Shown: piece by piece, positions 1 through 64,000 of the stretch | How the letters are laid out: each line of letters begins with the position of its first letter | How positions within the stretch are numbered: position 1 is the stretch's first letter | Assembly: GCA_022703445.1 (NCBI GenBank) | Contig: JAKLDR010000005.1 | Location: 36,107-100,106 of the forward strand | Length of the DNA stretch: 64,000 nucleotides | Reading direction: 5' to 3' | Source of the DNA: Planctomycetota bacterium | Lineage (GTDB): Bacteria; Planctomycetota; SZUA-567; JAKLDR01 | Notes under the pieces: model-generated | The model's database searches: none | Told to the model about the DNA's origin: nothing | Seen by the model: the letters and a program-made list of their open reading frames with translations, nothing else | Made by a program: the position numbers and the translations under genes

Positions 1-771
<771 letters not shown>

Positions 772-850
772 GCGCCTTCCCTTGTTGCGCGGGAGAGCCG
801 GCCGGCCGCCGGCACCCCGCCGACAACCGGCCCCTCGGACCCGTCGTGGG

Positions 851-877
851 ATTCTACACGGCGGCGGGGAAATGCAA
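851..877 (-). promoter_or_regulatory. candidate sigma70-type promoter for lysC
   Basis: On the minus strand: TTGCAT (877-872), 15-nt spacer, TAGAAT (856-851), about 80 nt upstream of the lysC ATG. The spacer is short, so this is a weak call. Confidence 0.3.
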
Positions 878-937
878 GCGGCCGGCCCCCGGCCCGACCT
901 CGGCCGCATCCGGCAGGCGACGCCACCGCCCTGACAG

Positions 938-965
938 TTGACAGGCCCGCCCCGCCGCCTATCCT
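938..965 (+). promoter_or_regulatory. candidate sigma70-type promoter for the M28 peptidase gene
   Basis: TTGACA (938-943), 16-nt spacer, TATCCT (960-965). ATG 983 lies downstream and is preceded by GGGAGG. This favours the 983 start over the TTG at 938. Confidence 0.4.
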
Positions 966-982
966 GCCGGCGGGAGGTGCGT

Positions 983-2062
983 ATGCCCGAGCCAAGTGCA
1001 GCCGGCGGCGCCCGGGCGGCCGGCCCCGGCCCCAGGTTCCAGCTGTTGCCCCGGGGCCGCAGGGCCTGGATCCGCGCCGGGCTGACGGTGGCCATACCGG
1101 GGATGCTCTTCGCGTTCGGAGGGTGGTACATGAGCGCCATGCCGGGAGAGTCGCACTCGGGCCCGCTGCCCGCGCTCACCGCCGAGGAGGCCGCCCTGGA
1201 GGCCAGCCTGCGCGCCCACGTCGATAAGCTGGCCGTCGATATCGGCGACCGCAGCGCCTGCCGCCCGCAGGCCCTGGCCCGGGCCGCCGCCTACGTCGAG
1301 GAGCGCCTCCGGGCGGCGGGCCTCGAGCCGTCGCGGCACGAGTTCAGCGCCGGCCGGCAGCCGTTCGCCAACATCGTGGCCGAGCTGCCCGGCGCAGCCC
1401 CGACGGCCGCCACCGGGGATGGCATCGTGGTGGTCGGCGCGCACTACGACACCTGCGAAAACCCCGGGGCCAACGACAACGCCAGCGGTGTGGCCGTGCT
1501 GCTGGAACTGGCCGCATCCTTCCGCGGCCGCAGGCCGGACCGGACCGTGCGCTTCGTGGCCTTCGCCAACGAGGAGCCGCCCTTCTTCCAAACCGAGGAG
1601 ATGGGCAGCATGGCCTACGCCCGGCACCTCCGCGCGCGCGGCGAGCGGGTCTCGGCCATGCTGTCGCTGGAGACCTTGGGCTGCTACTCCGACGAGACGG
1701 GTTCCCAGAAGTACCCGGGACCGGTCGGGCTCTTCTACCCGGACCGCGGGAACTTCGTGGCCTTCGTGGGCGACCTGGGCAGCCGGGGGCTGGTCCGCCG
1801 CTGCGTGGGGGCGTTCCGGGCCACGACCGCCTTCCCGTCGGAGGGCGCGAGCCTGCCCGGCTGGGTGCCGGGCATCGGCTGGTCGGACCACTGGGGCTTC
1901 CGGCAGGTCGGCTACCCCGCCATCATGGTCACGGACACGGCGCCGTTCCGGTACCGGCACTACCATGAGGCCTCGGACACCCCCGACAAGCTCGACTACG
2001 GGCGCATGGCCCGGGTCGCATCAGGCATCGGCAGGGTGGTGGCGGAGCTGGCGGCCAGATAG
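983..2062 (+). CDS. M28 family metallopeptidase with an N-terminal membrane anchor
   Basis: ORF 938..2062. Motifs VVVGAHYDT...GANDNASGVAVLLELA...VRFVAFANEEPPFF are typical of M28 aminopeptidases. Hydrophobic segment AWIRAGLTVAIPGMLFAFGGWYM near the N-terminus. The start was chosen at the ATG with an SD. Confidence 0.85.
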   Translation: MPEPSAAGGARAAGPGPRFQLLPRGRRAWIRAGLTVAIPGMLFAFGGWYMSAMPGESHSGPLPALTAEEAALEASLRAHVDKLAVDIGDRSACRPQALARAAAYVEERLRAAGLEPSRHEFSAGRQPFANIVAELPGAAPTAATGDGIVVVGAHYDTCENPGANDNASGVAVLLELAASFRGRRPDRTVRFVAFANEEPPFFQTEEMGSMAYARHLRARGERVSAMLSLETLGCYSDETGSQKYPGPVGLFYPDRGNFVAFVGDLGSRGLVRRCVGAFRATTAFPSEGASLPGWVPGIGWSDHWGFRQVGYPAIMVTDTAPFRYRHYHEASDTPDKLDYGRMARVASGIGRVVAELAAR

Positions 2063-2152
2063 CAGAGTGCCGGGATCGCCATGCGACCCCGGCACTCTCA
2101 TCACATCAGGCTGCCGGCCGGCTGGCGAGCGGCGCCTCTCAGCGGCGGCCGG

Positions 2153-5100
2153 TCAGGGATCTTCGACGGCCGCGCTCCGGTTCGCGCCGGCGTCCACCGC
2201 GATGCCGTCGGTCAGGAAGAGGACCGTCACCGGCGTCTTGCTGGACACCGTGTTGCCGGTGCCCAGCTGGCCGCTGCCATTGGCGCCCCAGGCCCGGAGT
2301 TCGCCACTTTCGAGGAGCGCCAGGGTGTGGCTCCAGCCTGCGGCGACCGCTTCAGCGCCGCTCAGGCCCGGCACTGCCACCGGCGACTTGGCCGTCACCG
2401 TCGTTCCCAGACCCAGCTGGCCGTACTTGTTGGCTCCCCAGGCCATGACCGTGCCGTCGGCCAGCAGAGCCACGGTGTGGCTGCCGCCGCACCTGACCAT
2501 GGCGGCGGTGCTGATCCCCGGGACCGCCACGGGCACCTTGCTGGTGGTCGTGGTCATGTTGCCGAGCTGGCCGGAGCTGTTCAGGCCCCAGGTCATGACC
2601 GTCCCGTCGCTCTTGAGGACCGCCGTGTGGCCGATGCCCGCCGAGGCCGAGGTCGCTCCGCTCAGCCCGAAGACCGCGACCGGCGCAACCCGCAGGGTGG
2701 TGGTCCCGTCGCCGAGCTGGCCGGACGAGTTGTTGCCCCAGGCCCGGACCTCCCCGCTGGCCAGCACAGCTACCGAGTGGTTCCGCCCGGCGGCGATGGC
2801 CGCCACGTTGCTCAGGCCGAGCACGTAAACCGGCGTCTTGCGGTTGACCTTGGTGCCGTCGCCCAGCTGGCCGTACTTGTTGCCGCCCCAGGCCATGACC
2901 GTGCCGTTCTCCATGAGCGCCAGGGTGTGGGTGCCGCCCGCGGCCACCGCCCGCACACCGGTGAGCACCGGCGAGGCCGGCGGCGACTTGAGCGTGGCGG
3001 TGGTGTTGTTGCCGAGCTGGCCGCAGTTGTTGCGCCCCCAGACCTTGACGTCACCGTTGGCCAGGAGCGCCACCGTGTGGTACTCGCCGGCGGCCAGCTG
3101 CATCGCGTCGGTCACCGGCGGCAGCGTGGCCACCGGGTACTTCCGGCCCGTGATCGTGCCGTCGCCGAGCTCGCCATAGGCGTTGGAGCCCCATCCCTTG
3201 GCGGTGCCGCTCGAGCTCTCGACCGTCAGCGTCACCAGAACCGACCGCGGGTTGTTGGTCGCGTTGGGGTCGGCCACCGTAAGCGTGCCGGTGTAGGTCC
3301 CGACGGCCAGGCTGATCGGCGGGCGGTAGCGCCCGCCGGTGTTGGAGTAGGATCCGGTGTTGCCGCCCCAGACGATCACTTCCGCGCCGGTCCAGACCGC
3401 CTTGCCGCTGCAGCGCGCCGCCGGGGCGCCGCTCGAGGCCACGGCTCCAGTCCAGGAGTCGGCCGCCGGGTCGTAGCGCATGCCGTTGGCCAGGAGGCCC
3501 GAACCGTCGTTCCCTCCCCAGACGATCATCTCGCTGCCGGTCCATGCCGAACATGCGCCCCAGCGTCCCGTGGGAGCGCCGCTGGTCGCCGTCACAGCCG
3601 TCCAGGTGTCGGTGGCCGGGCTGTAGCGCGCCCCGGTGTTGAGCTTGTTGGTGCCGTCGGTACCGCCCCAAACGATCATCTCGCTCCCGGTCCACACCGC
3701 GCAGTGGTGCCAACGGGCGGCGGGTGCGTTGGTCGTGCTCACCGCCGTCCAGGTGTTCGCCACCGGGTTGTAGCGCGCCCCCGTGGCAGTGGGGGTGTCG
3801 CCGCCGGTCTCGCCGCCCCAGATAATCATCTCCGAGCCGGTCCAGACCGCGCTGTGCGAGCGCCGGGCGGTGGGCGCGCCCGTGGTGGAGGTCGCCCCGG
3901 TCCACGAGTCAGCCTTGGGATCGTAGCGGTAGCCCTGATTGTAGTATGTCCAGACCGGCTCACTGGAGTCCACGCCGCCCCAGACGATCATCTCGCTCCC
4001 GGTCCACACTGCGCTGTGCAGTCGGCGGCCGGTGGGGGCTCCGGTCGCGGTGGTGGTGCCCGTCCACGTGTCCGTGGCCGGATCGTACCTGGCGCCGGTG
4101 TTCAGCGAAGTCCCGCCCACGTCGATGCGTCCACCCCAGGCGATCATCTCCTTGCCGGTCCAGATCTGGCTGTGGTCCTCGCGCGCGGTCGGCGCCCCGC
4201 TTGGGTTGGTGGTTCCCGTCCACGCCTCCGCCTGGCTGGCCACCGCCGAGACGGTCAGCGTGTCCGTCTCCACCGTGGTCGCGCCCCAGGTCGGCGAGGC
4301 CCGCAGCCAGGGCTTGTCGCCCGAGGCAGTCCAGGCCAGGGTGCCGCCGCCGGTGTTGGTCACCGCTATGGTCTTGTCGGACGGATTCGACCCGGCCGAC
4401 GTCGAGAAGGCCAGGCTCAACGGCGACAGACCGATGGCCGGAGGGACATCGGCCTGCACCTGCAGGCTGACCGAGATGGTCCGCGGACTGCCGGACGCCA
4501 CCGGGTCGGTCACGGTCACCGTGCCGACATAGGAGCCAACCCCGAGGCTGATCCCCGGACGGAAGCGGCCGCCGGTGGCCTCGAAGGCCCCGCCCCAGCC
4601 GCCCCAGAACACGGCCTCGGTCCCGGTCCAGACCCCCGAATGGCAGTGCCGCGCCGTCGGGGCTCCGGCGGTGGAGATGCCCTCCACCCAGGTGTCGCCG
4701 ACCGGATCATAGCGCGATCCGGTGTTGACGTCGGCGGAGCCGTTGTGCCCTCCCCAGACGATCATCTCCGAGCCGGTCCAGGCGGCCCGCGCGGAGTTCC
4801 TGGCCACCAGGCCGCCGGGCGAGGCGACGGCGCTCCAGGTATTGGTGGCCGGGTTGTACTTCGCCCCGGTCTTGAGGGTCCCGCCGCCGCCGTCCATGCC
4901 GCCCCAGACGATCATCTCGGTGCCGGTCCAGACGGCCACGTGGTCGCGCCGCGCGGTCGGGGCCCCGGTGGTGGTCACGGCCGTCCAGGTGTTGGCCGTC
5001 GGGTTGTAGCGCGCGCCGGTGTTGGTCACGCCGTCGCCGGCGACCTGGCCGCCCCACACGATCATCTCCGAGCCCGTCCAGACCGCGGTGTGCGAGCGCC

Positions 5101-7234
5101 GGGCCGATGGCGCGTTGGTCGCGGTGACCCCGGACGACCAGGCGTCGGTCACCGGGTTGTAGCGATAGCCGTCGGCGAGGTACGAGTTGGTCAGGTCCCA
5201 GCCGCCCCAGACGATCATCTCCGAACCGGTCCAGGCCGCGCTGTGCCGCCGCCGCCCGGAGGGGGCGCCGGTCGTGCTGACCGTTCCGGTCCAGGCGTCG
5301 GCCGCCGGATCGTACTTGGCCCCGGTGTTGGTCGGGTTGTGGGCGTAGTCGGTGTTGCCGCCCCAGATGATCATCTCCCGGCCGGTCCAGACCGCGGAGT
5401 GGTCCTCACGCGCCGCAGCCGCTCCCGCGGTGGCGGTGGCGCTCCAGGACTCCGTCTGCGCGACCACCGCCGATACGGCGAGGGCGTCGGACTCGATGGT
5501 GGTCGTACCCCAGGTGGGCGCGACCTGCAGCCAGGGCTTGTCGGACCAGGCCGACCACCGCAGCGTTCCGGTCCCGGTGTTGGTCACCACCGCGCCCTTG
5601 GCGTCGGGGTTGACCCCGATCTGGGCGGAGAAGCTCAGCGCGCCGGGGCTCAGCGCCAGGACCGGACTGCCACCCGCCGGCGTGAAGTTCAGCCCCCAGT
5701 AGTTGCCGGAGGTCGCGGCGTTGTGGGCCGAGGTCCCGGTGGAGACCGCCTGGCTGCTGAAGGTGTAGCCGTCCTTGGACGCCGACACCGTGTAGGACGA
5801 CCCCGAGGGAATTCTGGCCAGCGCGTAGATGCCCCGGGCGTTGGTCGTGGCGGTGTAGGTGCCGCCGCCCGAGCGCACCGCGGAGATGCTCACGCCGCTG
5901 AGCGGCAGGCCGCCCGCGTCGGTCACCCGTCCACTGACGATCTCGCCGGTCCCCGACGGGTAGACGTTGTAGATGCACTTGTAGACGGTGTTGAACTCGA
6001 AGCCGGTGGTACCGATGTCCGGCAGATTGTACCAGGCGTCATCCAGGCCCGACCAGCCCATGTTCAGATGGTGGTAGAGCGTGGACGAGTCGTACCCGTA
6101 GCCGTCGCATACTATGGCGTGCCCGCCGTCGGGACCGGTGATGCCCAGGAGGGACGGCAGGCCGGCATCCAGGCCGGGATTGAGCATGCCGTTGAGCCCC
6201 GCGCCCAGGTCGGCGCCGCCGTTGTAGCCGCGGATGGCGTTGGCGTAGCCGAAGGTACCGGTCAGGCGGTTGGCGGCCATCAGCGTGTCCGCCCCTGATC
6301 CGAGCATCGTGTAGCTCATGTTCACGGAGACGCCGGCGTCGTGGGTCAGGGCGCCGATGGCCTGGCGCTGGGTCAGGGTCATTCCCGCCGACGGGATCAG
6401 GACCATCTGCGCCCAGCTGTAGGCCCCGCCTGAGCCGTTGCCGCCCCGCAGGCTGCGCGTCGTCGGCGTCCCGTTCACCTCGATGCTAAAGGACGTCGTG
6501 CCGACCCCGGCCGTCGGGTGCTGGTGGAAGCGCATGAGCTGCGCCATGGCCGTGGCCACGCAGCCGCAGACGTAGTTGCCCGGTGTGTAGTAGTTGTAGC
6601 AGTCGACGCCGGCAACCTGCTCCTGGTCCCACTTGCTCTGGACCAGCGCGTCGACGCGCGGGTCGGAAATCGTCCCGGTGCCGGCCTCCGTGCCCGCCGC
6701 CGCGGCGGACTCGGACGACCCTCCCCGCAACCGGTCCCACTTGCGCTTCGCCGAGGCCATCCGCCCTGCCGGGACCAGTTCGCGGCCCGCGCCCCTGGCG
6801 GCCGCCTCCCGGCCACGGGCATCCTTGACCCGGCCCCGCAGGTCGCGGTCGGCCAGGGCTCCGAGCGGGTTGCGCTCGGACGGATCGAAACTGCCCTTCG
6901 GCGAGAAGCAGACCACGGGCTCGACCAGGTCTTCGGCTGGCACGATCAGGAACCCGCCGGACTTGAGCGACACGACGTGATAGACGGGTTCGCTCCGGTC
7001 GTCCTTGTAGGTCTTCACGCTGGCGACCTCGACACCCAGCGCGGCGCCGAGCGGACGGGGCCGGGACTTCAGCCAGCTGCCGGCGGCCTTCTCGGCGTCG
7101 GCGGCGGTGGTCGTCTGGGCCCGCGCCTGTCCCGCAGGAGCCAGCGCCCCGGCCAGAACCAGCAACCCGGCGGACGCGATCCTCCATCCCCATCCGGCCA
7201 AGGCGTGGAATATACGCCGGTCAACGCGCTCCAT
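2153..7234 (-). CDS. 1693-aa secreted multidomain protein: Spi-inhibitor-like prodomain + peptidase C10 (streptopain family) + carboxypeptidase-regulatory-like domain + 2 x (BACON/Ig-like + 6 Kelch motifs) + 7 RCC1 repeats
   Basis: Signal-like N-terminus. C10 motifs CGCVATAMAQLMRFHQHP (Cys) and GGHAIVCDGYGYD (His). GRVTDAGGLPLSGVSISAV...YTVSASKDGYTF. Twelve W(T)GxE(M)I(V)WGG Kelch motifs in two blocks. Seven (Y/S/C)G(Q/E)LG(D/N/L/T)xT RCC1 motifs at the C-terminus. SD GGAGGAGG lies upstream of the ATG at 7234. Confidence 0.9.
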   Translation of the reverse strand: MERVDRRIFHALAGWGWRIASAGLLVLAGALAPAGQARAQTTTAADAEKAAGSWLKSRPRPLGAALGVEVASVKTYKDDRSEPVYHVVSLKSGGFLIVPAEDLVEPVVCFSPKGSFDPSERNPLGALADRDLRGRVKDARGREAAARGAGRELVPAGRMASAKRKWDRLRGGSSESAAAAGTEAGTGTISDPRVDALVQSKWDQEQVAGVDCYNYYTPGNYVCGCVATAMAQLMRFHQHPTAGVGTTSFSIEVNGTPTTRSLRGGNGSGGAYSWAQMVLIPSAGMTLTQRQAIGALTHDAGVSVNMSYTMLGSGADTLMAANRLTGTFGYANAIRGYNGGADLGAGLNGMLNPGLDAGLPSLLGITGPDGGHAIVCDGYGYDSSTLYHHLNMGWSGLDDAWYNLPDIGTTGFEFNTVYKCIYNVYPSGTGEIVSGRVTDAGGLPLSGVSISAVRSGGGTYTATTNARGIYALARIPSGSSYTVSASKDGYTFSSQAVSTGTSAHNAATSGNYWGLNFTPAGGSPVLALSPGALSFSAQIGVNPDAKGAVVTNTGTGTLRWSAWSDKPWLQVAPTWGTTTIESDALAVSAVVAQTESWSATATAGAAAAREDHSAVWTGREMIIWGGNTDYAHNPTNTGAKYDPAADAWTGTVSTTGAPSGRRRHSAAWTGSEMIVWGGWDLTNSYLADGYRYNPVTDAWSSGVTATNAPSARRSHTAVWTGSEMIVWGGQVAGDGVTNTGARYNPTANTWTAVTTTGAPTARRDHVAVWTGTEMIVWGGMDGGGGTLKTGAKYNPATNTWSAVASPGGLVARNSARAAWTGSEMIVWGGHNGSADVNTGSRYDPVGDTWVEGISTAGAPTARHCHSGVWTGTEAVFWGGWGGAFEATGGRFRPGISLGVGSYVGTVTVTDPVASGSPRTISVSLQVQADVPPAIGLSPLSLAFSTSAGSNPSDKTIAVTNTGGGTLAWTASGDKPWLRASPTWGATTVETDTLTVSAVASQAEAWTGTTNPSGAPTAREDHSQIWTGKEMIAWGGRIDVGGTSLNTGARYDPATDTWTGTTTATGAPTGRRLHSAVWTGSEMIVWGGVDSSEPVWTYYNQGYRYDPKADSWTGATSTTGAPTARRSHSAVWTGSEMIIWGGETGGDTPTATGARYNPVANTWTAVSTTNAPAARWHHCAVWTGSEMIVWGGTDGTNKLNTGARYSPATDTWTAVTATSGAPTGRWGACSAWTGSEMIVWGGNDGSGLLANGMRYDPAADSWTGAVASSGAPAARCSGKAVWTGAEVIVWGGNTGSYSNTGGRYRPPISLAVGTYTGTLTVADPNATNNPRSVLVTLTVESSSGTAKGWGSNAYGELGDGTITGRKYPVATLPPVTDAMQLAAGEYHTVALLANGDVKVWGRNNCGQLGNNTTATLKSPPASPVLTGVRAVAAGGTHTLALMENGTVMAWGGNKYGQLGDGTKVNRKTPVYVLGLSNVAAIAAGRNHSVAVLASGEVRAWGNNSSGQLGDGTTTLRVAPVAVFGLSGATSASAGIGHTAVLKSDGTVMTWGLNSSGQLGNMTTTTSKVPVAVPGISTAAMVRCGGSHTVALLADGTVMAWGANKYGQLGLGTTVTAKSPVAVPGLSGAEAVAAGWSHTLALLESGELRAWGANGSGQLGTGNTVSSKTPVTVLFLTDGIAVDAGANRSAAVEDP

Positions 7235-7283
7235 GTAACAACCTCCTCCGTCCGAGTGAGCTTATGACTTAAGACTAATGAAT

Positions 7284-7311
7284 ACTCTATCCCATCGCAC
7301 GCCCAAGTCAA
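7284..7311 (-). promoter_or_regulatory. candidate promoter for the C10-Kelch-RCC1 gene
   Basis: On the minus strand: TTGACT (7311-7306), 16-nt spacer, TAGAGT (7289-7284), inside a locally AT-rich patch about 50 nt upstream of the ATG at 7234. Confidence 0.35.
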
Positions 7312-7394
7312 TACAGCGCCGCGAACGGCAACCCACTCGCGGCTGACTCGCGAGAGCACCTGGATCTGCCTCTGCACGGGCGGATGTATTCTTC

Positions 7395-7423
7395 TTGACG
7401 CTAGGAACGACGCAATGTACAGT
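7395..7423 (+). promoter_or_regulatory. candidate promoter for the DUF748 gene
   Basis: TTGACG (7395-7400), 17-nt spacer, TACAGT (7418-7423), about 150 nt upstream of ATG 7571. Confidence 0.35.
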
Positions 7424-7570
7424 GCCGCCCGCTGCCGAATGGCACGCGAGGATTCACCGCGCGGGCATGGCGAAGGCCCGTAGACAGTGTGCCGGAACCG
7501 GACCTGGGTCTGCGGCGGGTCTCTGGATATGCCCAGGCGGCCGAGGCCGATCCAAGCAGGAGCAATCCGA

Positions 7571-10500
7571 ATGATCTGGTCCACACTCCCGGAGCGCATC
7601 AAGCTGTTGGCCCGCGGCCGGCGCGTCCGGCGGGCATTCTGGGCGCTGGGGTCGGTCTTCGTCCTGTTCAACATCACGGTCTTCCTGATCCTGCCGCCCA
7701 TCGTCCGCTCTACGGCAGAGCGCAAAGCCTCCGAGGCGCTCTCCCGGCCAGTGACCATCGAGCGGGTGTTCATCAACCCCTACGCGCTGTCGGTGGGCAT
7801 CCACGGCCTGAAGGTCGGCGAGCGCGGCGGAGCCGGGGAGTTCCTAAGCATCCGGCGCATCTATGCCAATGCCCAACTGGCCTCCATCTGGAAGGGCGGC
7901 GCGGTCCTCTCCGCGGTGCACGTCGACGACCCGGCCGTCCGCATCGTCCGGACCGGACCAGCGGAGTTCAACTTCTCCGACCTGCTCGCCCCGAAACCCG
8001 AGCCGGAGCCGAAGGGCGAACCGGCGCTCTTCGCCATCAGCGACATCCAGGTCCGCGGCGGCAACATCGCGGTCGTCGACGAGACGACCGGCACGAGCCA
8101 CCGGCTCGACCAGATCAGCCTGAGCGTCCCGTCAGTCTCCAACTTCCCCTACTTCGTCGAGACCGACGTGCAGCCGGCCTTCTCCGCCCGGCTGGACGGC
8201 AGCCCCGTCGCGATGACCGGCTACACCCGGCCTTTCGCCGACACACTGGAGACGGCGCTGGAACTCGAGCTCAAGGGCTTCGACCTGACCCGCTACATGC
8301 GCGACGTACCCGTGCCGGTGGATTTCCGGCTGGCTTCCGGAAAGCTCGACCTGCGGCTGAGGTTTTCCTACGTGCAGTCCCGGCGCGCCAGGCCCGGACT
8401 GGGCGTCTCCGGCGACGTGGCCGTGACGGAACTCCACGTCAACGGCAAGGAGGGCAGGCCGGTGCTGCGGTTGCCAGAACTGCGCATCGAGGGCCTGGCG
8501 GCGCGCCCGCTGGCCGGCCAGGTGCGCTTCGGCCGGATTCAGGTCCGGGCTCCGGAGCTCAGTGTCACCCGCGGCCGCGACGGGCGGATCAACCTGCTCG
8601 GGCTGATGCCCCGCGCGCCGGCCGGCAGGACCGCTGCACCCGAATCCCCTCATCCCGGCGCCCTCCCGCCGGAAGAGGGCAAGAAGGCCAAGACCGGGAA
8701 TCCCCTTCCGCTGGCGATGGCCGTGGATCGCTTCGAGCTCTCCGGAGCCAGGGTGGCGATAGTCGACGAGGCCGCCGGCTCCGGCGGGACCTTCCGGACG
8801 GTGCTTGCGCCCATCGACCTGGAATGCAGCGGCCTGAGCACCGACGAGGGCCGAAGCGGGTCATACCGGTTCGCGATGAAGACCGACTCGGCCGAGGAGC
8901 TGACCGTCGTCGGCTCCCTGTCCCTCAACCCGCTTGTCGCCCGGGCCAGGGTGGCCCTGGACGGCGTCTTCCTGCCCCGCTACGCGCCGTACTACCTCGA
9001 CGCCTTCCGGGCCGACGTGACCGACGGCCGCTTCAGCATCGGCGGCGAGGCCTCGTTCGCGCTCGAGGGTGACTTCCCCAAGGCCGACTTCCGCGGGCGG
9101 GCGTCCCTCGTCAAGCTGGCCGTCGCGGACAGGGCCGGCGGAGAGGCCATGGTCGGCCTGGGCGAGCTGAACGTCGAGGGCATCGCGGTGAAGCTCTCGC
9201 CGCCGGAGCCGCTATCGGTCGGCATTGAGGAGATCGTGCTCTCCAAACCAGCCATTAACGCGATCGTCGACAAGGACGGCACGCTCAACATCGCCGCGGC
9301 GCTCGTGGCCAAACCGGCGGCCGCCGGCACGCCCGAAGCCAAGTCGCCGGCCAAGGACCCGCCCCCGGCTCCGGCTCCCGCCCCGCCCCCCGTGGAGCGG
9401 GCCCCGCTGCCGGTGGTCAAGGTCGCCAAGGTCACCGTGCGCGAAGGGAGCTTCGAGTTCGCGGACCGGTCGGTGTCCCCCAGCTACAAGACCTCCCTGG
9501 ACCAGATCGAGACCTCGACTCAGGGCTTCTCCCTCGACCCCGGCAGGCAGGAGGCGCCGGCGGAGTTCTCCTTCCGGGCGCGGCTGGACAAACAGTCGCC
9601 CCTGGCGGTCTCCGGGCAGATCTGCCCCAACCCGGAGCGACTGCTGGTCAACGTGATCGTCGACTTCCAGGGCGTGCAGCTCAGCCCGCTCACGCCGTAC
9701 TCCGGCAAGTACGTAGGCTACCCGGTGGAGAAGGGCCAGCTGCGCCTGGACCTGCGCTACGCAATTGCCGGGGCCAAGCTCACCGCCCAGAACCGCGTGC
9801 TCATCGACCAGCTGACCCTGGGCGACCGGGTGGAGAGCCCCACGGCCACCAAGCTTCCGGTCAAGTTCCTGATCGGGCTGCTTAAGGACCGCCACGGCCG
9901 CATCAAGCTAGACGTGCCCGTGACCGGGAACCTGGACGACCCCAAGTTCCGGCTGATGCCCATCGTGCTCCAGACCCTGGTGAATCTGCTCGAGCGCGCG
10001 GTGACCTCGCCGTTCGCCTTCCTGACCGGCAGCCCCGAGGCCAGCTACGTCGAGTTCGACTTCGGCAGCGCCCAGCTCAGCCCCGAGGCCACGAAGAAGC
10101 TCGACGCCATCGGCCAGCTGCTCGCCGACCGGCCGGCCCTGCGCTTCGAGGTCCGGACCCAGACTGTCGCCGGGCCCGACACCGAGGCTCTCCGCCGGCA
10201 GTTCCTGAACGATCTGGTCAAGGCCCAGAAACGGGCCGAGACCATGGGCAAGAAGGGCCAGAGCGTCCCGCTCTCCGAGGTCCAGGTCAAGCCCGAGGAG
10301 TACGAGCGCTTCCTGCGGCTGGCGTATGAGGCATCCGCAGTGCCCGGCAAGCCCCGGAACTTTGCCGGCGTCGCCAGGGACGTGCCCGTCGCGGAGATGG
10401 AAAAGCTGATGCTGGCCGGCATCCCGGTGACGCCCGACGATCTTCGCAGGCTGGCCTACCGGCGCGCCGCCAAGGTGCGCGAGTACCTGCTGGCTTCCAA

Positions 10501-10756
10501 GGTAGTCGATGCGGTCCGGCTCATGCTGGTCGAGCCGGAGCAAATCGCCGCCGAGTCCGGCAAGGTCGCGGTGCGACCGCGGGCCAACTTCGAGCTCCAG
10601 CTGGCCGAGGGCGGTGCTCCGCCCGGGAAGCAGTTTGTCGCACCGCCGGACGACGGCGGCAAGGTGCGCCTGCCCCCGAGCCACAAGGTGCGCAACACCG
10701 CCCTGGGCGTCGGCGGCGGCGCGGCCATCATTGTAGGCGTGCTGCTGCTGCTCTGA
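7571..10756 (+). CDS. DUF748/AsmA-like large envelope protein
   Basis: ORF 7487..10756. The internal ATG 7571 is preceded by AGGAG. The N-terminal TM segment followed by SEALSRPVTIERVFINPYALSVGIHGLKVGE matches the DUF748 N-terminal pattern as I recall it. C-terminal hydrophobic tail GGAAIIVGVLLLL. Confidence 0.8.
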   Translation: MIWSTLPERIKLLARGRRVRRAFWALGSVFVLFNITVFLILPPIVRSTAERKASEALSRPVTIERVFINPYALSVGIHGLKVGERGGAGEFLSIRRIYANAQLASIWKGGAVLSAVHVDDPAVRIVRTGPAEFNFSDLLAPKPEPEPKGEPALFAISDIQVRGGNIAVVDETTGTSHRLDQISLSVPSVSNFPYFVETDVQPAFSARLDGSPVAMTGYTRPFADTLETALELELKGFDLTRYMRDVPVPVDFRLASGKLDLRLRFSYVQSRRARPGLGVSGDVAVTELHVNGKEGRPVLRLPELRIEGLAARPLAGQVRFGRIQVRAPELSVTRGRDGRINLLGLMPRAPAGRTAAPESPHPGALPPEEGKKAKTGNPLPLAMAVDRFELSGARVAIVDEAAGSGGTFRTVLAPIDLECSGLSTDEGRSGSYRFAMKTDSAEELTVVGSLSLNPLVARARVALDGVFLPRYAPYYLDAFRADVTDGRFSIGGEASFALEGDFPKADFRGRASLVKLAVADRAGGEAMVGLGELNVEGIAVKLSPPEPLSVGIEEIVLSKPAINAIVDKDGTLNIAAALVAKPAAAGTPEAKSPAKDPPPAPAPAPPPVERAPLPVVKVAKVTVREGSFEFADRSVSPSYKTSLDQIETSTQGFSLDPGRQEAPAEFSFRARLDKQSPLAVSGQICPNPERLLVNVIVDFQGVQLSPLTPYSGKYVGYPVEKGQLRLDLRYAIAGAKLTAQNRVLIDQLTLGDRVESPTATKLPVKFLIGLLKDRHGRIKLDVPVTGNLDDPKFRLMPIVLQTLVNLLERAVTSPFAFLTGSPEASYVEFDFGSAQLSPEATKKLDAIGQLLADRPALRFEVRTQTVAGPDTEALRRQFLNDLVKAQKRAETMGKKGQSVPLSEVQVKPEEYERFLRLAYEASAVPGKPRNFAGVARDVPVAEMEKLMLAGIPVTPDDLRRLAYRRAAKVREYLLASKVVDAVRLMLVEPEQIAAESGKVAVRPRANFELQLAEGGAPPGKQFVAPPDDGGKVRLPPSHKVRNTALGVGGGAAIIVGVLLLL

Positions 10757-10775
10757 GCAATGGCGGGCTGCAGGG

Positions 10776-12710
10776 CTATCGATCTGCCCTGATCCACACC
10801 AGCATCTCCCCGGGCCGGCGGTTGGCCCAGACGGAGTAGGGCACGGCGCGGATGCGGACGGCCCGGCGCTTCGGCGCGGCCGCGCGGTAGAGCCGGTTCT
10901 CCCAGCCTGCAGCGCTTTCGCGCTCGGCGCGGGCGGTGATCGTGGCCACGCCGCCGAGCAGCCTCGGGTCGAAGCGCGCCGTGAGCCGCGCACTCCGCGG
11001 CAGGGAGATGGCGTTCAGGTCGCGGCCGTTGTCGGCCTCCTCGAGGCAATAGACCACCGGCCCGCGCTGGAGCGCGACCCGGCCGGCGTCGTGGCGGACC
11101 GCCGGGTGCGCCGAGACGCGCTCGACGGGCATGGGCAGGTCGAGCCGGACGACGTCGCCGTCGCGCCACTCCCGTCGGATGTGCGCGTAGCCCCGGCGCA
11201 CCAGGCGCGCGAGTTGGAGCGGCCGACCGTTCAGCCAGGCCTTGGCGCCGCGACACCAGCCGGGGATGCGCAGTGCCAGGATGAAGGCGGCCGGCTCGGC
11301 CGAACGGACGGCGATCTGCACTCGGCCGTCCCAGGGATAGTCGGTCGACTGCTCCAGGCGCAGCTCGCGGCCGCCGAGGTCGAGCTTCGTCTCGCCCGCC
11401 GCGTACAGGTGCACGGCGACTTGGCCAGGCCCCTGCGAGCAGACGTACTGCCCTACCGAGGCGAGCAGGCGCGCGATGTTCGGCGGGCAGCAGGCGCAGC
11501 CGAACCACTCCTGCCGCTCGGGGGCGACGTGGCCGCCCTGGTCCGCGTGCCGGTAGGCCTCGGGGTGCACGGCCAGGGGGTTCGCGTAGAAGAACCGCCG
11601 GCCGTCGAGCGAGACGCCGCTGGGGATGCCGTTGTAGAGCGCGCGCTCCATGACATCGCCGTAGCGCCCGTCGAGCTCGAGCCCGAGCATGCGCTGCGCG
11701 AACATGGCCAGCCCTATGGTCGCGCAGGTCTCCGCGTAGGCGAACTCGTTGGGCAGGTCGTGGTCGAAGGTGAAGCGCTCGCCGTGCCGGGCCGAGCCGA
11801 CCCCGCCGGTGATGAACATCCGTCGCTCGGTGGCGCTCTTCCAGAGCCGGCGGCAGGCGGCGGCGAGCTTCGCGTCCTTGGTCTCGGCGGCCAGGTCCGC
11901 CATGGCGCTGTAGAGGTACATGGCCCGGACGGCGTGGCCGACTGCGTCCTTCTGCCCGCGGACCGGCGCATGGGCCTGCCACTCCTCGTAGGGCTGGTCC
12001 CCGGGGGAGTAGGCACTGCGCTTGGCGGTCTTGGCCGGAACGTCGCCGCGCTTGCCGGCCTCCCGATCGAAGTAGTGAGGCCGCCGGCCGCGCTCGTCGA
12101 CGAAGTACTTGGCGAGATCGAGGTAGCGCTTCTCGCCGGTCGCCCGATAGAGTTTCACCAGCGCCAGCTCGATCTCCTCGTGGCCGCAGTAGCCGCGCTT
12201 CTGCCCGCGCCCGCGGCCGAAGACCTTGGCGATGTGGTCGGCGTAGCGGCACATCACCGCGAGGAACTTCCGCCGGCCGGTGGCCTGGAAGTGTGCCACG
12301 GCCGCCTCGATGAGGTGGCCGGCGCAGTAGAGTTCGTGCCAGTCGCGCAGGTTGGTCCAGCGCTTCTCCGGCTCGACGATCGTGAAGTGGACGTTGAGGT
12401 AGCCGTCGGGCTGCTGGGCCCTGGCGACCAGGTCGATGACCTCCTCCAGCCGGGCCTCGAGCCGGCGGTCGGGGTGGTCGGCCAGGCTGTAGGCGGCCGC
12501 CTCCATCCACTTGGCGACGTCCGAGTCCCAGAAGATGTGCGGCTCGTTCGGACGGCCCGGCCTCCAGTCCAGCCGGAAGGCGTCGATCCGCCCGGTCTTC
12601 CTGCACTGCTCGTGCTCGATGGGCAGCGTGGCCCGGCGATTGACCGCCGCGCGGGGCGCCCAGAAGCGGTCCGTGAGCTTCACCTGGTTGTGGGGCACGG
12701 GGCGGAGCAT
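10776..12710 (-). CDS. glycoside hydrolase family 127 (DUF1680, beta-L-arabinofuranosidase-like), no signal peptide
   Basis: 644-aa ORF. N-terminal NQVKLTDRFW...RIDAFRLDW, a WHELYCAGHLIEAA segment, and the Cys-rich motif FGCACCPPNIARLL typical of GH127. SD AGGAGG upstream of the ATG at 12710. Confidence 0.85.
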   Translation of the reverse strand: MLRPVPHNQVKLTDRFWAPRAAVNRRATLPIEHEQCRKTGRIDAFRLDWRPGRPNEPHIFWDSDVAKWMEAAAYSLADHPDRRLEARLEEVIDLVARAQQPDGYLNVHFTIVEPEKRWTNLRDWHELYCAGHLIEAAVAHFQATGRRKFLAVMCRYADHIAKVFGRGRGQKRGYCGHEEIELALVKLYRATGEKRYLDLAKYFVDERGRRPHYFDREAGKRGDVPAKTAKRSAYSPGDQPYEEWQAHAPVRGQKDAVGHAVRAMYLYSAMADLAAETKDAKLAAACRRLWKSATERRMFITGGVGSARHGERFTFDHDLPNEFAYAETCATIGLAMFAQRMLGLELDGRYGDVMERALYNGIPSGVSLDGRRFFYANPLAVHPEAYRHADQGGHVAPERQEWFGCACCPPNIARLLASVGQYVCSQGPGQVAVHLYAAGETKLDLGGRELRLEQSTDYPWDGRVQIAVRSAEPAAFILALRIPGWCRGAKAWLNGRPLQLARLVRRGYAHIRREWRDGDVVRLDLPMPVERVSAHPAVRHDAGRVALQRGPVVYCLEEADNGRDLNAISLPRSARLTARFDPRLLGGVATITARAERESAAGWENRLYRAAAPKRRAVRIRAVPYSVWANRRPGEMLVWIRADR

Positions 12711-12837
12711 GGGCTTGTCCTCCTTCTGGCGACAGTTCCGACCTTCTGCAGGTATCTTGACGCGGCACCGCCTCTATGGCAAGATGAAGCTTCCGCAGAA
12801 TAGCGGGACGATTCCGACCTGCGCTCCGGGAGGGCCC

Positions 12838-13686
12838 ATGGACGACCGAAACACTCTGAACCTAGACCCGGAGCTGCCCGTCCGGGCGCTCAACGCCGGG
12901 CTCTTCGTCTCGCGCGGCCAGGGTGTCCACGCGACCCGGACCATCGAATCGCACGAGTTGATCTTCGTGCGCTCCGGCGTCCTGGGGATGTTCGAGGAGG
13001 ACCGGCGCTTCGAGGTCCGCGCCGGGGAGGCGCTCCACCTCTGGCCCGGCCGGCGCCACGGCGGAACCGCCCCCTACCCGGCGGACCTCTCCTTCTACTG
13101 GCTACACTTCCGGACGGCGCAACGAGGGAGGCAGATCGGGCGCAGCGCAACCGCGTTGGTCCTGCCCCAGCACGCCCGGGTGGGCCGGCCCGACCGGCTC
13201 ACCGAGCTGCTCCGGCGCTTCCTCGACGACCAGGAGTCCGGCCGGCTGACGCCGCTCTCCGGAGCGCTGCTCGTGACCCTGATGCTGGAGGAGGCCTCGG
13301 GCGCAGGATCGCCGGCCGCCGCGGCGTCGGCCGCGGCCTCCGGCGCCGAGGCGCTGGCGGCCAGGGCCGACGAGTTCATCCTCACCCACTTCCACGAGCC
13401 GGTCTCGGCGTGGGACGTGGCTGGGAACCTGGACTGCAACCCCGACTACCTCGGGCGGGTCTACCGGCGGATGCGCCGGATGACACTCACCGAGGCCATC
13501 AACCGCGCGAGGCTGCGCCACGCCCGGAAGCTGCTCCTGGACAGCAGCAGGAACATCGACGAGGTGGCCCGCTCGGCGGGCTTCAGCGAGGCCGGCTACT
13601 TCCGCCGCGTCTTTCAGAGAGCCGAGGGCCTGACGCCCTCGGCCTTCCGGCGGTCGTACGCCAGGATGCACATGAATACGGAATAG
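12838..13686 (+). CDS. AraC family transcriptional regulator (cupin-like sensor + AraC HTH), divergent from GH127
   Basis: Internal ATG 12838 of ORF 12511..13686. C-terminal LTEAINRARLRHARKLLLDSSRNIDEVARSAGFSEAGYFRRVFQRAEGLTPSAFRR is a classic AraC HTH pair. Confidence 0.85.
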   Translation: MDDRNTLNLDPELPVRALNAGLFVSRGQGVHATRTIESHELIFVRSGVLGMFEEDRRFEVRAGEALHLWPGRRHGGTAPYPADLSFYWLHFRTAQRGRQIGRSATALVLPQHARVGRPDRLTELLRRFLDDQESGRLTPLSGALLVTLMLEEASGAGSPAAAASAAASGAEALAARADEFILTHFHEPVSAWDVAGNLDCNPDYLGRVYRRMRRMTLTEAINRARLRHARKLLLDSSRNIDEVARSAGFSEAGYFRRVFQRAEGLTPSAFRRSYARMHMNTE

Positions 13687-13756
13687 GTTGAGGGTTGGGG
13701 GTTGGGGGTGGAGGGCTGATAGAACTCATCCTGCTCTCAACCCCCAACCCTCAACC
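13686..13756. terminator. bidirectional stem-loop between convergent AraC and DUF4091 genes
   Basis: Perfect 19-bp stem: GGTTGAGGGTTGGGGGTTG (13686-13704) pairs with CAACCCCCAACCCTCAACC (13738-13756). It lies between the stop at 13684-13686 (+) and the stop at 13761-13763 (-). There is no clear U-tract. Confidence 0.55.
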
Positions 13757-13760
13757 GCCG

Positions 13761-16496
13761 TTACTTCCTCCCGGCCACCTCCGCGCAAAGCGCGAAGAGC
13801 CGGTCATCGCGCTCCTGCCAGCCGGAGCACTCCATGGCCAGCCAGCGGTTGCCGGCCCGCGAGCTCTCCTGGCCGCGCAGGAAGTACCGGGCGCGCTCGT
13901 CGAGCAATTCCACGATCTTCCTGTTGAGCTCGGGCGCCACGCGCTTCTCCTCCTGGGCGCGCTCCAGGAAGATGATGGCCTCGGCCACCTGCACGCCCTC
14001 CCGGAACATCTCCATGCGCTGGTTGAAGACCGCCCCGTCCGGACCGGCGCTGAAGAGCGCCGTGGTGCTCTCGCCCGGGCCGACCGCCTTGAAAGTGTCG
14101 AATAGCACCACGGGCTTGCCGCCCTTGTCGCTGGGGATCATCCAGGAGTCGCCGCCCACCCGCCCGAGGCCGTTGAGGTTGCCCTGCAGCGTGGCCTCGC
14201 TGATGAAGCGGTGCATGGCCAGCGTCGAGGTCTCCCGCAGGGAGTCGCCGATGATCACGGACAGGCCCATCCGCGGATTGCCGAACTCGCGCCGCTTGTT
14301 GCCGTTGGTCCAGAAGCGCGGATAGACCGGCCAGGGCCGGCCGCCGCCGTCCGGGTCGTAGGCGAAGCCGCAGCCCCAGACCCACTCGCTGTAGGGCACC
14401 GGCATGCTGACGCCCTTGGCCGTGCCGGCGAAGGCGCTGATGTTGGGGTGGCTGGTCTGCATCCACTTGCCGTCGGGCCAGATGTTCCTGCAGACGTCGA
14501 CGACCGTCGGGTGCGGGCCGACCGCGTAGTTGATGTGGCAAACCGCGGTCACATCCCACCATCCCCGCTTCTCGAGGCGTTTCCGGAGTTCGGCCAGGAC
14601 CGGCTTCCAGAAGGCCTCGTTCTCGGGCGTGCCGTAAGGCGGCTGGGCCATGGGTTCGACCTTGCCGGTGGCCGGGTCAAGGACGCTGACCGGCGCGCCC
14701 TTGGCGATGCCGACGTCCTTGGCGTTGCCCGCGCAGTTCGGCCAGGGATCGAGGCAGAGGATCGCCGGCTTGCCGCAGTTCTTCTCGTAGAGGTCCATGT
14801 ACTTCTCGGCGATGCTGAAGTCGTAGTCATAGGCCGCTTGCCCTGAGCCCGTCGAAGGGTCCGGCTTCCGGACCCAGCGGACCATCGATTCCGAGTTGTT
14901 GAAGCTCGGGCTGTTGGCCACCAGGTGGACCATGCAGAGCTTGTTGCCGACCTCGCCGAAGGCCTTGAGCGACCTGCCCATCAGCTCGAAGTGCTTCTCG
15001 CTCCAGAGCGGGACCTTGTAGTGCCGCGCCACCGAGTCCACCGACTGGAAGATGTTGTGGTGCGTCGTGAAGTCCCGCGCGTCCGGAATCCGCCAGTCGT
15101 TCACCTTGAGCCTGACGGGCACGGAGAACTTCGCCGGGCCGGCGGTGCCCGCGGCTTCGATGGAGAGCGTCGCCTGATACTCGCCGGCTGCGGAGTCGGC
15201 CGGTACCCGGACCGTCACCCACACCGGCACGACTGCGAGTAGGCGGCGGTCGCCCAGCAGCTTGGCCTGGGGGATGTCGGCCGGGAAGTTGCCCTGCAGG
15301 CGGTCGAAGTTCACCCGGCCCAGCGGGTCCCAGTGCGACAGGTTCACGTTCTCGGCCGAGACTCGCTCGGCCCAGCGCACCTGGACGGCGGAGGCCGGGA
15401 TCTGGCCCTTGCCCCCGGTCAGCGCCAACTCCGAGAGGCTGGCCTTCAAGCCTTTTATCGTATCGGCCGAGCTCAGGACGACCTTTCCGGAGAAGGTCCC
15501 GTTGCGCGCGCCGACCATCCGGATGGGCAGGACCTGGCCGCTCTCGCTGGGGTTGACGATGTCGGCGGCCGAGAGCGTCTCGCAGGGCGAGACCGTGGCG
15601 ATCTCGACGGCCGGCGTCGGAGAGTAGTTGGGCGTCAGCCCGTCGCCGCTCGAGGCCGTGAGCCGGGCGGCGGCCGCGAGCGCGTGCGGCCAGACCGCCG
15701 ACTGGCCCGGCCAGGACTTGTCCCCGACCGTCTTCTCGACGGCCAGCTCGTGCACCGGCGCGGCGCGGATCTCCACGGCCAGGACATTGAGCCCCTTGCG
15801 GAGCATCGCGCCCGGGATGACCACGCCGTCGGGCGCGCCCTTGGCCGGGAGCCCCCGGCCACGGACCCTGGCCAGCTCGGCCACGGCCCACTGGTTCTCG
15901 GCGCCCGGCCGGATCTTCCCGTCAGCGGTGATGTAGGCCTCGTCGGCGTAGCGCTCGGCGAGCGTCTCGGGCTCGAGCTTGCCGGCCGGGAGGTGTCCGC
16001 GGGCCAGTTCGGCGCCGTTCACGTAGACGACCGCGCCGCCGAAGTAGGTCAGTGACACCTTGAGGTCCTTGACCGCGGCCGGGTCGGCCACCCGGAACTT
16101 CCCGCGCAGGCAGACCAGGCTGCCCTCCAACGGGTTGGCGGGCCCGTAGGCCGAGGCGCTCGGCCAGCGGTTGAGCGCCGCGGGGTCGGAGATCCGCGGC
16201 CAGCAGGAGTCGTCGAAGTCGACGGCCGCCCAGTCCGCCGGCGGCGGCGCCGAGCCGCGCACCGGCACCGGCTTGCGGTCCTCCTCCTTGAGGTCCTTGC
16301 GCCGGGGCTCGAGCAGGGGCTTGAGCTTGCCGTCCGCTGAGATCAGCGTCGGCGTCCTCCAGCCCTCGAAGACCCGGAAGGAGCCGCGGTTCAGGTCCAG
16401 GACCACGGTCTCGGTCGGGGTCTTGGCCGGCTCGGCGGCGGACCCCGCGCCGGCGAACGCCAGCGCCGACACCAGTGTCAGCATCAGGTGTCTCAT
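13761..16496 (-). CDS. secreted DUF4091/GH123-like glycoside-hydrolase-domain protein, paralog 1 of 4
   Basis: ORF 13761..16700. Start set at MRHLMLTLVSALAFAGAGSA (signal peptide), where the ATG overlaps the upstream stop as ATGA. It has a GH2-sugar-binding-like segment GSLVCLRGKFRV...GGAVVYVNGAELARGHLP, then WVTVRVPADSAAGEYQATLSIEA...KVNDWRIP. The family assignment is from memory and uncertain. Confidence 0.8.
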   Translation of the reverse strand: MRHLMLTLVSALAFAGAGSAAEPAKTPTETVVLDLNRGSFRVFEGWRTPTLISADGKLKPLLEPRRKDLKEEDRKPVPVRGSAPPPADWAAVDFDDSCWPRISDPAALNRWPSASAYGPANPLEGSLVCLRGKFRVADPAAVKDLKVSLTYFGGAVVYVNGAELARGHLPAGKLEPETLAERYADEAYITADGKIRPGAENQWAVAELARVRGRGLPAKGAPDGVVIPGAMLRKGLNVLAVEIRAAPVHELAVEKTVGDKSWPGQSAVWPHALAAAARLTASSGDGLTPNYSPTPAVEIATVSPCETLSAADIVNPSESGQVLPIRMVGARNGTFSGKVVLSSADTIKGLKASLSELALTGGKGQIPASAVQVRWAERVSAENVNLSHWDPLGRVNFDRLQGNFPADIPQAKLLGDRRLLAVVPVWVTVRVPADSAAGEYQATLSIEAAGTAGPAKFSVPVRLKVNDWRIPDARDFTTHHNIFQSVDSVARHYKVPLWSEKHFELMGRSLKAFGEVGNKLCMVHLVANSPSFNNSESMVRWVRKPDPSTGSGQAAYDYDFSIAEKYMDLYEKNCGKPAILCLDPWPNCAGNAKDVGIAKGAPVSVLDPATGKVEPMAQPPYGTPENEAFWKPVLAELRKRLEKRGWWDVTAVCHINYAVGPHPTVVDVCRNIWPDGKWMQTSHPNISAFAGTAKGVSMPVPYSEWVWGCGFAYDPDGGGRPWPVYPRFWTNGNKRREFGNPRMGLSVIIGDSLRETSTLAMHRFISEATLQGNLNGLGRVGGDSWMIPSDKGGKPVVLFDTFKAVGPGESTTALFSAGPDGAVFNQRMEMFREGVQVAEAIIFLERAQEEKRVAPELNRKIVELLDERARYFLRGQESSRAGNRWLAMECSGWQERDDRLFALCAEVAGRK

Positions 16497-17422
16497 GCGT
16501 ATCTCCTCAGCAGCCGCCGGACGATCCCGTGGACCGCCTCCGGGTCCTCGTTGTTGTGGGCGTAGTAGTAGACCGCCAGGTGGTCGGGCCGGTAGTTCTG
16601 CAGGTAGGCTTCGAAGTTGGCCTCGAACTCCGGGACGGCCTCCTTGGGCATGAGCATGTTCTCGACCAGCGCGAAGGTCTTCTTCCCGGCGGCGGCGCAC
16701 TCATTGACGGTGCGCTCCCACATGGACTCGATGCGGTGCTTGACCCACTTGGGCTCCTCGTGGAAGAAGCTCTGGCGGGCCAGGTTCCCGTCGTAGCCGA
16801 AGTACTCCACGCCGGGGGCCGCGGCCGCACGCTGCGTGAAGTACTCCCGGTCGCGCATCGCGAAGAAGGTGATGCTCAGCCCCGGCTTGACCGCCAGGCA
16901 GTGCCGGTTCAGGTCGCCGATGAACTCGATGGCGGAGTCCATCATGTTCTCCCGGGTGGGGTCGGGCCCGAAACGCGCCACGGTCGCCGGGTGGCGGTGG
17001 ACCATGGCGACCTCCTTCATCTCGTCCCAGATGATGCCGTCGAGTTCGTAGTCGGTCAGCAGCGTGGTCATGAAACCCTTGATCCAGTCGACGAAGGCCG
17101 GCGCCTCCAGCGCCGCCACCGGCAGCCAGGGGTCGGCCGGCGCCACGCACTCGGGGTGTTCGTAGAGCCAGATGCTGGGCATGAGCGGCGCCCCGGCGAA
17201 GCGCCCGCCCAGGCGGCTGGGCACCACCAGGACCTTGAGCCCGCGCTTCCTGGCCAGGTTGACCTGGATCTCGAAGGCCCGGCGCGAGTAGACCATCTCG
17301 CTCTCGCTGAAGGACAAAGCCACGGCGTCGAAGCCGCAGTCGACCATATCGGCGAAGTTCTCGTCGAGGTGATGCGGGATCACCGTGAAGTGGCCGTGGC
17401 TCAGGGTGTAGGCGGTCAGCAT
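16493..17422 (-). CDS. hypothetical cytoplasmic protein, possibly a (beta/alpha)8-barrel glycosidase-like fold
   Basis: 309-aa ORF with no signal peptide. Alternating hydrophobic-strand/helix pattern and a DGIIWDE motif. The fold call is an inference only. There is a 4-bp ATGA overlap with the downstream gene. Confidence 0.7.
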   Translation of the reverse strand: MLTAYTLSHGHFTVIPHHLDENFADMVDCGFDAVALSFSESEMVYSRRAFEIQVNLARKRGLKVLVVPSRLGGRFAGAPLMPSIWLYEHPECVAPADPWLPVAALEAPAFVDWIKGFMTTLLTDYELDGIIWDEMKEVAMVHRHPATVARFGPDPTRENMMDSAIEFIGDLNRHCLAVKPGLSITFFAMRDREYFTQRAAAAPGVEYFGYDGNLARQSFFHEEPKWVKHRIESMWERTVNECAAAGKKTFALVENMLMPKEAVPEFEANFEAYLQNYRPDHLAVYYYAHNNEDPEAVHGIVRRLLRRYA

Positions 17423-17438
17423 GCTGGGGCTCCTCGTG

Positions 17439-17542
17439 GTCAGGTGTCAGGTTTCAGGTGTCAGGTGTCAGCACGGAGTCTCTGACACCCCTTCGACGCT
17501 GCTCAGGGCCTTGAGCTTGTCGAAAGGCTGAACACTGGAACC
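17439..17542. repeat. nested-palindrome intergenic repeat, copy 1 (GGTGTCAG/GGTTTCAG words flanking a CCTTCGAC..GCTCAGGG palindrome)
   Basis: Inner palindrome at 17488-17527 (CCCTTCGACGCTGCTCAGGG / CCTTGAGCTTGTCGAAAGG). A second stem GGTGTCAG..CTGACACC and outer arms built from tandem TCAGGTG/TCAGGTT words. Its reverse complement recurs at 28461-28582. Confidence 0.85.
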
Positions 17543-17548
17543 TCTCCG

Positions 17549-20200
17549 TCACTTTACCTCACACGTCTCTTCGGCGGCGTACTTCCGGTCGACGCGCACG
17601 ACGCGGCGGCTGTAGAGGTCGCCGACGTAGATCTTCTTCTCGCTCGCGCCGGCCGAGAGCGGCCAGCCCAGCGGCACCTCCGGCGTGGCGATCAGCGGCT
17701 TCTTGTCCGCCGAGCCCTCCGGCACCCACTGCGAGTCGAAGTTGCCGTAGGCGCCGAACTTGGTTATCTCGTTGCCGGCGTTGTCCAGCACGCGCACGTC
17801 GAACGTGCAGGTGTTGGGGATCACCAGCCGGCCGTAGGCGTCCAGGTCGAAGCGCGGCGAGCGGCAGACGCAGCCGCCCGGCTCCTTCGTGGGGGTGGCG
17901 CCGCTGAACGAGCCGTAGCCCGGATAGGCCCCGGCCACTCCTTCGTATTCGGCCAGGCGGTCCCGCTTGCCCTTGGGCAGGCCGCCGCCCTCCGGCTTGA
18001 ATTTGACCACGCTGCCGATGCCGCTCTGGAAGGCGGCGTCGCCCTCGAAGCCCGCCGGCGGCTTGTAGCCCTCGGGCAGAAGGTTCATGCCCACGTAGAC
18101 GAAGCCCCGCCGGTCCACCTTGAGTCCGCCGCAGGCCCCCGGGACCAGGCCGATCAGCGCGCTGTTGATGCCCCGGTCGGCCAGCGGCCTGAGGTCACCG
18201 TGGTCGGGCTGGGTCTTGAGGCGCTCGATCTGCGCGGTGCAGACCTTCGGGCCGGGGATGAACTTGCCGTCGCGGTCGTAGGTGACCACGTAGTAGTCGC
18301 CCCAGGCGAGCAAGCCCATCGAGTAGAGCCGGCCGTCCCAGCCCAGGCACGAGCCCTTGGTGCAGTAGCCCTGGCCGTAGCGGCCGAAGACCCAGCCGAT
18401 GGTGTCGCTCTTGGTGGCGGCCAGCGGGGCGGGCTTGAGGTCCCGGTCCATCCGCTTGTAGGCGCCGGAGAAACCCGTTTTCCCATCCTGGATGTAGACG
18501 AATCCGTCCGGGCTGACCACCGTGTCGGTGGCGACGAGCGGATCCATCCGACCGTCCTTCATCGCCCCGTTGTACTTGCCGGTGAGGCCAGAGTAGCGGT
18601 AGGTCCGGATCCAGCCGTCGGAGACGTAGACGTCGTCGGTCTCCGGGTCCACGGTGATGCGGTCCACGCCGCGAATGGCCAACGGGTCGCGCTCGCTCAG
18701 GTCCTCGATGATCCTGAACTCGGTGCCGGCGTCCTCGATGCGCAGCAGGCCGTGGCCGGCGTTGCGGCCGTTGACGTTGGCCAGCCAGACCTGGGGCTTG
18801 GCGGCGCCGAAGTCCACGGCCAGGAAGGACTGCTGGTTCTCGGTCGTGCCCTGGAACTCGATCCGGGCCAGCTGCCTGGCGCCGGCCTCGCAGGCCGAGA
18901 ACTTGGCGAGAGTCACCTTGGCCGCCCGGCTGATGACGTAGACCGCGCCGGTTTTGTCGTCGACCACGGCCCCCTGCGCGCCGGGGAAGGGGAGGGCGCC
19001 GGTCTCCTTCCCGGCGGAGTCGAAGCGGCGCACCGCGCCGTTGGCGAAGTCGCAGACGTAGACGTTGCCCTTGGCGTCGACGGTCACGCCCTGGAGGGCG
19101 CTGGTGGCCATGCCGGGCGCCCAGCCGGCCTCGGGGGGGCGGCACTTGTCGGGGAGCGCCACGTCGGCGAAGGTCTCCATGCCCTGGCCGATCTTGTCGA
19201 GCGACATCTTGTAGACCCGCCCATCCGGGAGGTCCGGGTTGAGCTTCTGGCCCTTGTCCGCGACCCGCGCCTTGCCGGTCAGGTAGAGCGTCTTGCCGTC
19301 GGCGGCCACGGCCATGGCCGGCGAGCCGCCGATGGCGCAGTAGTCGGGGAAGCGCTTGTCGCCCTGCGGCCAGAGCGACTCGCCGAAGACGCCGCCGACC
19401 GCGCCGCCGTCCGCCGCGCGCACCCGACAGAGGACCCGGAAGCTCTCATCGATCAGCAGCAGCACGCCGTCGGGCGTGACTGCCCCCAGCTTCAGAGTCA
19501 GCGGACCGTAGGAGCGCGAGTAGCCCTTGGGCTTGGTCTCGTAGAGGTAGGCCCAGAGGCTGCCCTGGTTGCGGGGCACGAGCGCCTCGCCCGGAGCGGC
19601 GATCAGGCCGAAGGGGGCGGCGTCCTCTTTCTTCAAGTTCGCGGGGTAGGGCATGACCGTGCGCAGGTATTTGCCGGTGCGGTCGAAGACCCGGATGTCG
19701 GTCGAGCCGCCGCCGTTGTAGGCCTCCTCGCGGACGTAGAGGTTGCCCGCGGCGTCGAGGACCATGCCGCGCACCGGCGAGTAGCGCACGGTGCAGAGCG
19801 CGTAGGGGCTCGCGCCCACGAAGCCGTCGAAGACCGTCTTCGTCCCGGCGCGGACGCGGACCTTGAAGGGGCCGCCCGCGGCGGGTTTGCCGAAGTCGTC
19901 CTTCCCGTCCCAGACGATCTCCTGGACGAGCCCGGCCTTGAGCGGCTCCGGCGGCGGCTTCGGCCCGCCCAGGACGCCGGCAGCCAGGTGGCAGACGATC
20001 TTGCCGGCCGCGTCCAACACCGCCACCTCCACGTCGGTCGGCGCCGAGACGGTGAAGCTGATCTTCACCTTGCCCTGCCCTGAGCTTGTCGAAGGGTCGC
20101 CTTCCTTCGCGGCGGCCGGCTTGGCGGTGAAGGCCGCCTCGCCGGCGGTGGCCGTCGTAGCCATGATGAGCCCCGTCATCACGATTAGTGCGCTGCGCAT
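17549..20200 (-). CDS. secreted FlgD-Ig-like + NHL/beta-propeller repeat protein, paralog 1 of 2
   Basis: ORF 17549..20293. Start at MRSALIVMTGLIMATTATAGEAAF (SD AGGAGAG). The N-terminal KVKISFTVSAPTDVEVAVLDAAGK...WDGKDD resembles the FlgD Ig-like domain. NHL-like strands follow, e.g. DAKGNVYVCDFANGAVRRFD. Confidence 0.8.
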   Translation of the reverse strand: MRSALIVMTGLIMATTATAGEAAFTAKPAAAKEGDPSTSSGQGKVKISFTVSAPTDVEVAVLDAAGKIVCHLAAGVLGGPKPPPEPLKAGLVQEIVWDGKDDFGKPAAGGPFKVRVRAGTKTVFDGFVGASPYALCTVRYSPVRGMVLDAAGNLYVREEAYNGGGSTDIRVFDRTGKYLRTVMPYPANLKKEDAAPFGLIAAPGEALVPRNQGSLWAYLYETKPKGYSRSYGPLTLKLGAVTPDGVLLLIDESFRVLCRVRAADGGAVGGVFGESLWPQGDKRFPDYCAIGGSPAMAVAADGKTLYLTGKARVADKGQKLNPDLPDGRVYKMSLDKIGQGMETFADVALPDKCRPPEAGWAPGMATSALQGVTVDAKGNVYVCDFANGAVRRFDSAGKETGALPFPGAQGAVVDDKTGAVYVISRAAKVTLAKFSACEAGARQLARIEFQGTTENQQSFLAVDFGAAKPQVWLANVNGRNAGHGLLRIEDAGTEFRIIEDLSERDPLAIRGVDRITVDPETDDVYVSDGWIRTYRYSGLTGKYNGAMKDGRMDPLVATDTVVSPDGFVYIQDGKTGFSGAYKRMDRDLKPAPLAATKSDTIGWVFGRYGQGYCTKGSCLGWDGRLYSMGLLAWGDYYVVTYDRDGKFIPGPKVCTAQIERLKTQPDHGDLRPLADRGINSALIGLVPGACGGLKVDRRGFVYVGMNLLPEGYKPPAGFEGDAAFQSGIGSVVKFKPEGGGLPKGKRDRLAEYEGVAGAYPGYGSFSGATPTKEPGGCVCRSPRFDLDAYGRLVIPNTCTFDVRVLDNAGNEITKFGAYGNFDSQWVPEGSADKKPLIATPEVPLGWPLSAGASEKKIYVGDLYSRRVVRVDRKYAAEETCEVK

Positions 20201-20225
20201 CGGTCTCTCTCCTGTCCAGAACCCG

Positions 20226-20312
20226 GGGGTGTGTGAGCATGTGGGCATGCGAGCGTGTGGGTACGCGAAGCGATTATTCGCACCCCAACTCACTCACACA
20301 CCCACACACTCC
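20226..20312. repeat. intercistronic imperfect palindrome built from GTGTG(G/A)G words, copy 1
   Basis: Left arm GGGGTGTGTGAGCATGTGGGCATGCGAGCGTGTGGGTACG. Right arm CGCACCCCAACTCACTCACACACCCACACACTCC. A related copy sits in inverted orientation at 41713-41803 and shares GTGTGGGTACG. Confidence 0.75.
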
Positions 20313-20326
20313 GTCGCCGTGCTCCG

Positions 20327-23068
20327 TCACTTCCCAGCCGTCCCCGCCACCTCCGCGCAGAGCGCGAAGAGCTTGTCGTCGCGGAGCTGCCAGTCGGAGC
20401 AGTCGGTGACCAGCGACCGAACGCCGCGCCGGGTGGCGTAGTCGCCGCAGTGGAGCCGGAACCGGGCCCGCTCGACGAGCAGGTCGTCGATCCGCTTGGC
20501 CACGTCGGCGCCGACCTTCTTCTCGACGACCGCGCGCTGCAGGAAGATGATGGCCTCGCAGACCTGCACGCCCTCGCGGAACATCTCCATCCTCGCGTTG
20601 AAGGCGGCCCCGTCCGGACCTGGGCTGAAGAGCGCGATGACGTTCTCGCCCGGCCCGGTGCCGCCGACCTCGGAGTCGAACATGGAGTCCCAGTCGTAGC
20701 GGCCCTCGTATCCGCGCCAGGCGCCCTGCCCCTTGGGCAGCGGCCAGGAGTCGCCGCCCACCCGGCCGAGGCCCCGGCATCCGCCCTGGAGTGCCGCCTC
20801 GCTGATGAACCGGTACTGTCCCTGCGGCGAGCTGGTCCGCAGCGCGTCCATCACGCAGGACGCCCCGTAGCGGGGATTGGCCAGGGCGATGGGCGGCGCG
20901 GCGGCCCACGGCTTGGGATAGCCGTTCTTCTGCGGATTGTAGACCGGGCTTCCACGATAGTCAGGGTCGTAGGCCTGGCCGGCGCCCCAAACGTACTCCA
21001 CGCAGGCCACCGGCATGGTGCTCTTGTCCGCCGCCTGGTACGTGGTCATGTACGGGTGGCCGCACTGCAGCCAGCGGCCGTCGGGCCAGATGGCCTTGAT
21101 CGTGGAGACGAACTCCGGGATCGGCGGGCTGGCGTAGTCGTCGTGGCTCACGGCCGTGACGTCGAACCAGCCGCGCTTCTCCAGCCGCTTCCTGAGCTCG
21201 GTCAGCACCGGCTTCCAGAACGCCTCGCTCTCCGGCGTGCCGTAAGCCGGCTGGGGCAGGGCCTCGAGCTTGCCGGTGGCCGGATCCAGGACGGTGACGG
21301 CCAGCCGCGGCCACCCGGACGCGGCCATGGCTTTGCCTCCCCGGGTCTTGTCGAGGTCCCCGACGGCCAGGATCCCCGGCTTGCCGCAGTTCTTCTCGTA
21401 GACGTCCAGGTACTTCTCGACGAGGCTGAAGTCGTAGTCGTATGCACCGTCAGCCTTCTTTACCCAGCGCACGATCGACTCGGTGTTGTTGATGCCCGGG
21501 CTCTTGATCGCCAGGTGGAGCGTGCAGAGCTTGTTGCCCACCTGTTGGAAGGCGGCCATGGACTTGCCGATCAGCTCGAAGTGCTTGTCGCTCCACATCG
21601 GCACCTTGTAGAACTTCGCCAGGGTGTCCTCCGAGGAGTAGATGTTGTTGTGGACGGAGAAGTCCTTCGGGTCCGGCAGGCGCCAGCCGTTGACCTTGAG
21701 CTTGACCGGCACGACGATCTTGACCGGGCCGGCCGCGCCGGCGGCCTCGAGGCTCACCGTCCCCGCGTACTCCCCGGCCGGGGCGTCGGGCGGCACCTTC
21801 ACCGTCACCCAGACCGGCGCGACCGCCATGGCCACCTCGGGGCGCCGGGGGTCCACCGGCACCGGCGGAATCTCCGCGGGCAGTTCAACGAGCAGGCGGT
21901 CGAACCGGTCCCAGCCGGCCCAGCTCAGCTCGGCCCGGGCGTGCTCGGCCAGGCGCAACTGGACCGCCGCAGCCGGGATCTTCCCCTTGCCTGTGGCCTC
22001 GACCAGCTCGGAGGCCGTGGCCTTGAAGCCCTTGATAGCCCCCGAGGAACTCAGCACCACTCTGCCGGAGAAGCTGCCGTTGCGGGCGCCGACCAGGCGG
22101 ATCGGGAAGACGTTCTCGCCGGGGTGCGCGAAATCCCAGGCGAAGTCGGTCTCGGTCGGCGGGACCACCGCCGCCTCGATCCCCGGCGATGACCAGACGC
22201 TGGGGACGAGCCCGGCGGCCGAGGCGCAGGTCACGCGCGCGTCGGTCACCGCGGCGTGCGGCCAGCAGTGCCTGTACTCGCGCAGGTCCACGCCCTTCCA
22301 GGCGGCGGAGCCCTCCACGCAGGCCTCGTGGGCCGGCGCGGCGCGGACCTCGACCGCCACGACGTTGACGCCCTTGCGGAGCATCGCGGCGGGGATCTCC
22401 ACGCCGTCGGCGAAGGCGCCGGGCTTGAGCTCCCGGCCGCGCACCTTGAGGAGCTCGGCGGCGACCTTGGCGTCCTCGCTCATCCGGGCGAGGACCTTGC
22501 CGTCCTTGTCGACGTAGGCCTCGTCGGCGTAGCGCGCTGCCAGCGTATCCGGGCCCAGCTTGCCCTCCGGCAGGTGTCCGCGGGCCAGCTCCGTCCCGTT
22601 GACGTAGACGACCGCGCCGCCCACGTAGCGCAGGAAGAGCTTCAGCCCCCGGACCTGTCCCGGATCGATGACCCGGAACCTGCCGCGCAGACAGACCAGA
22701 TTGCCTTCCAGCGCGCGCCGCCCCGGGTTGTCGATGCCCACATGGATGGCCGCCGCCCCGTCGCGGCCCCGCGGCCAGCCGCTGTCGTCGAACTCGGCGG
22801 CGTTCCACGTGGCCGCCGGGCGGTCCGACTCCAGGACGGGCATCGGCTTGCGGTCCTCGTCCTTCGGCGTGCTGCCCTTGGGCTCGAGCAGAGGCTTGAG
22901 CTTGCCGTCCGCCGAGATCAGCACCGGCGTCTTCCAGCCCAGGAAGACGCGGAAGGAGCCGCTGTTCAGGTCGAGGACCGCCGTCTCACCGGCGGGCTTG
23001 GGGGGCTCGCCGGCAAGGGCGATGGAGCCGGCGATCAACAGGGCCAGGACGGTCGTGACAGCTCTCAT
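20327..23068 (-). CDS. secreted DUF4091/GH123-like protein, paralog 2 of 4
   Basis: 913-aa ORF. Signal peptide MRAVTTVLALLIAGSIALAGEPP. Collinear with paralogs 1, 3 and 4. SD GGAGGA. Only a 9-bp gap from the upstream gene. Confidence 0.85.
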   Translation of the reverse strand: MRAVTTVLALLIAGSIALAGEPPKPAGETAVLDLNSGSFRVFLGWKTPVLISADGKLKPLLEPKGSTPKDEDRKPMPVLESDRPAATWNAAEFDDSGWPRGRDGAAAIHVGIDNPGRRALEGNLVCLRGRFRVIDPGQVRGLKLFLRYVGGAVVYVNGTELARGHLPEGKLGPDTLAARYADEAYVDKDGKVLARMSEDAKVAAELLKVRGRELKPGAFADGVEIPAAMLRKGVNVVAVEVRAAPAHEACVEGSAAWKGVDLREYRHCWPHAAVTDARVTCASAAGLVPSVWSSPGIEAAVVPPTETDFAWDFAHPGENVFPIRLVGARNGSFSGRVVLSSSGAIKGFKATASELVEATGKGKIPAAAVQLRLAEHARAELSWAGWDRFDRLLVELPAEIPPVPVDPRRPEVAMAVAPVWVTVKVPPDAPAGEYAGTVSLEAAGAAGPVKIVVPVKLKVNGWRLPDPKDFSVHNNIYSSEDTLAKFYKVPMWSDKHFELIGKSMAAFQQVGNKLCTLHLAIKSPGINNTESIVRWVKKADGAYDYDFSLVEKYLDVYEKNCGKPGILAVGDLDKTRGGKAMAASGWPRLAVTVLDPATGKLEALPQPAYGTPESEAFWKPVLTELRKRLEKRGWFDVTAVSHDDYASPPIPEFVSTIKAIWPDGRWLQCGHPYMTTYQAADKSTMPVACVEYVWGAGQAYDPDYRGSPVYNPQKNGYPKPWAAAPPIALANPRYGASCVMDALRTSSPQGQYRFISEAALQGGCRGLGRVGGDSWPLPKGQGAWRGYEGRYDWDSMFDSEVGGTGPGENVIALFSPGPDGAAFNARMEMFREGVQVCEAIIFLQRAVVEKKVGADVAKRIDDLLVERARFRLHCGDYATRRGVRSLVTDCSDWQLRDDKLFALCAEVAGTAGK

Positions 23069-23077
23069 GGGCTCCTC

Positions 23078-24355
23078 CTATTTCTTACCGTCGGCCGGAG
23101 CGACCTCCGGCGGCTTGCAGATGTAGACCGGCTTGTCGGCCCCGGCCATCCAGCCCAGGCACTTGATCGAGGGCACGTAGAAGAAGAAGGAGTACCACGC
23201 GCCGTTGCCGCCCGCCGCGGCGCAGTCGGGCATGGGCGCGGCGAGCTGGACCTTGTCGGCCGTCCAGGCCTTGGTCAGCGGCTCGTCCGCCGGAGGCTTG
23301 AGCCGGTGGAGCGTCGCGCCCCCGCCGTTGACCGGGCGGTAGTAGAAGTTCCCGTCGGGCGGATAGAAGACGAAGCGGCAGGGCTCGGGCGAAGTGACCG
23401 CCGGCAGCTCGCCCTCGACCTTCAGGACTTTCCAGCCGGCGCCGGGGTTGTCGAGCTGGAAGACGTGGAGCTCCTTGCCGGCGAAGTCGATGATCAGCCG
23501 GCGGACCGGATCCAGGAAGCTCCAGCCGCCGCCTCCGAAGGCCGGCCAGCCGTACTGCGGCGCCGTGGCCTTGACCTTGGACCAGTCGGCCGCGTCGTAG
23601 TAGGGGAGGTCCTTGCGCTTCTCGATGCCGCCGACGCTGTAGTAGCGGCCGGTCTTCTCGTCGAAGAGCACCGAGGAGTAGATCCCGGCCATCCGCGGAT
23701 GGTCCGCGGAGGTCAGGCGCGACCACTTCCTGGTGTCGAGGTTCAGGGCGTGAGGCCCGCGCCCGCCGCCGCCGTCGCCCTGCACGCCGGCCCGGCCGAT
23801 GAAGACCACCGAGCCCTTGGGCCCGCCGCCCAGGGCGGCCGGCAGCTCGGCGGCGATGAGATAGGGGTGACTGGGCAGCGGCACCTCGGTGCCCTTCCAC
23901 TCCTGCCAGGGGTCGCCGTTGGAGTTCTGCGCGCAGAACGCGGTGCCGCCATTGATGGTGGCCACGCCGTTGGCGTTCTCGAAGGCCTTCCAGGTCGCGT
24001 CCTCGAAGTCGAAGAACACCGCGCCGGTGAGCTGCATCGGGGCGGCATGCCCGCCCATGCAGGTGAAGACGTAGGCCCCGCGCGAGGAGTAGTCCCGGAC
24101 GAAGGTGCCGCCGCCGAAGGCGCCGAAGAGGGCGGTGGTCATCATATCCGGCTTGACGCCAACCACCTTGGCCACGTCGACGGCCTTGTTGGTGCCGATG
24201 GCCTTCACCTCTCCGGGCTTGGGGAGCTCGTAGGGCGGCTCGGCGGCGGACGATGGAAGGGCCAAGCAGAAGGCCAGGAGGTACTGAGGCACCAAGGCAC
24301 TGAGGCACTTAGTGCGCTTCGCGCGCGATGCCGGATGGGCGAACTTCTCGAACAT
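23078..24355 (-). CDS. secreted hypothetical protein, probable beta-propeller, distant paralog of 31464..32582
   Basis: ORF 23078..24367. The second ATG (24355) follows GGAGGAGACG, so the start may be 24367 or 24355. The N-terminus ...AKRTKCLSALVPQYLLAFCLALPSSAAEPP is signal-like. C-terminal blocks resemble those of the 31464 gene. Confidence 0.75.
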   Translation of the reverse strand: MFEKFAHPASRAKRTKCLSALVPQYLLAFCLALPSSAAEPPYELPKPGEVKAIGTNKAVDVAKVVGVKPDMMTTALFGAFGGGTFVRDYSSRGAYVFTCMGGHAAPMQLTGAVFFDFEDATWKAFENANGVATINGGTAFCAQNSNGDPWQEWKGTEVPLPSHPYLIAAELPAALGGGPKGSVVFIGRAGVQGDGGGGRGPHALNLDTRKWSRLTSADHPRMAGIYSSVLFDEKTGRYYSVGGIEKRKDLPYYDAADWSKVKATAPQYGWPAFGGGGWSFLDPVRRLIIDFAGKELHVFQLDNPGAGWKVLKVEGELPAVTSPEPCRFVFYPPDGNFYYRPVNGGGATLHRLKPPADEPLTKAWTADKVQLAAPMPDCAAAGGNGAWYSFFFYVPSIKCLGWMAGADKPVYICKPPEVAPADGKK

Positions 24356-24406
24356 CGTCTCCTCCATTCAGCTCAGTGCCTTAGTGCCTCAGTCCCTCAG
24401 TGCCTT
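24281..24406. repeat. CAGTGCCT-word palindromic element, copy A, spanning a gene boundary
   Basis: Arm 24281-24316 (GTACTGAGGCACCAAGGCACTGAGGCACTTAGTGCG) is complementary to arm 24372-24406 (CTCAGTGCCTTAGTGCCTCAGTCCCTCAGTGCCTT). The 55-nt loop holds the SD and start of the 23078 gene. Arm 2 covers the last 7-8 codons and the stop of the regulator gene. Confidence 0.85.
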
Positions 24407-25496
24407 CGCGTTGGTCCGGCAGCCTCAGCCTCGTCGGCACCTTGATGAGCGTGGGGGACATTCCGGGGCGCGAGCGCCGCTCGGCCAGGCGCGCGATGGT
24501 CCGGCGGGCCAGCCGGGCGATGCTCCAGGTGATGGTCGGGGGTACCGGGGAGTCGCCGAGGACGCCGCGGTAGGTGTTCCAGTCCTCCTCCGCGCTCCAG
24601 CCCACCATGGCCACATCCCGACCGAGCTCAAGTTTCAGCTCCGCCGCCGCGGGGACGAGCGCATCGACCGAGTTGTGCCAGAGGGCCAGCACCGCCGTAG
24701 GCCGGTCGCGCCGCTCGAGCAGCTTCCGGGCGGCCTCGGGCAGCTGCTCCCAGGGCGTGTCCGCCATCAGTTTCTGATCGATGTCCAGCCCGGCCGCGGC
24801 CAGAGCGGCGGCGGCGCCTCCGAAGCGCTCGCGGCTGGTGGCGCTGTCGGAGATGGGTCCCAGCCAGCCGATGCGCTTGTGCCCCGCGGCGATGAGGTGC
24901 TCGGCCGCGAGCAGCGCCCCCTGGAAGGAGTCCTGCACGACGGCGTCGACGTGCATGGCCGGCTCCCAGGCGTCCATCATCACGACGGGCATGCCGATCT
25001 TCTCGGCGGATGCCAGGCGGCCCGGGTCGGGCGCGTCGAGGATCATCCCCGAGACGCGGCAGTCGCGGAGCTGCTCGATGACCTGCTCGCTGGTGCGCTC
25101 GCCGGTGCCGACCGCCAGCATCGACCAGCCGCGCTCGGCGGCGGCCTTCTGCAGCGCGGCGAAGAGCAGCCGGTTGAACTCGTTCCAGAGCCCTGGCTGC
25201 TCCGCTCCGGAGAGCACGAAGGCCACGGGCAGGCCGCGGTCGGGGTCGTTGGCCCGGGCGTGAACCTTGAAGCCGTGCCGCGGATGGCTGACCAGGAGCC
25301 CCTCGCCCTCAAGCTGCTTGGCCGCCCGCCGGGCGGTCTCGGCAGAGACCCCGTACTTGGAGCCTATCTCCTTGGTCGAAGGCAGATTAGCGCCGGCGCG
25401 GACCTGTCCGGCCTGGATGGCCTGCTTCAGCTGCTCGGCCAGCCAAGGATAGCTGCCCTTGGCATTCTCGCTCGGTACCAACTTGGTGATGGGCAT
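24381..25496 (-). CDS. GntR-type HTH fused to a LacI/periplasmic-binding-protein-like sugar-binding domain, regulator 1
   Basis: 371 aa. LPSTKEIGSKYGVSAETARRAAKQLEGEGLLVSHPRHGFKV (GntR wHTH), then a LacI-like ligand-domain pattern (VAFVLSGAE...GMILD...IGWLGP). Paralog of 49267..50367. Confidence 0.85.
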   Translation of the reverse strand: MPITKLVPSENAKGSYPWLAEQLKQAIQAGQVRAGANLPSTKEIGSKYGVSAETARRAAKQLEGEGLLVSHPRHGFKVHARANDPDRGLPVAFVLSGAEQPGLWNEFNRLLFAALQKAAAERGWSMLAVGTGERTSEQVIEQLRDCRVSGMILDAPDPGRLASAEKIGMPVVMMDAWEPAMHVDAVVQDSFQGALLAAEHLIAAGHKRIGWLGPISDSATSRERFGGAAAALAAAGLDIDQKLMADTPWEQLPEAARKLLERRDRPTAVLALWHNSVDALVPAAAELKLELGRDVAMVGWSAEEDWNTYRGVLGDSPVPPTITWSIARLARRTIARLAERRSRPGMSPTLIKVPTRLRLPDQREGTEGLRH

Positions 25497-25655
25497 GGTG
25501 CCAACCTCCTGCCAACATAGTACCCCACGCGGCCAGAAGTGTTGGCGGGAAAAAGTGCTTACAAAACCAGCTGGAACTGAGTTCCTCGGTCAACTGCCCG
25601 TGACCATCTGCCACGCAGAGCTTGGCGGCTCCGTTGTGGTTGACAGGCGCCCGGC

Positions 25656-28442
25656 TTATTTGCCGGCTGCTTTCGCCACCTCCGCGCACAGCGCGAAGAG
25701 CCGGTCGTCGCGTTCCTGCCAGTTGGAGCACTCGAACGACTTGTAGTTCTGGAAGGCGCGCAGGTAGTACCGGGAGCGCTCGTCGAGCAGGCCGCCTATC
25801 TTCTTGACGCCGTCGGCTGAGACCTTCTTGTCCTCAAGCGCGCGCTCGAGATACAGGATCGCCTCGCCGACCTGCACGCCCTCGCGGAACATCTCCATGC
25901 GCTCGTTGAAGATGGCCCCGTCCGGGCCGGGGCTGAAGCAGGCCGCTATGGCGTCGCTCATGTCGATGCCGCTGCCGCCGTAGGAGACGCGCACCAGGCG
26001 CTTCTTCTCGCCGGTCGACTGGACCGGCCAGAAATCGCCGCCCAGGTAGCCCAGGCCGCAGATGTTGCCCTGCAGCGCGCCTTCGGTGACCAGACGGTAC
26101 TCGGCCAGCCGCGAGTTGTCGCAGAGGTTGTTCACGAACGACACCCCCTGGCGAGGGAATCCCAGGAAGACGTTCTTGGGCGTGGTCTGCCAGCGCTGGG
26201 GGTACTGCGGAAAGCCTTGGCGCTGGAACTGTCTCTGCCCGTCCTGCCCGATGCGCGCGTCGGGGTCGTAGAGCCCGCCGACGCCCCAGACGCCCTCGGA
26301 GCAGAGCACCGGCATCTTCACGTCCTTGGTCGTCCCCTGGTACTCGCTCGGGAAGGTGTGGGCGGTGTGCATCCACTTGCCGTCCGGCCAGATCTTCTTG
26401 AAGACGTCGACCAGCGACGGGTCGGCGGGCTTGGAGTAGTGCACCCAGCCGAAGGCGGCGACGTCGTACCAGCCGCGCTTGTCCAGGCGCTTCTTGAGCT
26501 CGACGAGCACCGGCCGCCAGAAGGCCTCGTTCTCCGGCGTGCCGAAGTCGGGTTGGGGCATCTCCGTCACCTTGCCGGTGGCCGGGTCGAAGACACTGAC
26601 GTTCTGCACCTTCTGCCCGGCCTTGCTCTTGGCCTCGTTGACCCGCTGCCAGGCATCCAGGCGCAGGACGCCGGGTTTGCCACAAGTCTTTTCGTAGAGC
26701 TCCAGATACTTGTCGAGGTTGGTGAAGTCGTAGTCGTAGCCGCCATCGGCCTTCTTCACCCAGCGGACCAGGCCTTCGCTGTTGCCCAGCGTGAAGCTGT
26801 CGGCCAGCAGGCTGGCAACGCAGATCCTGTTGCCGACCTGCCGGAAGGCGGCCAGCGACTTGCCCATCAGCTCGAAGTGCTTGTCGCTCCACATCGGCAC
26901 GTTGTAGTAGCGCGCCACCGAGTCCGGCGACTGGTAGATGTTGTGGTGGATGACGAAGTCCTTGGGGTCCGGCACCTTCCAGTCGTGAACCTTGAGCTCC
27001 ACCGGCACGGAGAGCTTCGCCGCGGCGCCGTCGGCCTCGACGGTCAGCGTCCCCTTGTACTCGCCGGCCGCGGCGTCGGCCGGCACCTGCACCGTCACCC
27101 AGACCGGCGCGATGGCCTGCTTGCGGTTGCCGACCGGCAGGGCTGTGATGTCCACCGGGAAGTCGGCGAGCAGGCGGTCGAAATAGCCGCCGCCGGCGTG
27201 GCCGTAGCCGCTCGTCGGAATCCAGCTGACGTTGGGCGTCGCCGCCTCGGCCCGGCGGACCTGGATCGCCGTGGCCGGGATCCTGGCCTTGCCATCTGCC
27301 CCGGCGAGGTCGGAGACCGAGGCCTTCAAACCCTTGATGTTCTCCGGGGAGGTCACGGCCACCTTGCCGGAGAAGAAACCGTTGCGCGCGCCGACGATGC
27401 GGATCGGGCGGACCTGCACGCCGGGCAGCGCCAGCTCGTTCGTGAAGACCGTCTCGATCGGCTGGTTGTTGACGATCTGCAAACCGGCCGAGGCGTCGTT
27501 GAGGTCGAGCCCCGCCGGCGTCGGGGCGGTGAGCTTGGCCTCCACCACCATGGCGTGCGGCCACTGGACGTCGCCGGCCCAGGTCACGTTGCCGACGGTC
27601 TTCTCGTAGACCAGCTCGTTGACCGGCGCGGTGTGCACCTCGATGGCGATCACGTTCACGCCCTTGCGGAGCATGGCCGGGGGGATGGCCACGCCGTCGG
27701 CCGCACCCTTGGCCGGGAGGTCCCGCCGCCAGAACTTCAGCCCCTCGAGCATGCCGGGCTTGCACCGCGGATCCTCGTAGTAGCCGTAGATCCAGCCGCC
27801 CCAGTACCCGCGGAACTTGTTGTCCGCGGTGACGTAGGCCTCGTCCGGGTAGCGCGTGGCGAAGGTGTCGAAGGCCAGCTTCCCCTCGGGGAGGTGGCCG
27901 CGGGCGAGCTCGGCGCCGTTGACGTAGACGATCGCCCCGCCGAAGTAGCCCAGGGTCAGCTTGAGGTTCGCGGCCTGGGCCGGGTCGGACACCCGGAAGG
28001 TGCTGCGCAGGCAGACCAGGTTGCCCTCGTACGGGCCGCTCGGCTGATACTTCGGGTCGGTCATGTAGCCGGTGGGATTCTTCACCGCCAGCGCCACCCA
28101 GAGGAGGCGCGGGTTCCAGCTGGGATGGTTGATCTCGAGCTTGGGCCAGGCGCTGTCGTCAAACTCCGCGGTCGCCCAGTTGGCCGCGGGCAGTCCCGAA
28201 GCCACCATCGGCACCGGCTTACGGTCCTCGTCCTTCAACTCCTTGCGCTTGCGCTCCAGGAGCGGCTTGAGCTTGCCGTCGGGCGAGATCAGCGTCGGCG
28301 TCTTCCAGCCGATGAAGGCCCGGAAGGTCGCCTGGTTGAGATCGAGAACCACCGTCTCAGCCGGCGGCTTGGGCGGTTCGCCGGCGAGGGCCGCGGTGGC
28401 CGCAAGGAACCAAGCTGCCGCACAGGTCAGAGCTAGACGCAT
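25656..28442 (-). CDS. secreted DUF4091/GH123-like protein, paralog 3 of 4
   Basis: ORF 25656..28457 (TTG). I prefer ATG 28442 (MRLALTCAAAWFLAATAALAGEPP), which is preceded by GAGGAGG. Very similar to paralog 4 by eye. Confidence 0.85.
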   Translation of the reverse strand: MRLALTCAAAWFLAATAALAGEPPKPPAETVVLDLNQATFRAFIGWKTPTLISPDGKLKPLLERKRKELKDEDRKPVPMVASGLPAANWATAEFDDSAWPKLEINHPSWNPRLLWVALAVKNPTGYMTDPKYQPSGPYEGNLVCLRSTFRVSDPAQAANLKLTLGYFGGAIVYVNGAELARGHLPEGKLAFDTFATRYPDEAYVTADNKFRGYWGGWIYGYYEDPRCKPGMLEGLKFWRRDLPAKGAADGVAIPPAMLRKGVNVIAIEVHTAPVNELVYEKTVGNVTWAGDVQWPHAMVVEAKLTAPTPAGLDLNDASAGLQIVNNQPIETVFTNELALPGVQVRPIRIVGARNGFFSGKVAVTSPENIKGLKASVSDLAGADGKARIPATAIQVRRAEAATPNVSWIPTSGYGHAGGGYFDRLLADFPVDITALPVGNRKQAIAPVWVTVQVPADAAAGEYKGTLTVEADGAAAKLSVPVELKVHDWKVPDPKDFVIHHNIYQSPDSVARYYNVPMWSDKHFELMGKSLAAFRQVGNRICVASLLADSFTLGNSEGLVRWVKKADGGYDYDFTNLDKYLELYEKTCGKPGVLRLDAWQRVNEAKSKAGQKVQNVSVFDPATGKVTEMPQPDFGTPENEAFWRPVLVELKKRLDKRGWYDVAAFGWVHYSKPADPSLVDVFKKIWPDGKWMHTAHTFPSEYQGTTKDVKMPVLCSEGVWGVGGLYDPDARIGQDGQRQFQRQGFPQYPQRWQTTPKNVFLGFPRQGVSFVNNLCDNSRLAEYRLVTEGALQGNICGLGYLGGDFWPVQSTGEKKRLVRVSYGGSGIDMSDAIAACFSPGPDGAIFNERMEMFREGVQVGEAILYLERALEDKKVSADGVKKIGGLLDERSRYYLRAFQNYKSFECSNWQERDDRLFALCAEVAKAAGK

Positions 28443-28460
28443 GATGGACCTCCTCAAGTA

Positions 28461-28582
28461 AGGTTTCAGGTTTCAGTGTTCAGCCTTTCGACAAGCTCAA
28501 GGCCCTGAGCAGCGTCGAAGGGGTGTCAGAGACTGGGCCTGACACCCGAAACCTGACACCCGAAACCTGACACCTGAAACCT
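28461..28582. repeat. nested-palindrome intergenic repeat, copy 2 (inverted relative to copy 1)
   Basis: The reverse complement aligns with 17439-17542. The inner palindrome is at 28484-28523 (CCTTTCGACAAGCTCAAGG / CCCTGAGCAGCGTCGAAGGGG). Confidence 0.85.
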
Positions 28583-28587
28583 CGCTG

Positions 28588-31332
28588 TCACTTCCCGCCC
28601 ATCGCCTTCGCCACCTCCGCGCACAGCGCGAAGAGCCGATCGTCGCGCTCCTGCCAGCCCGAGCCGGCGAAGACATGGAAGGTCGAGCCGTGCTCCTCGG
28701 CCCGGAGCATATGCCGGGCGCGCTCGTCGAGCAGGTCATTGATCTTCTTGGCGACCTCGGGCGAGACCTTCTTGTCCTCCATGGCGCGCTGCAGGAAGAA
28801 GATCGCCTCGCCGACCTGCACGCCCTCGCGGAAGATCTCCATGCGCTCGTTGAAGGCGGCGCCGTCCGGTCCCGGGCTGAAGCAGGCCACGACGGCATCC
28901 TGCATGTCGATGCCCTGGCCGCCGTAGGAGACGCGCACCAGCCGCTTCTTCTCTCCGGTCGACTGAACCGGCCAGAAGTCGCCGCCCAGGTAGCCCAGGC
29001 CCCACAGGTTGCCCTGGATGGTCATCTCGGTGACGGCCTTGTAGGCCGCGAGCCTGGAGCCGTCGTACAGGGCGTTGATGAACTGCACGCCGAACCGCGG
29101 GAAGCCCAGGATGACGCTCTTGGGGCCGTGCCGCCAATGCTGGGGATACTGGTTCTGGTACTTCTTCTGGAAGTACGGGTTGTCCGGGTCGTAGAGGTCC
29201 CCGCAGCCCCAGACGTACTCGTCGCACATGACCGGCATCTTCACGTCCTTGGTCGTCCCCTGGTACTCGAGCGGGCAGGTGTGGGCGGTGTGCATCCACT
29301 TGCCATCGGGCCAGATCTTCTTGAAGACGTCGACCATCTGCGGGTCGGCGGGCTTCGAGTAGTGCACCCAGCCGAAGGCGGCCACGTCGTACCAGCCGCG
29401 CTTGTCCAGGCGCTTCTTGAGCTCGACGAGCACCGGCCGCCAGAAGGCCTCGTTCTCCGGCGTGCCGAACGGCGGCTGGGGCAACTGGTCGACCTTGCCG
29501 GTGGCCGGGTCGAAGACGCTGACGTTCTGGACGGTCTGACCGCTCTTGGCCTTGGCCTCGTTGATCCGCTGCCAGGCGTCCAGGCGCAGGACGCCGGGCT
29601 TGCCGGAGGTCTTCTCGTAGAGATCCAGGTACTTGTCGAGAATGGTGAAGTCGTAGTCATAGGCCGCTTGCCCTGAGCCTGCCGAAGGGTCGGCCTTCTT
29701 GACCCAGCGCACCATGCCTTCGCTGTTGCCCAGCGTGAAGCTGTCGGCCAGCAGGCTGGCGACGCACATCCTATTGCCAACCTGCTTGAAGGCGGCCAGC
29801 GACTTGCCCATCAGCTCGAAGTGCTTGTCGCTCCACATGGGCACGTTGTAGTAGCGGGCCACCGAGTCCGGGGACTGGTAGAAGTTGTGGTGGATGACGA
29901 AGTCCTTGGGGTCCGGCGCCTTCCAGTCGTGAACCTTGAGCTCCACCGGCACGTCGAACTTGGCCGCCGCCGCGCCCTCGGCCTCGACGGTCAGCGTCCC
30001 CTTGTACTCGCCGGCCGCGGCGTCGGCCGGCACCGGCACAGTCACCCAGATCGGCACTATGACCTGCTTGCGGTTGCCGGCCTGGGGGACGCTGGCCGGG
30101 AAGTCGGCGACGAGCCGGTCGAACTGCCCCTGGGCCCAACCGGTCTGCGGCGCGGTCAGCTCCGCCCGGCGGACCTGTACCGCCGCAGCCGGAATCTTGG
30201 CCTTGCCGTCCGCCCCGGTGAGGTCCGAAACGAACGCTTTGAGGTTCCTAACTGCCTCGGCCGAGGTCAGCACCACCTTGCCGGAGAAGACGCCGTTGCG
30301 CGCCCCCACCATGCGGATGGGGTTGAGCTTGGCGCTCAGTGCCGGCGTCTCGTTCACGTAGACCGAGTCGATCGACTGGACGTTGGCCAGCTGGATCCCC
30401 GAGCCCAGGCCCGCACCGTCCAGGCCGGCCGCCGACGGCGCGATCAGCCGGGCGCTCACCACCATGCAGTGCGGGAAGGGCTTCTGGTGTTCGCCGGTCC
30501 AGGTCGTCTTCCCGTCGGTCAGTTCGAAGACCAGCTCGTTGACCGGGGCGGCGCGCACCTCGATGGCGATCACGTTGGCGCCCTTGCGGAGGGCCGAGGA
30601 GGGAATGGCCAGGCCGCCCGGCGCACCATCCTTGCCGGCGAACTCCCGGCGCCGGCCCTTCAGGGCCTCGTTGGTGAACTCCGGGGTCTTGTAGTTGAGG
30701 GTGCCGCCCCGGCTGTCGATGACATAGGGGCGGAACTTCTTGTCCGCGGTGACGTAGGCGTCCTCGGGGTAGGGCGTGGCCATGGTCTCGGGCGCGAGCT
30801 TTCCCTCCTGGAGATGGGCCCGCCCCAGTTCTGCGCCGTTCACGTAGACGACGGCGCCGCCGGTGAAGCCCAGATCGAGCCGGAGGTCCTTGACCTGCGC
30901 GGGGTCGGCGACCTTGAACGTCCCGCGCATGCAGACCAGGTTGCCCTCCAACACGTTCCTCGAGGCGTAGCGCTTGTCGGCATAGGGGGCGCTGGCCATC
31001 CAGCTGTTGACCGTCACCCACTTGTTGCAGCGCGGCCAGACGCTGTCGTCGAACTCCGGCGCGAACCAGTTGGCCGGCGGGGGAGCCGAGGAACGCACGG
31101 CGAGCGGCTTGCGGTCCTCGTCTTTCAACTCCTTGCGCTTGGGCTCGAGCAGGGGCTTGAGCTTGCCGTCCGCCGAGATCAGCGTTGGCGTCTTCCAGCC
31201 CACGAAGGCCCGGAAGGAGGACTGCTCGAGATCCAGGACCACGGTATCCGGGTTGGGCCTGGGCGGTTCGCCGGCGAGGGTCGCCGCCGCCATCAGGAGC
31301 CAGGCTGCCGCGCACGTCAGGATCAGGCGCAT
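28588..31332 (-). CDS. secreted DUF4091/GH123-like protein, paralog 4 of 4
   Basis: The track ORF 28588..32709 is a stop-free read-through. The real start is ATG 31332 (MRLILTCAAAWLLMAAATLAGEPP), preceded by AAGGAG. 914 aa, collinear with the paralogs. Confidence 0.85.
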   Translation of the reverse strand: MRLILTCAAAWLLMAAATLAGEPPRPNPDTVVLDLEQSSFRAFVGWKTPTLISADGKLKPLLEPKRKELKDEDRKPLAVRSSAPPPANWFAPEFDDSVWPRCNKWVTVNSWMASAPYADKRYASRNVLEGNLVCMRGTFKVADPAQVKDLRLDLGFTGGAVVYVNGAELGRAHLQEGKLAPETMATPYPEDAYVTADKKFRPYVIDSRGGTLNYKTPEFTNEALKGRRREFAGKDGAPGGLAIPSSALRKGANVIAIEVRAAPVNELVFELTDGKTTWTGEHQKPFPHCMVVSARLIAPSAAGLDGAGLGSGIQLANVQSIDSVYVNETPALSAKLNPIRMVGARNGVFSGKVVLTSAEAVRNLKAFVSDLTGADGKAKIPAAAVQVRRAELTAPQTGWAQGQFDRLVADFPASVPQAGNRKQVIVPIWVTVPVPADAAAGEYKGTLTVEAEGAAAAKFDVPVELKVHDWKAPDPKDFVIHHNFYQSPDSVARYYNVPMWSDKHFELMGKSLAAFKQVGNRMCVASLLADSFTLGNSEGMVRWVKKADPSAGSGQAAYDYDFTILDKYLDLYEKTSGKPGVLRLDAWQRINEAKAKSGQTVQNVSVFDPATGKVDQLPQPPFGTPENEAFWRPVLVELKKRLDKRGWYDVAAFGWVHYSKPADPQMVDVFKKIWPDGKWMHTAHTCPLEYQGTTKDVKMPVMCDEYVWGCGDLYDPDNPYFQKKYQNQYPQHWRHGPKSVILGFPRFGVQFINALYDGSRLAAYKAVTEMTIQGNLWGLGYLGGDFWPVQSTGEKKRLVRVSYGGQGIDMQDAVVACFSPGPDGAAFNERMEIFREGVQVGEAIFFLQRAMEDKKVSPEVAKKINDLLDERARHMLRAEEHGSTFHVFAGSGWQERDDRLFALCAEVAKAMGGK

Positions 31333-31357
31333 GATCGCTCTCCTTCTTCCTCTCAGG

Positions 31358-31448
31358 CTCCCTCTCCCCTTGAGGGAAAGGGCCGGGGTGAGGGGTGTGC
31401 CAGGGCGAGAACCCCTCACCCTTTCCCTCTCCCGCAGGGGGAGAGGGG
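31358..31448. repeat. intercistronic imperfect palindrome built from GGGGAGAGGG/GGGAAAGGG words
   Basis: Left arm CTCCCTCTCCCCTTGAGGGAAAGGGCCGGGGTGAGGGG pairs with right arm CCCCTCACCCTTTCCCTCTCCCGCAGGGGGAGAGGGG. It lies between the stop at 31464 and the start at 31332. Confidence 0.75.
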
Positions 31449-31463
31449 ATCTGTAGGGAAGGG

Positions 31464-32582
31464 TCACTTGCCCGCCGTCCTGATGAAGTACAGGTTCTCC
31501 TTGCCGCTGGCCAGGAGCACGAAGCCCTTGAGCCCCGGCGCGTAGCGGAAGCGGTTGTTGATGCCGGCGCCGCCGGCGGGCGGCGGGTGCTTCGAGCCCG
31601 GGCCGAGGGTCAGGATGCTCATCTCCCACTCGTTGCCGTCGGCGGGCTTCACGGCGTAGATCCGGCCGGCGTCGGCCTTCTCGACGCCGTTGTAGAAGAG
31701 GAAGCGGTCGCCGTCCGGGTCGTAGTCCATGCCGGAGTAGACCGGCTTGTCCTTTTTGAACTGCTCGAGCGCCTCGCCGGGCTTGATGGTCACCTGGATG
31801 GACTCGTTGCCGGCGGCCGGCACGCGCACCGCAGTGACCACGTTCATGTCGCCGTAGCCCTGGCCGTCGCCGACGTTCAGGCCGAAGATCTGGTTGCGCT
31901 TGGTGTCGAAGGCGTAGGGGAAGCGCACGCCGTTGCGGGCGCGCTTGGTGATCGGGCTGCTCCAGGTCTTGGTCGCGGGGGTCCACTTCATCAACCCCTG
32001 GGTCCAGAGGTCGCCGGTGGCCGGGTCGGCCACCACGCCGTAGCCGCCGCCCTTGGGCACGTCCGGCCAGGTGCCGGCCGGGTCCCACTTGTTGGCGGCC
32101 AGGTCGAAGCCGTCGAGCTTGGGATGCTCGTGCGCGCCCGGCCAGGTGAAGCGGTTGCCGACCAGCATGACCCGGTCGAGCGAGGGCACGTAGAGCGAGG
32201 AGTGATAGGTGTGGCGCGACGTCGGCTTGCCGTCGGCGTTGTAGGCCACGTTCTGGGCGCGGTCCGCCGAGGGCGCGCAGCGCTGGACCCACTTGGGGGC
32301 GTCGGCGCGCAGGTCGATCGAAACCACCCGGTTGTCGTTGGAGCCGCCGTGGCCGCCGGCCGCGGCGATCACGATCTCGCAGGTGCCCGGTCTGAAGGCC
32401 ATGCCGCAGAAGTCGTTGACCGGCGCGCCGCCGGCGCCGGCCGTGCCCTCGATGGGGAGCCACTCGTTGAGCGCCTTGCCGGCCAGCCAGGCGGGGGTCT
32501 TGACCTCCTCGGCGGCGGGGGACGCCGTGCCGGCGCAGAGCGCCATCAAGGCGAAGATGGCGGATGCAAAGGGCTTCATCAT
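31464..32582 (-). CDS. secreted hypothetical protein, probable beta-propeller, distant paralog of 23078..24355
   Basis: ORF 31464..32606 (GTG). I prefer ATG 32582 (MMKPFASAIFALMALCAGTASPAAEE), preceded by GGAGAG. 372 aa. Confidence 0.75.
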   Translation of the reverse strand: MMKPFASAIFALMALCAGTASPAAEEVKTPAWLAGKALNEWLPIEGTAGAGGAPVNDFCGMAFRPGTCEIVIAAAGGHGGSNDNRVVSIDLRADAPKWVQRCAPSADRAQNVAYNADGKPTSRHTYHSSLYVPSLDRVMLVGNRFTWPGAHEHPKLDGFDLAANKWDPAGTWPDVPKGGGYGVVADPATGDLWTQGLMKWTPATKTWSSPITKRARNGVRFPYAFDTKRNQIFGLNVGDGQGYGDMNVVTAVRVPAAGNESIQVTIKPGEALEQFKKDKPVYSGMDYDPDGDRFLFYNGVEKADAGRIYAVKPADGNEWEMSILTLGPGSKHPPPAGGAGINNRFRYAPGLKGFVLLASGKENLYFIRTAGK

Positions 32583-32602
32583 CTTGGTTCTCTCCAAAAA
32601 GC

Positions 32603-35107
32603 TCACTTGGCCTCGGCCGTATCCTCGGCCGCAAAGACCTTGTCAACCCGGACGAGGCGGTGGTTGAGGGCGTCGCCGACGTAGATGAACTTGTCGCTGG
32701 CGCCGGCAAAGACCGGCCAGCCCAGCGGGATCTCGGGCTTCGGTTCGGCGCTCTTCGGCCCCTGGGCGTCCCAGTTGCCGTAGCCGCCGAAGGAAAGGAT
32801 GGTGTTGTCGGAGTTGTCCACGAGCGTCACCTTGTAGGTCGAGCCGTTGGGGATGTAGAGCCGGCCGTAGGCGTCGACGTCGAAGCGCGCCTTGGTGCAG
32901 CGGCAGCAGGCGCCGAGCGAGCCCCAGGCGCCGGAGATCGGGCCGCACGCCGGTCCGTAGGTCCGCAGCGCGCCGACCGGGACGCCCTTCTGGAACTCGC
33001 CGCCCTTGGGGCCGAACTTGTAGATGGCACCGCAAGTCCCCTGGTAGGCCGGGTCCTTCTCGAAGCCCTTGGGCGGGACGTGCCCCTTGGGCAGGCCGAT
33101 CTGCAGAACGTAGACGTTGCCGGCCGCGTCCGCCCGGACGCTGCCGCTCTGGTCGAGCATGCCGGTGACCAGCGCCGGCACGGGCGTCTTGATGTCCAGG
33201 CCGTGTCCGGACTGACCGGGGATCGCCTTGCGCTCGAACTCGACGGGCTTGCCGTCGGGCTCGAAGGCCTGGACCAGGCAGGTGTTGCAGCCGTTGGTCA
33301 CGTAGAGCCGGCCGTCCGGGGCGTAATCGAGGCCGGCCACCGAGTTGCCGCGCCCCATGCGCCCCATGCCGTTGACGTAGGTGTCCTTGCCGGTGGCCAG
33401 CGGAGCGGGTTTGAAGTCCCGGGTGTAGCGCTTCAGTGGCCCGGTCCAGCCCTGCCAGACGCAGAACGTCCCGTCGGGGGCGACCGCCACGTCGACTCCT
33501 CCGACGGGCGTCAGGCCGCCCTCGCCGGTCTCGCCGTTGAATCTCCAGATTTGCCTGGAGTCGGTGACGTAGACGAGTTCGGCGGAGGTGTCCACGTCGC
33601 CGAAACACACGAAACCGACGACGTTCTTGTCGGCGTTGAGGATGCTTCCGCCGGAGTCGGCCAGCTCCGCCCCGCGGTCCTCGAGACGCAGCAGTTGCCC
33701 GCCACCTCCGAGCCAGATGACCGGCTTGTCGCCGGACTCGTCAAGGGCCATGGACTCGGGGGGAATGCCCTTGAGCGGAAGCTTGGCGACGACCTTGGCG
33801 TCCGCCCCACGGCCGGTGACCTTGAGCAGCGTCGCCGCGCCCGGCCGGAACGAGGGGTGGCTGTCGGAGACAGAGCAGGACAGCACGTAGAGCGTCCCGG
33901 CCTTGGAGCTGACCATCACCCGGTCGGGCCAGGGCACCTTGGTGGCGCCGAGCTTCTGGCCCTCGGGGCTGACCTCGACCACCTCCTGGTTGACCAGGTC
34001 GCAGACGAACACGTTGCCCTTGGCGTCGACGTCGAGGCCCGCCGCGGCGGTCCGCTTGTTCCAGGCGTTGGGCAGCCAGTACTTCTGCTTGTCGTAGTCG
34101 GGCAGCTCCAGGTCGTAGAACTTCTCGGGGTCGGAACCGGCCCTGGAGAGGTCCTGGCGGTAGACCCGCCCCTGGGGGAACTGCTTGTCCATCTTCGAGG
34201 GGTGAACGTCCTTGTCCGCGGGGGTGTTGGCCACGTTCGAGTAGTACGCGTACTTGCCGTCCGGCGAGAAGGCCAGCTGCGGCGCGAGCCCGTTGGCCCA
34301 CTTGAGCTTCTCCGGCTTCGAACGCATGGGCACGGTCCGGACCGCGTTGGAGCCGTCGACCTTGAAGAAGGTCAGCCGGGCCGAGCCGTTGTCCGTGAAG
34401 ATCACGTTTCCGTCCACCACCCGGGAGTAGAGGTTCTCGCCGAAGTTGAAGAGCACCACATCCAGCCCGGAGTTGTTCCCGGGGGTCAGCAGCCCGTCGC
34501 CGGCGTCGATCAGGCGGAAGCCCGAGGCCTTGGCCGGCTCGGTCGATGGCGGATAGGGCAGGAGCGTTTTCTGGTACTTGCCGGCCCGGTCGAACCGGCG
34601 CAGCTGCCAGGGCAGCCCCTGGTGGAGGTTGCCCACCGCCGAGGTCATCTTGGCGTAGAGCGTCCCGTCCGGGGCCGTGGCCAGCCCCGCCACCTCCGAC
34701 CACAGCTCGCCGGTGTAGGGGCTGGTGCCGATGATCCGGCCGAACTTGGCGGACATGCCGGCGCGGACCCGGAACTTGAAGGGCCCGCCGGCCGCGGGCT
34801 TGCCGGCGTCGTCCTTGCCGTCCCAGACCAGCGATTGGGCGAGCCCTGCCGCGAGCGGCTCGGGCGGAGGATTCTTAGCCCCGAGGACCCCGGCGGCCAG
34901 ATGCCGCACGGCCTTGCCGTCGGCGCCGAGCACCGCCACCTCGACGTCGGTCGGCGCGGAGACGGTGAAGGTGATCTTCACCTTGTCGCCGTCTTTGGCT
35001 GCCGCCGGCTTGGCGGCGAAGGACACTTCGCCGGCGAGGACGGCAGAAGCCCCGACCGCGGCGGTAAAAACCATCATGCCCAGCATCGGAATCACACCCT
35101 TGCTCAT
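32603..35107 (-). CDS. secreted FlgD-Ig-like + NHL/beta-propeller repeat protein, paralog 2 of 2
   Basis: 834 aa. The N-terminus aligns with paralog 1 (AAKPAAAKDGDKVKITFTVSAPTDVEVAVLGADGK...). SD GAGGAG. ATGA overlap with the upstream gene. Confidence 0.85.
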   Translation of the reverse strand: MSKGVIPMLGMMVFTAAVGASAVLAGEVSFAAKPAAAKDGDKVKITFTVSAPTDVEVAVLGADGKAVRHLAAGVLGAKNPPPEPLAAGLAQSLVWDGKDDAGKPAAGGPFKFRVRAGMSAKFGRIIGTSPYTGELWSEVAGLATAPDGTLYAKMTSAVGNLHQGLPWQLRRFDRAGKYQKTLLPYPPSTEPAKASGFRLIDAGDGLLTPGNNSGLDVVLFNFGENLYSRVVDGNVIFTDNGSARLTFFKVDGSNAVRTVPMRSKPEKLKWANGLAPQLAFSPDGKYAYYSNVANTPADKDVHPSKMDKQFPQGRVYRQDLSRAGSDPEKFYDLELPDYDKQKYWLPNAWNKRTAAAGLDVDAKGNVFVCDLVNQEVVEVSPEGQKLGATKVPWPDRVMVSSKAGTLYVLSCSVSDSHPSFRPGAATLLKVTGRGADAKVVAKLPLKGIPPESMALDESGDKPVIWLGGGGQLLRLEDRGAELADSGGSILNADKNVVGFVCFGDVDTSAELVYVTDSRQIWRFNGETGEGGLTPVGGVDVAVAPDGTFCVWQGWTGPLKRYTRDFKPAPLATGKDTYVNGMGRMGRGNSVAGLDYAPDGRLYVTNGCNTCLVQAFEPDGKPVEFERKAIPGQSGHGLDIKTPVPALVTGMLDQSGSVRADAAGNVYVLQIGLPKGHVPPKGFEKDPAYQGTCGAIYKFGPKGGEFQKGVPVGALRTYGPACGPISGAWGSLGACCRCTKARFDVDAYGRLYIPNGSTYKVTLVDNSDNTILSFGGYGNWDAQGPKSAEPKPEIPLGWPVFAGASDKFIYVGDALNHRLVRVDKVFAAEDTAEAK

Positions 35108-37068
35108 CGGCCTTCTCCTCTTCCGTGGCAGCGAATCGTTCCCTTCCGCAGATCAAGCGTGATCCGGGAGGACTTCCGCCCACGCTTCACCTGGACGGCG
35201 AAGCGATCCTGCTCGAACGGATCGCCGAAGAGCCGGACCTCCGGGGCATTGAGCGGCCGCCGGCCGAAGCACAGCGCCGAGACGAACACCATCCGCTTGT
35301 CGCGGTGGAAGTTCTCGACATAGACGAACGAGTTGCCGACGCGGACCTGGCCGTTCTCGGTGTTGTAGGCGCTGCTGCGCCGGTCGATGCCCAGGACGAC
35401 GTTGTGCTCCCGCGACGGACAGAGACTGGCCACCGTCAGCTCGGCCGCGCCGCGGCGGATCGTGAAGCGGTCGACGTCCGGCTCCGCCCCGTCCAGGAAG
35501 TGGTAGAGCACGCGGGCCTTGAGCTTCTCATCGGCGCGCAGCTCGTCGACAAGGACGATCACCCCGGGGGGCAGGTAGGCCAGGTAGCGGCGCACGCGGC
35601 GGGCGATGGGCCGGTAGTAGGGCGTGAGGTCGACCGCGAGCAGGCTCTTCTCCACTCCCAGGTCGCACTGCGTGATCCGGGCCGTGGCCCCGAAGACCCG
35701 GCGCGGATAGTCCGCGCCGATGACGGGCAGATTGTGGCCGATGCCAGCGTACCCGTCGAAGTTCCAGCGGCGGCCGTCCGGCGCGGAATCGTTGCATCCG
35801 CCCGCGCGGCTGTTGCCGAAGGGCGGCTTCCTCCTGGTCATGACCTGGGCGTAGGGCCAGTTCTCGGTTTCGGCGAGCAACTCGTCGGGCCCGACAAAGA
35901 TGACCAGCGAGCCCAGGTCCAGGTGACAGTGGTTGATCTCCCGGGCGACCGACCCGGCCTTGAAGCCGACGAACTCGTCGCCGCGTCCGAATCCGCTGCG
36001 CATGGCCACCACGCCGATGGACGGGAAGACCTTGGCAGGCGCCGCTCCCCGGGCGGATGCCGCCGGCAGGCTCGGATCGAAGTAGCCGAACATCTTGAGC
36101 CCGCTGATCCCCTCGCGCTCGACAACCCGCTGCCAGCCTCGGTCGCGGCAGACCCGGGCCAGGATCGCGAGGCAGATCGAAGGCGAGGCCCCTTTGCCGC
36201 AGTCCGACCAGTTCCAGATGCGGCCGGGCCACGCAGTCATGTGGGCACGGAAGTCCCCGGTGCGGCGCAGGAACGGATGCCGGAAGAGGTCGACCCTCCC
36301 GCGGCTCATGGCCCGAAGGAGGAAGGCGGGCTCCGCGCAGTGGACGATGCCGTACTCCCAGTAGCCCGGCCCCTCGTTCCAGCCGCCCTCGGGGTCGCCG
36401 AGGTCTAGGATGGTCAGGATGCCCTCCACCCCGTACTCAACCACCTCGGCCCACTCCTCGAATTCTTCGCAGAAGGCCATGGCGCCGATGGCGAAGCTGC
36501 CGGTCATGACCGACCGCCAGTTGTGCTTCGCCTCACTCCACCAGTAGCGGCGGACGCGCAGGGCCTCCAGCGCGGGCCGCAGCACACGGTCGAGGGCCGT
36601 CCGACGCAGCCTGGCCCGGACCTCGTCGTCCATAACGGGGTCGAAGGCGGCGCGCATGATCCCCATCGCCTTGACCGCCGCCGCGGTCCACAGGTCCATC
36701 TCCGTGCCGGCACGCAGGTTCACGTGGTAAGTGAAATAACGGTCCTTCCAGGCCTCCAGGACCTCCAGGCCGGCCAGCGCCCAGGACAGCGCCTTGGGTT
36801 CGCCGGTCAGAAGGTAGTGGAAGGATGCGTTCTCAATCCTGGCAATCGTCGCCCAGAAGTCCGCGGACGGCTTGGCGCGCAGTGCCGCCGCAGCCGCGGC
36901 TATCTCCCTCCGGTAGCACCTGGACTTCGCCGCCAGCTCCCGCGCCGGGAGCGCGGCCCGGAGAAAGTCGGCTCCGGGCGCCGCGCCCTGCAGGCCGGCG
37001 CGCCAGGCGTCGAAGTCCCGGAAGCAGCGCCGGGCGGACGGCCCGAATGCCCTGCGGTCGGTCAGCAA
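35104..37068 (-). CDS. heparinase II/III-like (polysaccharide lyase-like) protein, no signal peptide
   Basis: 654 aa. The helical N-terminal half and the INHCHLDLGSLVIF motif resemble the H-x-H-x-D..s-f motif of heparinase II/III-like domains. The start is TTG 37068, the only in-frame start near the 5' end, so it is less certain. Confidence 0.65.
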   Translation of the reverse strand: MLTDRRAFGPSARRCFRDFDAWRAGLQGAAPGADFLRAALPARELAAKSRCYRREIAAAAAALRAKPSADFWATIARIENASFHYLLTGEPKALSWALAGLEVLEAWKDRYFTYHVNLRAGTEMDLWTAAAVKAMGIMRAAFDPVMDDEVRARLRRTALDRVLRPALEALRVRRYWWSEAKHNWRSVMTGSFAIGAMAFCEEFEEWAEVVEYGVEGILTILDLGDPEGGWNEGPGYWEYGIVHCAEPAFLLRAMSRGRVDLFRHPFLRRTGDFRAHMTAWPGRIWNWSDCGKGASPSICLAILARVCRDRGWQRVVEREGISGLKMFGYFDPSLPAASARGAAPAKVFPSIGVVAMRSGFGRGDEFVGFKAGSVAREINHCHLDLGSLVIFVGPDELLAETENWPYAQVMTRRKPPFGNSRAGGCNDSAPDGRRWNFDGYAGIGHNLPVIGADYPRRVFGATARITQCDLGVEKSLLAVDLTPYYRPIARRVRRYLAYLPPGVIVLVDELRADEKLKARVLYHFLDGAEPDVDRFTIRRGAAELTVASLCPSREHNVVLGIDRRSSAYNTENGQVRVGNSFVYVENFHRDKRMVFVSALCFGRRPLNAPEVRLFGDPFEQDRFAVQVKRGRKSSRITLDLRKGTIRCHGRGEGR

Positions 37069-37078
37069 GCGGAAGACC

Positions 37079-39304
37079 TCATTTCCTGTCGCCGGCCGGC
37101 GCAGCCGGCGCGCCGGCGGGAGCCAGCTCCGCGGCGATCTCCGCGAAGGTCTTGATCACCACGGTCTTCGGGTCGAGGCGCAGCGCGTAGACCTGGGCCC
37201 GGGTCTCGGCGATGTAGAAGAGGCCGCGCTTGCGGTCGAAGACCAGGCCCACCGACGAGCCGCGCGGGAAGTCCCCGGCGATCTTGAGCCCCACCCAGCG
37301 GTTCTTGGCCGGATCCAGCGCCGGGAGGTAGCCGCCGGGCAGCAGCGAGAGGAAGAGGAAGAGGTCGAGGTCCGGATGCCTGGCGACCTCGCGGAGCTCC
37401 CAGAAGTACTTCCGGTCACCGGTCAGGGCCGGGATGTGCTCCGAGCCCTCCGGCTTGAACGCGGAGGCCGCCAAGGTGGTCAGGTCCAGCGCGTGGACCT
37501 CGCCGTCGAAGGGCTTGGCGTAGCCGGTGGAGGCGAAGAAGAGGGCCCGCCCGCGCCGGTCGTCGTAGACGCTGCCGCTGTGGTCCACCACCGGGCCGCG
37601 CAATGTGCCCTTCACGGCGAGCTGCTTCCAGTCGAGGCTGGCGGCGTCGAGCTGCCACACCTTGTTGTACCAGGTGACCATCCCGGCTTCCTTGCTGAAG
37701 AAGAGCTGGGCCCCGTGCCGGCCGAAGAACTCGGGGGTGCGCTTGCGGGAGACCCAGTCGCCGAGGTCCGGATCGTAGAGATAGCAGAACTGGTCGACGG
37801 GCGGATTGGTGCGCTGGCGGCCGTTCAGCACCAGCTTCTTCAGCTCGGGGTGGTAGGCGAAGGATCTGTACTGGTGGCCCATCCACGGCCGGCGGTTGAA
37901 GCTCCAGCCGATCATCGGCTCGTTGGTGCCGATGAAGCCGGGCGGCAGCTCGGTCTCGACCGGCTGGTCCCAGGTGTTGGTGGCGAGATGGTAGTGGGCG
38001 ACGTCGCTGCCGGGATAGGCCGAGTGGCCGCCGCTGTACCAGTAGAGGAGGTCGCGGTCCGGGTCCAGGATCACGGTGCCCCAGTCGCGGTTCCACGCGA
38101 AGGTCTTCAGCGGCTTCAGCGGCACCCAGGTGTTGGCCGGCAGCTCCGCGAGCCTCTTGGCGTGTGCGGCCGGGTCGGGCCGGGGGTCCGAGGTGAAATG
38201 GTCCGGCAGGAAGGCGCCGCCGCGGTAGTGCCGGGTATCCGCCGGGAAGGTCGGCAGCCCGGCGGGGCCGCTCCAGGCGTTGGCCGCGAGGTCGTAGCTC
38301 CACTCCTCCGGCCCGGCGCCGACGTACGTGGAGCTGTCCCAGCCCGGCTGCTTCCGGCCGTAGACGTAGCCGCCCTTCAAGACCACCTTGCCCGGCTCGC
38401 CGCCGGCCAGGAGATGCTCGGCGCGCGGTTCGGGCGCGGTCGGCGGATGCCGCTGCCGCCAGCGCGGCCCCGTGGGCTCGAAGACCCAGAGGTCGTTGGT
38501 CAGGTAGTCGAGGTGATCGCCGCCGAAGAGCACGAATAGCCCGGTCTTGGCGTCGTAGGCGATCTGGCTCAGCGCCCGGGCCGGCGGCGCCGCATCCAGT
38601 GCCTCAGCGGCGATTTCCAGGTTGATGCGGGCCTGGCGGAGCTCCTCGAACTTCTTCCCGCTCAGGCCGGCGGCCAGGCCCTCCAGCGCCGGGCTGACCT
38701 TGGCCAGATAACCCCTGGCGAAGGCGACCTGCCCGGCCAGGTAGGCGTCCTGCGTCTTGAACCCGGCCAGGGCCTTGTCGAGCTCCGCGAGCTTGCCGGT
38801 GACATCCGCGGCAAGCGGCACCACCTCCTTGGCGAGATGGGCCGCTTCCGCCGGACCGGCGAGGCCCTCGAGGTAGCCGTGCCGGGCGAGCCCCGCGACG
38901 CGCTGGAGCGGGGTGCGGAGCGCGGCCAGGCGGTCGGAGAAGTCCTGCAACGGATTCTGCCGCCGGAGATCGGCGTGGATCGCCGTCCACTTGCCGTCAC
39001 GAAGCACCTCGGTCTCAGGCCGCGGATCATCGGTGCGGATCGAGATCCCGCCGAAGCCGAGCCCCCGGCCATCCGGCAGGGTCAGACGCCAGCCCCAGAT
39101 CACCGGGCAGCGTTCGGCGTTGCCGATGCCCCCAGGCGGCCGGTGCTCCTTGCCCCGCAGCCCCGGCGCCTTGGCCTGATACTTCGGATCGCCCTGGTAC
39201 TCGGCGGCCGGGCCGGCCGCCGGCGCGGCATTGGACGGAGGTTCGCCGGCGAGAGCCGACACGACCAGGCAGACAGTCATCGCGCAGATCAGCTTCAGAC
39301 GCAT
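37079..39304 (-). CDS. secreted Kelch-type beta-propeller protein with helical insertion, paralog 1 of 4
   Basis: ORF 37079..39835. Start at MRLKLICAMTVCLVVSALAGEPP (ATG 39304). Kelch-like LFVLFGGDHLDYLTNDLWVFEP. A helical block of about 170 aa follows the first WGW..LPDG..FGG strand set. Confidence 0.8.
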   Translation of the reverse strand: MRLKLICAMTVCLVVSALAGEPPSNAAPAAGPAAEYQGDPKYQAKAPGLRGKEHRPPGGIGNAERCPVIWGWRLTLPDGRGLGFGGISIRTDDPRPETEVLRDGKWTAIHADLRRQNPLQDFSDRLAALRTPLQRVAGLARHGYLEGLAGPAEAAHLAKEVVPLAADVTGKLAELDKALAGFKTQDAYLAGQVAFARGYLAKVSPALEGLAAGLSGKKFEELRQARINLEIAAEALDAAPPARALSQIAYDAKTGLFVLFGGDHLDYLTNDLWVFEPTGPRWRQRHPPTAPEPRAEHLLAGGEPGKVVLKGGYVYGRKQPGWDSSTYVGAGPEEWSYDLAANAWSGPAGLPTFPADTRHYRGGAFLPDHFTSDPRPDPAAHAKRLAELPANTWVPLKPLKTFAWNRDWGTVILDPDRDLLYWYSGGHSAYPGSDVAHYHLATNTWDQPVETELPPGFIGTNEPMIGWSFNRRPWMGHQYRSFAYHPELKKLVLNGRQRTNPPVDQFCYLYDPDLGDWVSRKRTPEFFGRHGAQLFFSKEAGMVTWYNKVWQLDAASLDWKQLAVKGTLRGPVVDHSGSVYDDRRGRALFFASTGYAKPFDGEVHALDLTTLAASAFKPEGSEHIPALTGDRKYFWELREVARHPDLDLFLFLSLLPGGYLPALDPAKNRWVGLKIAGDFPRGSSVGLVFDRKRGLFYIAETRAQVYALRLDPKTVVIKTFAEIAAELAPAGAPAAPAGDRK

Positions 39305-39323
39305 GAAGGCTCTCCCGTGGCTA

Positions 39324-39479
39324 GAAGGGTGGAAGGTGGAGGCAACGACGGAGGACGGCGAACCGCAGAACATCGAACGCCGAATAACGCAGTCCGAAGT
39401 CACTTCGGAATTCGACATTCGGTGTTCTGCGGTTCTGCGGTTGGCGGTTACTTCCACCTTCCACCCTCCACCTTCCACC
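39324..39479. repeat. intercistronic compound palindrome (GGAAGGTGG words outside, CCGCAGAAC arms and a CCGAAG..CTTCGG stem inside)
   Basis: Outer arms GAAGGGTGGAAGGTGGAGG (39324-39342) and CTTCCACCTTCCACCCTCCACCTTCCACC (39451-39479). Inner arms CCGCAGAACATCGAA.. / ..TTCGGTGTTCTGCGG. Core TCCGAAGTCACTTCGGA. Confidence 0.8.
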
Positions 39480-39483
39480 GCTG

Positions 39484-41682
39484 TCACTTCCCGGCCGGTG
39501 GCGCCGGCGGCGCCGGCGGGGCGTAGTCCTTGAGCGGGGCGATCTCCGCCTTGGCCGGGTCGAAGCGCAGGGCCCAGACGCCGCCGTCCCAGCTGGCGTC
39601 GCCCAGCCAGAAGAGACCGCGCTTGGCGTCCCAGTGGATGCCGCAGCAGACCCCGGTGTTGAGCTGGCCGGCGCCCGGAGTGATGGCCAGCTTGACCGTC
39701 ACCCAGCGGTTCTTGGCCGCGTCGTAGGCCACGAAGAGGTCCGGCGACTGCTTGCCGTCGATGTTGATGCGCTGCGGCCAGAGGAAGAGGTCGCTCTCCG
39801 GGTGGTAGGCCACCTCGCGCGGGAAGAAGCCCCACTTCCCGGCCGGGTTCATGCCTTCGGGATTGAGCGGCGCGACCGCGAGCGTGGTCATGTCCAGCGC
39901 ATGGAGCTGCCCGTCATAGGGCCGGCCGTAGCCGTTGAGCGTGGAGAAGATCATCCGGTCGCGCTTGGGGTCGTAGACCAGCCCCGAGCTGTCCACGCCG
40001 CCGCCGGGCATCTTGCCCTGGACCTTGAGCAGCTTCCACTCCAGGGTCTTGCCGTCCAGGCGATACGGGCCATTCCAGGCGAGCATGCCGCTCTTGGTGT
40101 AGCGGATCTGCATACCGTAGGCGTCGTTGTTCATGCCGTCCGGCACGCGGAAGCGCCCGGACCAGTCGCCCCTGTCCGGGTCGTAGAGGTAGGTGTAGCG
40201 GTCGACCTTGGCGTCGTTGACCGAGCCCATGACCATCTTCCTGATGCCCGGGTCGTAGGCCTGGCCGTTCCAGACGTGCTTCTTGGCCCACGGCCGCTGG
40301 TTGAAGTTGAAGCCCGAGGGGTACTGCTCGTTGGTGCCCCAGCAGCCCAGCGGAGCCTCGGTCGGGTCGGTGATCTCCCACCGGTCGGTGGCCAGGTGGT
40401 AGCGGGCCACGTCGTTGCCGCAGTAGCTGGCGTGGCCGCCGGCGTAGACGTAGAGCATGTCCCGGTCGGTATCGTAGACCCAGGTGCCCCAGTCCCGGCC
40501 GCCGAGCGGCACGGCGGTCTTCATCCGCACCCAGGTGTTGGCCGGGAGCGCCTTGAGCTTGGCCTCGTTGGCCGCGGCGTCCGGCTTGGGGCCCTTCATG
40601 AAGTTCTCGGGCCCGGACGGCGGCCAGCCGCCGACCCGCGTATCGGACGGGAAGGTCTTCTCCGTCGCGACGTCTGCCGTCCAGGCGTTCTTATCGAGGT
40701 CGTAGGTCCACTTGACCGGACCGACGTGCTGGTAGCCCCTGCCCAGGAAAGCCCCGCCGCGCATCGAGAGCTTGCCCTCGCCGGCCGATTCGAGGCGCGC
40801 GTCGAAGCGCGGCTCGGGGGCCGCGTCCTGGTGTTTCTGGAACCAGCGCTTCTTGGCCGGGTCGAAGACCCACAGGTCGTTGGTCCAGTAGTCCATGTGG
40901 TAGCCGCCGAAGAGGGCGTAGAGCTTGGTCTTAGGGTCGTAGGCGATGATGGAGAGCGCCCGCGGGGCCGGCTCGGCATCGAAGGCCTCGGCGGCGATTT
41001 CCATTTCGATCTGCGCCTTGCGCATGGCGGCCATCTGGTCGGGGCTCGCCGCCGCGCCGAAGGGCTTGATCAGCCCGGCGGCGGCCTCGAGGTGCTTCAC
41101 GGCGAACTTGACCTGCCCGGCCTCGTACTCGCCGAGGCCCGACTGGCCCTTGAGCTCGGCGACCAGCGCGGCGAGATCCTTAGCGCACTTCTCGACGGCG
41201 GGGTCGACCTCGTCCTTGAGCGCCTTGGCCTCGTCGGCGGCCGGCTTGCCCTCGAAGTAGATGTGCCGGGCCTTGGCGAGCGTGTCCTTGCAGGCGTTGC
41301 GGAGCGCGCGGACCTGCTCGTTCCGCTTCTGGAGCGGGTTCGCCTTCCGGAGCTCGTCGACGATCAGCTTCCAGGCGCCGCCCTCCTTCACCTGCGTGTG
41401 GGCGATGCCGTCGTCGGCGGTCTGGTGGACTCCGCCGAAAGTCATCCCGGAACCGTCGGGCAGTTCGCAGGTCCAGCCCCAGAGGATCGGGTCCTGCTTC
41501 CACTGGGTGGCCGGAACCGGATAGGGCTTGCCCTTCTCCAGCGGCTCGGGGATGGCCCGGGCCGGGACGGTGACCGACTTGGCCCCGTTGGCGTCCACCA
41601 AAGGAGGCGGGGGCGGGGGCTCGCCGGCGAGGGCCGCCGCAGACAGTAAGCCAGTCATCGCACCGATCAGCATTGAACGCAT
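39484..41682 (-). CDS. secreted Kelch-type beta-propeller protein with helical insertion, paralog 2 of 4
   Basis: ORF 39484..41811. Start at MRSMLIGAMTGLLSAAALAGEPP (ATG 41682). 732 aa. LYALFGGYHMDYWTNDLWVFDP. Confidence 0.8.
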   Translation of the reverse strand: MRSMLIGAMTGLLSAAALAGEPPPPPPLVDANGAKSVTVPARAIPEPLEKGKPYPVPATQWKQDPILWGWTCELPDGSGMTFGGVHQTADDGIAHTQVKEGGAWKLIVDELRKANPLQKRNEQVRALRNACKDTLAKARHIYFEGKPAADEAKALKDEVDPAVEKCAKDLAALVAELKGQSGLGEYEAGQVKFAVKHLEAAAGLIKPFGAAASPDQMAAMRKAQIEMEIAAEAFDAEPAPRALSIIAYDPKTKLYALFGGYHMDYWTNDLWVFDPAKKRWFQKHQDAAPEPRFDARLESAGEGKLSMRGGAFLGRGYQHVGPVKWTYDLDKNAWTADVATEKTFPSDTRVGGWPPSGPENFMKGPKPDAAANEAKLKALPANTWVRMKTAVPLGGRDWGTWVYDTDRDMLYVYAGGHASYCGNDVARYHLATDRWEITDPTEAPLGCWGTNEQYPSGFNFNQRPWAKKHVWNGQAYDPGIRKMVMGSVNDAKVDRYTYLYDPDRGDWSGRFRVPDGMNNDAYGMQIRYTKSGMLAWNGPYRLDGKTLEWKLLKVQGKMPGGGVDSSGLVYDPKRDRMIFSTLNGYGRPYDGQLHALDMTTLAVAPLNPEGMNPAGKWGFFPREVAYHPESDLFLWPQRINIDGKQSPDLFVAYDAAKNRWVTVKLAITPGAGQLNTGVCCGIHWDAKRGLFWLGDASWDGGVWALRFDPAKAEIAPLKDYAPPAPPAPPAGK

Positions 41683-41712
41683 GACAAGTCTCCCTTCCGA
41701 CCGAACCTTGGC

Positions 41713-41803
41713 GTGAGCGAGTGTGTGGGTTTGTGGGTGTGTGAGTGGGGCGCAGGCCCAACGTACCCACACACACACATGCCCACGCGCCCACATACTC
41801 CCC
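41713..41803. repeat. intercistronic imperfect palindrome built from GTGTG(G/A)G words, copy 2 (inverted relative to 20226-20312)
   Basis: Arms GTGAGCGAGTGTGTGGGTTTGTGGGTGTGTGAGTGGGG and CCCACACACACACATGCCCACGCGCCCACATACTCCCC. Confidence 0.75.
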
Positions 41804-41807
41804 GTCC

Positions 41808-44072
41808 TCACTTTCCCGCAGCCGGCGCCGGCGCGCCCGACGGAACGAAATCCTTCACCGGCGTGATCTCGGCCTTGGCCGGGTCGAAGCGCATAACCGA
41901 GACTCCGCCGCCCCCGCCCGAATCAGCCGCCCAGAAGATCTTGCGCTTGGCGTCGTAGGCGATCCCGCCGCTGATCCCCGGCAGAACCGCGCCCTTCTGA
42001 ACGGCGATCTTCATCAGCACCCAGCGGTTCTTGGCCGCGTCGTAGGCCGGGAACAGGTCCGGGGCCACCGGCTTGGACGAGAGGTCGCGCCCCTTCTTGT
42101 AGAGCTCGCCCCAGACGAACAGGTCGCTCTCCGGACAGTAAGTCACTTCGCGGGGGAAGAACCACCATGTCTTCGAATCGTCCATGCCCTCCGGATTGAG
42201 CGGGGCAACCTGGGAGGTGGCGAAGTCCAGGGCGTAGATCTGTCCGTTGTACGGTTGGGCATAGCCCGGACTCATGAACAGCATCCGGTCTCGCTTGGGG
42301 TCGTAGACCATGCCGCAGGCGTCCACGCTGGTGACGGGCATCGCTCCCTTGACCGCGAATCTCTCCCATTTCATGGTCTTGGCGTCAAGCAGGAAGATCT
42401 TGTCGCCCTGCCAGCAGAGCGTCCCGTGTTTGGTGTGCCGCACCTGCCCGCTCATGACTGACGGTTCGAAACTCAGGCTGCCTCGGGGGGACATCCAGTC
42501 GGCCTTGTCCGGATCGTAGAGGTAGAAGTACTTGTCGATCGCCCGGAAGCCCAGCTGGACCATCTTGCGGAGATCCGGATCGTAGTCGTGGGAGTTCCAG
42601 GAGTGCGGCTTGACCCAGGGCCGCCGGTTGAAGTCCACGCCGAAGGGATACTGCTCGTTGGTGCCGATGCAGCCGAGCAGCGTCATGGTCGGATCGCTGG
42701 TCTCCCAGCGGCCGGTGCCCAGATGGAACTGCGCCACATCGTTGCCGCAGTAGCTGCAGTGGCCGCCGCCCCAGACATAGAGCATGCCCCGTTCGAAGTC
42801 GAACGGGATGGTTCCCCAGTCGCGGCCGCCGAGCGGAACAGGGATCTTCAGCCCAACCCAGGTATTGAGCGGCAACGCCTTGAGGCTGGCCTCGAAGGCC
42901 GCGGCGTCCGGTCGCGGTCCGGCCATGAAAGCTTCCGGCATGGCCGGCGGGTAGTAGCGCGCCGAGCGTGCCTCCGACGGGAAGGTCTTCTCCTGGTGGC
43001 CGTCGGCCGTCCAGGTGTTCTTCTCGATGTCGTAGATCCACTTGGCCGGGCCGACGTGGATGTAGTGCTTGCCCGGCTCATAGACGCAGCCGCCGCGCAT
43101 GACCACCTTGCCGTCGCCGGAGGCGTCGAGGTGCGCGTCGAAGCGCATCTCGGGGGCGGCGTCCTGGTGGCGCTGGAACCAGCGGCGCTTGGCCGGATCG
43201 AAGACCCAGAGATCATTGACCGCGTAGTCCAGGTGGTCGCCGCCGAAGATGACGTAGAGCTTGGTCTTGGAGTCGTAGGCCGGCTTGGAGAGCACCCGCG
43301 GCGGCGGCTCGCAGTCGAAGGCCTCGGCGGCGATCTCGAGCTCGATCTGGCCCTTGCGCATGGCGGCCATCTGTTCCGGCGTCGCCAGCGCGCCGAAGGG
43401 CTTGATGAAGCCGGCGGCGGCCTCCAGGTGCTTCAGGGCGAACCTGACCTGCCCGGCCTCGTACTCGCCGAGGCCCGAGGCGCCCTTGAGCTCGGCGACC
43501 AACGCCGCGAGATCCTTAACCAGCTTCTCGACCGCCGGGTCGACGCCGTCCTTGAGGAGCTTGGCCTCGTCGGCCGCGGGCTTGCCCTCGAAGTAGATGT
43601 ACCGGGCCCTGGCGAGCGCGTCCTTGCAGGCGTTGCGCAGTGCGACGACCTGCTCGTTGCGCTTCTGGAGCGGGTTGGCCTTCCGGAGCTCATCGATGAT
43701 CGGCTTCCATGTCCCGCCCTCCTTGAGCTGGGTGTGGGCGAGGCCGTCGTCGGCGACCTGCTGGACGCCGCCGAAGGTCATGCCCGAGCCGTCGGGCAGC
43801 TCGCAGGTCCAGCCCCACAGGACCGGGTCGTTCTTCCACTCCGTGGCCGGCACCTTGTAGGGCTTGCCGCGCGCTTCGGGCTCGGGGATGGCCCGGGCCG
43901 GCACGGTCACGAACTTGGTGCCATCGGCCGCCACCAGCGGGGGAGGCGGCGGGGGCTGGCCGGCGAGGGCGGCGGTGCCGAAGACGACGGCCAGGAGGCA
44001 CTGAGGGACTAAGGCACTGAGGCACTTAGTGCGCTTCGCGCCCGCTGTCGGATTGGTACGTATCTGGGTCAT
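41808..44072 (-). CDS. secreted Kelch-type beta-propeller protein with helical insertion, paralog 3 of 4
   Basis: 754 aa, SD GGAGGG. The N-terminus MTQIRTNPTAGAKRTKCLSALVPQCLLAVVFGTAALAGQPP includes the repeat-encoded AKRTKCLSALVPQ block. Confidence 0.85.
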   Translation of the reverse strand: MTQIRTNPTAGAKRTKCLSALVPQCLLAVVFGTAALAGQPPPPPPLVAADGTKFVTVPARAIPEPEARGKPYKVPATEWKNDPVLWGWTCELPDGSGMTFGGVQQVADDGLAHTQLKEGGTWKPIIDELRKANPLQKRNEQVVALRNACKDALARARYIYFEGKPAADEAKLLKDGVDPAVEKLVKDLAALVAELKGASGLGEYEAGQVRFALKHLEAAAGFIKPFGALATPEQMAAMRKGQIELEIAAEAFDCEPPPRVLSKPAYDSKTKLYVIFGGDHLDYAVNDLWVFDPAKRRWFQRHQDAAPEMRFDAHLDASGDGKVVMRGGCVYEPGKHYIHVGPAKWIYDIEKNTWTADGHQEKTFPSEARSARYYPPAMPEAFMAGPRPDAAAFEASLKALPLNTWVGLKIPVPLGGRDWGTIPFDFERGMLYVWGGGHCSYCGNDVAQFHLGTGRWETSDPTMTLLGCIGTNEQYPFGVDFNRRPWVKPHSWNSHDYDPDLRKMVQLGFRAIDKYFYLYDPDKADWMSPRGSLSFEPSVMSGQVRHTKHGTLCWQGDKIFLLDAKTMKWERFAVKGAMPVTSVDACGMVYDPKRDRMLFMSPGYAQPYNGQIYALDFATSQVAPLNPEGMDDSKTWWFFPREVTYCPESDLFVWGELYKKGRDLSSKPVAPDLFPAYDAAKNRWVLMKIAVQKGAVLPGISGGIAYDAKRKIFWAADSGGGGGVSVMRFDPAKAEITPVKDFVPSGAPAPAAGK

Positions 44073-44123
44073 TTCGCCCTCCGTTCGACTCAGTGCCTTA
44101 GTGCCTCAGTCCCTCAGTGCCTT
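43997..44123. repeat. CAGTGCCT-word palindromic element, copy B
   Basis: Arm 43997-44033 lies inside the 5' coding region of the 41808 gene. Arm 44089-44123 lies in its 5' UTR. Arm 2 is identical over about 35 nt to 24372-24406. The 55-nt loop contains the SD and ATG 44072. Confidence 0.85.
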
Positions 44124-44145
44124 CTCACTTCCCCACCACCATCGC

Positions 44146-46716
44146 CTACTTCAGCTCCGCGTATTCCGCCGTGGCCGGATCGAACCGCAGCGCGAAGACC
44201 TGGAAGCCCAGGTCGGGCGCTGGACCGAGGAGAAACACGAGTTTGCGTTTCGGGTGGTACATCAGGCCGCTGCCGATGAAGCCGCCGGGCGCCTGGACGT
44301 TCTTCGGCTTCAGGCGCACGCTCTTCCATTCGTTCCCGGCCACGTCGTAGAGGTAGTGCCAGTCCGCGCCGCCGGCGAGGAAGAGCACCGCGTCCGCCTC
44401 TGGAAGGTAGATGGACTCGCGCGCCGTCTCGGCCTCGAACCTCACCTTGTCGGCGTTCTTCGGCTTGAGTTCAGCGATCTCGGTGGTCTTGAAATCGTAG
44501 CTCCAGACCACGCCCTCCTTGAGGGAGCCGTAACCCTTGCCGTTGGCGCAGTACAGGCGGTCGCGCTTGCTGTCGTAGCTGTACGCGGCGGAGAAACCGC
44601 AGAAGCCGTCGGGCCACTTGCCCTGCGCCGGCATGGGCACCCAGCCCTTGGTGGCGTCGAAGCGCTTCACTCCGCCGCCGATGAGGCCGTGCGGGGTGGC
44701 CACGAAGTTGGCGACGCCAATCGGGAAGGAAGTCTTGTCCCAGGCCCGGCGCGCCGGGTCATACATGTACGCGCCGGATGAGGAGTGGATCACGGCGCGC
44801 TTGCTGGCCGCGTCGTAGGCGCAGCGGTGGTAGGTGTGCATGCCCATCCAGGGGCGGCCGTCGAAGTCGGTGCCGGGGAATCCGCTGCAGGCACCCTCGT
44901 GGGTGAGCGGATGGGAGGGCCGGTAGCTGATGCTCCAGGTGTTCGCCTTGATGGAGTACAGCGCCAGGTCGTTGCCGCAGTAGCCGGCGTGACCGCCGCG
45001 CCACCAGATGAGTTGGTCGGTGTCTGGATCGAGGATGCAGGTGCCCCAGTTGCCGTAGCCGCCCGGATTGCCAGAGTTCTTGGCCGTGATCATGGTCCAG
45101 GTGTTGGCCGGCAGCTTGGCGAGGCGTTCCTCGGCGGCGGCGCTCTCCTCGGCCGGTTCGCGGTCGCAGGGGCCGGGTCCGCCGAAGAAGGTCACGGTGT
45201 TGGGCTTGACCCCGTATTTCGCGGTCCCGGCGGCGTCGGCCTTCGCCGCATCCAGGCGGCAGGCCCAGGTGCTGAACTTCCGTTCGTTGACCCAGTACCC
45301 GATCTCCCCGAGCCCCACCAGGAGATCGTCCGGCCCCGCCGCGAAGGCCGAGAGGCCGGTGTTGCACAGCTCGGCCGGCGGCGCGCCGGTGTTGTCCTCG
45401 ACGTGCTGGAGCAGCGCCCAGCGGTCCGCCGCGAGGTCGTAGGTCCAGAGCTCGAAGGGCAGCGTCTCATAGAGCCCCTGCTTGCCCCGCGCCTGATTGG
45501 GCAGGTAGCCGCGGCCGGCCAGCAGCACGGTCTTGGCCTTGGGCAGCCAGACCAGCGCGTGTCCGGCCCGCGGGCCCGGTCCGACCGGCGGGTGCTGCTG
45601 CATCCAGCGGGACTTGGCCGGGTCGAAGGTCCAGGTGTCGGAATAAGCCCGGCTGTAGCCATCGCCCCCGAAGGTCACGACCTTCCTGGCCACGGGATGC
45701 CAGAGAAGCGGACTGTTGCCGCGCGGCGGCGGCTCGACGGCGAGTTCGTCGCGGGCGCTGCGCAGGATCTCCGTGAGGCCGTCCTGCAGGGTGGTCAGGG
45801 TGGGGACGTCGAGCCGGCCGCCGAGCTTCTTGAACTCGCTCTCGGCGATCTTGAGCGCCTCCGCCAGCGCCGCCTTGGCCCGGGCGAGCTGCTGGGTCTC
45901 GTAGTCGTCGGCGCCCTTGGCGGCGCCCAGGGTCGCGCCGGCGGCCGTGACGGCGGCGACCAGCTCCGCGCCCATCTTCTCGAGGCTCAGCTTGGCGGTC
46001 TCGGCGGATTCGGTGCGATAGTGCCGGTTGCGGCAGGCGGCCACCAGATCCTGGCCCTGGACGTAGAGCTTGTGCAGGTCGGCCCGGCGGTCGTTGATGA
46101 GCGGCGAGCCGAACTTGAGCTCCCGCCACTCGTTGCTCTTCGGGCTGTAGAGCCAGGTGCCGGAGCCGCCCAGAGGCGCGGCGCCGTTGGCCAGCATGAC
46201 CTCGCCGCTCTCCGGCAGCCAGCACAGGGTGGCCCAGCGGGTGAAAGCCTCGCCGTTCCTCGGCGGCGCATTCTTGGATGCCGGATTCGTCCAGGTCTTC
46301 TGCGCATAGTCGAAACTTAACAGGTTTTTGCCCCAGGTGTCCGATCCGATGTATCCGTAGCCCCGGTCGGTCGCCGGATCCCAGGCCAGGAAGCAGTTGG
46401 AGGATTCGTTGAGCAGCTTGTTCGGCCCCTGGCCGGGCTTGGCCTCCTCCCACTTGCCGGTGGTCGGGTCGAACAGCATCTCCGCGGTCTTGCCGTTGTA
46501 GCCGGTGAGCAGGAACTTGCCGGCGCTCGCCACGTAGGTGAGCCCGCAGCCCGGGCTCCTGCCGTCCTTGGTCATGCCTTCGTCCAGCTTGACCCAGGCG
46601 TTGGGCGCAGCCTGGGCGATTTGAGGACAGAGCTCTCCGGACTTGGCCGGCGACTCTCCGCCGCGAGCTGCCACCATCGTCGCGGCCAGGGCCAGGGGCA
46701 ATGCCATCTGCTTCAT
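44146..46716 (-). CDS. secreted Kelch-type beta-propeller protein with helical insertion, paralog 4 of 4 (most divergent)
   Basis: ORF 44146..46827. Start at MKQMALPLALAATMVAARGGESP (ATG 46716, GAGGAG 6 nt upstream). VVTFGGDGYSRAYSDTWTFDP. Confidence 0.8.
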   Translation of the reverse strand: MKQMALPLALAATMVAARGGESPAKSGELCPQIAQAAPNAWVKLDEGMTKDGRSPGCGLTYVASAGKFLLTGYNGKTAEMLFDPTTGKWEEAKPGQGPNKLLNESSNCFLAWDPATDRGYGYIGSDTWGKNLLSFDYAQKTWTNPASKNAPPRNGEAFTRWATLCWLPESGEVMLANGAAPLGGSGTWLYSPKSNEWRELKFGSPLINDRRADLHKLYVQGQDLVAACRNRHYRTESAETAKLSLEKMGAELVAAVTAAGATLGAAKGADDYETQQLARAKAALAEALKIAESEFKKLGGRLDVPTLTTLQDGLTEILRSARDELAVEPPPRGNSPLLWHPVARKVVTFGGDGYSRAYSDTWTFDPAKSRWMQQHPPVGPGPRAGHALVWLPKAKTVLLAGRGYLPNQARGKQGLYETLPFELWTYDLAADRWALLQHVEDNTGAPPAELCNTGLSAFAAGPDDLLVGLGEIGYWVNERKFSTWACRLDAAKADAAGTAKYGVKPNTVTFFGGPGPCDREPAEESAAAEERLAKLPANTWTMITAKNSGNPGGYGNWGTCILDPDTDQLIWWRGGHAGYCGNDLALYSIKANTWSISYRPSHPLTHEGACSGFPGTDFDGRPWMGMHTYHRCAYDAASKRAVIHSSSGAYMYDPARRAWDKTSFPIGVANFVATPHGLIGGGVKRFDATKGWVPMPAQGKWPDGFCGFSAAYSYDSKRDRLYCANGKGYGSLKEGVVWSYDFKTTEIAELKPKNADKVRFEAETARESIYLPEADAVLFLAGGADWHYLYDVAGNEWKSVRLKPKNVQAPGGFIGSGLMYHPKRKLVFLLGPAPDLGFQVFALRFDPATAEYAELK

Positions 46717-46726
46717 GGTCATCTCC

Positions 46727-49270
46727 TCAGGTCTTCCGTTCGAGGCGAAGAGTGACGATCTCCCACGCCCGCACCGCGAACTCGGCGACACCGCCGCGAA
46801 CGGCGAGTTCCCGGCCCTCGCGCTCAAGCAGGTTGACGCGCTCGGCGCGGCGCACCCACGCCGGCAGCCGGACGCGCACGCACCCAGCGCGGCCGCGGTG
46901 CTCGGCCAGGCGCAGGATGAGCGCGCCGCCCTCCTCGGCCGGCTTGAGCGCCGCGACGTAGACGTGGTCCGACTCCACGGCCGGCATCTCGGGCAGCCGG
47001 ACCTCGCCGGCGACGGCCAGCATGCCGGCGTTGTAGAGCCCGGCGTCGGCCTCGACGGAGCTCTCCAGGAGCGCCCCGCGGTAGCCGGTCACCGCGTACT
47101 CCAGGCGGTGGCGGCCCTCGTCACGCATGCCGTCGTAGCCGGTCATCACGTAGGACTCCGGCTCGTGCAGGTAGGTCGGGTAGGCCGGGCTCCTGAGCAG
47201 CGAGAGCAGGATCGTCGAGCGGCCCCGGCCGGCCGGCTCTATGCGGTAGGAAGGCAGGCCGCGATTGAGGACGGCGACGGAGAAGCCCTTGGCATCCAGC
47301 CCCGCCCAGTTGATCGCCGGCCAGTCACCGCCGGCCGCCTTCCAGTTGAACCACGGCTTGTAGACCGGCCGCTCGAGCGCGCCGTAGGGTATCCCGTAGA
47401 GGTGCCGGCCCGTCGCCGGCACCGGCACGGCGGCGCGCAGACGGGTGTTGCAGGCGTGCCACTCGACCTCGACGGCCACGTCGATGCGCTCGATTCCGGA
47501 GGTCAGCGTCACGGTGGTCCACGCCCGGGCCTTGTGATCGTTGGCCAGCCGATCGATGTCCACCTCGAACCGCAGGGTCTGCCGCGCCCCGCAGCGCTCG
47601 GCGGAGACGAGCTTGGTCTGGCCGACGAGCGCGGTTCGCTCCTGCGAGGGCTTGATCGTCGCCCAGGGCGAGCCCTCGTCCTCCTCGAGGATCAGCTCGA
47701 AGGGCCGGTAGGCGCCGGGGGCGAGCAGCGCCCGGCCCAGGCGCTTGTCGAAAACCCGGCGCACGCCGTGCGCGTCGGCTTCGATGCGGAAGCGCGCGTT
47801 CTCGATGCGCGGGACGCGGAGCTTCCGGACCGCCGGGGCCGGCGCGGGGCGGAAACGGAAGCTCGCGGCGGAGAACGCCGGCACGGCCGGGGCCGCGAAG
47901 GTCACGCGGGCGCGAGCTCCCGGCAGGCGCTCGACGGCCGCGACGGGGAGCAACCGGCCGGCGGCGTCCTCGATCCTGGCACCGGCGGAGGCCAGCGGCA
48001 GCTCGGCGGTCGCGAGCGTCGGCCGGGAGAAGCCGGTGAGGTTGACCAGCGAGAAGCTCCCGCGCCGGGGCGAACTCAGCCGCCGCAGGGACTTCGCCGC
48101 AAGGCCCGCGGTGCGCCCGGCCAGCTCGGCGTTGATGTCCATCAGCTCGTCGTAGGCCGCGTCGACGTGCGTGCCGGTGACGGCGTCGTGGAAGGCGGTG
48201 AAGAGCAGCTGCTCCCAGCACTTGGCGAGAGCCGCGCGCGGCGGAGTCGCGCCGCACAGGGCGGCGGCCGCGGCCAACATCTCGGCACCGAGCAGGGCGT
48301 ATTCGGCGCGGCGCAGTTCCTGCTTCAGGCGGATGCGGGTGACGTAGCAGCCGGAGTTATTGGGGTTGACCTCGGCGCTCGAGTGCAGCTCACGCTCCGG
48401 AACGGAGTCGACGCGGGCCAGGCGCCCGGCCAGGAGCGGAAGAGCCTCGGACTCGACGGCGAAGCGCGCGTCGAGCCCGCGCGCGCTTCGGCGCAGCCAG
48501 GCGACGGCGTCGGGATTGGGCAGGAGTTCCTCCGGGGACAGCTCGACGAAGGCCCGGCCCTTGCGCTCCACCAGCCCGCGGTCGAAGTCGAGCAGCTTGG
48601 CCCGGGGCGCGGAGTCGAAGCCCCGGCCGCCGCAGCGCCGGCAGCCGCGCCCCGCGCAGCTCGGGCACGGCGGGTACTTGTCGTAGCCGGCCAGGATCCC
48701 GGCGCGCGGCAGCCCCCGCCCGCAGACCGTGCTGCCGTCCAGGCCCCGCCAGTACTCGGCGTCGAGCTCGGAGTAGGTCAGGCCGGTGACGAGCTTCAGG
48801 CCGCAGCCCCGGACGATCTGGGGCAGCTGGGCGCTGTTGCCGAAGGCGTCGTTGCGGACGACGAGCGCCGCGCGCTGGCCGAGGTGCTTCTCGAGCCAGA
48901 GAAACCCGGTCACGAAGTTCCTGGCCAGCGTCTCGCCCAGCACCAGGTTGCCGTCCACGATGTTGTCGCCGGCGCCCGAGACCTCGAAGCGCCCGGCGGC
49001 GGCCAACCGCCGAAGTTCGGCGCGGCGCTCCGGCCGGCGCTCCAGGAACTTGCGGACCACCGCGGTGCACTCGGCCATGAACTTGTACCCGGGGTGGCGC
49101 CGGGCGATGGCCAGGTTCTCAAGCATGTAGGCCTCCTCGATGTCGGCGTAGGAGGCATAGGTCTGCCCGTTCCAGGTGAAGCGGCGGTCCCAGCAGCGGC
49201 GCCAGGTGAGGTCGAAGTGGTTGTTGACCAGCACGTGGAGCACTGGTCGGGTCGGGAGACGAGAGCTCAT
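46727..49270 (-). CDS. glycoside hydrolase family 38 (alpha-mannosidase-like), no signal peptide
   Basis: ORF 46727..49756. Start at MSSRLPTRPVLHVLVNNHFDLTW (ATG 49270, ATGA overlap with the regulator stop). GRFEVSGAGDNIVDGNLVLGETLARNFVTGFLWLEKHLG...RNDAFGNSAQLPQIV matches the GH38 N-terminal catalytic region. Confidence 0.8.
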   Translation of the reverse strand: MSSRLPTRPVLHVLVNNHFDLTWRRCWDRRFTWNGQTYASYADIEEAYMLENLAIARRHPGYKFMAECTAVVRKFLERRPERRAELRRLAAAGRFEVSGAGDNIVDGNLVLGETLARNFVTGFLWLEKHLGQRAALVVRNDAFGNSAQLPQIVRGCGLKLVTGLTYSELDAEYWRGLDGSTVCGRGLPRAGILAGYDKYPPCPSCAGRGCRRCGGRGFDSAPRAKLLDFDRGLVERKGRAFVELSPEELLPNPDAVAWLRRSARGLDARFAVESEALPLLAGRLARVDSVPERELHSSAEVNPNNSGCYVTRIRLKQELRRAEYALLGAEMLAAAAALCGATPPRAALAKCWEQLLFTAFHDAVTGTHVDAAYDELMDINAELAGRTAGLAAKSLRRLSSPRRGSFSLVNLTGFSRPTLATAELPLASAGARIEDAAGRLLPVAAVERLPGARARVTFAAPAVPAFSAASFRFRPAPAPAVRKLRVPRIENARFRIEADAHGVRRVFDKRLGRALLAPGAYRPFELILEEDEGSPWATIKPSQERTALVGQTKLVSAERCGARQTLRFEVDIDRLANDHKARAWTTVTLTSGIERIDVAVEVEWHACNTRLRAAVPVPATGRHLYGIPYGALERPVYKPWFNWKAAGGDWPAINWAGLDAKGFSVAVLNRGLPSYRIEPAGRGRSTILLSLLRSPAYPTYLHEPESYVMTGYDGMRDEGRHRLEYAVTGYRGALLESSVEADAGLYNAGMLAVAGEVRLPEMPAVESDHVYVAALKPAEEGGALILRLAEHRGRAGCVRVRLPAWVRRAERVNLLEREGRELAVRGGVAEFAVRAWEIVTLRLERKT

Positions 49271-50367
49271 GACTTGCCTTTCTCCGCCGGCCGCAGCCGC
49301 ACCGGCACCTTGATGAGCGTCGGCGGCATCTCCGGCCTGGCCCGGCGCTCGGCCAGCCGGACGATGGTCAGCCGGGCGAGCTCGGCTATGCTCCAGACCA
49401 TGGTGGGCGGCACCGAGCCCCTGAAGCTCGCGCTGTAGGCGCCGCCGTAGAGTTCCTCGGTGCACCAGCCGACGAGCTCGAGATCCCGGCCGAGGCTCAG
49501 GCCCAGCTCCCCGGCCGCCGCGGCGAGCTCGGCGGCGGCGTCGTGCCAGAGCCCGAGCACGGCGGTGGGGCGCTCGCCGAGGCTCAGGAGTCTCCGGGCC
49601 GCCGCGGGCGTCTCCGGCCAGGGCGTGTCCCGCATGTACTCCGGCCGGAACTCGACGCCCGCCGCGGCCAGCGCCGCCGCGACGCCGCCGTAGCGCTCCT
49701 GGCTCTGCACGCTCTCCGAGATCCGGCCGAGCCAGGCGATCCTCCGGTGGCCGCAAGCGAGGAGGTGCTTCGTGGCGGCCATCGCGCCCTGGAAAGAGTC
49801 CTGGACCACCGCGTCCAGGCTCATCTCCGGACTCCAGGCGTCCATCATCACCGCCGGCAGGCGCACCCGGCCGACCTCGGCCAGCAGCTCGGGTTTGGCG
49901 ACGTCGAGCACCATGCCGCAGGCCCGGCAGTCGCGGAGCTGCTCCATGATCTGCGCCGGCGAACGCCCCCCGATGCCGATGGCCAGCATCGACCAGCCGC
50001 GGTCCGCCGCCGCCTGCTGCAGGCAGGCGAAGAGCATGCGCGAGAAGTCGTCCCAGAGCTCGGTCTTCTCCGCGCCGCCCAACACGAAGGCGATGGGCAG
50101 CCCGCGCTCCGGGTCGTTGACTCGGGCCAGGACCCGGAAGCCCTGACGCGGCTCGGAGGCCACCAGGCCCTCGGCCTCGAGCTGTTTGGCGGCGCGCCGC
50201 GCCGTCTCGGGAGCGACGCCGTGGGTCGCGGCCAGTTGCTTGTTGGACGGCAGAATCTCGCCGACTCCGATCTCGCCGTTCAGGATCGACTGCCGCAGCT
50301 TGCCTGCCAACTCGACGTAACCGATTGCCTCCAAGACCGATCCATCTGCACGCCGCGTGACCACCAT
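49267..50367 (-). CDS. GntR-type HTH fused to a LacI/PBP-like sugar-binding domain, regulator 2
   Basis: ORF 49267..50571. Start at MVVTRRADGS (ATG 50367, AGGAGG upstream). LPSNKQLAATHGVAPETARRAAKQLEAEGLVASEPRQGFRV. Collinear with regulator 1. Confidence 0.85.
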   Translation of the reverse strand: MVVTRRADGSVLEAIGYVELAGKLRQSILNGEIGVGEILPSNKQLAATHGVAPETARRAAKQLEAEGLVASEPRQGFRVLARVNDPERGLPIAFVLGGAEKTELWDDFSRMLFACLQQAAADRGWSMLAIGIGGRSPAQIMEQLRDCRACGMVLDVAKPELLAEVGRVRLPAVMMDAWSPEMSLDAVVQDSFQGAMAATKHLLACGHRRIAWLGRISESVQSQERYGGVAAALAAAGVEFRPEYMRDTPWPETPAAARRLLSLGERPTAVLGLWHDAAAELAAAAGELGLSLGRDLELVGWCTEELYGGAYSASFRGSVPPTMVWSIAELARLTIVRLAERRARPEMPPTLIKVPVRLRPAEKGKS

Positions 50368-50518
50368 CGTAACTACCTCCTGCCTACCATACACCGGGAG
50401 TTGCTGCCTGTTCGCGGTGTCCGGGCGAATTATTGCATCAAAGAGGCTTGTGGCGCTGACTCGCACTGTACGAAGGGATCGACACCCAGCCACGGCGCCG
50501 GAGCCGGTCAGCCGGAAA

Positions 50519-50624
50519 CTTATGTATTTGAACTGTCGCAGCGCCTTTCGCTTATGTAATTGAACTGTCACCTTATGTATTAGGAGTGTCGCAGCCGCTT
50601 TGGCTTATGTATTTGGACTGTCAC
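50519..50624 (+). repeat. four direct copies of an AT-rich 21-mer CTTATGTAWTWGRAsTGTCRC (a 53-bp unit duplicated in tandem)
   Basis: Copies at 50519-50539, 50551-50571, 50572-50592 and 50604-50624. A further full copy at 54014-54034, with a truncated one just before it. Confidence 0.85.
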
Positions 50625-50717
50625 CCCGTTTGCAGGGGGCCGGCGCCCGGCGAAAGCACCACAAAAGTCCGTGCGCGCAGAATTCTGGGCAGAAAATCGC
50701 ACGGACGGGCCCAAAAC
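50581..50717 (+). repeat. ~137-bp direct repeat, copy 1 (contains the REP-like hairpin 50667-50706)
   Basis: TAGGAGTGTCGCAGCCGCTTTGGCTTATGTATTTGGACTGTCACCCC...GTCCGTGCGCGCAGAATTCTGGGCAGAAAATCGCACGGAC recurs at 53991-54128 with a few substitutions and indels. Confidence 0.9.
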
Positions 50718-50778
50718 GGCCTCTCTACAGCACCTAACACCTTATGCCGCAGCTAGATGTCGTGCTCCGACGAGGATG
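50698..50778 (+). repeat. ~80-bp repeat B, copy 1 (ends in the 19-nt core GATGTCGTGCTCCGACGAG at 50756-50774)
   Basis: CGCACGGACGGGCCCAAAAC..CACCTAAC..TTATGCCGCAGC..GATGTCGTGCTCCGACGAGGATG. A second copy lies at 53890-53970. Confidence 0.85.
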
Positions 50779-50864
50779 TCCCAGACGAGGATGTCCCAAG
50801 GACGAGGATGTCCCAAGGATGTCCCAGTGCCCCGACGAGGATGCCCAGACGACGAGGATGCCCC
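50769..50864. repeat. degenerate microsatellite of GACGAGGATGTCCCA-like units
   Basis: CGACGAGGATGTCCCAGACGAGGATGTCCCAAGGACGAGGATGTCCCAAGGATGTCCCAG..GACGAGGATGCCC, immediately 3' of the PD40 gene stop. Confidence 0.8.
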
Positions 50865-52736
50865 TTATTCTTGCCGCCTTGTGTCCTGGCAAGGAATGCG
50901 CACACGGTAGAGATCCTGCCCCTTCATTGCCAAGTACTCCACTGTGCCGTCCTTCAGGAATACTGGGCCACATGTAAGACTGGTGATAGGAGGTGCAGAT
51001 CGGCCGTCAACAACAACTACTCGTTGGCCACCGGTGTCTGCTACGTAGACGATGCGCGAACTGTCTGGGCTGAAAGCCATAGTGCCAGCATCAATTCCTC
51101 CGAACGCCGGCCCGGGCTGGCCGTCAACGACGGCATATCGTCTTTCTCCGCTACGTGCTACGTAGGCCCAGCGTTTGCCGTCTGCGCTGAAGACGGGCAT
51201 TGGTGACAGTATCTCATCATACTCAGGACCTGCGGTGGCATCGTATACCACACACTGTCCCCCACCACGCTTGTCGAATAGTCCGGGGCGTCTTTCGACA
51301 ACATATGTCAAATGCTTCCCATCTGGACTGAAGGCCGGCACTCCCACCACAATATCGCCAAACCGTGAAGCTTCTCTGCCATCGAGAAGCACATGATCCT
51401 TACCGTCGCGGCTGACTACGCAAACGACCTTGGCGCCATCAGGGCTAACGACAGGACATCCTTTCCGGACCGAGTCGTATGGCCCCAACTTCTCGTCATC
51501 GACAACCAGGAACGAACGTCCCCCCTCAAAGCCGACATGCAGCCGTCGCTTGGTGCCAGAGCTGAGGCGCAACGAACCGAAGGCAATGGCATCAGTTTCG
51601 GGTCCGGAGTTGCCATCAAGTACAGAACTCCACTTGCCGCCATCTAGGGCGATATAGGCAAAATGCTTGCTGTCTGTGCTAAACAGCACGTCATCGTTGG
51701 ATATCCCATCGTACTGCTTGGTGGTCTGCTCATCTATCACCACCACCCAACGCTCCTGAGTCACTGCGACATAGGCAAGGCGAGAGCCGTCAGGGCTGAA
51801 ACGAAAGCCGCTCTTGCCAAGGTGATCATACGCCTGACTTTCGCGCCCGTTGACCACCACTATCGGCTTGTTATCTCTTACTCCGACATAGACACACTTG
51901 GTGCTGTCTGGGCTGAAAAGAACATCGCAGATCCTGTCGAATCTAGGGCCAACCTTGCCATCCACAACCACGACAGCTCCGTTATCATTCCGGCCATGGT
52001 AGGCTACGCGTCTGCTGTCAGGGCTGAATATCGGGGCGCCGATCTTGTCGAAGACCGGGCCTGCTTCTTCATCCACAACAACCCGCTCTTTGCCGTCCTC
52101 CTTGATACAATAGGCGAACCGCTGGCCATCAGGACTGAAACAAGGAGGTCCCGCCTCATCACAGGCAAGTCCTTGCTTGCCGTCAAGATGGTAGCGTGCC
52201 TTCTGCCCATCCCAGGCAAGATAAGCTAGGCGCGTTCCCTCTGGACTGAAGCGGCACCACCCTACCCGATCATGTTTCTGCCCCTTCTTCTGGTCAACCA
52301 CGGCCGTCCAATGCGTTCCCTCGGAGGCTACAAATGCGTAGCGCCTCCCGTCAGGGCTGAAGGCGCAAGGGCCAGGTTCGTCGGAGCCGTTAATGCAGGT
52401 GGACATGATGCTATCGCATTCCATTTCAACACGCCCGTTCACAACCACACAACGCTTGCGTCCCTTGTTGCCTACGTAGAAGCATAGGGTGCCTTTGGGG
52501 TTGAAATGAACACCAGCTAATGCCTCGAATCGTGGACCTAGCGCGCCATCCAGTACCACGCGGTAGTTTCCGTCGCGCTCACTGACAACGAGGGCGGCAT
52601 GGCACCCGGATGGAGTTGCCGACAGGTATGTCCTGTGCACCCGCCAATCGTCAGCCACTCTGCAGAGAAGTTGCTCTTCGCCCATCGCAGAGTGGACTTG
52701 GAACAGACATGACGCGAGAATGATCCAAGTGCGCAT
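50865..52736 (-). CDS. secreted PD40/TolB-like (WD40-like) repeat protein with about 12 tandem ~45-aa modules
   Basis: ORF 50865..52769. Start at MRTWIILASCLFQVHSAMG (ATG 52736). Twelve recurrences of FSPDG/FSPDS/FSADG-x-R/K-x-AY...VV(V)DG..GP.(Y/F)D.I. G+C is visibly lower (two hand-counted lines gave 53-55%). Confidence 0.8.
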   Translation of the reverse strand: MRTWIILASCLFQVHSAMGEEQLLCRVADDWRVHRTYLSATPSGCHAALVVSERDGNYRVVLDGALGPRFEALAGVHFNPKGTLCFYVGNKGRKRCVVVNGRVEMECDSIMSTCINGSDEPGPCAFSPDGRRYAFVASEGTHWTAVVDQKKGQKHDRVGWCRFSPEGTRLAYLAWDGQKARYHLDGKQGLACDEAGPPCFSPDGQRFAYCIKEDGKERVVVDEEAGPVFDKIGAPIFSPDSRRVAYHGRNDNGAVVVVDGKVGPRFDRICDVLFSPDSTKCVYVGVRDNKPIVVVNGRESQAYDHLGKSGFRFSPDGSRLAYVAVTQERWVVVIDEQTTKQYDGISNDDVLFSTDSKHFAYIALDGGKWSSVLDGNSGPETDAIAFGSLRLSSGTKRRLHVGFEGGRSFLVVDDEKLGPYDSVRKGCPVVSPDGAKVVCVVSRDGKDHVLLDGREASRFGDIVVGVPAFSPDGKHLTYVVERRPGLFDKRGGGQCVVYDATAGPEYDEILSPMPVFSADGKRWAYVARSGERRYAVVDGQPGPAFGGIDAGTMAFSPDSSRIVYVADTGGQRVVVVDGRSAPPITSLTCGPVFLKDGTVEYLAMKGQDLYRVRIPCQDTRRQE

Positions 52737-52856
52737 TTCCGACCCTCTACGTAAGATCAGTGTCACCATGTGCGACTCCAGCCTAGCACGAAACGCTGCT
52801 TAGTATCGTACTTGCGTCTCGTGTCTCGTCGTCTCGTGTCTCCCTCGTGTCTCGTC

Positions 52857-52938
52857 GTGTCTCGTCGGAGCACGACATCCTCCTGGCGCACAGCTTCGTC
52901 GTGTCTCGTCGGAGCACGACATCCTCCTGGCGCACAGC
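52857..52938. repeat. two tandem 38-nt units (44-bp period), each carrying the inverted 19-nt core
   Basis: GTGTCTCGTCGGAGCACGACATCCTCCTGGCGCACAGC at 52857-52894 and 52901-52938. CTCGTCGGAGCACGACATC is the exact reverse complement of the core at 50756-50774. A GTCTCGT-word tract precedes it (52810-52860). Confidence 0.9.
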
Positions 52939-53073
52939 GAGTTAGATGCTCCCGAAACCTCATTTGTACCCCGTCCATTGCGTTTTCGGGGGCCAAATCA
53001 ACGCGTACGGCCTCCGGCCAGCGGGTAAGGCCACGCACGGATGGCCTCTCGGCAGTGCCGCTTCGCGGGGACT

Positions 53074-53835
53074 TCAATCTTTCCCCTTCCCAGACTCTGC
53101 CCCGGCAGGCCCCCGCCCATAGGGCTCCTCGGTCTCGCGCACCAGCCACGAATCGTCTTGGCCGCGCCGGATCTCCAGCTTCGCCCGCCACTCGTTCGCG
53201 TCCGCGACCCCGTTCACGAACTCCTGGCTGCCCACCGCGATCGAGTCGGTCCACTGCGCCTCGCGGCCCAGCCGGTGCGCATCCAGCGCCTCGGCGATCA
53301 TCGCCTGGTGGTCGCGGGCCAGCTCCGCGGCGCTGGGCGTCCCGGTCAGCTCCAGGAGCTTCTCCCGGTCGAGCACCAGGAACTTCCGGCGCTCGCCGGC
53401 CAGCTCGTCGTAGCCGCACCACCGCCACTCCCGCGGATGTCCAACAACCCCGGCCCGGACCATGTTCAGGTCGATGTAGCGCATGCACCGCCAGAGGTGC
53501 TCGCCGCTCTCGACCATCGTGCAGTGATAGCGCCCGTTCCAAAACGCCCCGCTGCGCCGCCGGCGCAGGTTGTACCACTTGCCGAACTCGCCCTGCAGCC
53601 GCTGCATGAACCGGGCGATGGCCGCCGGCTCTTGGGCGCTGACCAGCAGGTGCACGTGGTTGCTGGTCAGGCACCACGAAAGCAGCGAGACGTCCGAGCC
53701 GCCCAGGACCTCCCGCAGGCGCCGGCGGTACTCCTGCCGGTGCGCCTTGAAGCGGAGGAGGAACTTCCGGTCGTGACAGCGGTGCGTCAGGTGGCAGGCG
53801 CTTCCGGGCAGGACATATCTATTTGCTACCGGCAT
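53074..53835 (-). CDS. REP-associated tyrosine transposase (RAYT, IS200-like Y1/HUH transposase), copy 1
   Basis: 253 aa. HUH motif SNHVHLLVSAQ. Tyr motif RYIDLNMVRAGVV. Inverted REP-like cores flank it (52861-52923 on one side, 53948-53966 on the other). Confidence 0.85.
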   Translation of the reverse strand: MPVANRYVLPGSACHLTHRCHDRKFLLRFKAHRQEYRRRLREVLGGSDVSLLSWCLTSNHVHLLVSAQEPAAIARFMQRLQGEFGKWYNLRRRRSGAFWNGRYHCTMVESGEHLWRCMRYIDLNMVRAGVVGHPREWRWCGYDELAGERRKFLVLDREKLLELTGTPSAAELARDHQAMIAEALDAHRLGREAQWTDSIAVGSQEFVNGVADANEWRAKLEIRRGQDDSWLVRETEEPYGRGPAGAESGKGKD

Positions 53836-53860
53836 GGTGGCGCATCATACCCGCCCGAAG

Positions 53861-53899
53861 CGTCCGTGCAAGAATCGGGTGGCAATAAACGCACGGACG
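53861..53899. repeat. REP-like hairpin
   Basis: CGTCCGTGC (53861-53869) pairs with GCACGGACG (53891-53899). The same stem sequence occurs in the hairpins at 50667-50706 and 54078-54117. Confidence 0.8.
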
Positions 53900-53970
53900 G
53901 GCCCAAAACAGCTTCTCCAGAACACCTAACCACTTATGCCGCAGCGGGATGCCGTGCTCCGACGAGGATG
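53890..53970 (+). repeat. ~80-bp repeat B, copy 2 (core GATGCCGTGCTCCGACGAG at 53948-53966)
   Basis: Aligns with 50698-50778. The core has one mismatch. Confidence 0.85.
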
Positions 53971-53990
53971 CGTAGGATGCGTTGCGTCCT

Positions 53991-54128
53991 TAGGAGTGTC
54001 GCAGCCGTTTTGGCTTATGTATTTGGACTGTCACCCCGGTTGCAGGGGGCCGGCGGCCCGGCGAACGCACCACAAAAGTCCGTGCGCGCAGAATTCTGGG
54101 CAGAAAATCGCACGGACGGGCCCAGAAC
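53991..54128 (+). repeat. ~137-bp direct repeat, copy 2 (contains hairpin 54078-54117)
   Basis: Aligns with 50581-50717. GTCCGTGCG (54078-54086) pairs with CGCACGGAC (54109-54117). Confidence 0.9.
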
Positions 54129-54472
54129 CGGACTCCAGTCATGGTCAACCCATTGCAGGACAGAGAGATGGCGTGGTCCGACCCCGAAGCCCGGAACCCG
54201 AAGCCCGGAAGCCCGCCCCGTGACTGGTCTCGCCGTCTTCTTGGCCGTTCAGCCTCGGTGGACCCATTCACCCTGTCTAGCCCTCAATCCTTCGCAATGC
54301 TTCGACGGCCGCATCGTGAACGCGCCAGTCGCTGTCACCAAGCAGCCTCTTCAGCGCTGGCACAGCATCGCTGGCCGCTGACCCGATCCCGCCCAACGCT
54401 TTGGCGGCATCCTGTCTGATATCACCACTCTGGCATTCCAACATCTTGGGGGCTTCCGGGGACACAACACTT

Positions 54473-55135
54473 TTACCCCCCTGTCCTTCTCGGCCGTCTC
54501 TGCAGGTCCCGCCCGGTGAGCTTCTCCACCAGCTTGACGAACTCCCGGTCGCCGGCCGGGCGCGACGTGCGCGACGACCGCCGCAGCTGCCTCTCGGCCG
54601 GTTCGTCCGCGCCGGTCAGGAGTTCGCGCCACGCGCGGGCGTCGGGCACCAGCCCCAGCAGCGTCCGGTCCCGGATCAGCGGGTCCTTGTCCTGCAAGGC
54701 CAGATGATAGCGAGCGCTCGACCACGGCCAGTCTTCCGCTTGCGCGGCCAAACCGGCCTTCACCGGATTGAGTTCCGTGTACCGCGCCGCAGCCAGCAGA
54801 TGGCGCTGATCGAGCACGCACGAACCGAAGCGCCCCTGGAACAGGTAGCCGCGCGCCCCCTCGGCGAAGTTGCGCCAGCGGGTGTAGCGCTTGTGCGCCT
54901 CGCCGACCGCGCGGGCCAGCGCGGTCTCCTCCGGCGGCACCATCACCAGATGGACATGGTTGGTCATCAGGCACCAGGCCAGCACTTCCACCCCCTGGAG
55001 ACGGCAGTGCTCGGCCATCAGTTCGAGGTAAGTCCGCCGTTGGGCGTCGGTGCTGAGCACGTCCATCGAGCGCACCCCGCGCTGCGTGACATGATGCGGA
55101 TGCCCGGATACCACAACACGTGCGATTCTTGCCAT
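54473..55135 (-). CDS. REP-associated tyrosine transposase (RAYT, IS200-like), copy 2
   Basis: ORF 54473..55171. Start at MARIARVVVSGHPHHVTQRG (ATG 55135). HUH motif TNHVHLVMVPP. Tyr motif RYTELNPVKAGL. 220 aa. Confidence 0.85.
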   Translation of the reverse strand: MARIARVVVSGHPHHVTQRGVRSMDVLSTDAQRRTYLELMAEHCRLQGVEVLAWCLMTNHVHLVMVPPEETALARAVGEAHKRYTRWRNFAEGARGYLFQGRFGSCVLDQRHLLAAARYTELNPVKAGLAAQAEDWPWSSARYHLALQDKDPLIRDRTLLGLVPDARAWRELLTGADEPAERQLRRSSRTSRPAGDREFVKLVEKLTGRDLQRRPRRTGG

Positions 55136-55288
55136 GACCGGATGACTATATCCGAAACAGAAGAACTTCAAGAGGGAAAAGTGTTGTGTCCCCCGAAGCC
55201 TCCCGTGCGATTCTTGCCATGACCGGATGACTATATCCGAAACAGAAGAACTTCAAGAGGGAAAAGTGTTGTGTCCCCCGAAGCCTCC
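55119..55288. repeat. 85-bp tandem duplication (2 units) covering the RAYT-2 start codon, its upstream region and the right inverted end
   Basis: Units 55119-55203 and 55204-55288 (CGTGCGATTCTTGCCATGACCGGATGACTATATCCGAAACAGAAGAACTTCAAGAGGGAAAAGTGTTGTGTCCCCCGAAGCCTCC) appear identical by eye. Confidence 0.9.
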
Positions 55289-55372
55289 GTGAGCCCCAAC
55301 ATCGAAAGCGTCAGCAGGGACACGCACTGCCACATGACCGTTCTCCGGCGCATAGAAATCCTCCTGCCGCCG

Positions 55373-55404
55373 TCAGCTTACCCCGCCCGGCGGTGGCGCG
55401 CAAG
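55373..55404 (+). repeat. 32-nt direct repeat, copy 1
   Basis: TCAGCTTACCCCGCCCGGCGGTGGCGCGCAAG. It matches 59996-60027 at 31 of 32 positions. Confidence 0.85.
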
Positions 55405-55443
55405 GCTCTCCCCGTCCCTAGGAGCGACGCAAGGAGGGGTGGC

Positions 55444-55986
55444 CTACTTGCCAGCCGCTTTGGCCCGGACTGTCTGCAGCGAGTAGTCGGCGGCGGAACG
55501 CACGTCCTCGTGCCGATCTGTGGCCGCCAGTTCCAGAGCGGCGATCACCTCGGTGATCCGGTTGCCAAGTTCGCAGTCACGCAGGCCCTCTACTGACGCT
55601 AGGCGGATCAGCGGGTTGGAGTCGGTGATACCATCGAGCGCTGCGACGACGGACCGCCCGTCGCAGATCTGCAAAAGGAGGTAAGCTGCAGACTCGCGGT
55701 CGCCGGACGGTCTCAGCAGCCTAATGTAGAGCCTGGTCTTGCGGGCTGCCTCTCGTGGATTGTCTAGCAGTCGGCCCTCTATCGCGCTGGCAAGTCCCAA
55801 GTAGTGGACCTTGGCGGGTTGGCTGCGCTCCAGGTCGTTGACCGCATTATTCACCTGCCACACCGGCACCACCACCGCACCGACGAACCAGGCCAGGCCG
55901 AGGGCCAGGAGGATGGCCGCCGTCCACGCCGCCATCGGCCGCCAGGTGCGGAGGGGCTTGGCAGGCTGGTCAGCGGGCTCGGTCAC
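55444..55986 (-). CDS. membrane-anchored HEAT-repeat protein
   Basis: 180 aa. GTG start with GAGGAG 8 nt upstream. TM segment AAWTAAILLALGLAWFVGAVVV. HEAT-like DSNPLIRLASVEGLRD...ATDRHEDVRSAADYSLQTV. Confidence 0.75.
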   Translation of the reverse strand: MTEPADQPAKPLRTWRPMAAWTAAILLALGLAWFVGAVVVPVWQVNNAVNDLERSQPAKVHYLGLASAIEGRLLDNPREAARKTRLYIRLLRPSGDRESAAYLLLQICDGRSVVAALDGITDSNPLIRLASVEGLRDCELGNRITEVIAALELAATDRHEDVRSAADYSLQTVRAKAAGK

Positions 55987-56014
55987 TTCGCCGGCTCCTC
56001 GCGACAGCTGTTAC

Positions 56015-56410
56015 CTATGACACCCATCGTGATGGAAACTCGAGAACCCATTTCCCATCCACACGACGGGCAACGCCTTCTGCCCCACCTGATGCCTCGG
56101 GATCGCGATACTGACAGTATAGAACTTCAGCAGTCGTGTCGTTCAGCCATCGCGTGATCGAGAGCTGCAGCAACCACGCCGGGCGTCCCTCTCCCCGTTC
56201 CCGAACGAACCCATGGGCATCCTTGGCTGCTTCCGAGGCCCTGCGGAAGACGGCCACACCGGAGCTGTTAAGTCTGGCCAGCAGGTCTCCGGAGATGTCC
56301 TGCCCATCGCCGCATCCAACAAACCATTCCTTCACATGGGTCCGCCTCTCCAAGGCATGAAAAGCGAGAGCCTCCAATAGCGACGCCTCTGATTCGTGCG
56401 AAGCTGTCAT
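56015..56410 (-). CDS. hypothetical protein (131 aa)
   Basis: ORF 56015..56458. I prefer ATG 56410 (MTASHESE), preceded by GGGAGGT. I recognise no family. Confidence 0.6.
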   Translation of the reverse strand: MTASHESEASLLEALAFHALERRTHVKEWFVGCGDGQDISGDLLARLNSSGVAVFRRASEAAKDAHGFVRERGEGRPAWLLQLSITRWLNDTTAEVLYCQYRDPEASGGAEGVARRVDGKWVLEFPSRWVS

Positions 56411-56415
56411 CGTGT

Positions 56416-56452
56416 CAACCTCCCCCGCCATTCTCCCCGCCCCCCGCGCCCG
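56416..56452. repeat. conserved junction motif upstream of small genes, copy 1
   Basis: CAACCTCCCCCGCCATTCTCCCCGCCCCCCGCGCCCG. A near-identical copy (one indel) lies at 56885-56920. On the sense strand it supplies the SD (GGGGAGGTTG) of the downstream gene. Confidence 0.8.
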
Positions 56453-56476
56453 GCGCAAGGCGCGGGAGGAGCAACT

Positions 56477-56854
56477 TCAGGGTCGGGCTGGTGGCTTCCC
56501 GGGAGGCCAGGCGTCTATCCGGATGAGTCTCTCCCTCAGCAGTTCGCGGACAAACGATTCCTCTGAGGCTGACGCCCACAGCTCACTTGGATGATCATGG
56601 AAACCGAACAGCTCAATGCCACCTCGAACCAACCGGAAGTTGCGGGTCTTGATGATGTTGTCGTTGGTGCACCACGTGGCCAGCAAGGACGGAACGTCCT
56701 CAGCGGAAAAGGCCCGTTCATCAATCTCAATGGTTGCGCCCTGGCCATAGTGTTCTAGAATGCGCTTGAAGACCGCTGAGTACCTCGTAGTACTTAGCCC
56801 ATAGATACTTGACGGCTCCTTCCTCTGCCCGTTGAGCCAATTCCAGAACGACAT
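56477..56854 (-). CDS. hypothetical protein (125 aa)
   Basis: ATG-initiated ORF with coding-like composition. I recognise no family. Confidence 0.6.
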   Translation of the reverse strand: MSFWNWLNGQRKEPSSIYGLSTTRYSAVFKRILEHYGQGATIEIDERAFSAEDVPSLLATWCTNDNIIKTRNFRLVRGGIELFGFHDHPSELWASASEESFVRELLRERLIRIDAWPPGKPPARP

Positions 56855-56884
56855 GTGCAGGCTCCCATCCGCCTACGAGGCATC

Positions 56885-56920
56885 CAACCTCCCCGCCATT
56901 CTCCCCGCCCCCCGCGCCCG
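56885..56920. repeat. conserved junction motif upstream of small genes, copy 2
   Basis: CAACCTCCCCGCCATTCTCCCCGCCCCCCGCGCCCG. See 56416-56452. Confidence 0.8.
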
Positions 56921-56939
56921 CTGCAAGGCCAGGCGTGGC

Positions 56940-57302
56940 CTACTTCCCCATTAGGGCGGAGATGATGGGCTCACCCAGCCAGATGATCCTCACCACCACG
57001 CAACCCAGATAGGTGATTACGAAAGCCAGCGGGATCAAATACAGGATCAGCGTCCACGCTCGGGTGGCCCACCGCGTCTTCCTGATCCATAGGAGGGTGC
57101 CGATATCGATGACCACAGCGCCCAGTGCCGCCTGCCAGATGGTCTTGCCGAGAGGTGCGCCATCCAGGCCAAGCCACACAGCCATAGCGACGAGGCCAAT
57201 ACCAGAGATCAGCCAGAAGGGAACTGTTAGCAGGGTCTTGAGCCTCTTGAGGAACACCGACTGTTCGAACAGAGGGGCATTGAGAAGCTTGAGGAGTCCC
57301 AT
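56940..57302 (-). CDS. small integral membrane protein (about 120 aa, 3-4 TM)
   Basis: ORF 56940..57329 (GTG). I prefer ATG 57302 (MGLLKLLNAP), preceded by GGAGAGG. Hydrophobic segments VPFWLISGIGLVAMAVWL, AALGAVVIDIGTLLWI and WTLILYLIPLAFVITYLGCVVV. Confidence 0.65.
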   Translation of the reverse strand: MGLLKLLNAPLFEQSVFLKRLKTLLTVPFWLISGIGLVAMAVWLGLDGAPLGKTIWQAALGAVVIDIGTLLWIRKTRWATRAWTLILYLIPLAFVITYLGCVVVRIIWLGEPIISALMGK

Positions 57303-57307
57303 CAGGT

Positions 57308-57379
57308 CTACCTCTCCCCCGCCGTCCACGCCGCCATCGGCCGCCAGGGGCGGAGGGGCGGGGCGGGTTGGTCAGTCAC
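57308..57379 (-). other. 23-codon leader ORF homologous to the N-terminus of the 55444 gene (remnant or uORF)
   Basis: GTG 57379 ... TAG 57310-57308 encodes MTDQPAPPLRPWRPMAAWTAGER. Compare MTEPADQPAKPLRTWRPMAAWTAA at 55986-55915. It ends 5 nt before ATG 57302. Confidence 0.5.
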
Positions 57380-57425
57380 TTCCGGCATGGCGTCCTAAGT
57401 CCCCACGGATGGCCCGGTTAATTTC

Positions 57426-57460
57426 CCGAAGGCCCGGCGAAGCAGGCATCGGGCCTTCGG
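57426..57460 (-). terminator. stem-loop downstream of the 57465 gene
   Basis: Perfect 11-bp stem CCGAAGGCCCG (57426-57436) / CGGGCCTTCGG (57450-57460) with a 13-nt loop. It is followed on the sense strand by GAAATTAA, a weak U-tract. Confidence 0.5.
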
Positions 57461-57464
57461 CCGT

Positions 57465-57752
57465 TCATTCATGCTTGGTCATGGCGTCGATGAACTCGAG
57501 CTCCAGACCGCCCGTCGACTTGGCGATCACGTTATAGAGGGCCGCCATGATGACCCCGCCGATAAAGCCCACGATGCCGTACAGGACCGGCAGGGCCAGG
57601 ATGAACAGCATGCCGGCAGGAGCCGCCGGGCCGAAGGCGGACATCAGCAGGAAGACGGGGATAAAGACCATGCCGAGGGCGGCATAGAGAAGGCCCAGTA
57701 CGAGCCCGGCCCGAAGGGGGGCCACGCGGGTAAGACGTTTCACTGCAATCAT
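57465..57752 (-). CDS. small integral membrane protein (95 aa)
   Basis: ORF 57465..57767. I prefer ATG 57752 (MIAVKRL), preceded by GGAGGT. Three hydrophobic segments. C-terminal GGLELEFIDAMTKHE. Confidence 0.65.
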   Translation of the reverse strand: MIAVKRLTRVAPLRAGLVLGLLYAALGMVFIPVFLLMSAFGPAAPAGMLFILALPVLYGIVGFIGGVIMAALYNVIAKSTGGLELEFIDAMTKHE

Positions 57753-57878
57753 GTGCGGAACCTCCATTCCCCGTAAGCTGTCGCTGCTTCCCCGCTCACG
57801 TCAGAGATCAAACAGTCCTTTCTTTGCCGGAGCGGGTTCCGAGCCCGTACCGGCTTCCGGCTTGGTTGGCGTCATCCT

Positions 57879-59894
57879 TCACCGATCCTCCCCGCTGCGC
57901 CCCTTAGCGGGCTCGGCCAGCAAGCGTGCTATATCATCATGGCCCCTCTCCGCGGCAAGCTTCTGCGCGGTGATGCCTGTGTCCGTAACGGCCTTGACAT
58001 CGGCTCCAGAGGCCAATAGGCACTTAACCACACCGATCATGCCACAGTAAGCGGCGATGTGCAGAGGGGTCTGCCCATGCGCGTCGCGTGCATCTACTTT
58101 CGCGCCCCTCCCAATCAGACGTGCGGCCACATCTGCATGTCCTCCGAACGATGCCTGATGCAGCGCAGTGAAGCCATCATCCGTGGTCGCGTTGCTGTCG
58201 GCCTTGGCATCCAGCAAGAACATGACAACCTCAACGTTGCCAAATCGCGCAGCATCCATCAGCGGAGTCCAGCCCTTGGCACCACGAGCATCAACCGGAG
58301 CCCCTTTGTCGATCAACAGCTTGGCAACCGGCACATGGCCGGCCATTGCGGCAAGATGCAGAGGCGATGCCCCTGTCTTCATCTGAGCCCGGGGGTCACC
58401 GCCAGCCGCTATCAGCATCGCTGCTATCTCAGCACTGCCTTTGCCTGCGGCAACGTGGAGCGGGGTTGCTCCACCTTTCGTAACGATATCGGCTTTGGCT
58501 CCATGCGCCAAGAGATACTTCACGGTCTCCGCATTACCGGTGGACACTGGCGCAAAAATGGGTGTGCTACCATCCGATCTGACTGCGTTTGCATCGGCCC
58601 CTCGCTTGAGCAAGACCTCCATCACCCCAAGGTTCCCGGACATTTGGGCGACATGCAAAGGGGTGTCCCCGTCCTGACTCTTGGCGGCAACGGAAGCGCC
58701 TTGGCCCAGCAGGTAATCGACCAATTCCGCATATCCACCAACGCAAGCTGAGTGCAGGGGCGTCCACTCGCCGTCAGCCCTCTTGCCGATATCCACACCA
58801 GCTGCGGCGAGGGTCTTGACGATCCCAAGCTCTCCCGCCGTCGCAGCGGCATCAAGGAGTGTTTGCCCAGCGCTATACCTCGTCTTCAGGATAGAAGGAT
58901 CTTGGCGCAGCAGTTCCTTCAGCTGGTTGACATCTCCTCGTCGCACCGTAAGCATAGCGGGGTCGGCAGGAATCGGTCGCAAGACCAGCGAGAAGCAGCC
59001 CAGGTACTCACGGAGGTTCGACTGCGACGCCATCTGGACAAGCTTGGCGTGCGTGGGGGCAGGCATAGTAACAAGAGGGCCCTCCGTCAAGGGCCAACGA
59101 CTTTCAGGTCGGGCCGCTCTTATGGCCACACGAAGTTCCTCCAGCCTTTTCTCGGACACTACGGGGATCACCGGCACATCCTGCTCCGCAACGAGCCCCA
59201 TCTGCAGGGTCAGATCAAGCCCATTCGGGCCATCATGGTGTCCCCTGCAGGCAATCGCCATTGCCTTCCCCGCGTCTACCCAAATGAACGCTGTCTTGTC
59301 TTGTCCCCTGAGTTGTCCATGGGTCGCGAGCAGATAGGATTCCTTCCCGCCTATTCTGGCCATCATCGACGGCGTGCCTTCCGTCCACTCAAGTAGTGGT
59401 ACTAAGTTGACGTTAACGCCAGCAACTCCGTCAGGCTTTCTTGTGATGGCCTGAGGGATCACCGCAAAACTGGGCCCTGCGTCGGCACGTTTCGCAACGA
59501 CATATTCCGAGAGGTCTGAATCGAACCACGCTGCGCACTCAGGGCCAGCGATCAACAATGGGGCATCTCCCAGTGCCACAAGGTAGAAGAACTTGGTGGG
59601 GCTGGCATACAGCAAGTAGGTGCGCAGTGTGCCGTCGATGCCTGTGCGCATGGCCTCGCTCTTCGCCACGAAGACTGCACCCTTGGGAATATCGACTCTG
59701 CCACAAAGGAAAGCAGGAAGGGCCGCTCGAGCGCTAAGAGCCTTAATGTCCTTCATTGAGCGGGCAATTACAGTGTCATCACCGCGCTGGCCTGGCACAT
59801 CTTCTCCCGCCAGACCGCCGGGGATTGCGATGGCGATCAGGACGACCAGACATGAAGCTACGCGCGCCAGAAGGGGTTCCCTGTCGGTATGCAT
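57879..59894 (-). CDS. secreted or membrane-anchored protein with an N-terminal unknown domain and about 9 ankyrin repeats
   Basis: 671 aa. Repeated G.TPLH.A...G....V..LL..GA...A motifs, e.g. DGDTPLHVAQMSGNLGVMEVLLKRGADANA and GATPLHVAAGKGSAEIAAMLIAAGGDP. N-terminal hydrophobic segment LLARVASCLVVLIAIAIPGG. Confidence 0.85.
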   Translation of the reverse strand: MHTDREPLLARVASCLVVLIAIAIPGGLAGEDVPGQRGDDTVIARSMKDIKALSARAALPAFLCGRVDIPKGAVFVAKSEAMRTGIDGTLRTYLLYASPTKFFYLVALGDAPLLIAGPECAAWFDSDLSEYVVAKRADAGPSFAVIPQAITRKPDGVAGVNVNLVPLLEWTEGTPSMMARIGGKESYLLATHGQLRGQDKTAFIWVDAGKAMAIACRGHHDGPNGLDLTLQMGLVAEQDVPVIPVVSEKRLEELRVAIRAARPESRWPLTEGPLVTMPAPTHAKLVQMASQSNLREYLGCFSLVLRPIPADPAMLTVRRGDVNQLKELLRQDPSILKTRYSAGQTLLDAAATAGELGIVKTLAAAGVDIGKRADGEWTPLHSACVGGYAELVDYLLGQGASVAAKSQDGDTPLHVAQMSGNLGVMEVLLKRGADANAVRSDGSTPIFAPVSTGNAETVKYLLAHGAKADIVTKGGATPLHVAAGKGSAEIAAMLIAAGGDPRAQMKTGASPLHLAAMAGHVPVAKLLIDKGAPVDARGAKGWTPLMDAARFGNVEVVMFLLDAKADSNATTDDGFTALHQASFGGHADVAARLIGRGAKVDARDAHGQTPLHIAAYCGMIGVVKCLLASGADVKAVTDTGITAQKLAAERGHDDIARLLAEPAKGRSGEDR

Positions 59895-59947
59895 GCATCC
59901 CTCCCCAGTGCCACTAGACAGGCCATTTCCGACATGACGTTCGCCCT

Positions 59948-59975
59948 ATCGTAAGTCAGGACTTGCTCTGGTCAA
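59948..59975 (-). promoter_or_regulatory. candidate promoter for the ankyrin / small-gene block
   Basis: On the minus strand: TTGACC (59975-59970), 16-nt spacer, TACGAT (59953-59948), about 55 nt upstream of the ATG at 59894. Confidence 0.4.
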
Positions 59976-59995
59976 GAAACAGCGGCATTCCGGGG

Positions 59996-60027
59996 TCAGC
60001 TTACCCCGCCCGGCGGCGGCGCGCAAG
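59996..60027 (+). repeat. 32-nt direct repeat, copy 2
   Basis: TCAGCTTACCCCGCCCGGCGGCGGCGCGCAAG. See 55373-55404. Confidence 0.85.
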
Positions 60028-60167
60028 CTGGCTCGCGAGAAAGTTCTCCGCCATCTCCGCCGCCGGCGGCCGCCAGGCGCGGAGGGCGGCAGGCGGAGGG
60101 CCAATGGCGGCGCGGCCACCCCGGGGCCGCTGGGGCCGGCAGCCATGCCCCCGCCCCAATTCTCCCT

Positions 60168-60195
60168 TTGGCCCCTCCGCCCGCCCGCCTATAAT
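60168..60195 (+). promoter_or_regulatory. candidate promoter with a perfect -10 just upstream of the sulfatase-like gene
   Basis: TTGGCC (60168-60173), 16-nt spacer, TATAAT (60190-60195). The GTG at 60204 lies only 8 nt downstream. Confidence 0.45.
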
Positions 60196-60203
60196 CCCGG
60201 CCC

Positions 60204-62225
60204 GTGAGCACCGCGGAACCGGACGCCCGGACCGCCCCCCGCGCCCCCCTGGGAGAGGCGGAGCCGCCCTCATCCGACCTGGCGCGGGCCATGCGCCGCG
60301 CCCTCGGCTGCGTGGCCGCCCTCGACTTCGCCTACTGCGTCGCGGCGGCCTCGCCCTACGCCATCGCCTGCCTGCCCCCCGACGCAGGATGGTCGTCGTT
60401 CGCCTCGGCGGCCGGGGTCATCCTTCTCGAGGTCCTGGCCGTGAGCCTGCCGGCCTACGCGCTCGGCTTCGTCCTGTGGCGCTGGGGCGCTCGCCGCGCG
60501 GCGGTGGCCGGGTGCCTGTCGCTGCTGGTCCTGGCCGCGTTCCTGCTGCGCATCGACGCCATCATGTTCCCGTTCTTCCGTCAGCACGTCTACGGCGCGC
60601 TGGCCCTGGGCTGCCTGGCCCAGGGCGACGCCGACGCCCTGGCCATGACTCCGGGACAGCTCGCGATCTACGGGCTGGAGGCGCTGGCGGTCGTCGGGCT
60701 GCAGATCCCGGGATACCTGGCCATCCGCCGCCTCTTCCTGACTCGCTGGCCCCAGCGGTCGGCCCCCTGGGTCCGCCCGACGCTGGCGCTGGCCGGCCTA
60801 GGGATGCTCGTCCTGGCCCTGGCCGCCTGGGCCGGGAGCCGGACCAGCGGGCTGCGGCCGGGCTTCATTCCGGCCAGCCGCAAGGCCGACCTGCTGGCCA
60901 TGCAGCAGGGCCTGCTCGTGCCCCTGGCCGGCAGCCAGGAGACCGCGCCGCCCGCTGCGATCGCGGCTGCCGCGGACAAGGGCTTCCGCAAGGCCCTGGC
61001 CACCATGGACCGCCGGCCGGCGTGGCTGGATCCCCTTAGGGTCGCCACCGGCCCGGCACGCCGGCCGAACATCGTGATCGTCTTCGCCGAGAGCCTGCGC
61101 GCCGACGCCATGACCCCCGAGGTCATGCCCGAGATGACCAGCTTCGCCGCGGGCGCGACCCGCGCCGGCAGGCACTTCTCGACCGGCAACACCACCTACC
61201 TGGCGCTCTTCGGACTGACCTACGGCCAGGACGCGGCCGCCTGGGACCTGGCGCTGGCCGAGCGGGCCGCGCCGCCGCCGCTCGCGGCGCTCAAGGCCGC
61301 CGGCTACCGCCTGCACCTGGTCTCGGGCTGCTCCATGGCCTGGTGGCGGCTCGACGAGCTGGTCCTGCCCCGGAGCATGTTCGACAGCTACTTCGAGCGC
61401 GAGGGCGATCCCGTGGCCGACGACCTGGCCGTGGTCCGCGAGGCCGGCCGGGTGATCGACTCGGCGGGCGGGGAACCCTTCTGCCTGCTCGTCTTCCTCT
61501 ACGCCACCCACTGGAGCTATTACTTCCCGCCGGACCGCGCCCGCTTCAGACCCTACATGGAGAACGTCGAGCTGAACATCGGCCCCCGGCTGGTGACCCG
61601 CCGCGAGGAGGTCTGGAACCGCTACCGCAACGCGGCGGCGTTCGTGGACCGCTCGGCCGGACAGATCGTCGGGAACCTCGAAGCCCGGGGGCTGCTCGAC
61701 GGCTCCGTGGTGGTCTTCGCCGGCGACCACGGCGAGAGCTTTCACGAGACCGGCGGCTTCTGCCACGGCAGCTCCCTGGGCATCCAAGAGCTGGCCGTGC
61801 CCTGCGTGGTCCGCTGGCCGGGGCAGACCGCCGGCCGCGAGATCGCCGGCTTCACCCAGCACAAGGACATCTTCCCGTCGATCTTCAGACACATGGGGCT
61901 GGAGAGCCCGCAGCTGGCCGCGCTCTCCGGGCGGCCGCACCTGCTAGAGGGGCAGGGCGGAGCCTCCGCGCAGGCCGGCGCCGGCGACAAAGGCTCCCCC
62001 CGCCGCTGGCTGCTGCTGGACGCGAACCGCCGGCTGACTATATTCATGCCGCAGGGGAAGCCGCGCCTGGAGTGCCTGGGCTGGCGGGACGCCTCGGGGC
62101 TCGAGGGCACCCCGCTGACCGGCGCGCCGGCGCCCGGCGAGGCGGCCGCCGTCGAGGACCGCCTGCTGGACTGGCTGCTGTCCTCCGGAGCGGCGGGAAT
62201 GTGGCGGGCGGCGGGCGCCAAGTGA
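60204..62225 (+). CDS. membrane-anchored sulfatase-like / alkaline-phosphatase-superfamily enzyme (LtaS/OpgB/EptA-type architecture)
   Basis: 673 aa. Several N-terminal TM segments, then PNIVIVFAESLRADAMTPEVMPEM...VVVFAGDHGESFHE, typical of the sulfatase domain. The start (GTG 60204 or ATG 60291) is uncertain. Confidence 0.8.
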   Translation: MSTAEPDARTAPRAPLGEAEPPSSDLARAMRRALGCVAALDFAYCVAAASPYAIACLPPDAGWSSFASAAGVILLEVLAVSLPAYALGFVLWRWGARRAAVAGCLSLLVLAAFLLRIDAIMFPFFRQHVYGALALGCLAQGDADALAMTPGQLAIYGLEALAVVGLQIPGYLAIRRLFLTRWPQRSAPWVRPTLALAGLGMLVLALAAWAGSRTSGLRPGFIPASRKADLLAMQQGLLVPLAGSQETAPPAAIAAAADKGFRKALATMDRRPAWLDPLRVATGPARRPNIVIVFAESLRADAMTPEVMPEMTSFAAGATRAGRHFSTGNTTYLALFGLTYGQDAAAWDLALAERAAPPPLAALKAAGYRLHLVSGCSMAWWRLDELVLPRSMFDSYFEREGDPVADDLAVVREAGRVIDSAGGEPFCLLVFLYATHWSYYFPPDRARFRPYMENVELNIGPRLVTRREEVWNRYRNAAAFVDRSAGQIVGNLEARGLLDGSVVVFAGDHGESFHETGGFCHGSSLGIQELAVPCVVRWPGQTAGREIAGFTQHKDIFPSIFRHMGLESPQLAALSGRPHLLEGQGGASAQAGAGDKGSPRRWLLLDANRRLTIFMPQGKPRLECLGWRDASGLEGTPLTGAPAPGEAAAVEDRLLDWLLSSGAAGMWRAAGAK

Positions 62226-62228
62226 TCA

Positions 62229-62255
62229 GACCGATCGGACCGATCCGACGGATCA
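62229..62255 (+). repeat. three tandem 9-mers GACCGATCG GACCGATCC GACGGATCA
   Basis: Read directly. Together with TGATCA at the stop codon this gives four GATC sites within about 33 bp, between two co-directional genes. Confidence 0.8.
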
Positions 62256-62274
62256 GCAACTTGAGGAGAACCCG

Positions 62275-64000
62275 ATGCGCGCAACCCTGACCTTCCTGAG
62301 TGCGGCGATGCTGTTCGCCTCCGCGGCGCTGGCCGGCGAGGCCGCACCGCCCCCCGCCCAGCCCGCCGCCGGCGAAGTCACCGAGATCAGGGCCGTCTGC
62401 CGCAACGGGCAGACCTTCGTCACCTGGAAGGATGCAGCCGAGGGCGAGGCCGCGGCGGGGCTGCGCTACGCCTTATACCGCGCGGACGGGCCGATCACCC
62501 AGGAGAACCTGGCCGCCGCACAGTGCCTCCAGAAGGGCATCTACTACAACTCCGCGCGGCTCTACGGCAGCGCCTTCTGCGAAAAGTCGCGCCTCGACCC
62601 GGCCAAGCCCCAGGTCGTGATCGAAGACGGCGGCAAGCCCCTGCCGATGTGGAGCGGCGTCACCGCCGTGACCGTCCAGAAGGACGGCAAGAGCTACTAT
62701 GCGGTGTTGGCCACCGACGCCAAGGGCACGCCGGTGACCAAGGTCGTCCCGGGGAAGAGCGCCACGACCGAAGCGGTCCAGGAGAAGGTCGGAGCCATCC
62801 AACCCATCCTCTGCGAGGGATTGAAGAAGGCCCCGGGTGCGAGCCCTGCGCCGGCCTCCAGCTTCGGCAAGAAGCTGCCCATGCAGGTGGACCTGCACGC
62901 CTCGAGCGGCTATGCCAGCGACAAGCTCTACGGCGCGGGCGACGCCTACCTCTACTTCGCCACCCCCCAGATGGGCTATCGCGACGGCCTGCAGGGCTCC
63001 TTCGTGGTCCGCGAGAACCAGGGCAAGTCGCTGTCGCTGTCGGCCTTCGAATCCCTCGAGAACCCGGCCGGCAACCCCGTCAATCTGTGTTTCGAGACCT
63101 ACTGGTTCGGCTACCTGTGCGTGCCGCAGTGGGCCGACCACAAGGAGCCGCGCGCCTACCCCTTCACCGAGAACCGCATGCTCTGGGTCATCGACTGGGT
63201 GGCCAGGAAGTACGACGTCGACACCAACCGGATCTACGCCGGCGGCGGCTCGATGGGCGCGTGGGGCTCGAGCACCTTCGCCTTCCGCCACCCGGAGATC
63301 TTCGCGGCCGTGTATCCCAACCGTCCGCGGACCCGCCAGCGCGGCATGCCCTCTCTCGCCAAGCTGCCCCCCGGGCAGAAGGAGGCGATGATGGACGACG
63401 GCAAGACGCCCTACCTGGAGCGCATGGACATGGTCAAGTTCGCGAGCGAGCACCACGAGGACCTGCCGGTCTACATCTGGTGCTGCGGCCGGCGCGACGG
63501 TTTCGCCTCCTGGCAGGAGCAGGTCGACCTGGTCAAGGCGCTCACCGCCAGCCACCACGGTTTCGCCTTCGCCTGGAACAACGGGGATCACTCCTCGGGC
63601 GGCTATCCCATGGGCAAGGTGGCGAAGTACTTCGGCAGTGACAAGTTCGCCAGGAACCAGAGCTACCCGGCCTTCGGGAACAGCTCCATCAACGACAACA
63701 TGGGCAACGGCGATCCCAAGGACGGCGACCTCGGCAACGACGATCCGAAGAAGGGCCCCGTCGAGGTCTTCGGCATCAACCTGGGCTTCATCTGGAAGGA
63801 CGTGGTCGACGAGCCCGGCAAGTGGTCGGTGAAGCTCTCGAACGATCTGGCCAAGGCGGAGATGACCGTGGACGTCACCCCGCGGCGCTGCCAGCAGTTC
63901 AAGCTCAAGGCCGGTGACAAGCTCAAGTGGACCAACTCGGCTGGCGGAGCGGGCGAGGCGACCGCCGACCAGTGGGGCCTGGTGACCATTGAGAAGGTCA
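62275..64000 (+). CDS. secreted alpha/beta-hydrolase-like esterase (3' end beyond the window)
   Basis: My own translation from ATG 62275 (SD GAGGAG at 62264-62269): MRATLTFLSAAMLFASAALAGEAAPPP...RIYAGGGSMGAWGSSTFAF (G-x-S-x-G nucleophile elbow)...WNNGDHSSGG. The frame stays open to the window end. It is absent from the ORF track because it is open-ended. Confidence 0.75.
   Translation, partial: MRATLTFLSAAMLFASAALAGEAAPPPAQPAAGEVTEIRAVCRNGQTFVTWKDAAEGEAAAGLRYALYRADGPITQENLAAAQCLQKGIYYNSARLYGSAFCEKSRLDPAKPQVVIEDGGKPLPMWSGVTAVTVQKDGKSYYAVLATDAKGTPVTKVVPGKSATTEAVQEKVGAIQPILCEGLKKAPGASPAPASSFGKKLPMQVDLHASSGYASDKLYGAGDAYLYFATPQMGYRDGLQGSFVVRENQGKSLSLSAFESLENPAGNPVNLCFETYWFGYLCVPQWADHKEPRAYPFTENRMLWVIDWVARKYDVDTNRIYAGGGSMGAWGSSTFAFRHPEIFAAVYPNRPRTRQRGMPSLAKLPPGQKEAMMDDGKTPYLERMDMVKFASEHHEDLPVYIWCCGRRDGFASWQEQVDLVKALTASHHGFAFAWNNGDHSSGGYPMGKVAKYFGSDKFARNQSYPAFGNSSINDNMGNGDPKDGDLGNDDPKKGPVEVFGINLGFIWKDVVDEPGKWSVKLSNDLAKAEMTVDVTPRRCQQFKLKAGDKLKWTNSAGGAGEATADQWGLVTIEKV

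What the first reader, a model, noticed from the sequence alone, without database searches (positions are those of the whole stretch)
13761..50367. 36.6-kb single-strand locus of 17 genes dominated by secreted beta-propeller and DUF4091-like paralogs, with GH38, a heparinase-like protein and two embedded regulators but no transporter
Seen: 17 consecutive minus-strand CDS with gaps of 180 bp or less and overlaps ATGA at 16493-16496, 35104-35107 and 49267-49270 (a GTGA at 32603-32606 applies only if the 31464 gene starts at the track's GTG 32606 rather than my preferred ATG 32582). The families are 4 DUF4091-like, 4 Kelch with a helical insert, 2 FlgD-Ig+NHL, 2 small propellers, GH38, a heparinase II/III-like protein, a TIM-like protein and 2 GntR-HTH/PBP regulators. 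The content looks like two partly duplicated modules: regulator-propeller-DUF4091-NHL-TIM-DUF4091, and regulator-GH38-Kelch x4-lyase-NHL-propeller-DUF4091 x2. Twelve proteins carry signal peptides. There is no SusC/D, ABC, MFS or TonB gene. Established knowledge: beta-propellers are the catalytic fold of several polysaccharide lyase/hydrolase families (PL11, PL22, PL24/25, GH145/PL42). GH127, adjacent at 10776-12710, acts on beta-L-arabinofuranosides. Inference: this is an extracellular degradation system for an unidentified, probably uronic-acid- or arabinose-containing glycan. The Kelch, NHL and small-propeller families are candidates for undescribed enzyme families.
Basis: partly seen in the sequence, partly recalled or inferred. 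Interest (0 to 1): 0.7.

Follow-up and report, generated by a model that had tools for sequence, protein, structure and literature searches.

The report
Planctomycete sugar-regulated cluster of unknown secreted proteins
A 36.6-kb run of 17 same-strand genes in an uncultured Planctomycetota genome mixes three recognisable sugar-cutting enzymes and two sugar-sensing repressors with twelve secreted proteins from uncharacterised families that keep turning up side by side in other genomes, so it is a good but unproven source of new carbohydrate-active protein families.

Summary
In detail: there are 17 minus-strand genes (13761-50367) with gaps of 179 nt or less, three ATGA overlaps and 12 signal peptides, and none of the 17 proteins has a transporter domain in Pfam.

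The family calls are mostly right but need correcting.
- The four 'DUF4091' proteins match GH123 domains but lack the catalytic Asp-Glu pair (VH, VH, DD, IN). So do all 114 full-length relatives examined.
- The 'NHL' proteins model as an Ig domain plus a double beta-propeller.
- The Kelch model has a helical insert (residues 108-234).
- Neither propeller model matches a solved enzyme.
- The 'heparinase-like' protein keeps the residues I recall as the PL15 catalytic His, Arg, Tyr and His.
- The GH38 nucleophile motif is conserved.
- The 'TIM-like' fold and the two 'small propellers' could not be verified.

The whole 17-gene set is not conserved. The pairings are: the double-propeller family lies next to DE-less GH123-like genes in 19-21 of about 78 loci, and next to Kelch genes in 12-13 of 79. 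Neighbours are almost always on the same strand, often with the same GntR-HTH/sugar-binding regulator.

Best reading (about 0.5): a two-module, sugar-induced cluster for breaking down an unidentified uronate- and mannose-containing glycan. The secreted families may be enzymes or only binding proteins. Interest is moderate.

The parts
49267..50367 (-). g17: regulator with a GntR-type HTH and a LacI-type sugar-binding (PBP) domain. First gene of module B. Its stop overlaps the GH38 start (ATGA).
   Evidence: Pfam GntR 5.7e-15, Peripla_BP_3 8.4e-15, Peripla_BP_1 3e-14. It is 57% identical to g6.
46727..49270 (-). g16: GH38 alpha-mannosidase-like enzyme without a signal peptide, so presumably cytoplasmic.
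   Evidence: All four GH38 Pfam domains match. PDB hits include Ams1 and bacterial GH38 proteins. The nucleophile motif RNDAFGNS aligns to DTFGYS of Ams1.
44146..46722 (-). g15: divergent secreted Kelch protein (858 aa).
   Evidence: Pfam Kelch_KLHDC2 1.1e-18. It is about 30% identical to g12-g14. Signal-peptide heuristic.
41808..44072 (-). g14: secreted Kelch protein with a helical insert. It is a recent paralogue of g13.
   Evidence: Pfam Kelch 3e-18. It is 65% identical to g13. Its 5' end overlaps a palindromic repeat.
39484..41682 (-). g13: secreted Kelch beta-propeller with a helical insert (residues 108-234).
   Evidence: AlphaFold2 model with pLDDT 90.7. Foldseek against the PDB returns only generic Kelch domains. 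Relatives are mainly in Planctomycetota.
37079..39304 (-). g12: secreted Kelch protein with a helical insert.
   Evidence: Pfam Kelch 7.9e-17. It is 42% identical to g13. Its orthologue in the nearest MAG is 90% identical.
35104..37068 (-). g11: PL15/PL35-like polysaccharide or oligosaccharide lyase without a signal peptide.
   Evidence: phmmer against the PDB: 8khv 6.5e-13, 8khw 9.2e-13, PL15 Atu3025 (3a0o) 9.6e-10, PL35 chondroitinase 9o3q 1.8e-9. The His/Arg (AKHNWRS, from residue 180), Tyr (EGPGYW, 232) and His-x-His (INHCHLD, 378) positions are conserved.
32603..35107 (-). g10: secreted protein with an Ig-like domain followed by a double beta-propeller (the 'FlgD-Ig + NHL' family).
   Evidence: Pfam FlgD_ig and SGL just below cut-off. 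AlphaFold2 pLDDT 89.7. Foldseek returns only generic tandem propellers. It is 100% identical to PK280_05895 of a Planctomycetota MAG.
31464..32582 (-). g9: secreted 372-aa protein with no family assignment.
   Evidence: No Pfam, NCBIfam or PDB hit. Orthologues lie next to Kelch or GH123-like genes in L005, L008 and L091.
28588..31332 (-). g8: secreted GH123-like (DUF4091) protein lacking the catalytic Asp-Glu pair (it has Val-His).
   Evidence: Pfam GH123_cat 1.1e-19. Alignment to 5l7v and 5fqe. Family survey.
25656..28442 (-). g7: secreted GH123-like protein lacking Asp-Glu (Val-His, in GWVHYS from residue 665). Last gene of module B.
   Evidence: It is 67% identical to g8.
25497..25655 (-). 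Non-palindromic 159-nt gap with a short hairpin plus T-run at 25585-25573. Likely boundary between the two transcription units and promoter region of g6.
   Evidence: Terminator-like match on the minus strand. The fold z-score is only -1.4, unlike the other long gaps. This is an inference.
24381..25496 (-). g6: second GntR-HTH/LacI-type PBP regulator. First gene of module A.
   Evidence: Pfam Peripla_BP_1 7.3e-19, GntR 4e-15. NCBIfam sugar-repressor models match below their cut-offs.
23078..24355 (-). g5: secreted 425-aa protein with a weak Kelch signal.
   Evidence: Pfam Kelch_KLHDC2 E 0.008, below cut-off. The N-terminal peptide KRTKCLSALVPQ, shared with g14, is encoded by a repeat element.
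20327..23068 (-). g4: secreted GH123-like protein with Asp-Asp in place of Asp-Glu.
17549..20200 (-). g3: second secreted Ig + double-propeller protein.
   Evidence: Pfam SGL 1.7e-6, NHL 3.7e-4, FlgD_ig 1.8e-5. It is 37.5% identical to g10.
16493..17422 (-). g2: 309-aa protein without a signal peptide. It belongs to a family with no Pfam domain that is 55-67% identical across several phyla.
   Evidence: no hits. (homologues). (sugar-catabolic neighbourhoods).
13761..16496 (-). g1: secreted GH123-like protein with Ile-Asn in place of Asp-Glu. Last gene of the locus.
13687..13760 (.). Strong hairpin between the convergent g1 and the AraC-type gene, marking the end of the locus.
   Evidence: Fold energy -41.8 kcal/mol, z = -5.5.

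Best explanation
This is a two-module, sugar-inducible gene cluster of an uncultured Planctomycetota bacterium. It most likely breaks down an unidentified acidic heteroglycan containing uronic acid and probably alpha-mannose.

Proposed working, all inferred:
- Each module starts with a repressor that has a GntR-type DNA-binding head and a LacI-type sugar-binding body (g17 and g6). Each repressor would release its module when a breakdown product binds.
- Twelve proteins are exported past the cytoplasmic membrane: four GH123-like barrels without the usual catalytic pair, four Kelch propellers with a helical insert, two Ig + double-propeller proteins, and two smaller proteins. They would bind and depolymerise the polymer at the cell surface or in the periplasm.
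- Fragments would enter through a transporter encoded elsewhere.
- Three proteins without signal peptides would finish the job: a PL15/PL35-like lyase (g11), a GH38 alpha-mannosidase (g16) and the conserved g2 enzyme.

Shown: gene structure, family assignments, loss of the GH123 catalytic pair, retention of the lyase and GH38 motifs, confident folds, and recurrent same-strand neighbourhood of the uncharacterised families.

Inferred: catalysis by the secreted families, the substrate, the cellular location and the regulatory logic.
For: - Gene structure and overlaps.
- GH38 has all four domains and a conserved nucleophile motif.
- g11 matches PL35 and PL15 structures at E 6.5e-13 to 1e-9. The positions I recall as Atu3025 H311, R314, Y365 and H531 are conserved.
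- Both regulators carry LacI-type sugar-binding domains.
- All 38 GH123-like family members tested carry GH123_cat and the GH123 N-terminal domain, so the scaffold derives from a glycosidase. The family also has its own conserved polar residues: H695 is invariant, and E787, D803 and R764 are at least 94% conserved.
- Some Kelch-insert modules are fused behind a complete GH33-type sialidase domain with YRIP, five Asp boxes and FYERG.
- Around GH123-like homologues, the double-propeller family is present in 19 of 79 loci by tblastn, or 21 of 77 unique loci by clustering. Of its genes, 32 are on the same strand and 1 is opposite. Regulators are 10 same-strand and 0 opposite; Kelch genes are 6 and 0.
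- Around Kelch homologues, the double-propeller family is in 12-13 of 79 loci and the regulator in 8-9.
- A second locus in the same genome reads double-propeller x4, regulator, Kelch.
- The g2 family neighbours LacI regulators, GH3, a heparinase-type lyase, a sulfatase, an SSF symporter, GH106 and rhamnose/fucose catabolic genes in other phyla.
Against: - No secreted protein has a demonstrable catalytic site.
- The GH123 Asp-Glu pair is absent, and that position is not even conserved in the family.
- Both propeller models match only generic scaffolds that mediate protein interactions.
- No transporter, sulfatase, esterase or sugar-catabolic pathway gene lies in the locus.
- Apart from the double-propeller family and the regulator, the neighbours of Kelch homologues are typical planctomycete proteins of unknown function, not CAZymes.
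- Gene content differs even in the nearest relative.
- Most long intergenic gaps hold very stable hairpins, so co-transcription is not assured.
- No expression or biochemical data exist.
Confidence: 0.5

Rival explanations
1. This is a glycan-capture locus rather than a depolymerisation locus. The DE-less GH123-like proteins are pseudo-enzymes, and the Kelch and double-propeller proteins are lectin-like binders. They would play the role that SusD and surface glycan-binding proteins play in Bacteroidota. Only GH38, the lyase and g2 would be catalytic.
For: - The catalytic pair is lost and that position is variable.
- The propeller models resemble only binding scaffolds.
- Fusion of the Kelch module to a sialidase is the position usually taken by carbohydrate-binding modules (my own knowledge of GH33 architectures).
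- Tandem, diverging paralogues fit a diversifying binding specificity.
Against: - Each family has many invariant Asp, Glu, His and Arg residues outside the repeat motifs.
- About 900-aa multidomain proteins in four copies are large for simple binders.
- With no endo-acting enzyme in the locus, the polymer would never be cut.
Confidence: 0.22
2. The locus is not one functional system. It is a patchwork of lineage-specific expanded families brought together by tandem duplication and repeat-mediated rearrangement. The secreted proteins would serve cell-surface or envelope functions unrelated to GH38 and the lyase.
For: - The full gene set is not conserved, and the nearest MAG lacks five of the genes.
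- The same families occur in several other loci of the same and the related genome.
- Repeat elements sit in most long gaps, including a 99% identical 67-nt pair.
- Y1 transposase genes lie next door.
- Most Kelch homologues stand alone among unrelated genes.
Against: - The family-family associations recur across phyla and are almost always on the same strand: 32 to 1, 10 to 0 and 6 to 0.
- A sugar-binding regulator repeatedly accompanies them.
- Start-stop overlaps link unlike families: regulator with GH38, lyase with double-propeller, and g2 with a GH123-like gene.
Confidence: 0.15
3. The secreted proteins act on a non-carbohydrate substrate. One example would be lactones or esters hydrolysed by the SGL/NHL-type propellers. 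Another would be peptides or phenolics. In this reading the sugar-type regulators are misleading.
For: - The weak SGL (gluconolactonase-type) and ScyE-family hits for g3 and g10.
- The top Kelch structural matches include the Fe-dependent epithiospecifier and thiocyanate-forming proteins.
- A large C10 protease with Kelch and RCC1 propellers lies nearby.
Against: - Those hits are at or below the curated cut-offs and are generic to the fold.
- The GH123-derived barrel, the sialidase fusion, GH38, the lyase and the LacI-type effector domains all point to sugars.
Confidence: 0.08

Closest known systems
GH123 and related DUF4091 beta-N-acetylgalactosaminidases (BvGH123 5l7v, CpNga123 5fqe, the Nga groups of Sumida et al. 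2024, PMC11087588)
   Same: They share the N-terminal beta-sandwich and the first half of the GH123 catalytic-domain profile. E-values are 7e-33 to BvGH123 and 1.6e-18 to CpNga123. The Tyr, His and Asp positions Y462, H522 and D572 are shared.
   Different: - The Asp-Glu pair that defines the substrate-assisted mechanism is replaced by VH, VH, DD and IN. It is never DE in 114 relatives. By contrast, it is conserved in 94% of 734 DUF4091 proteins (PMC11087588).
- The Pfam match stops at profile position about 157 of 324, just before that site.
- An extra, conserved N-terminal region of about 330 aa is present.
PL15 oligo-alginate lyase Atu3025 and PL35 glycosaminoglycan lyases (8khv, 8khw, 9o3q)
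   Same: Sequence similarity spans the helical and beta-sandwich parts. The His/Arg, Tyr and His-x-His positions are conserved.
   Different: - Identity is low, and the Pfam Hepar_II_III_C score is below its cut-off.
- g11 has His where the PL35 structures have Asn, so it is closer to PL15 at that site.
- The substrate is unknown, and there is no signal peptide.
Bacteroidota polysaccharide utilisation loci and the CAZyme gene clusters reported in Planctomycetota (PMC11131199)
   Same: Degradative enzymes are co-localised on one strand with a dedicated sugar-sensing regulator, and many products are secreted. About a third of the genes in planctomycete clusters are reported as unassigned.
   Different: - There is no SusC/SusD pair and no transporter of any kind.
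- Only 3 of the 17 genes are recognisable active CAZymes.
- The regulators are GntR-HTH/PBP hybrids rather than hybrid two-component or ECF sigma systems.
Beta-propeller polysaccharide lyases and hydrolases (PL11, PL22, PL24/25, GH145/PL42)
   Same: They share the beta-propeller fold class and, for many members, secretion.
   Different: None of these appears among the top 50 structural matches of either model or in the sequence searches. The helical insert and the Ig + double-propeller layout have no counterpart among the matches returned.
GH38 alpha-mannosidases (yeast Ams1, Streptococcus GH38 2wyh)
   Same: All four GH38 domains and the nucleophile motif are present.
   Different: Identity is low. 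There is a Cys-rich insert (CPSCAGRGCRRCGGRG). The NCBIfam mannosylglycerate hydrolase score is far below its cut-off.

Membership tests
GH123 (beta-N-acetylgalactosaminidase) | GH123 N-terminal beta-sandwich plus DUF4091/GH123_cat domain | tested here: met
   PF13320 at 1e-18 to 2e-23 and PF22680 in all four paralogues. Both are present in 38 of 38 family members. The PF13320 match covers only profile positions 2 to about 157-177 of 324.
GH123 (beta-N-acetylgalactosaminidase) | Adjacent catalytic Asp-Glu pair (CpNga123 ISMDERS, BvGH123 IAMDERP) for substrate-assisted catalysis | tested here: not met
   The aligned residues are VH (g7, g8), DD (g4) and IN (g1). None of 114 full-length relatives has DE.
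GH38 alpha-mannosidase | Four-domain GH38 architecture | tested here: met
   PF01074, PF09261, PF07748 and PF17677 all score above their cut-offs.
GH38 alpha-mannosidase | Catalytic nucleophile Asp in the D-x-F-G-x-S motif and the N-terminal His-x-Asp metal site | tested here: met
   RNDAFGNS aligns with DTFGYS of Ams1. NNHFD starts at residue 16. The role of the metal-site residues rests on my recall of GH38 structures.
PL15 / PL35 (heparinase II/III-like) lyases | Significant sequence similarity to solved members | tested here: met
   8khv 6.5e-13, 8khw 9.2e-13, 3a0o 9.6e-10, 9o3q 1.8e-9. The Pfam Hepar_II_III_C score of 18.2 bits is below its 24-bit cut-off.
PL15 / PL35 (heparinase II/III-like) lyases | Catalytic His/Tyr and the second His of Atu3025 (H311, Y365, H531; residue roles recalled from the literature) | tested here: met
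   The aligned g11 motifs AKHNWRS, EGPGYW and INHCHLD keep all of them. The third motif comes from a low-scoring alignment segment.
Kelch-repeat beta-propeller | Kelch repeats above the Pfam cut-off and a propeller fold | tested here: met
   PF24681 scores 61.7-69.7 bits against a cut-off of 50 for g12-g15. The AlphaFold2 model has pLDDT 90.7, and its structural matches are Kelch domains.
Bacteroidota-type PUL | Adjacent SusC-like TonB-dependent transporter and SusD-like protein | tested here: not met
   No transporter or SusD family was found in any of the 17 proteins or in the ten flanking ORFs scanned.
Beta-propeller lyases/hydrolases PL11, PL22, PL24/25, GH145/PL42 | Structural or sequence similarity to a family member | tested here: not met
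   None appears in the top 50 Foldseek matches for either model or in the PDB sequence and profile searches. Only the best 50 structural matches were visible, so weak similarity is not excluded.
Sialic-acid mutarotase NanM / galactose oxidase (Kelch enzymes) | Sequence or structural similarity to these Kelch enzymes | tested here: not met
   Neither appears in the profile search at E up to 10 or in the top 50 structural matches.
Single operon | Co-transcription of all 17 genes | not testable with these tools
   Same strand, short gaps and three overlaps favour it. Strong hairpins in at least five gaps and a terminator-like site at 25585-25573 argue for at least two units or for processing.

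The most novel reading that the evidence does not exclude
Three families would together form a previously undescribed secreted glycan-processing toolkit of Planctomycetota and their relatives. The families are the DE-less GH123-like barrels, the Ig + double-propeller proteins and the Kelch propellers with a helical insert. In this reading the GH123-like barrel has re-tooled its active site around other conserved residues (H695, E787, D803), and at least one propeller family is a new glycoside hydrolase or lyase family. All are switched on by GntR-HTH/LacI-type sugar sensors.
Probability: 0.3. Interest if true: 0.75.

Novelty: new variant of a known kind. Interest (0 to 1): 0.5.

Why it matters
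Planctomycetota and their relatives are major degraders of recalcitrant glycans. However, a 2024 genomic survey (PMC11131199) states that none of their CAZyme clusters had been characterised functionally, and reports that about a third of the clustered genes have no assignment.

This locus names concrete, abundant candidates. The GH123-like branch has at least 863 representative clusters at E up to 1e-30. That branch cannot use the known mechanism of the family. It has a constant genomic partner, and two further secreted families are linked to the same regulators.

If any of these proteins is catalytic, it would found a new CAZy family and point to a glycan that current annotation misses. If they are binders, they would show how bacteria without SusC/D capture polymers.

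A practical point follows: automated pipelines may label these proteins GH123 and so predict beta-N-acetylgalactosaminidase activity that the sequences do not support.

Tried and rejected
- **Sequence searches of the PDB** with g13, g10, g9 and g2 gave nothing useful. A Kelch profile search at E up to 10 found only eukaryotic Kelch adaptors. That rejects the idea that the family is a NanM mutarotase or a galactose-oxidase relative.
- **Foldseek of both confident models** against the PDB found only generic Kelch or tandem-propeller scaffolds, with no lyase or hydrolase.
- **NCBIfam** added nothing beyond sub-threshold hits.
- **A neighbour census** around 79 Kelch loci and 77 GH123-like loci found no recurrent CAZyme or transporter that could name the substrate.
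- **The genomic context of the sialidase-Kelch fusion** was uninformative. One GH123-like representative sat on a contig too short to use.
- **Six literature searches** (DUF4091; Kelch with Planctomycetes, CAZymes or polysaccharide lyases; NHL repeats with PULs; FlgD with propellers) found no description of these families or of a cluster with this content. A planctomycete fucoidan paper mentions none of them.
- **Rfam and tRNA scans** of the window were empty.
- **Sigma-70 promoter and intrinsic-terminator scans** were at or below chance.
- **Mapping conserved residues onto the models** was not possible, because coordinates are not returned.

Full report
**Source and gene structure**

The window has about 70% G+C. 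Frame-specific third-position GC of 0.9-1.0 identifies 17 consecutive minus-strand genes from 13761 to 50367.
- Gaps range from -4 to 179 nt.
- g10 is 100% identical to PK280_05895, and g2 to PK280_05855, both of a 'MAG TPA: Planctomycetota bacterium'.
- The GH38 protein is encoded, with the same neighbouring genes, on contigs from several metagenome assemblies.
- Twelve products have a signal-peptide-like N-terminus (crude heuristic).
- The two regulators, GH38, the lyase-like protein and g2 do not.

**Family assignments**
- Four GH123_cat (formerly DUF4091) proteins with GH123 N-terminal domains.
- Four Kelch proteins.
- Two FlgD_ig + SGL/NHL proteins, at or just below the curated cut-offs.
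- GH38 with all four domains.
- A sub-threshold Hepar_II_III_C hit.
- Two GntR-HTH + LacI-type periplasmic-binding-fold regulators.
- g2 and g9 have no Pfam, NCBIfam or PDB match, and g5 has only a weak Kelch hit.
- g5 and g9 are not detectably related to each other.

'TIM-like' and 'two small propellers' therefore remain unverified.

**The GH123-like proteins are not ordinary GH123 enzymes**

A profile of the four paralogues aligns to BvGH123 (5l7v, E 7e-33) and CpNga123 (5fqe, E 1.6e-18), straight through the catalytic Asp-Glu. In the references this reads IAMDERP and ISMDERS.
- At that pair the window proteins have Val-His (g7, g8), Asp-Asp (g4) and Ile-Asn (g1).
- Sumida et al. report the DE motif in 94% of 734 DUF4091 proteins and tie it to substrate-assisted catalysis (PMC11087588).
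- An exhaustive search found 3301 representative clusters at E up to 0.001 and 863 at E up to 1e-30.
- In 114 full-length representatives the pair is never DE, and the position is not conserved (AG, NS, SG, GS, GG and others).
- The family keeps Y462, Y513, H522 and D572, which it shares with GH123.
- It also has its own conserved polar residues. H695 is invariant, and R764, E787, D803, E850, R853 and E860 are 93-97% conserved. An extra N-terminal region of about 330 aa is also conserved.
- All 38 members tested hit GH123_cat and the GH123 N-terminal domain. In the window proteins the GH123_cat match ends just before the catalytic site.

This is a large, uncharacterised branch. It is either re-tooled or non-catalytic.

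**The propeller families**

The Kelch protein g13 gave a confident model (pLDDT 90.7, pTM 0.89).
- N-terminal strands are followed by a helical insert at residues 108-234 and then a multi-bladed propeller.
- Foldseek against the PDB returns only generic Kelch domains at about 1e-9: LZTR1, Keap1, muskelin and the epithiospecifier protein.
- A profile search does not find NanM or galactose oxidase.
- More than 200 homologues exist, and those that carry a name are mostly from Planctomycetota.
- Two homologues (P0091, P0094) carry a complete GH33-type sialidase domain in front of the whole Kelch module. That domain has YRIP, five Asp boxes and FYERG. This fusion links the family to glycoconjugates. 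It does not say whether the Kelch module binds or cleaves.

g10 also models confidently (pLDDT 89.7, pTM 0.90), as an Ig-like sandwich followed by two propellers.
- It matches only tandem-propeller scaffolds.
- Its family is large, with 889 hits at E up to 1e-5 among 8000 scored candidates. The best 120 are at least 50% identical. The named ones are almost all 'hypothetical protein', and the rest carry generic names.

**The recognisable enzymes**
- **g11** matches the structures 8khv and 8khw (about 1e-12; their assignment to PL35 is my recall), the PL35 chondroitinase 9o3q, and the PL15 oligo-alginate lyase Atu3025 (about 1e-9).
  - In the Atu3025 alignment the positions I recall as catalytic (H311/R314, Y365, H531) are conserved. 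They appear as AKHNWRS, EGPGYW and INHCHLD.
  - A beta-eliminating lyase implies a uronic-acid substrate.
- **g16** aligns to Ams1 and bacterial GH38 enzymes with the nucleophile motif conserved.
- **The g2 family** is 55-67% identical across Planctomycetota, Verrucomicrobiota (including the named species Puniceicoccus vermicola), Anaerolineae, Spirochaetes and Firmicutes.
  - In P. vermicola it precedes a sugar-phosphate-isomerase-like gene and an SSF symporter. The surrounding genes include LacI regulators, GH3, a heparinase-type lyase and a sulfatase.
  - In an Anaerolineae genome it precedes a sulfatase, GH106 and rhamnose/fucose catabolic genes.
  - That context fits a cytoplasmic sugar-processing enzyme.

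**Organisation**

The layout is two partly duplicated modules.
- Module B is g17 (regulator), GH38, four Kelch genes, the lyase, a double-propeller gene, g9 and two GH123-like genes.
- Module A is g6 (regulator), g5, a GH123-like gene, a double-propeller gene, g2 and a GH123-like gene.
- The only long gap without a palindrome is 25497-25655, between g7 and g6. It carries a short hairpin with a T-run on the coding strand, so it is a plausible unit boundary.
- Five other long gaps, and the end of the locus, hold very stable hairpins: -42 to -91 kcal/mol, with z from -3.7 to -11.5.
- Co-transcription of everything is therefore not assured.

**Comparative evidence**

The 17-gene set as a whole is not conserved.
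- The nearest genome in the species collection (CALGYR01, 88% identity for g13) reads regulator, GH38, Kelch, Kelch, g9, GH123-like, regulator, Kelch. It lacks g15, g14, the lyase, g10 and g8.

Associations between the families do recur.
- Among 79 loci centred on Kelch homologues, the double-propeller family occurs in 12-13 and the regulator in 8-9. These loci come from Planctomycetota, Verrucomicrobiota, Kiritimatiellia, Fibrobacteres and Anaerolineales MAGs. No other family exceeds 7 loci.
- Among 79 metagenomic loci centred on GH123-like homologues, many of them only 4-10 kb long, the double-propeller family occurs in 19 by tblastn, or 21 of 77 unique loci by clustering. Regulators occur in 9 and Kelch genes in 6. 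The GH123-like genes are often in tandem arrays of 2-4.
- Orientation is almost always shared with the anchor gene:

| Anchor family | Neighbour family | Same strand | Opposite strand |
|---|---|---|---|
| GH123-like | double-propeller | 32 | 1 |
| GH123-like | regulator | 10 | 0 |
| GH123-like | Kelch | 6 | 0 |
| Kelch | double-propeller | 12 | 3 |
| Kelch | regulator | 11 | 0 |

  (all)
- A contig carrying three paralogues that bear the same PK280 locus-tag prefix reads four double-propeller genes, a regulator and a Kelch gene.

The stable unit is thus a set of interchangeable parts under one type of sugar-sensing regulator, not a fixed operon.

**Interpretation**

The best-supported reading (about 0.5) is a sugar-induced catabolic cluster for an acidic, probably mannose-bearing heteroglycan. 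Export of 12 proteins, a PL15-like lyase, GH38 and g2 acting inside the cell, and an unlinked transporter fit this. The substrate cannot be named from the evidence.

The main rival (about 0.2) keeps the carbohydrate theme but makes the secreted families binders or pseudo-enzymes. Weaker rivals are a duplication-driven patchwork without common function and a non-carbohydrate substrate.

**Comparison with what is known**

The closest known systems are GH123/DUF4091 enzymes, PL15/PL35 lyases, GH38, and the CAZyme gene clusters noted but not yet characterised in Planctomycetota (PMC11131199).
- The locus fails the defining catalytic test for GH123.
- It lacks the SusC/D test for a Bacteroidota-type PUL.

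No paper in the searchable library describes these families or a cluster of this content.

**Verdict**

This is a new variant of a known kind, a non-SusCD carbohydrate gene cluster. Its main value is that it nominates three abundant, mutually associated, uncharacterised secreted families, and that it flags a GH123 annotation trap. Interest is moderate (0.5). Nothing here is mechanistically surprising yet, but the hypotheses are directly testable.

Noticed in passing
window 39320-39469, 31333-31463, 28443-28587, 20201-20326, 17423-17548, 13687-13760: Most intergenic gaps of 125 nt or more hold a long imperfect palindrome built from short oligonucleotide repeats. Each has a different sequence. 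Fold energies are -42 to -91 kcal/mol, with z-scores from -2.7 (17423-17548) to -11.5, and none has a T-run. The gap at 41683-41807 is palindromic too, but its z-score is only -1.8. Their role (RNA processing or stability, termination, or REP-like elements) is unknown.
   Followed up: partly
window 17477-17543 and 28468-28534: Two 67-nt copies, 99% complementary, of the same element lie in opposite orientation in the g3/g2 and g8/g7 gaps. They bracket 10.9 kb (g3-g7). This suggests a recently spread small mobile element and a possible substrate for inversion.
   Followed up: no
window 24296-24408 and 43985-44125: A palindromic 'GGCACTGAG' repeat element overlaps the 5' ends of g5 and g14. Two otherwise unrelated proteins therefore share the N-terminal peptide KRTKCLSALVPQ just before their signal-peptide cores.
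   Followed up: partly
window 50519-50622, 54014-54032, 50769-50864: Four copies of the 19-nt motif GACAGTYCAAWTACATAAG lie upstream of regulator g17. A fifth copy lies just upstream of a Y1 transposase gene (53074-53835). This points to REP/RAYT-type elements rather than an operator. Five tandem GGGACATCCTCGTC units lie next to them.
   Followed up: partly
window about 50400-60000: A lower-GC island (0.59-0.65, against about 0.70 elsewhere) carries two Y1_Tnp genes, a PD40 propeller protein (50865-52769), a 671-aa ankyrin-repeat protein (57879-59894) and several small ORFs. It is probably of foreign or mobile origin.
   Followed up: partly
window 2153-7261 (minus strand): A 1702-aa protein combines a Spi inhibitor-like prodomain, a C10 (streptopain-type) peptidase, several Kelch propeller regions, a BACON-like domain and an RCC1 propeller.
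   Followed up: no
N-termini of g1, g3-g5, g7-g10, g12-g15: Eleven of the twelve signal peptides end in Ala-(Gly/Ala)-(Glu/Gln). In six the mature end starts with Pro-rich GEPP or GQPP. This may be a lineage-specific cleavage or sorting motif.
   Followed up: no
window 46727-49270 (g16, from about residue 201): The GH38 protein carries a Cys-rich insert, CPSCAGRGCRRCGGRG, which resembles a zinc-ribbon.
   Followed up: no
L084 (same-sample contig k141_256273) and L042, L017, L027 (the MAG nearest in the species collection): The same genome and its nearest relative hold several further loci built from the same families. One example is four double-propeller genes, a regulator and a Kelch gene. 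This indicates a large lineage-specific expansion.
   Followed up: partly
L026:1757-5539 and six other Kelch-centred loci: A protein of about 700-1260 aa recurs next to Kelch-insert homologues in 7 of 79 loci. It combines an HZS_alpha middle domain, an FGE-sulfatase domain and an F5/8 type C domain.
   Followed up: no

What the first reader, a model, noticed from the sequence alone, without database searches (positions are those of the whole stretch)
14835..29688. In-frame 8-codon block (about 7 extra residues, PS(T/A)GSGQA) at the same site in DUF4091 paralogs 1 and 4 but absent from paralogs 2 and 3, discordant with overall similarity
Seen: sense sequence GAC CCT TCG ACG GGC TCA GGG CAA GCG (14835-14858, paralog 1) and GAC CCT TCG GCA GGC TCA GGG CAA GCG (29665-29688, paralog 4), giving ..K(P/A)D-PS(T/A)GSGQA-AYDYDF. 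Paralogs 2 and 3 read ..KKADGAYDYDF and ..KKADGGYDYDF. By eye paralog 3 is much the closest relative of paralog 4 (tandem neighbours; long identical runs such as SLLADSFTLGNSEG and KRLDKRGWYDVAAFGWVHYSKPADP), yet it lacks the insert. The inserted string CCTTCG..GCTCAGGG is one arm of the intergenic palindrome at 17488-17527 and 28484-28523. Inference: a short repeat arm inserted independently at one site, or spread by patchy gene conversion between paralogs 1 and 4, or was precisely lost from paralog 3.
Basis: partly seen in the sequence, partly recalled or inferred. Interest (0 to 1): 0.65.

Follow-up and report, generated by a model that had tools for sequence, protein, structure and literature searches.

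The report
Repeat-derived loop insert copied between paralogs
An 8-codon piece of a small palindromic DNA repeat sits in frame at the tip of a surface hairpin in two non-sister glycosidase paralogs; it was most likely copied from one to the other, and the same module marks turns in many other secreted proteins of this Planctomycetota genome.

Summary
P1 (13761-16496) and P4 (28588-31332) carry PS(T/A)GSGQA at one site; P2 and P3 do not. P1 and P4 are not sisters (bootstrap 0%). P4 groups at 100% with three metagenomic relatives of 73-83% identity, all of which read GAC GGC GGC TAC, so P4 gained the block recently.

The block is one arm of a REP-like palindrome also present in two intergenic hairpins and in an unrelated gene, ORF B. 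P1 and P4 share more than the arm. Both have the same boundaries, the same net +21 nt, and the non-repeat codons GCG GCC TAT, which replace P4's ancestral GGC GGC TAC. This indicates one event plus a 30-46 nt copy between paralogs, probably P1 to P4.

Independent insertion at this site also occurs. A third paralog of the same genome and a Phycisphaerae homolog carry the module there with different, clean 24-nt junctions.

More broadly, every clear coding copy found lies in a single reading phase. In this genome 9 of the 10 forward copies tabulated directly follow an Asp codon. In an AlphaFold model the site is a beta-hairpin tip. In other homologs the same tip carries long hairpin repeats.

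In-frame palindromic repeats are already known (Rickettsia RPEs, intragenic REPs), so this is a new variant of a known kind.

The parts
13761..16496 (-). P1, a GH123-like (PF13320/DUF4091) paralog of 911 aa; carries the module at residues 547-554
   Evidence: Identical to P0011 from an independent sample.
14835..14858 (-). 24-nt module in P1: CCT TCG ACG GGC TCA GGG CAA GCG = PSTGSGQA
   Evidence: Three of its 8 codons end in A/T, in a gene with flanking GC3 of 0.96.
14816..14861 (-). Largest stretch of P1 that is P4-like (46 nt, with 2 differences inside the insert). The smallest shared tract is 14829-14858 (30 nt: insert plus GCC TAT).
20327..23068 (-). P2, a paralog without the insert; the site at 21431-21451 reads GAC GGT GCA TAC
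25656..28442 (-). P3, tandem neighbour and closest in-window relative of P4 (71% aa); no insert; the site at 26727-26747 reads GAT GGC GGC TAC
28588..31332 (-). P4, a GH123-like paralog of 914 aa; carries the module at residues 549-556
   Evidence: AF2 model with mean pLDDT 85; GH123 fold.
29665..29688 (-). 24-nt module in P4: CCT TCG GCA GGC TCA GGG CAA GCG = PSAGSGQA. It lies at the tip of the beta-hairpin formed by strands 542-545 and 558-561.
   Evidence: pLDDT below 50 at residues 552-554.
29646..29691 (-). Inferred conversion tract in P4: at least 29659-29688 (30 nt), at most 46 nt. P4 is P3/L164-like outside this stretch.
17549..20200 (-). ORF B, an unrelated secreted FlgD-Ig/NHL beta-propeller protein carrying the same module
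20072..20095 (-). 24-nt module in ORF B: CCT TCG ACA AGC TCA GGG CAG GGC = PSTSSGQG. It is a clean 8-codon insertion after the native codons GGC GAC.
   Evidence: 0 mismatches to the 19-mer; most homologs aligned at this site, including the window paralog and L127 (70.5% identity), lack it.
32603..35107 (-). Window paralog of ORF B without the module (KDGD|KVKI, at about 34985)
17488..17527 (.). Intergenic palindrome whose two arms are copies of the module sequence, embedded in a larger hairpin with heptamer-repeat arms (17425-17548)
   Evidence: folding z-score -2.6.
28484..28523 (.). Second intergenic palindrome of the same family, between the P4 stop and the P3 start, inside a composite hairpin (28443-28590)
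   Evidence: folding z-score -4.2.

Best explanation
The block is one arm, a 24-nt module, of a short REP-like palindromic repeat family of this Planctomycetota genome. It became fixed in frame at the tip of a solvent-exposed beta-hairpin of a GH123-like glycosidase. For the P1/P4 pair there was one origin. The module entered one paralog, most likely P1. A patch of 30-46 nt (the module plus the next three codons) was then copied into the other paralog about 15 kb away, most likely P4. The copying would be short-tract ectopic gene conversion or template switching, anchored on the conserved flanks CGCTGGGT and GACTACGACTTCA.

Shown: the repeat identity of the block, the loop location in a model, the recent gain in P4, and the shared non-repeat flank. 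Inferred: the copying mechanism, its direction, and neutrality of the insert for the enzyme.

The same module has entered coding DNA many times independently in this and related genomes. It is always in the phase that reads PSTGSG(Q/P)x forward or (P)A(L/V)SxS(N/K)G reverse. In this genome it lies almost always directly 3' of a native Asp codon at a turn, so this hairpin tip is also a recurrent insertion site.
For: Repeat origin:
- The 19-mer occurs as both arms of two structured intergenic palindromes and in frame in ORF B.
- Reverse-orientation copies also occur in coding DNA, which argues for a DNA-level origin rather than a peptide-level one.
- Three of the 8 module codons end in A/T, against a flanking GC3 of 0.96.

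Recent gain in P4:
- P4+P0002 and {P4, P0002, P0003, P0004} each have 100% bootstrap; P1+P4 has 0%.
- P0002, P0003, P0004 and P3 read ADGG(Y/F). The DNA of L164, L083 and P3 is GAC/GAT GGC/GGT GGC TAC.

Single origin for P1 and P4:
- They have the same left boundary, the same net +21 nt, and the same GCG GCC TAT.
- All 3 strictly P4-derived substitutions in the 9 nt after the insert equal P1. The background is 27 P1-matching derived sites over the roughly 2.6-kb alignment, giving a site-specific binomial of about 1e-4.
- Independent insertions of the module at this site have other junctions: L009 is GCC|24 nt|GAC GGC GGC, and L116 is GAC|24 nt ending CCT GGC|GGC GGC TAC.

Direction:
- The tract ends in Ala-Tyr. 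P2, which is on P1's side of the tree, natively has Gly-Ala-Tyr, while the whole P4 clade has Gly-Gly-Tyr.
- P1 is a long branch with no relative above 57% identity, so its insert can be old.

Loop location: AF2 places the insert between strands 542-545 and 558-561, with the lowest confidence at 552-554.

General pattern:
- Across 1.2 Mb of loci there are 13 forward and 6 reverse clear coding copies, all in one phase.
- In about 165 kb of the window's own genome there are 11 forward coding copies. Nine of the 10 tabulated follow GAC.
Against: - The two inserts differ at 2 of 24 positions (ACG versus GCA), so the copy is not very recent, or the donors differed.
- Flanking identity between P1 and P4 is patchy (runs of 9-13 nt; genes 68% identical overall). 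That is short for RecA-type conversion.
- A gene-wide scan for clusters of P1-like derived sites in P4 is not significant on its own (P = 0.13). The statistical case therefore depends on the cluster lying directly next to the shared indel.
- The site does receive independent insertions, as L116 in the same genome shows. A deterministic insertion mechanism could therefore mimic shared junctions.
- The direction rests on one codon and on branch lengths.
- No close P1 relative is available to date the P1 insertion.
Confidence: 0.7

Rival explanations
1. Two independent insertions: the same repeat arm was inserted separately into P1 and P4 at a hot-spot site, with no transfer between the paralogs.
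For: The site is hit independently elsewhere. L116 (same genome, about 30% identical paralog) and L009 (a Phycisphaerae MAG) carry the module at this hairpin tip while their nearest relatives lack it. The ORF B site was also hit at least twice. The module almost always lands right after GAC. The P1 and P4 inserts differ at 2 of 24 bases.
Against: Independent events at this site give clean 24-nt insertions that leave GGC GGC TAC untouched. P1 and P4 instead share a net +21 nt and the non-repeat codons GCG GCC TAT, which replace P4's ancestral GGC GGC TAC. No other module copy is followed by GCGGCCTAT.
Confidence: 0.12
2. Ancestral insert with precise losses: the block was present in the ancestor of the four paralogs and was cleanly deleted, or converted away, in P2, P3 and others.
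For: Palindromic and repeat inserts are prone to deletion. In the CALGYR genome the orthologs of P3 and P2 (P0006, P0023) carry a homologous long hairpin at this site that P3 and P2 lack, so loss or overwriting does happen here.
Against: It would need separate losses in P0002, P0003, P0004, the P3/P0006 lineage, the P2/P0023 lineage and many others, each restoring GGC GGC TAC. Only P1 and P4 have this block among the homologs searched with P4 and P1 and in the 215-sequence alignment. The AT-ending codons argue for a young insert.
Confidence: 0.03
3. Functional peptide tag: PSTGSG(Q/P)x after Asp is a selected peptide motif, for example a glycosylation, processing or flexible-turn signal in secreted proteins. 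Its spread, single reading phase and Asp context would then reflect selection on the protein rather than neutral tolerance. This reading is compatible with conversion as the vehicle.
For: All clear forward coding copies are in one of three open frames (13 of 13). Nine of the 10 tabulated in this genome follow Asp. The host proteins examined have signal-peptide-like N termini. Coding copies outnumber intergenic ones in the DNA sampled.
Against: Reverse-orientation copies encode an unrelated peptide, (P)ALSPS(N/K)G, at similar turn sites. This points to a DNA element filtered for loop-compatible residues. The orthologs lack the insert. No matching motif was found in the literature search. The AF2 model gives a disordered tip.
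Confidence: 0.1

Closest known systems
Rickettsia palindromic elements (RPEs) inserted in frame in protein-coding genes
   Same: A palindromic repeat family found both between genes and in frame inside unrelated genes. The inserts are absent from orthologs, encode a conserved peptide, and sit where the fold tolerates them (review PMC10969869).
   Different: RPEs are about 100-150 bp and occur in AT-rich Rickettsia. Here the unit is a 24-nt single arm (occasionally both arms, about 45 nt) in a 70% GC Planctomycetota genome. It is locked to one phase, almost always follows an Asp codon, and recurs at the same turn in paralogs.
Intragenic REPs (GTAG- and CGTC-tagged REP superfamilies; Di Nocera et al. 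2013, PMC3733652)
   Same: Short palindromes of 20-40 nt that are mostly extragenic but also found inside genes, including in the PVC bacterium Opitutus terrae. They are argued to be neutral because they lie in loops or linkers.
   Different: No consistent GTAG or CGTC tag is seen at an arm end here. In the DNA sampled, coding copies outnumber intergenic loci. An associated RAYT transposase was not looked for.
Ectopic (interparalog) gene conversion in bacterial multigene families
   Same: A short patch whose local history (P1 with P4) contradicts the whole-gene tree (P4 with P0002 and P3). It is bounded by recipient-type sequence on both sides, between same-strand paralogs 15 kb apart.
   Different: The tract is very short (30-46 nt), and the genes are only 68% identical at the DNA level. 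A template switch on short conserved anchors is as plausible as classical RecA-dependent conversion.
Mobile GC-rich hairpins inserted into coding regions of yeast mitochondrial genes ('byps', bypassed by the ribosome) - recalled from memory, not checked here
   Same: Small hairpin elements that repeatedly colonise coding sequences.
   Different: Those elements are skipped during translation. Here 12 of the 13 long inserts examined at the site, and all modules, keep the frame, so they are presumably translated. One long hairpin (L165) carries a frameshift.

Membership tests
GH123 / PF13320 (former DUF4091) glycoside hydrolase-like proteins | Pfam GH123_cat match above the gathering score | tested here: met
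   67-84 bits against a cut-off of 23.1 for all four paralogs; also PF22680.
GH123 / PF13320 (former DUF4091) glycoside hydrolase-like proteins | Fold similarity to solved GH123 enzymes | tested here: met
   BvGH123 5l7v, E = 2e-30, target TM-score 0.72; CpNga123 5fqf.
GH123 / PF13320 (former DUF4091) glycoside hydrolase-like proteins | Conserved catalytic Asp-Glu pair and beta-N-acetylgalactosaminidase activity | not tested
REP / REPIN repeats | Short (20-40 nt) imperfect palindrome able to form a stem-loop | tested here: met
   the intergenic copies 17488-17527 and 28484-28523 fold, with z-scores of -2.6 and -4.2 for the composite hairpins.
REP / REPIN repeats | Many copies per genome, predominantly extragenic | tested here: inconclusive
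   About 165 kb of this genome holds 13-14 coding arms and 2 intergenic palindromes. The whole genome could not be scanned, and the sample is biased towards these gene clusters.
REP / REPIN repeats | GTAG or CGTC tetranucleotide tag at one end (PMC3733652) | tested here: not met
   Read from the sequences: GACG/CGTC occurs inside some arms only (P1, L087, L134b) and not at a fixed end. There is no GTAG.
REP / REPIN repeats | Cognate RAYT (Y1 HUH transposase) gene flanked by the repeats | not tested
   The window ORFs scanned were chosen for other reasons. No genome-wide search was possible.
RPE-like in-frame palindromic inserts | Same repeat in frame in unrelated proteins and absent from their orthologs | tested here: met
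   GH123-like proteins, ORF B family, PK280_11405 family and others. Orthologs without it.
RPE-like in-frame palindromic inserts | Insert lies on the protein surface or in a loop | tested here: met
   for P4 (hairpin tip, low pLDDT). For the other hosts this is inferred only from D-G and G-G turn contexts.
RPE-like in-frame palindromic inserts | Element length of about 100-150 bp, family-specific to Rickettsia | tested here: not met
   The module is 24 nt, so this is an analogue, not a member.
Interparalog gene conversion | Local similarity contradicts the whole-gene phylogeny | tested here: met
Interparalog gene conversion | Shared derived substitutions beyond the indel, bounded by recipient-type flanks | tested here: met
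   GCG GCC TAT in P4 against GGC GGC TAC in L164 and P3, and GGT GGC TAC in L083.
Interparalog gene conversion | Significant fragment in a genome- or gene-wide permutation test (GENECONV-type) | tested here: inconclusive
   gene-wide P = 0.13. The site-specific probability is about 1e-4 (from one search counts). GENECONV itself was not available.

The most novel reading that the evidence does not exclude
The 24-nt unit is not just a tolerated fragment of a REP. It would be a targeted coding-sequence insert: a module placed by a sequence- or structure-specific mechanism directly 3' of Asp (GAC) codons at Asp-Gly or Gly-Gly turn codons. That would explain why it is always in one phase and repeatedly hits the same turn in different paralogs and different genomes. 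It might also serve as a peptide tag on secreted proteins. Under this reading, long heptamer-armed hairpins use the same entry point in the GH123-like hairpin tip.
Probability: 0.2. Interest if true: 0.8.

Novelty: new variant of a known kind. Interest (0 to 1): 0.55.

Why it matters
The locus shows, with sequence-level detail, how a few codons of non-coding repeat DNA can enter a protein and then spread between distant paralogs. The result is a character that contradicts the gene tree, so small indels cannot be assumed to be reliable phylogenetic markers in multigene families.

It also points to a repeat family in Planctomycetota that colonises coding DNA in a single phase, next to Asp codons at turns, and returns to the same sites. 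If that pattern reflects targeting rather than selection alone, it would be a new way of generating loop diversity in secreted enzymes, and the mechanism could be followed up experimentally. It matters for annotation too: these modules and hairpins inside genes can break assemblies and gene calls. P1 is split over two contigs in the NCBI MAG, and P0048 is called as two ORFs.

Tried and rejected
- **Literature search for the repeat's three-frame peptides** (FDKLRAG, PSTSSGQA and others): no paper found.
- **Rfam scan of the whole window**: no family matched.
- **Terminator and promoter scan of 13-33 kb**: no enrichment, and the palindromes are not classical T-tailed terminators.
- **An mRNA structure formed by the coding insert**: P4 z = -0.55 and P1 z = -1.8, neither convincing.
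- **Gene-wide clustering of P1-like derived sites in P4**: not significant alone (P = 0.13). The largest cluster lies in a poorly aligned N-terminal segment.
- **Closer P1 relatives to set the direction of transfer**: none above 57% identity.
- **Presence/absence polymorphism inside the 90% clusters of P1 and P4**: none; all members that cover the site carry the block.
- **About 20 independent insertions at the hairpin tip**: this reading was abandoned. The long hairpins of P0006, P0023 and L031b are homologous across non-sister paralogs (73% identity against 77% in the flanks). All long inserts seen at DNA level are followed by [FY][ST][YFH]DF, so part of the scatter comes from transfer or loss between paralogs.
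- **Loss from P3**: rejected.
Full report
**What is there**

The window is a ~70% GC segment of a Planctomycetota MAG. NCBI names the proteins 'MAG TPA... [Planctomycetota bacterium]', with locus tags PK280_.

Four paralogs lie on the minus strand:
- P1, 13761-16496
- P2, 20327-23068
- P3, 25656-28442
- P4, 28588-31332

All four match Pfam GH123_cat (formerly DUF4091) and Glyco_hydro_123_N_2. An AlphaFold2 model of P4 (mean pLDDT 85) superposes on solved GH123 beta-N-acetylgalactosaminidases. They sit in a glycan-utilisation cluster with a GH127 enzyme, a GntR/LacI-type regulator and beta-propeller proteins.

P1 reads GAC CCT TCG ACG GGC TCA GGG CAA GCG GCC TAT. P4 reads GAC CCT TCG GCA GGC TCA GGG CAA GCG GCC TAT. 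P2 reads GAC GGT GCA TAC and P3 reads GAT GGC GGC TAC. The net difference is +21 nt.

P3 and P4 are 71% identical; every other pair is 51-57%. The 18-mer occurs three times in the window against 0.06 expected. Its 19-mer consensus matches one arm of each of the intergenic palindromes at 17488-17527 and 28484-28523, and those palindromes sit in significantly structured composite hairpins.

The third coding copy is a perfect 19-mer in an unrelated secreted protein, ORF B (17549-20200). There it is a clean 8-codon insertion (PSTSSGQG, 20072-20095) that most homologs aligned at the site lack, including a paralog in the window.

**Phylogeny**

In a tree of 33 family members, P4 groups with three metagenomic proteins (P0002 83%, P0003 76%, P0004 73% identity) at 100% bootstrap. 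P3 groups with P0006 at 100%, and P2 with P0023 at 100%. P1+P4 is never recovered.

Only P4 has the block in the P4 clade. The DNA of P0002 (L164), P0003 (L083) and P3 is GAC/GAT GGC/GGT GGC TAC. The block therefore arose on the terminal P4 branch. An ancestral insert with losses would need many precise deletions.

P1 has no relative above 57% identity, so the age of its insert is unbounded.

**One event or two in P1 and P4?**

The two genes share more than the repeat arm:
- the same left boundary, directly after GAC;
- the same net length, with one Gly codon missing compared with a clean 24-nt insertion;
- the same three following codons, GCG GCC TAT.

These codons are not repeat sequence. 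In P4 they replace the ancestral GGC GGC TAC. Of 104 strictly P4-derived substitutions in the gene, 27 match P1, and three of those lie in the 9 nt right after the insert. With a looser definition of derived, it is four. At that pre-specified place this has a probability of about 1e-4.

A gene-wide cluster scan is not significant by itself (P = 0.13). The argument therefore rests on the cluster lying next to the shared indel.

Outside a stretch of at most 46 nt (29646-29691), P4 is again like P3 and L164.

Insertions of the same module at this site that are clearly independent look different:
- L009, from a Phycisphaerae MAG whose sister P0043 lacks it, is GCC|24 nt|GAC GGC GGC.
- L116 is GAC|24 nt ending CCT GGC|GGC GGC TAC.

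Both leave the native codons intact.

I conclude that P1 and P4 share one origin through a 30-46 nt copy between paralogs. The direction P1 to P4 is favoured. The tract ends in Ala-Tyr, which resembles the native Gly-Ala-Tyr of P2 on P1's side of the tree. The whole P4 clade has Gly-Gly-Tyr, and only P4's gain can be dated as recent. The two inserts differ at 2 of 24 bases, so the copy is not brand new.

**The wider pattern**

Exact protein look-ups show that loci L087, L116 and L134 come from the same MAG as the window. L167 and L168 were fetched with PK280-named proteins, and L123 and L166 are assigned to it less directly.

In about 165 kb of this genome there are 11 forward coding copies of the module, 2-3 reverse coding copies, and only two intergenic palindromes. 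Nine of the 10 forward copies tabulated sit directly 3' of a GAC (Asp) codon, at D-G, D-K or G-G contexts typical of turns.

Across 1.2 Mb of related loci, 13 forward coding copies all read PS(T/A)(G/S)SG(Q/P)x and 6 reverse copies all read A(L/V)SxS(N/K)G. None uses the other open frames.

Three GH123-like paralogs of this one genome (P1, P4 and L116) carry the module at the same hairpin tip. Two ORF B paralogs carry it at the same N-terminal site. Other turns of the family are also hit more than once: P4 positions ~175, ~375, ~646 and ~852.

Three of the module's 8 codons end in A or T, in genes with GC3 of about 0.95. This fits a young arrival from non-coding DNA.

**The site itself**

In the AF2 model the insert forms the tip between strands 542-545 (VRWV) and 558-561 (YDYD). 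It has the lowest confidence of that region.

Of 215 family members, about 20 carry something extra exactly there. Besides the 24-nt module, these are long, strongly folding DNA hairpins (-42 to -89 kcal/mol). Their arms are heptamer-type repeats (GGTGTCA, GGTTCAG, GGGCGAG), the same kinds that flank intergenic palindromes in the window.

These are not all independent events. P0006, P0023 and L031b are non-sister paralogs of one genome, yet they share a homologous hairpin. Between P0006 and P0023 it is 73% identical, against 77% in the flanks. Their window orthologs P3 and P2 lack it.

All long inserts seen at DNA level are followed by [FY][ST][YFH]DF rather than the usual Y[DK][YH]DF. Transfer and erasure between paralogs, helped by the very conserved flanks, therefore seems to be common at this site. 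P1/P4 is one instance of it.

One hairpin (P0048, L165) carries a frameshift, after which the gene continues intact in another frame.

**How it most likely works**

A REP-like palindrome family proliferates in these genomes. Single arms, and rarely both arms, become fixed inside genes only where they keep the frame and encode small polar residues at exposed turns. Short patches are then exchanged among the many paralogs.

Whether the single phase and the Asp-codon context come from selection alone or from a targeted insertion mechanism cannot be decided with these data. No function of the peptide is indicated. Reverse copies encode an unrelated peptide at similar sites, which argues against a peptide-level role.

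**Comparison with what is known**

In-frame palindromic repeats are established for Rickettsia RPEs (review PMC10969869). They are also described for intragenic REPs, including in the PVC bacterium Opitutus terrae (PMC3733652).

The present family lacks a fixed GTAG or CGTC end tag, and its RAYT status is untested, so I do not file it as a REP sensu stricto. Interparalog conversion is also well known.

What is unusual here:
- the very small unit (24 nt);
- the strict reading phase;
- the Asp-codon context;
- recurrence at identical turns in paralogs and across genomes;
- a clean example of such an insert being copied between 55%-identical paralogs.

**Verdict**

Gene conversion is supported, loss from P3 is not, and independent insertion is true for other homologs but not for this pair. 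The finding is a new variant of a known kind, of moderate interest.

Noticed in passing
L001 4517-4642, L146 2320-2463, L004 4666-4821, L006 4513-4668, L031 7387-7536, L015 4546-4671, L025 3736-3879: At the same beta-hairpin tip, other GH123-like homologs carry in-frame DNA hairpins encoding roughly 21-31 extra residues (MFE -42 to -89 kcal/mol). Their arms are heptamer-type repeats (GGTGTCA, GGTTCAG, GGGCGAG), translated as VSGVQVSG...PDTRNLTPDT, KVQGS...PEPRTLNP and GEGRG...PSPLAP.
   Followed up: partly
L165 5090-5450 (protein P0048): One such hairpin insert contains a frameshift in its right arm. The gene continues intact in another frame and is called as two ORFs. This could be a recent pseudogene, an assembly error in the repeats, or frameshifting.
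   Followed up: partly
window 13686-13756, 17425-17548, 28443-28590, 31346-31461: Intergenic composite hairpins between same-strand genes. Heptamer-repeat arms (GGTTGAG/GGTTGGG, GTGTCAG/CTGACAC, or the CTCCCCT/GGGGAG type) in two cases enclose the CCTTCGAC...GTCGAAGG palindrome. They have no T-tail and no Rfam match.
   Followed up: partly
L087 3478-3496, L040 6095-6113, L139 3385-3403; proteins P0038, P0041, P0081 (P4 position ~175): A second recurrent site in the family. After GHLP, several homologs carry the reverse arm (P)ALSPS(N/K)GP, and one (P0081) carries the forward arm PSAGSGQA. Further repeat-derived inserts, some with both arms, lie at P4 positions ~375 (L031 6892, L052 4111), ~646 (L021 4942) and ~852 (L087 5473-5515).
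   Followed up: partly
L134 393-416 and 4953-4976, L166 15831-15854, L096 7826-7849: Paralogs and homologs of ORF B carry the module. L134 4953 and L096 have it at the same N-terminal site as window ORF B, and L134 393 has it at a second turn of the Ig-like domain. The position of the L166 copy within its protein was not mapped. L028 has a degenerate PSTSEGPAP at that second turn.
   Followed up: partly
All long inserts at the hairpin tip: Every homolog with a long hairpin insert seen at DNA level reads [FY][ST][YFH]DF after it, instead of the usual Y[DK][YH]DF. In some (L004, L001) the flanking codons extend the DNA stem (GTGAAG...CTTCAC).
   Followed up: no
window 13761-16496 (P1) versus NCBI proteins HOX05905.1 and HOX08119.1: In the NCBI MAG, P1 exists only as two partial proteins on different contigs (PK280_05850 and PK280_17115). 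That assembly therefore breaks inside this gene.
   Followed up: no
window 50000-60000: A segment of lower G+C (0.59-0.65, against about 0.70 elsewhere) encodes a PD40 beta-propeller protein (50865-52769) and an ankyrin-repeat protein (57879-59894). It may have been acquired horizontally.
   Followed up: no

What the first reader, a model, noticed from the sequence alone, without database searches (positions are those of the whole stretch)
20072..20095. The same palindrome arm inserted in frame (PSTSSGQG) in an unrelated gene, the FlgD-Ig/NHL paralog 1
Seen: the sense sequence at 20095-20072 is CCT TCG ACA AGC TCA GGG CAG GGC, inserted after GGC GAC. This gives ..AAAKEGD-PSTSSGQG-KVKISFTV. The paralog at 32603-35107 reads ..AAAKDGD-KVKITFTV with exactly 24 nt fewer. 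All three coding copies (this one plus 14835 and 29665) follow a GAC codon, share the same orientation and are read in the same frame. I recall peptides such as FDKLRAG / LSLSKG / PELVEG, the other frames of this DNA, turning up in spurious ORFs of GC-rich genomes. That is memory, not a checked fact.
Basis: partly seen in the sequence, partly recalled or inferred. Interest (0 to 1): 0.6.

Follow-up and report, generated by a model that had tools for sequence, protein, structure and literature searches.

The report
24-base repeat inserted in-frame
A 24-base copy of a small hairpin DNA repeat found in many bacterial phyla has recently landed inside a secreted-protein gene, adding eight harmless residues (PSTSSGQG) to a surface loop; dozens of such inserts in this genus are nearly all read in that one frame.

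Summary
At 20072-20095 (minus strand) the host gene carries exactly 24 extra bases, read as PSTSSGQG.

**It is a recent insertion, not an old loop.** The window paralog lacks it. So do the four closest database orthologs (85, 82, 69 and 64% identity), and so do nearly all of more than 100 family members. The 85% ortholog shows a clean empty site, GGCGA|CAAGG, with no target duplication.

**What the insert is.** It is a self-contained unit: a 4-bp stem, an 11-base conserved loop and a short tail. It belongs to a REP-like repeat family whose exact 20-mer occurs in at least 120 contigs across many phyla.

**Frame bias.**
- This genome has 22 single coding units and a congeneric genome has 14. All are read as PSTGSG(Q/P).
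- Only 2 and 1 units, respectively, lie in the antisense PALS frame.
- Five of the six frames are open, so avoiding stop codons cannot explain the bias. PSTGSGQ is the only reading made entirely of small polar residues.

**Other support.**
- The insert uses rare codons.
- It sits in a low-confidence loop of the predicted Ig-like domain.
- Orthologs in the two species differ by exact 24-base gaps.

The closest known cases are intragenic REPs and Rickettsia palindromic elements. What moves the unit is unknown. First readers of this scan noted in-frame 24-nt copies on other genomes.

The parts
20072..20095 (-). The 24-nt insert CCTTCGACAAGCTCAGGGCAGGGC, translated as PSTSSGQG. It is equivalent to 20073-20096 because of the one-base ambiguity. 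It has a stem CCCT/AGGG, a loop TCGACAAGCTC and a tail C-AGGG.
   Evidence: The empty site in the 85% ortholog is shown. Rare codons are shown.
17549..20200 (-). The host gene, 883 aa. It has a signal peptide, a FlgD_ig-like Ig domain, and an SGL/NHL beta-propeller. It aligns full length to its orthologs, so it is intact.
   Evidence: SGL 28.3 bits, FlgD_ig 25.1 bits just under the cut-off of 27, NHL 20.8 bits..
34982..34987 (-). The empty site GAC|AAG (D41|K42) in the window paralog 32603-35107.
14835..14858 (-). A unit of the same family in a GH123/DUF4091 paralog, read as PSTGSGQA after a GAC codon.
29665..29688 (-). A unit of the same family in another GH123/DUF4091 paralog, read as PSAGSGQA after a GAC codon.
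17488..17527 (+). An intergenic doublet of two units in inverted orientation, just after the host gene's stop codon. It is absent at this position in the 85% ortholog locus.
28484..28523 (+). A second intergenic doublet, the inverted copy of the one at 17488-17527.

Best explanation
A 24-nt unit of a dispersed, REP-like hairpin repeat was inserted into the coding sequence of a secreted FlgD-Ig/NHL protein, between GGCGA and CAAGG, without a target duplication.

**Why it survives.** The unit is 8 codons long, so the reading frame is kept. In this orientation and phase it reads Pro-Ser-Thr-Ser-Ser-Gly-Gln-Gly, and it lies in a turn between two beta strands. The protein tolerates it there, and the insert is carried as a neutral passenger.

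**Why one frame dominates.** Insertions happen repeatedly in this genus. Those in other frames or orientations, or in structured parts of proteins, are removed by selection. That leaves the one-frame, loop-only pattern seen today.

**Shown:** the insertion itself, its recency, membership of the repeat family, the frame bias, the loop location, and the absence of a target duplication.

**Inferred:** that selection on the peptide causes the bias, and that the unit is moved in trans by an enzyme acting on single-stranded hairpin DNA. That enzyme has not been identified.
For: **Insertion and recency**
- Orthologs at 85, 82, 69 and 64% identity lack the 8 residues.
- The nucleotide alignment with the 85% ortholog has one 24-nt gap with near-identical flanks: 8 matching bases on the left and 27 of the 28 on the right.
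- In a maximum-likelihood tree of 105 family members, the 7 paralogs carrying the insert at this site each sit next to an insert-free neighbour: five have an insert-free sister at SH-aLRT 98-100, one lies in an unresolved clade and one branches next to a mostly insert-free clade. That requires 7 changes for 7 rows.

**Mobility in the genus**
- Orthologs of 72-81% amino-acid identity in the two congeneric genomes differ by exact 24-nt gaps at three sites in four G001 genes.
- Inserts shared by both species diverge like their flanks, with 3 of 24 and 4 of 25 differences.
- Same-family genomes G002 and G003 have no copies of the unit.

**Non-coding origin**
- The insert uses CCT, ACA and TCA, which make up 3.4, 2.0 and 1.8% of their codon families.
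- Insert GC3 is 62.5% against 94.3% in the gene family.

**Repeat family**
- 140 arms occur in the genome against 9 in the reversed-genome control.
- The exact 20-mer occurs in at least 120 contigs across phyla.
- The stem covaries: 67-71 of 82 units form Watson-Crick pairs against 27-44 expected.
- Cultured isolates carry 78-183 copies of the loop motif.

**Frame bias**
- 22 of 24 single coding units here and 14 of 15 in G001 are in the PSTGSG frame.
- Counted conservatively, 14 of 15 distinct sites are in that frame, giving P about 2e-9 if the 5 open frames were equally likely.
- PSTGSGQ is the only reading with no charged or bulky residues.

**Loop location**
- In the AlphaFold2 model the insert (aa 36-43) lies between strands 29-33 and 44-51.
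- pLDDT is below 50 at residues 38-40, while the rest of the domain is about 90 or more.
Against: - No mobilising enzyme was found. The three Y1/RAYT genes of the genome are not flanked by this unit, and no protein family is enriched near units in 120 loci from other phyla.
- About 45% of coding inserts fall in one small domain of one paralog family. The target word GGCGACAAGG occurs 141 times in the genome, yet it is filled only in that domain. Random insertion plus selection may therefore not be the whole story. Short-tract gene conversion between paralogs, or a longer target context, may contribute.
- No copy of the exact coding subtype (tails AGGG, CTGG) was seen in intergenic DNA of this genome, so the donor is unclear.
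- Translation of the insert has not been shown.
- The genome is a fragmented assembly (314 contigs, 81% complete).
Confidence: 0.75

Rival explanations
1. This particular copy was not inserted afresh. It was copied from another insert-bearing FlgD-Ig paralog by short-tract gene conversion. This would explain why the same site is filled in many paralogs.
For: The N-terminal domain is much more conserved between paralogs (65-75% identity) than the rest of the protein (about 40%). At least 10 paralogs here and 4 in G001 carry the unit at the same site. The target word alone does not explain the hot spot.
Against: The units in different paralogs differ in their variable centre (AAG, GGG, AGG; GAC or GGC) and in their tails (AGGG, CTGG, AGGC). 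The same unit also sits in unrelated genes such as GH123, so a non-homologous route must exist. The flanks show no obvious conversion tract.
Confidence: 0.12
2. The eight residues are a selected functional motif, for example a flexible linker, a glycosylation site or a processing site in secreted proteins. On this view the DNA similarity to the repeat family reflects co-option.
For: Use of one frame is nearly exclusive. There is recurrent gain at the same loops of a secreted protein family, and the hosts are mostly exported proteins.
Against: Most family members and all close orthologs lack it. Shared inserts diverge like their flanks, including amino-acid changes such as T to A. The same DNA is mostly intergenic elsewhere, at 82 of 86 sites. 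The codons are rare ones.
Confidence: 0.07
3. The segment is an ancient loop of the family that has been lost precisely in the other members.
For: Some inserts predate the split of the two species (L048 with C247, L043 with C307).
Against: This would need dozens of exact 24-nt losses. Related families and genera have the protein family but none of the units. The codon signature is foreign.
Confidence: 0.03
4. The insert is an assembly or binning artefact.
For: The genome is a fragmented metagenome-type assembly.
Against: The insert is exact and in frame. The same pattern appears in an independent genome of the genus and in cultured isolates of other phyla.
Confidence: 0.02

Closest known systems
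Intragenic REPs (GTAG- and CGTC-tagged palindromic repeats; Di Nocera, De Gregorio and Rocco 2013, PMC3733652)
   Same: These are short stem-loop repeats present in tens to hundreds of copies, as single units, inverted dimers and clusters, and mostly intergenic. Some lie entirely within ORFs of known proteins, and some repeat ends supply a stop codon. The authors propose neutrality because the inserts sit in flexible linkers or loops, and they note that one super-family lacks a dedicated transposase.
   Different: The unit here has no GTAG or CGTC tag. Its stem is only 3-4 bp in the coding copies, with a conserved 11-13-nt loop. Its peptide and nucleotide words are absent from that paper's supplementary lists. 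The near-exclusive use of one frame, the fixed 24-nt length, and the near-identity of the unit across phyla were not among the passages of that paper that I read (keyword look-ups only).
Rickettsia palindromic elements (RPE; Ogata et al. 2000 and 2002, as summarised in PMC10969869)
   Same: This is selfish palindromic DNA inserted in frame into unrelated protein-coding genes, giving a conserved extra peptide judged compatible with the fold and function of the host protein.
   Different: RPEs are about 100-150 bp and restricted to Rickettsia. Here the unit is 24 nt (8 codons), belongs to a family found in many phyla, and hits the same loops of one expanded paralog family again and again.
REP/REPIN elements mobilised by RAYT (Y1, HUH) transposases, and IS200/IS605-type hairpin elements
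   Same: These are hairpin units, often in inverted doublets, that insert without target duplication. The left flank here is often the same short word (GGCGA or GGCGG in more than half of the sites), which recalls insertion 3' of a fixed target in IS200/IS605. That comparison rests on established knowledge of those families, not on a test made here.
   Different: No RAYT or Y1 gene flanked by this unit was found. Classical REPs are species-specific and co-evolve with their RAYT, whereas this loop is conserved across phyla.
GC clusters of yeast mitochondria
   Same: From my own knowledge, not checked here: these are short GC-rich mobile palindromes that also occur in frame inside a coding gene (var1).
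   Different: They are organellar, unrelated in sequence and of different sizes.

Membership tests
REP / REPIN (RAYT-mobilised) | Short imperfect palindrome in high copy number, mostly extragenic. | tested here: met
   140 arms against 9 in the control. Most are intergenic palindromes. 82 of 86 cross-phylum hits are intergenic. Isolates carry 78-183 copies.
REP / REPIN (RAYT-mobilised) | Inverted doublets (REPIN-like dimers). | tested here: met
   The window doublets at 17488-17527 and 28484-28523. Convergent pairs 50-58 nt apart in a Sphingomonas genome.
REP / REPIN (RAYT-mobilised) | A RAYT gene flanked by the same repeat (REPtron). | tested here: not met
   Three Y1_Tnp genes are present. 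None is flanked by the strict unit, and only a long-loop look-alike lies downstream of the one on C234.
GTAG/CGTC-tagged REP super-families | An unpaired GTAG or CGTC tetranucleotide at one end of the stem-loop. | tested here: not met
   The unit consensus is CCGTTCG-NNN-T-GAGCYTGTCGA-A-N'N'N' and has neither tag at its ends. Its words are absent from the paper's supplements.
Rickettsia palindromic elements | In-frame insertion in ORFs of functional proteins. | tested here: met
Rickettsia palindromic elements | Element length of about 100-150 bp and membership of an RPE sequence family. | tested here: not met
   The insert is exactly 24 nt. Sequence relatedness to RPEs was not examined.
MITE | Terminal inverted repeats plus a target-site duplication. 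| tested here: not met
   Five exact filled-versus-empty pairs show no duplication.
IS200/IS605-type hairpin element or its derivative | Insertion 3' of a fixed 4-5-nt target, without duplication. | tested here: inconclusive
   There is no duplication. The left flank is GGCGA or GGCGG in more than half of the sites but varies in the rest. GGCGAC occurs 11,426 times in the genome.
FlgD_ig / NHL / SGL (host protein) | Pfam domain matches at the curated cut-offs. | tested here: inconclusive
   SGL scores 28.3 (cut-off 26.3) and NHL 20.8 (cut-off 20), so both pass. FlgD_ig scores 25.1, just under its cut-off of 27. The AlphaFold2 model of aa 24-120 is an all-beta, six-strand domain.

The most novel reading that the evidence does not exclude
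The 24-nt unit is an ultra-short mobile module found in many bacterial phyla: a 4-bp covarying stem, a conserved 11-13-nt loop and a short tail. It is moved in trans by machinery that has not been identified. Two properties let it colonise coding sequences in many phyla and add eight-residue loops to proteins: its length is a multiple of three, and one of its frames reads only Ser, Thr, Gly, Pro and Gln with no stop. This would be a general, undescribed source of small insertions in bacterial proteins.
Probability: 0.3. Interest if true: 0.85.

Novelty: new variant of a known kind. Interest (0 to 1): 0.6.

Why it matters
Small insertions in protein loops are usually put down to replication slippage. 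Here a defined, recurrent 8-codon insert comes from a dispersed hairpin repeat. It can be dated by comparing filled and empty sites between sister species, and it hits the same loops again and again in a family of more than 100 secreted paralogs.

**For annotators.** It explains a recurrent PSTGSGQ(A/G) block in proteins, and the FDKLRA, LSLSK and PELVEG strings in spurious ORFs.

**For mobile-DNA biology.** It points to a repeat family whose loop is nearly identical in Proteobacteria, Actinomycetota, Chloroflexota, Cyanobacteria, Acidobacteriota and Planctomycetota. I found no description of it and no associated transposase. Cultured isolates with 80-180 copies would make its mobility directly testable.

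Tried and rejected
- **Rfam.** There was no family on the window, on the 3-kb region at a permissive threshold, or on 10 cross-phylum loci.
- **Literature by peptide words and nucleotide words.** This gave only chance hits.
- **RAYT link.** Three Y1 genes exist, and none is flanked by the unit.
- **Neighbouring genes.** A search for a protein family enriched next to units in 120 loci found only generic families such as SDR and ABC.
- **Target-site duplication.** None was found.
- **The target word GGCGACAAGG as the full explanation of the hot spot.** Rejected: it occurs 141 times, and the filled copies all lie in the FlgD domain.
- **A stable hairpin in the mRNA as a function of the insert.** The fold is weak, at -5.5 kcal/mol as RNA and -1.9 to -2.9 as DNA.
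- **Ancient loop.** Rejected.
- **Half of a palindrome.** Replaced by the reading that it is a self-contained unit.
- **One 2026 preprint found in a search.** It could not be opened.
Full report
**1. The observation**

- On the minus strand, 20095-20072 reads CCT TCG ACA AGC TCA GGG CAG GGC, between GGC GAC and AAG GTG. The 24-mer is unique in the window at up to 3 mismatches.
- The host ORF, translated from the ATG at 20200, is an 883-aa protein that reads ..AAAKEGDPSTSSGQGKVKISFTV...
- The paralog at 32603-35107 reads ..AAAKDGDKVKITFTV... This is an exact 8-residue gap in the alignments.
- The 18-nt core recurs at 14838, 17506, 28488 and 29668, giving 5 matches against 0.09 expected.
- The two copies at 14835 and 29665 are coding, lie on the same strand, follow a GAC codon, and are read in the same frame.
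- The other two copies belong to intergenic inverted doublets.
- Pfam gives SGL and NHL above their cut-offs, and FlgD_ig just below its cut-off starting at residue 39.

**2. Insertion or old loop?**

The window lies in a 5.99-Mb, 69% GC assembly of 314 contigs. An earlier follow-up in this scan called the organism an uncultured planctomycete.

- The protein family is very large. The N-terminal domain gives more than 100 hits in this genome, and almost all of them lack the segment.
- A maximum-likelihood tree of 105 full-length members was built with the insert columns dropped.
  - Each of the 7 full-length paralogs that carry the unit at this site sits next to an insert-free neighbour. Five have an insert-free sister at SH-aLRT 98-100. 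One lies in an unresolved clade and one branches next to a mostly insert-free clade.
  - That needs 7 changes for 7 rows.
- The best database relatives of the host protein are 85, 82, 69 and 64% identical over the full length, and all lack the 8 residues.
- The DNA of the 85% ortholog has the empty site ...AGGGACGGCGA|CAAGGTGAAGATCAGC....
  - It has one 24-nt gap and near-identical flanks, and nothing is duplicated.
  - The intergenic doublet after the stop codon of our gene is also missing there.
- The segment is therefore a lineage-specific, fairly recent insertion.

**3. The same event elsewhere in the genus**

The strict arm CCNTTCGRCNNGCTCAGGGC occurs as follows:

| Genome | Copies |
|---|---|
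| This genome (G000) | 35 |
| The congeneric genome G001 | 22 |
| One other relative (G024) | 2 |
| 28 further relatives, including the two same-family genomes that do carry the protein family | 0 |

- Orthologs of 72-81% amino-acid identity in the two congeners differ by exact 24-nt gaps at three sites in four G001 genes:
  - GMLGD-PSTGSGQG-KAPEPL against GVLGD-KAPEPL
  - DLAQA-PSTGSGQG-GGKGS against DLAQA-GGKGS
  - RAGD-PSTGSGQG-KVTI against RAGD-KVTV
- A fourth site (CEGG-PSAGSGQG-ASIPAS against ADGG-AVIPAS) is 8 residues shorter at the protein level, but its nucleotide alignment has split gaps.
- Two inserts are shared by both species. They differ at 3 of 24 and 4 of 25 bases, about the same as their flanks.
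- Insertions therefore happened both before and after the split of the two species. Once in place, the insert evolves like ordinary coding DNA.

**4. What the inserted piece is**

Genome-wide, arms with a 3-nt or 4-nt centre number 86 and 54, against 7 and 2 in a reversed-genome control. Most are intergenic palindromes of several subtypes.

  - The phyla and classes include Cyanobacteria, Chloroflexota, Actinomycetota, Acidobacteriota, Nitrospirota, Myxococcota, Planctomycetota, a candidate-phylum lineage, and many Alpha-, Beta- and Gammaproteobacteria.
  - From base composition I expect about one chance match in that collection. This is my own estimate.
- Most hits continue as ...GGGCGAACGG.
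- I aligned 220 loops from those loci, 82 of them not of the type used as the query.
  - The loop GAGCYTGTCGA is conserved.
  - The 3 positions next to the closing T-A pair covary. Watson-Crick pairs occur in 67-71 of 82 units, against 27-44 expected if the two sides were independent.
  - The motif CCGTTCG is conserved on one side only.
- The inserted piece is therefore a minimal complete unit rather than half of a palindrome. In our gene it is CCCT-TCGACAAGCTC-AGGG plus a tail.
- Five cultured isolates from four classes carry 78-183 copies of the 13-nt loop against 0 in the control. In a Sphingomonas genome they mostly form convergent pairs.
- Within Planctomycetota the strict arm is patchy.
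  - It occurs in 38 of 251 genomes.
  - There are bursts of 13 to 54 copies.
  - This pattern is what a horizontally spreading repeat would give.

**5. Frame and orientation**

- In this genome, 22 single coding units are read as PSTGSG(Q/P).., counting two with one mismatch. Two are read in the antisense frame PALS..NG.
- In G001 the counts are 14 and 1.
- Full palindromes inside genes are read as GSTGSPPxALSxSKG or PSTSSGPQAVSPSNG. The first arm is again in the S-T-G-S frame.
- Counting each combination of gene family and site only once gives about 14 sites against 1. If the 5 open frames were equally likely, P is about 2e-9.
- Only one of the six frames has a stop codon, so avoiding stops is not the reason. 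PSTGSGQ is the only reading with 7 of 7 small or polar residues and none charged or bulky.
- Among the cross-phylum hits, 82 of 86 are intergenic, and the three clear coding ones are all PSTGSGQA.
  - One sits in a PfkB-type sugar kinase of an Anaerolineales genome, where a solved homolog has an 8-residue gap.
  - One sits in the inter-domain linker of a prephenate dehydratase of a Terriglobales genome.

**6. Signs of a passenger**

- The insert uses CCT, ACA and TCA, which make up 3.4, 2.0 and 1.8% of their codon families in 89 genes of the family.
- Insert GC3 is 62.5% against 94.3% for the family.
- An AlphaFold2 model of residues 1-135, built with a 27-sequence alignment, has a mean pLDDT of 79.7.
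  - It places the insert (aa 36-43) in the turn between strands 29-33 and 44-51.
  - pLDDT is below 50 at residues 38-40, while the rest of the domain scores 90 or more.
- The two other sites hit in this domain family are also between strands:
  - after ..DGGG, in C112
  - after ..VLGA or ..VLGD, in C90, C282 and three G001 genes
- The insert alone folds only weakly.

**7. Mechanism: what is and is not known**

- There is no target duplication.
- The unit is 24 nt at every exact filled-versus-empty pair, with tails AGGG or AAGG; re-reading the flanks by eye suggests the CTGG-tail copies are 24-nt units too.
- The left flank is GGCGA or GGCGG in more than half of the sites.
- Tandem arrays with periods of 22-24 nt in other phyla show junctions such as ..CAGGGCGA|CCCTTCGAC... 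These features recall hairpin elements handled as single-stranded DNA, but they prove nothing.
[quoted passage not shown] No protein family is enriched next to units in 120 loci.
- About 20 of the roughly 39 single coding units in the two genomes lie in the first 100 codons of the FlgD-Ig family.
- The word GGCGACAAGG occurs 141 times in the genome, and 10 of those are empty sites at this position in family members. All 4 filled copies are in this domain.
- Tolerance of these loops, a longer target context, or gene conversion between paralogs must therefore add to the pattern. I could not separate these three possibilities.

**8. Comparison with what is known**

- Intragenic REPs have been described. 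They occur as single units and dimers inside known genes, REP ends can supply stop codons, and neutrality in loops has been proposed. One REP super-family has no dedicated transposase (PMC3733652).
- Rickettsia palindromic elements are the classic case of in-frame selfish palindromes (PMC10969869).
- The present unit lacks the GTAG or CGTC tags, and its words are not in that paper's supplementary lists.
- It matches no Rfam family, and its peptide and nucleotide words gave no relevant paper.
- I therefore file it as a new variant of a known kind. Four features stand out:
  - the fixed 8-codon size
  - the near-exclusive use of one frame
  - the repeated hits on the same loops
  - the conservation of the unit across phyla

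**9. Earlier notes of this scan**

- Other first readers noted an exact in-frame 24-nt insertion of the same kind of element in a paralog in an AT-rich genome.
- They also noted the element inside comF and recG in other frames, and a filled-versus-empty 24-nt hairpin module.
- I did not test those notes. They fit the picture of a 24-nt module that occurs in many bacterial lineages.

**10. Limits**

- The genome is incomplete.
- Coding calls outside the family rest on GC3 periodicity and ORF length, not on a gene finder.
- Counts of independent sites are my own conservative grouping.

Noticed in passing
G000 contigs C290:18771 and C246:33050; G001 locus L040 around 1026: Three family genes end inside a unit. 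The usual C-terminus ..CEVK* is replaced by ..CPVGP*, with the TGA taken from CCCTGAGC of the repeat. The unit therefore supplies the stop codon.
   Followed up: partly
G000 C259:6288-6890 compared with G000 C259:19532-20077 and G001 L034 (about 3264, minus strand): The same site in one gene family exists in three states: empty (DLAQA|GGKGS), filled with a single unit (PSTGSGQG), and filled with a full palindrome (GGGGSTSSPPNALSPSKGQ).
   Followed up: partly
G001 L038 (about 1004) compared with G000 C291:20892-20206: At an orthologous site the two species carry different stem variants of the unit: CCCT..AGGG, read as PSTGSGQGGQK, against GCGG..CCGC, read as GQSGSTGLTAR. This is either a compensatory stem change or a replacement by another unit.
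   Followed up: no
Loci L051 (cyanobacterium), L106 (Actinomycetota) and L110 (Betaproteobacteria): Head-to-tail arrays of the unit with periods of 24, 24 and 22 nt. This suggests that the unit can insert next to itself or be amplified in tandem.
   Followed up: no
Genomes G270-G274, reached through L070, L095, L116, L059 and L078: The 13-nt loop TGAGCYTGTCGAA occurs 78-183 times in each of five cultured isolates from four classes, against 0 for the reversed control. In Sphingomonas the copies mostly form convergent pairs 50-58 nt apart.
   Followed up: partly
Window 17439-17542 and 28461-28582: The intergenic doublets are wrapped in tandem CAGGTGT/CAGGTTT-type words, forming a nested palindrome of about 105-120 bp present twice in opposite orientation. 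It is absent after the stop codon of the 85% ortholog.
   Followed up: partly
Whole genome G000, with window genes 17549-20200, 32603-35107 and their neighbours: There is a very large expansion of secreted FlgD-Ig plus beta-propeller paralogs, with more than 100 N-terminal domain hits and 37 or more full-length matches. They are often in tandem and interleaved with GH123 (DUF4091) genes. The N-terminal domain is far more conserved than the rest of the protein.
   Followed up: partly
G000 C234 (locus L173, about 1205-1232): A long-loop look-alike of the unit (GGGCCC-TGAGCGCCAAGCCGTCGAA-GGGGGG) lies just downstream of one of the three Y1 transposase genes. The contig ends inside that gene, so the other flank is unknown.
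   Followed up: no
G000 C306:19404; C247:12818; C300:14081; C146:22273: A few coding copies with a 4-nt centre, or of the CCCGAGC-type palindrome, are read in the PFD..(A/L)(Q/R)(G/A) frame just after signal peptides. Examples are AGEPFDSAQGKS and AGEPFDKLRAPSSAEG. These are exceptions to the PSTGSG rule.
   Followed up: no
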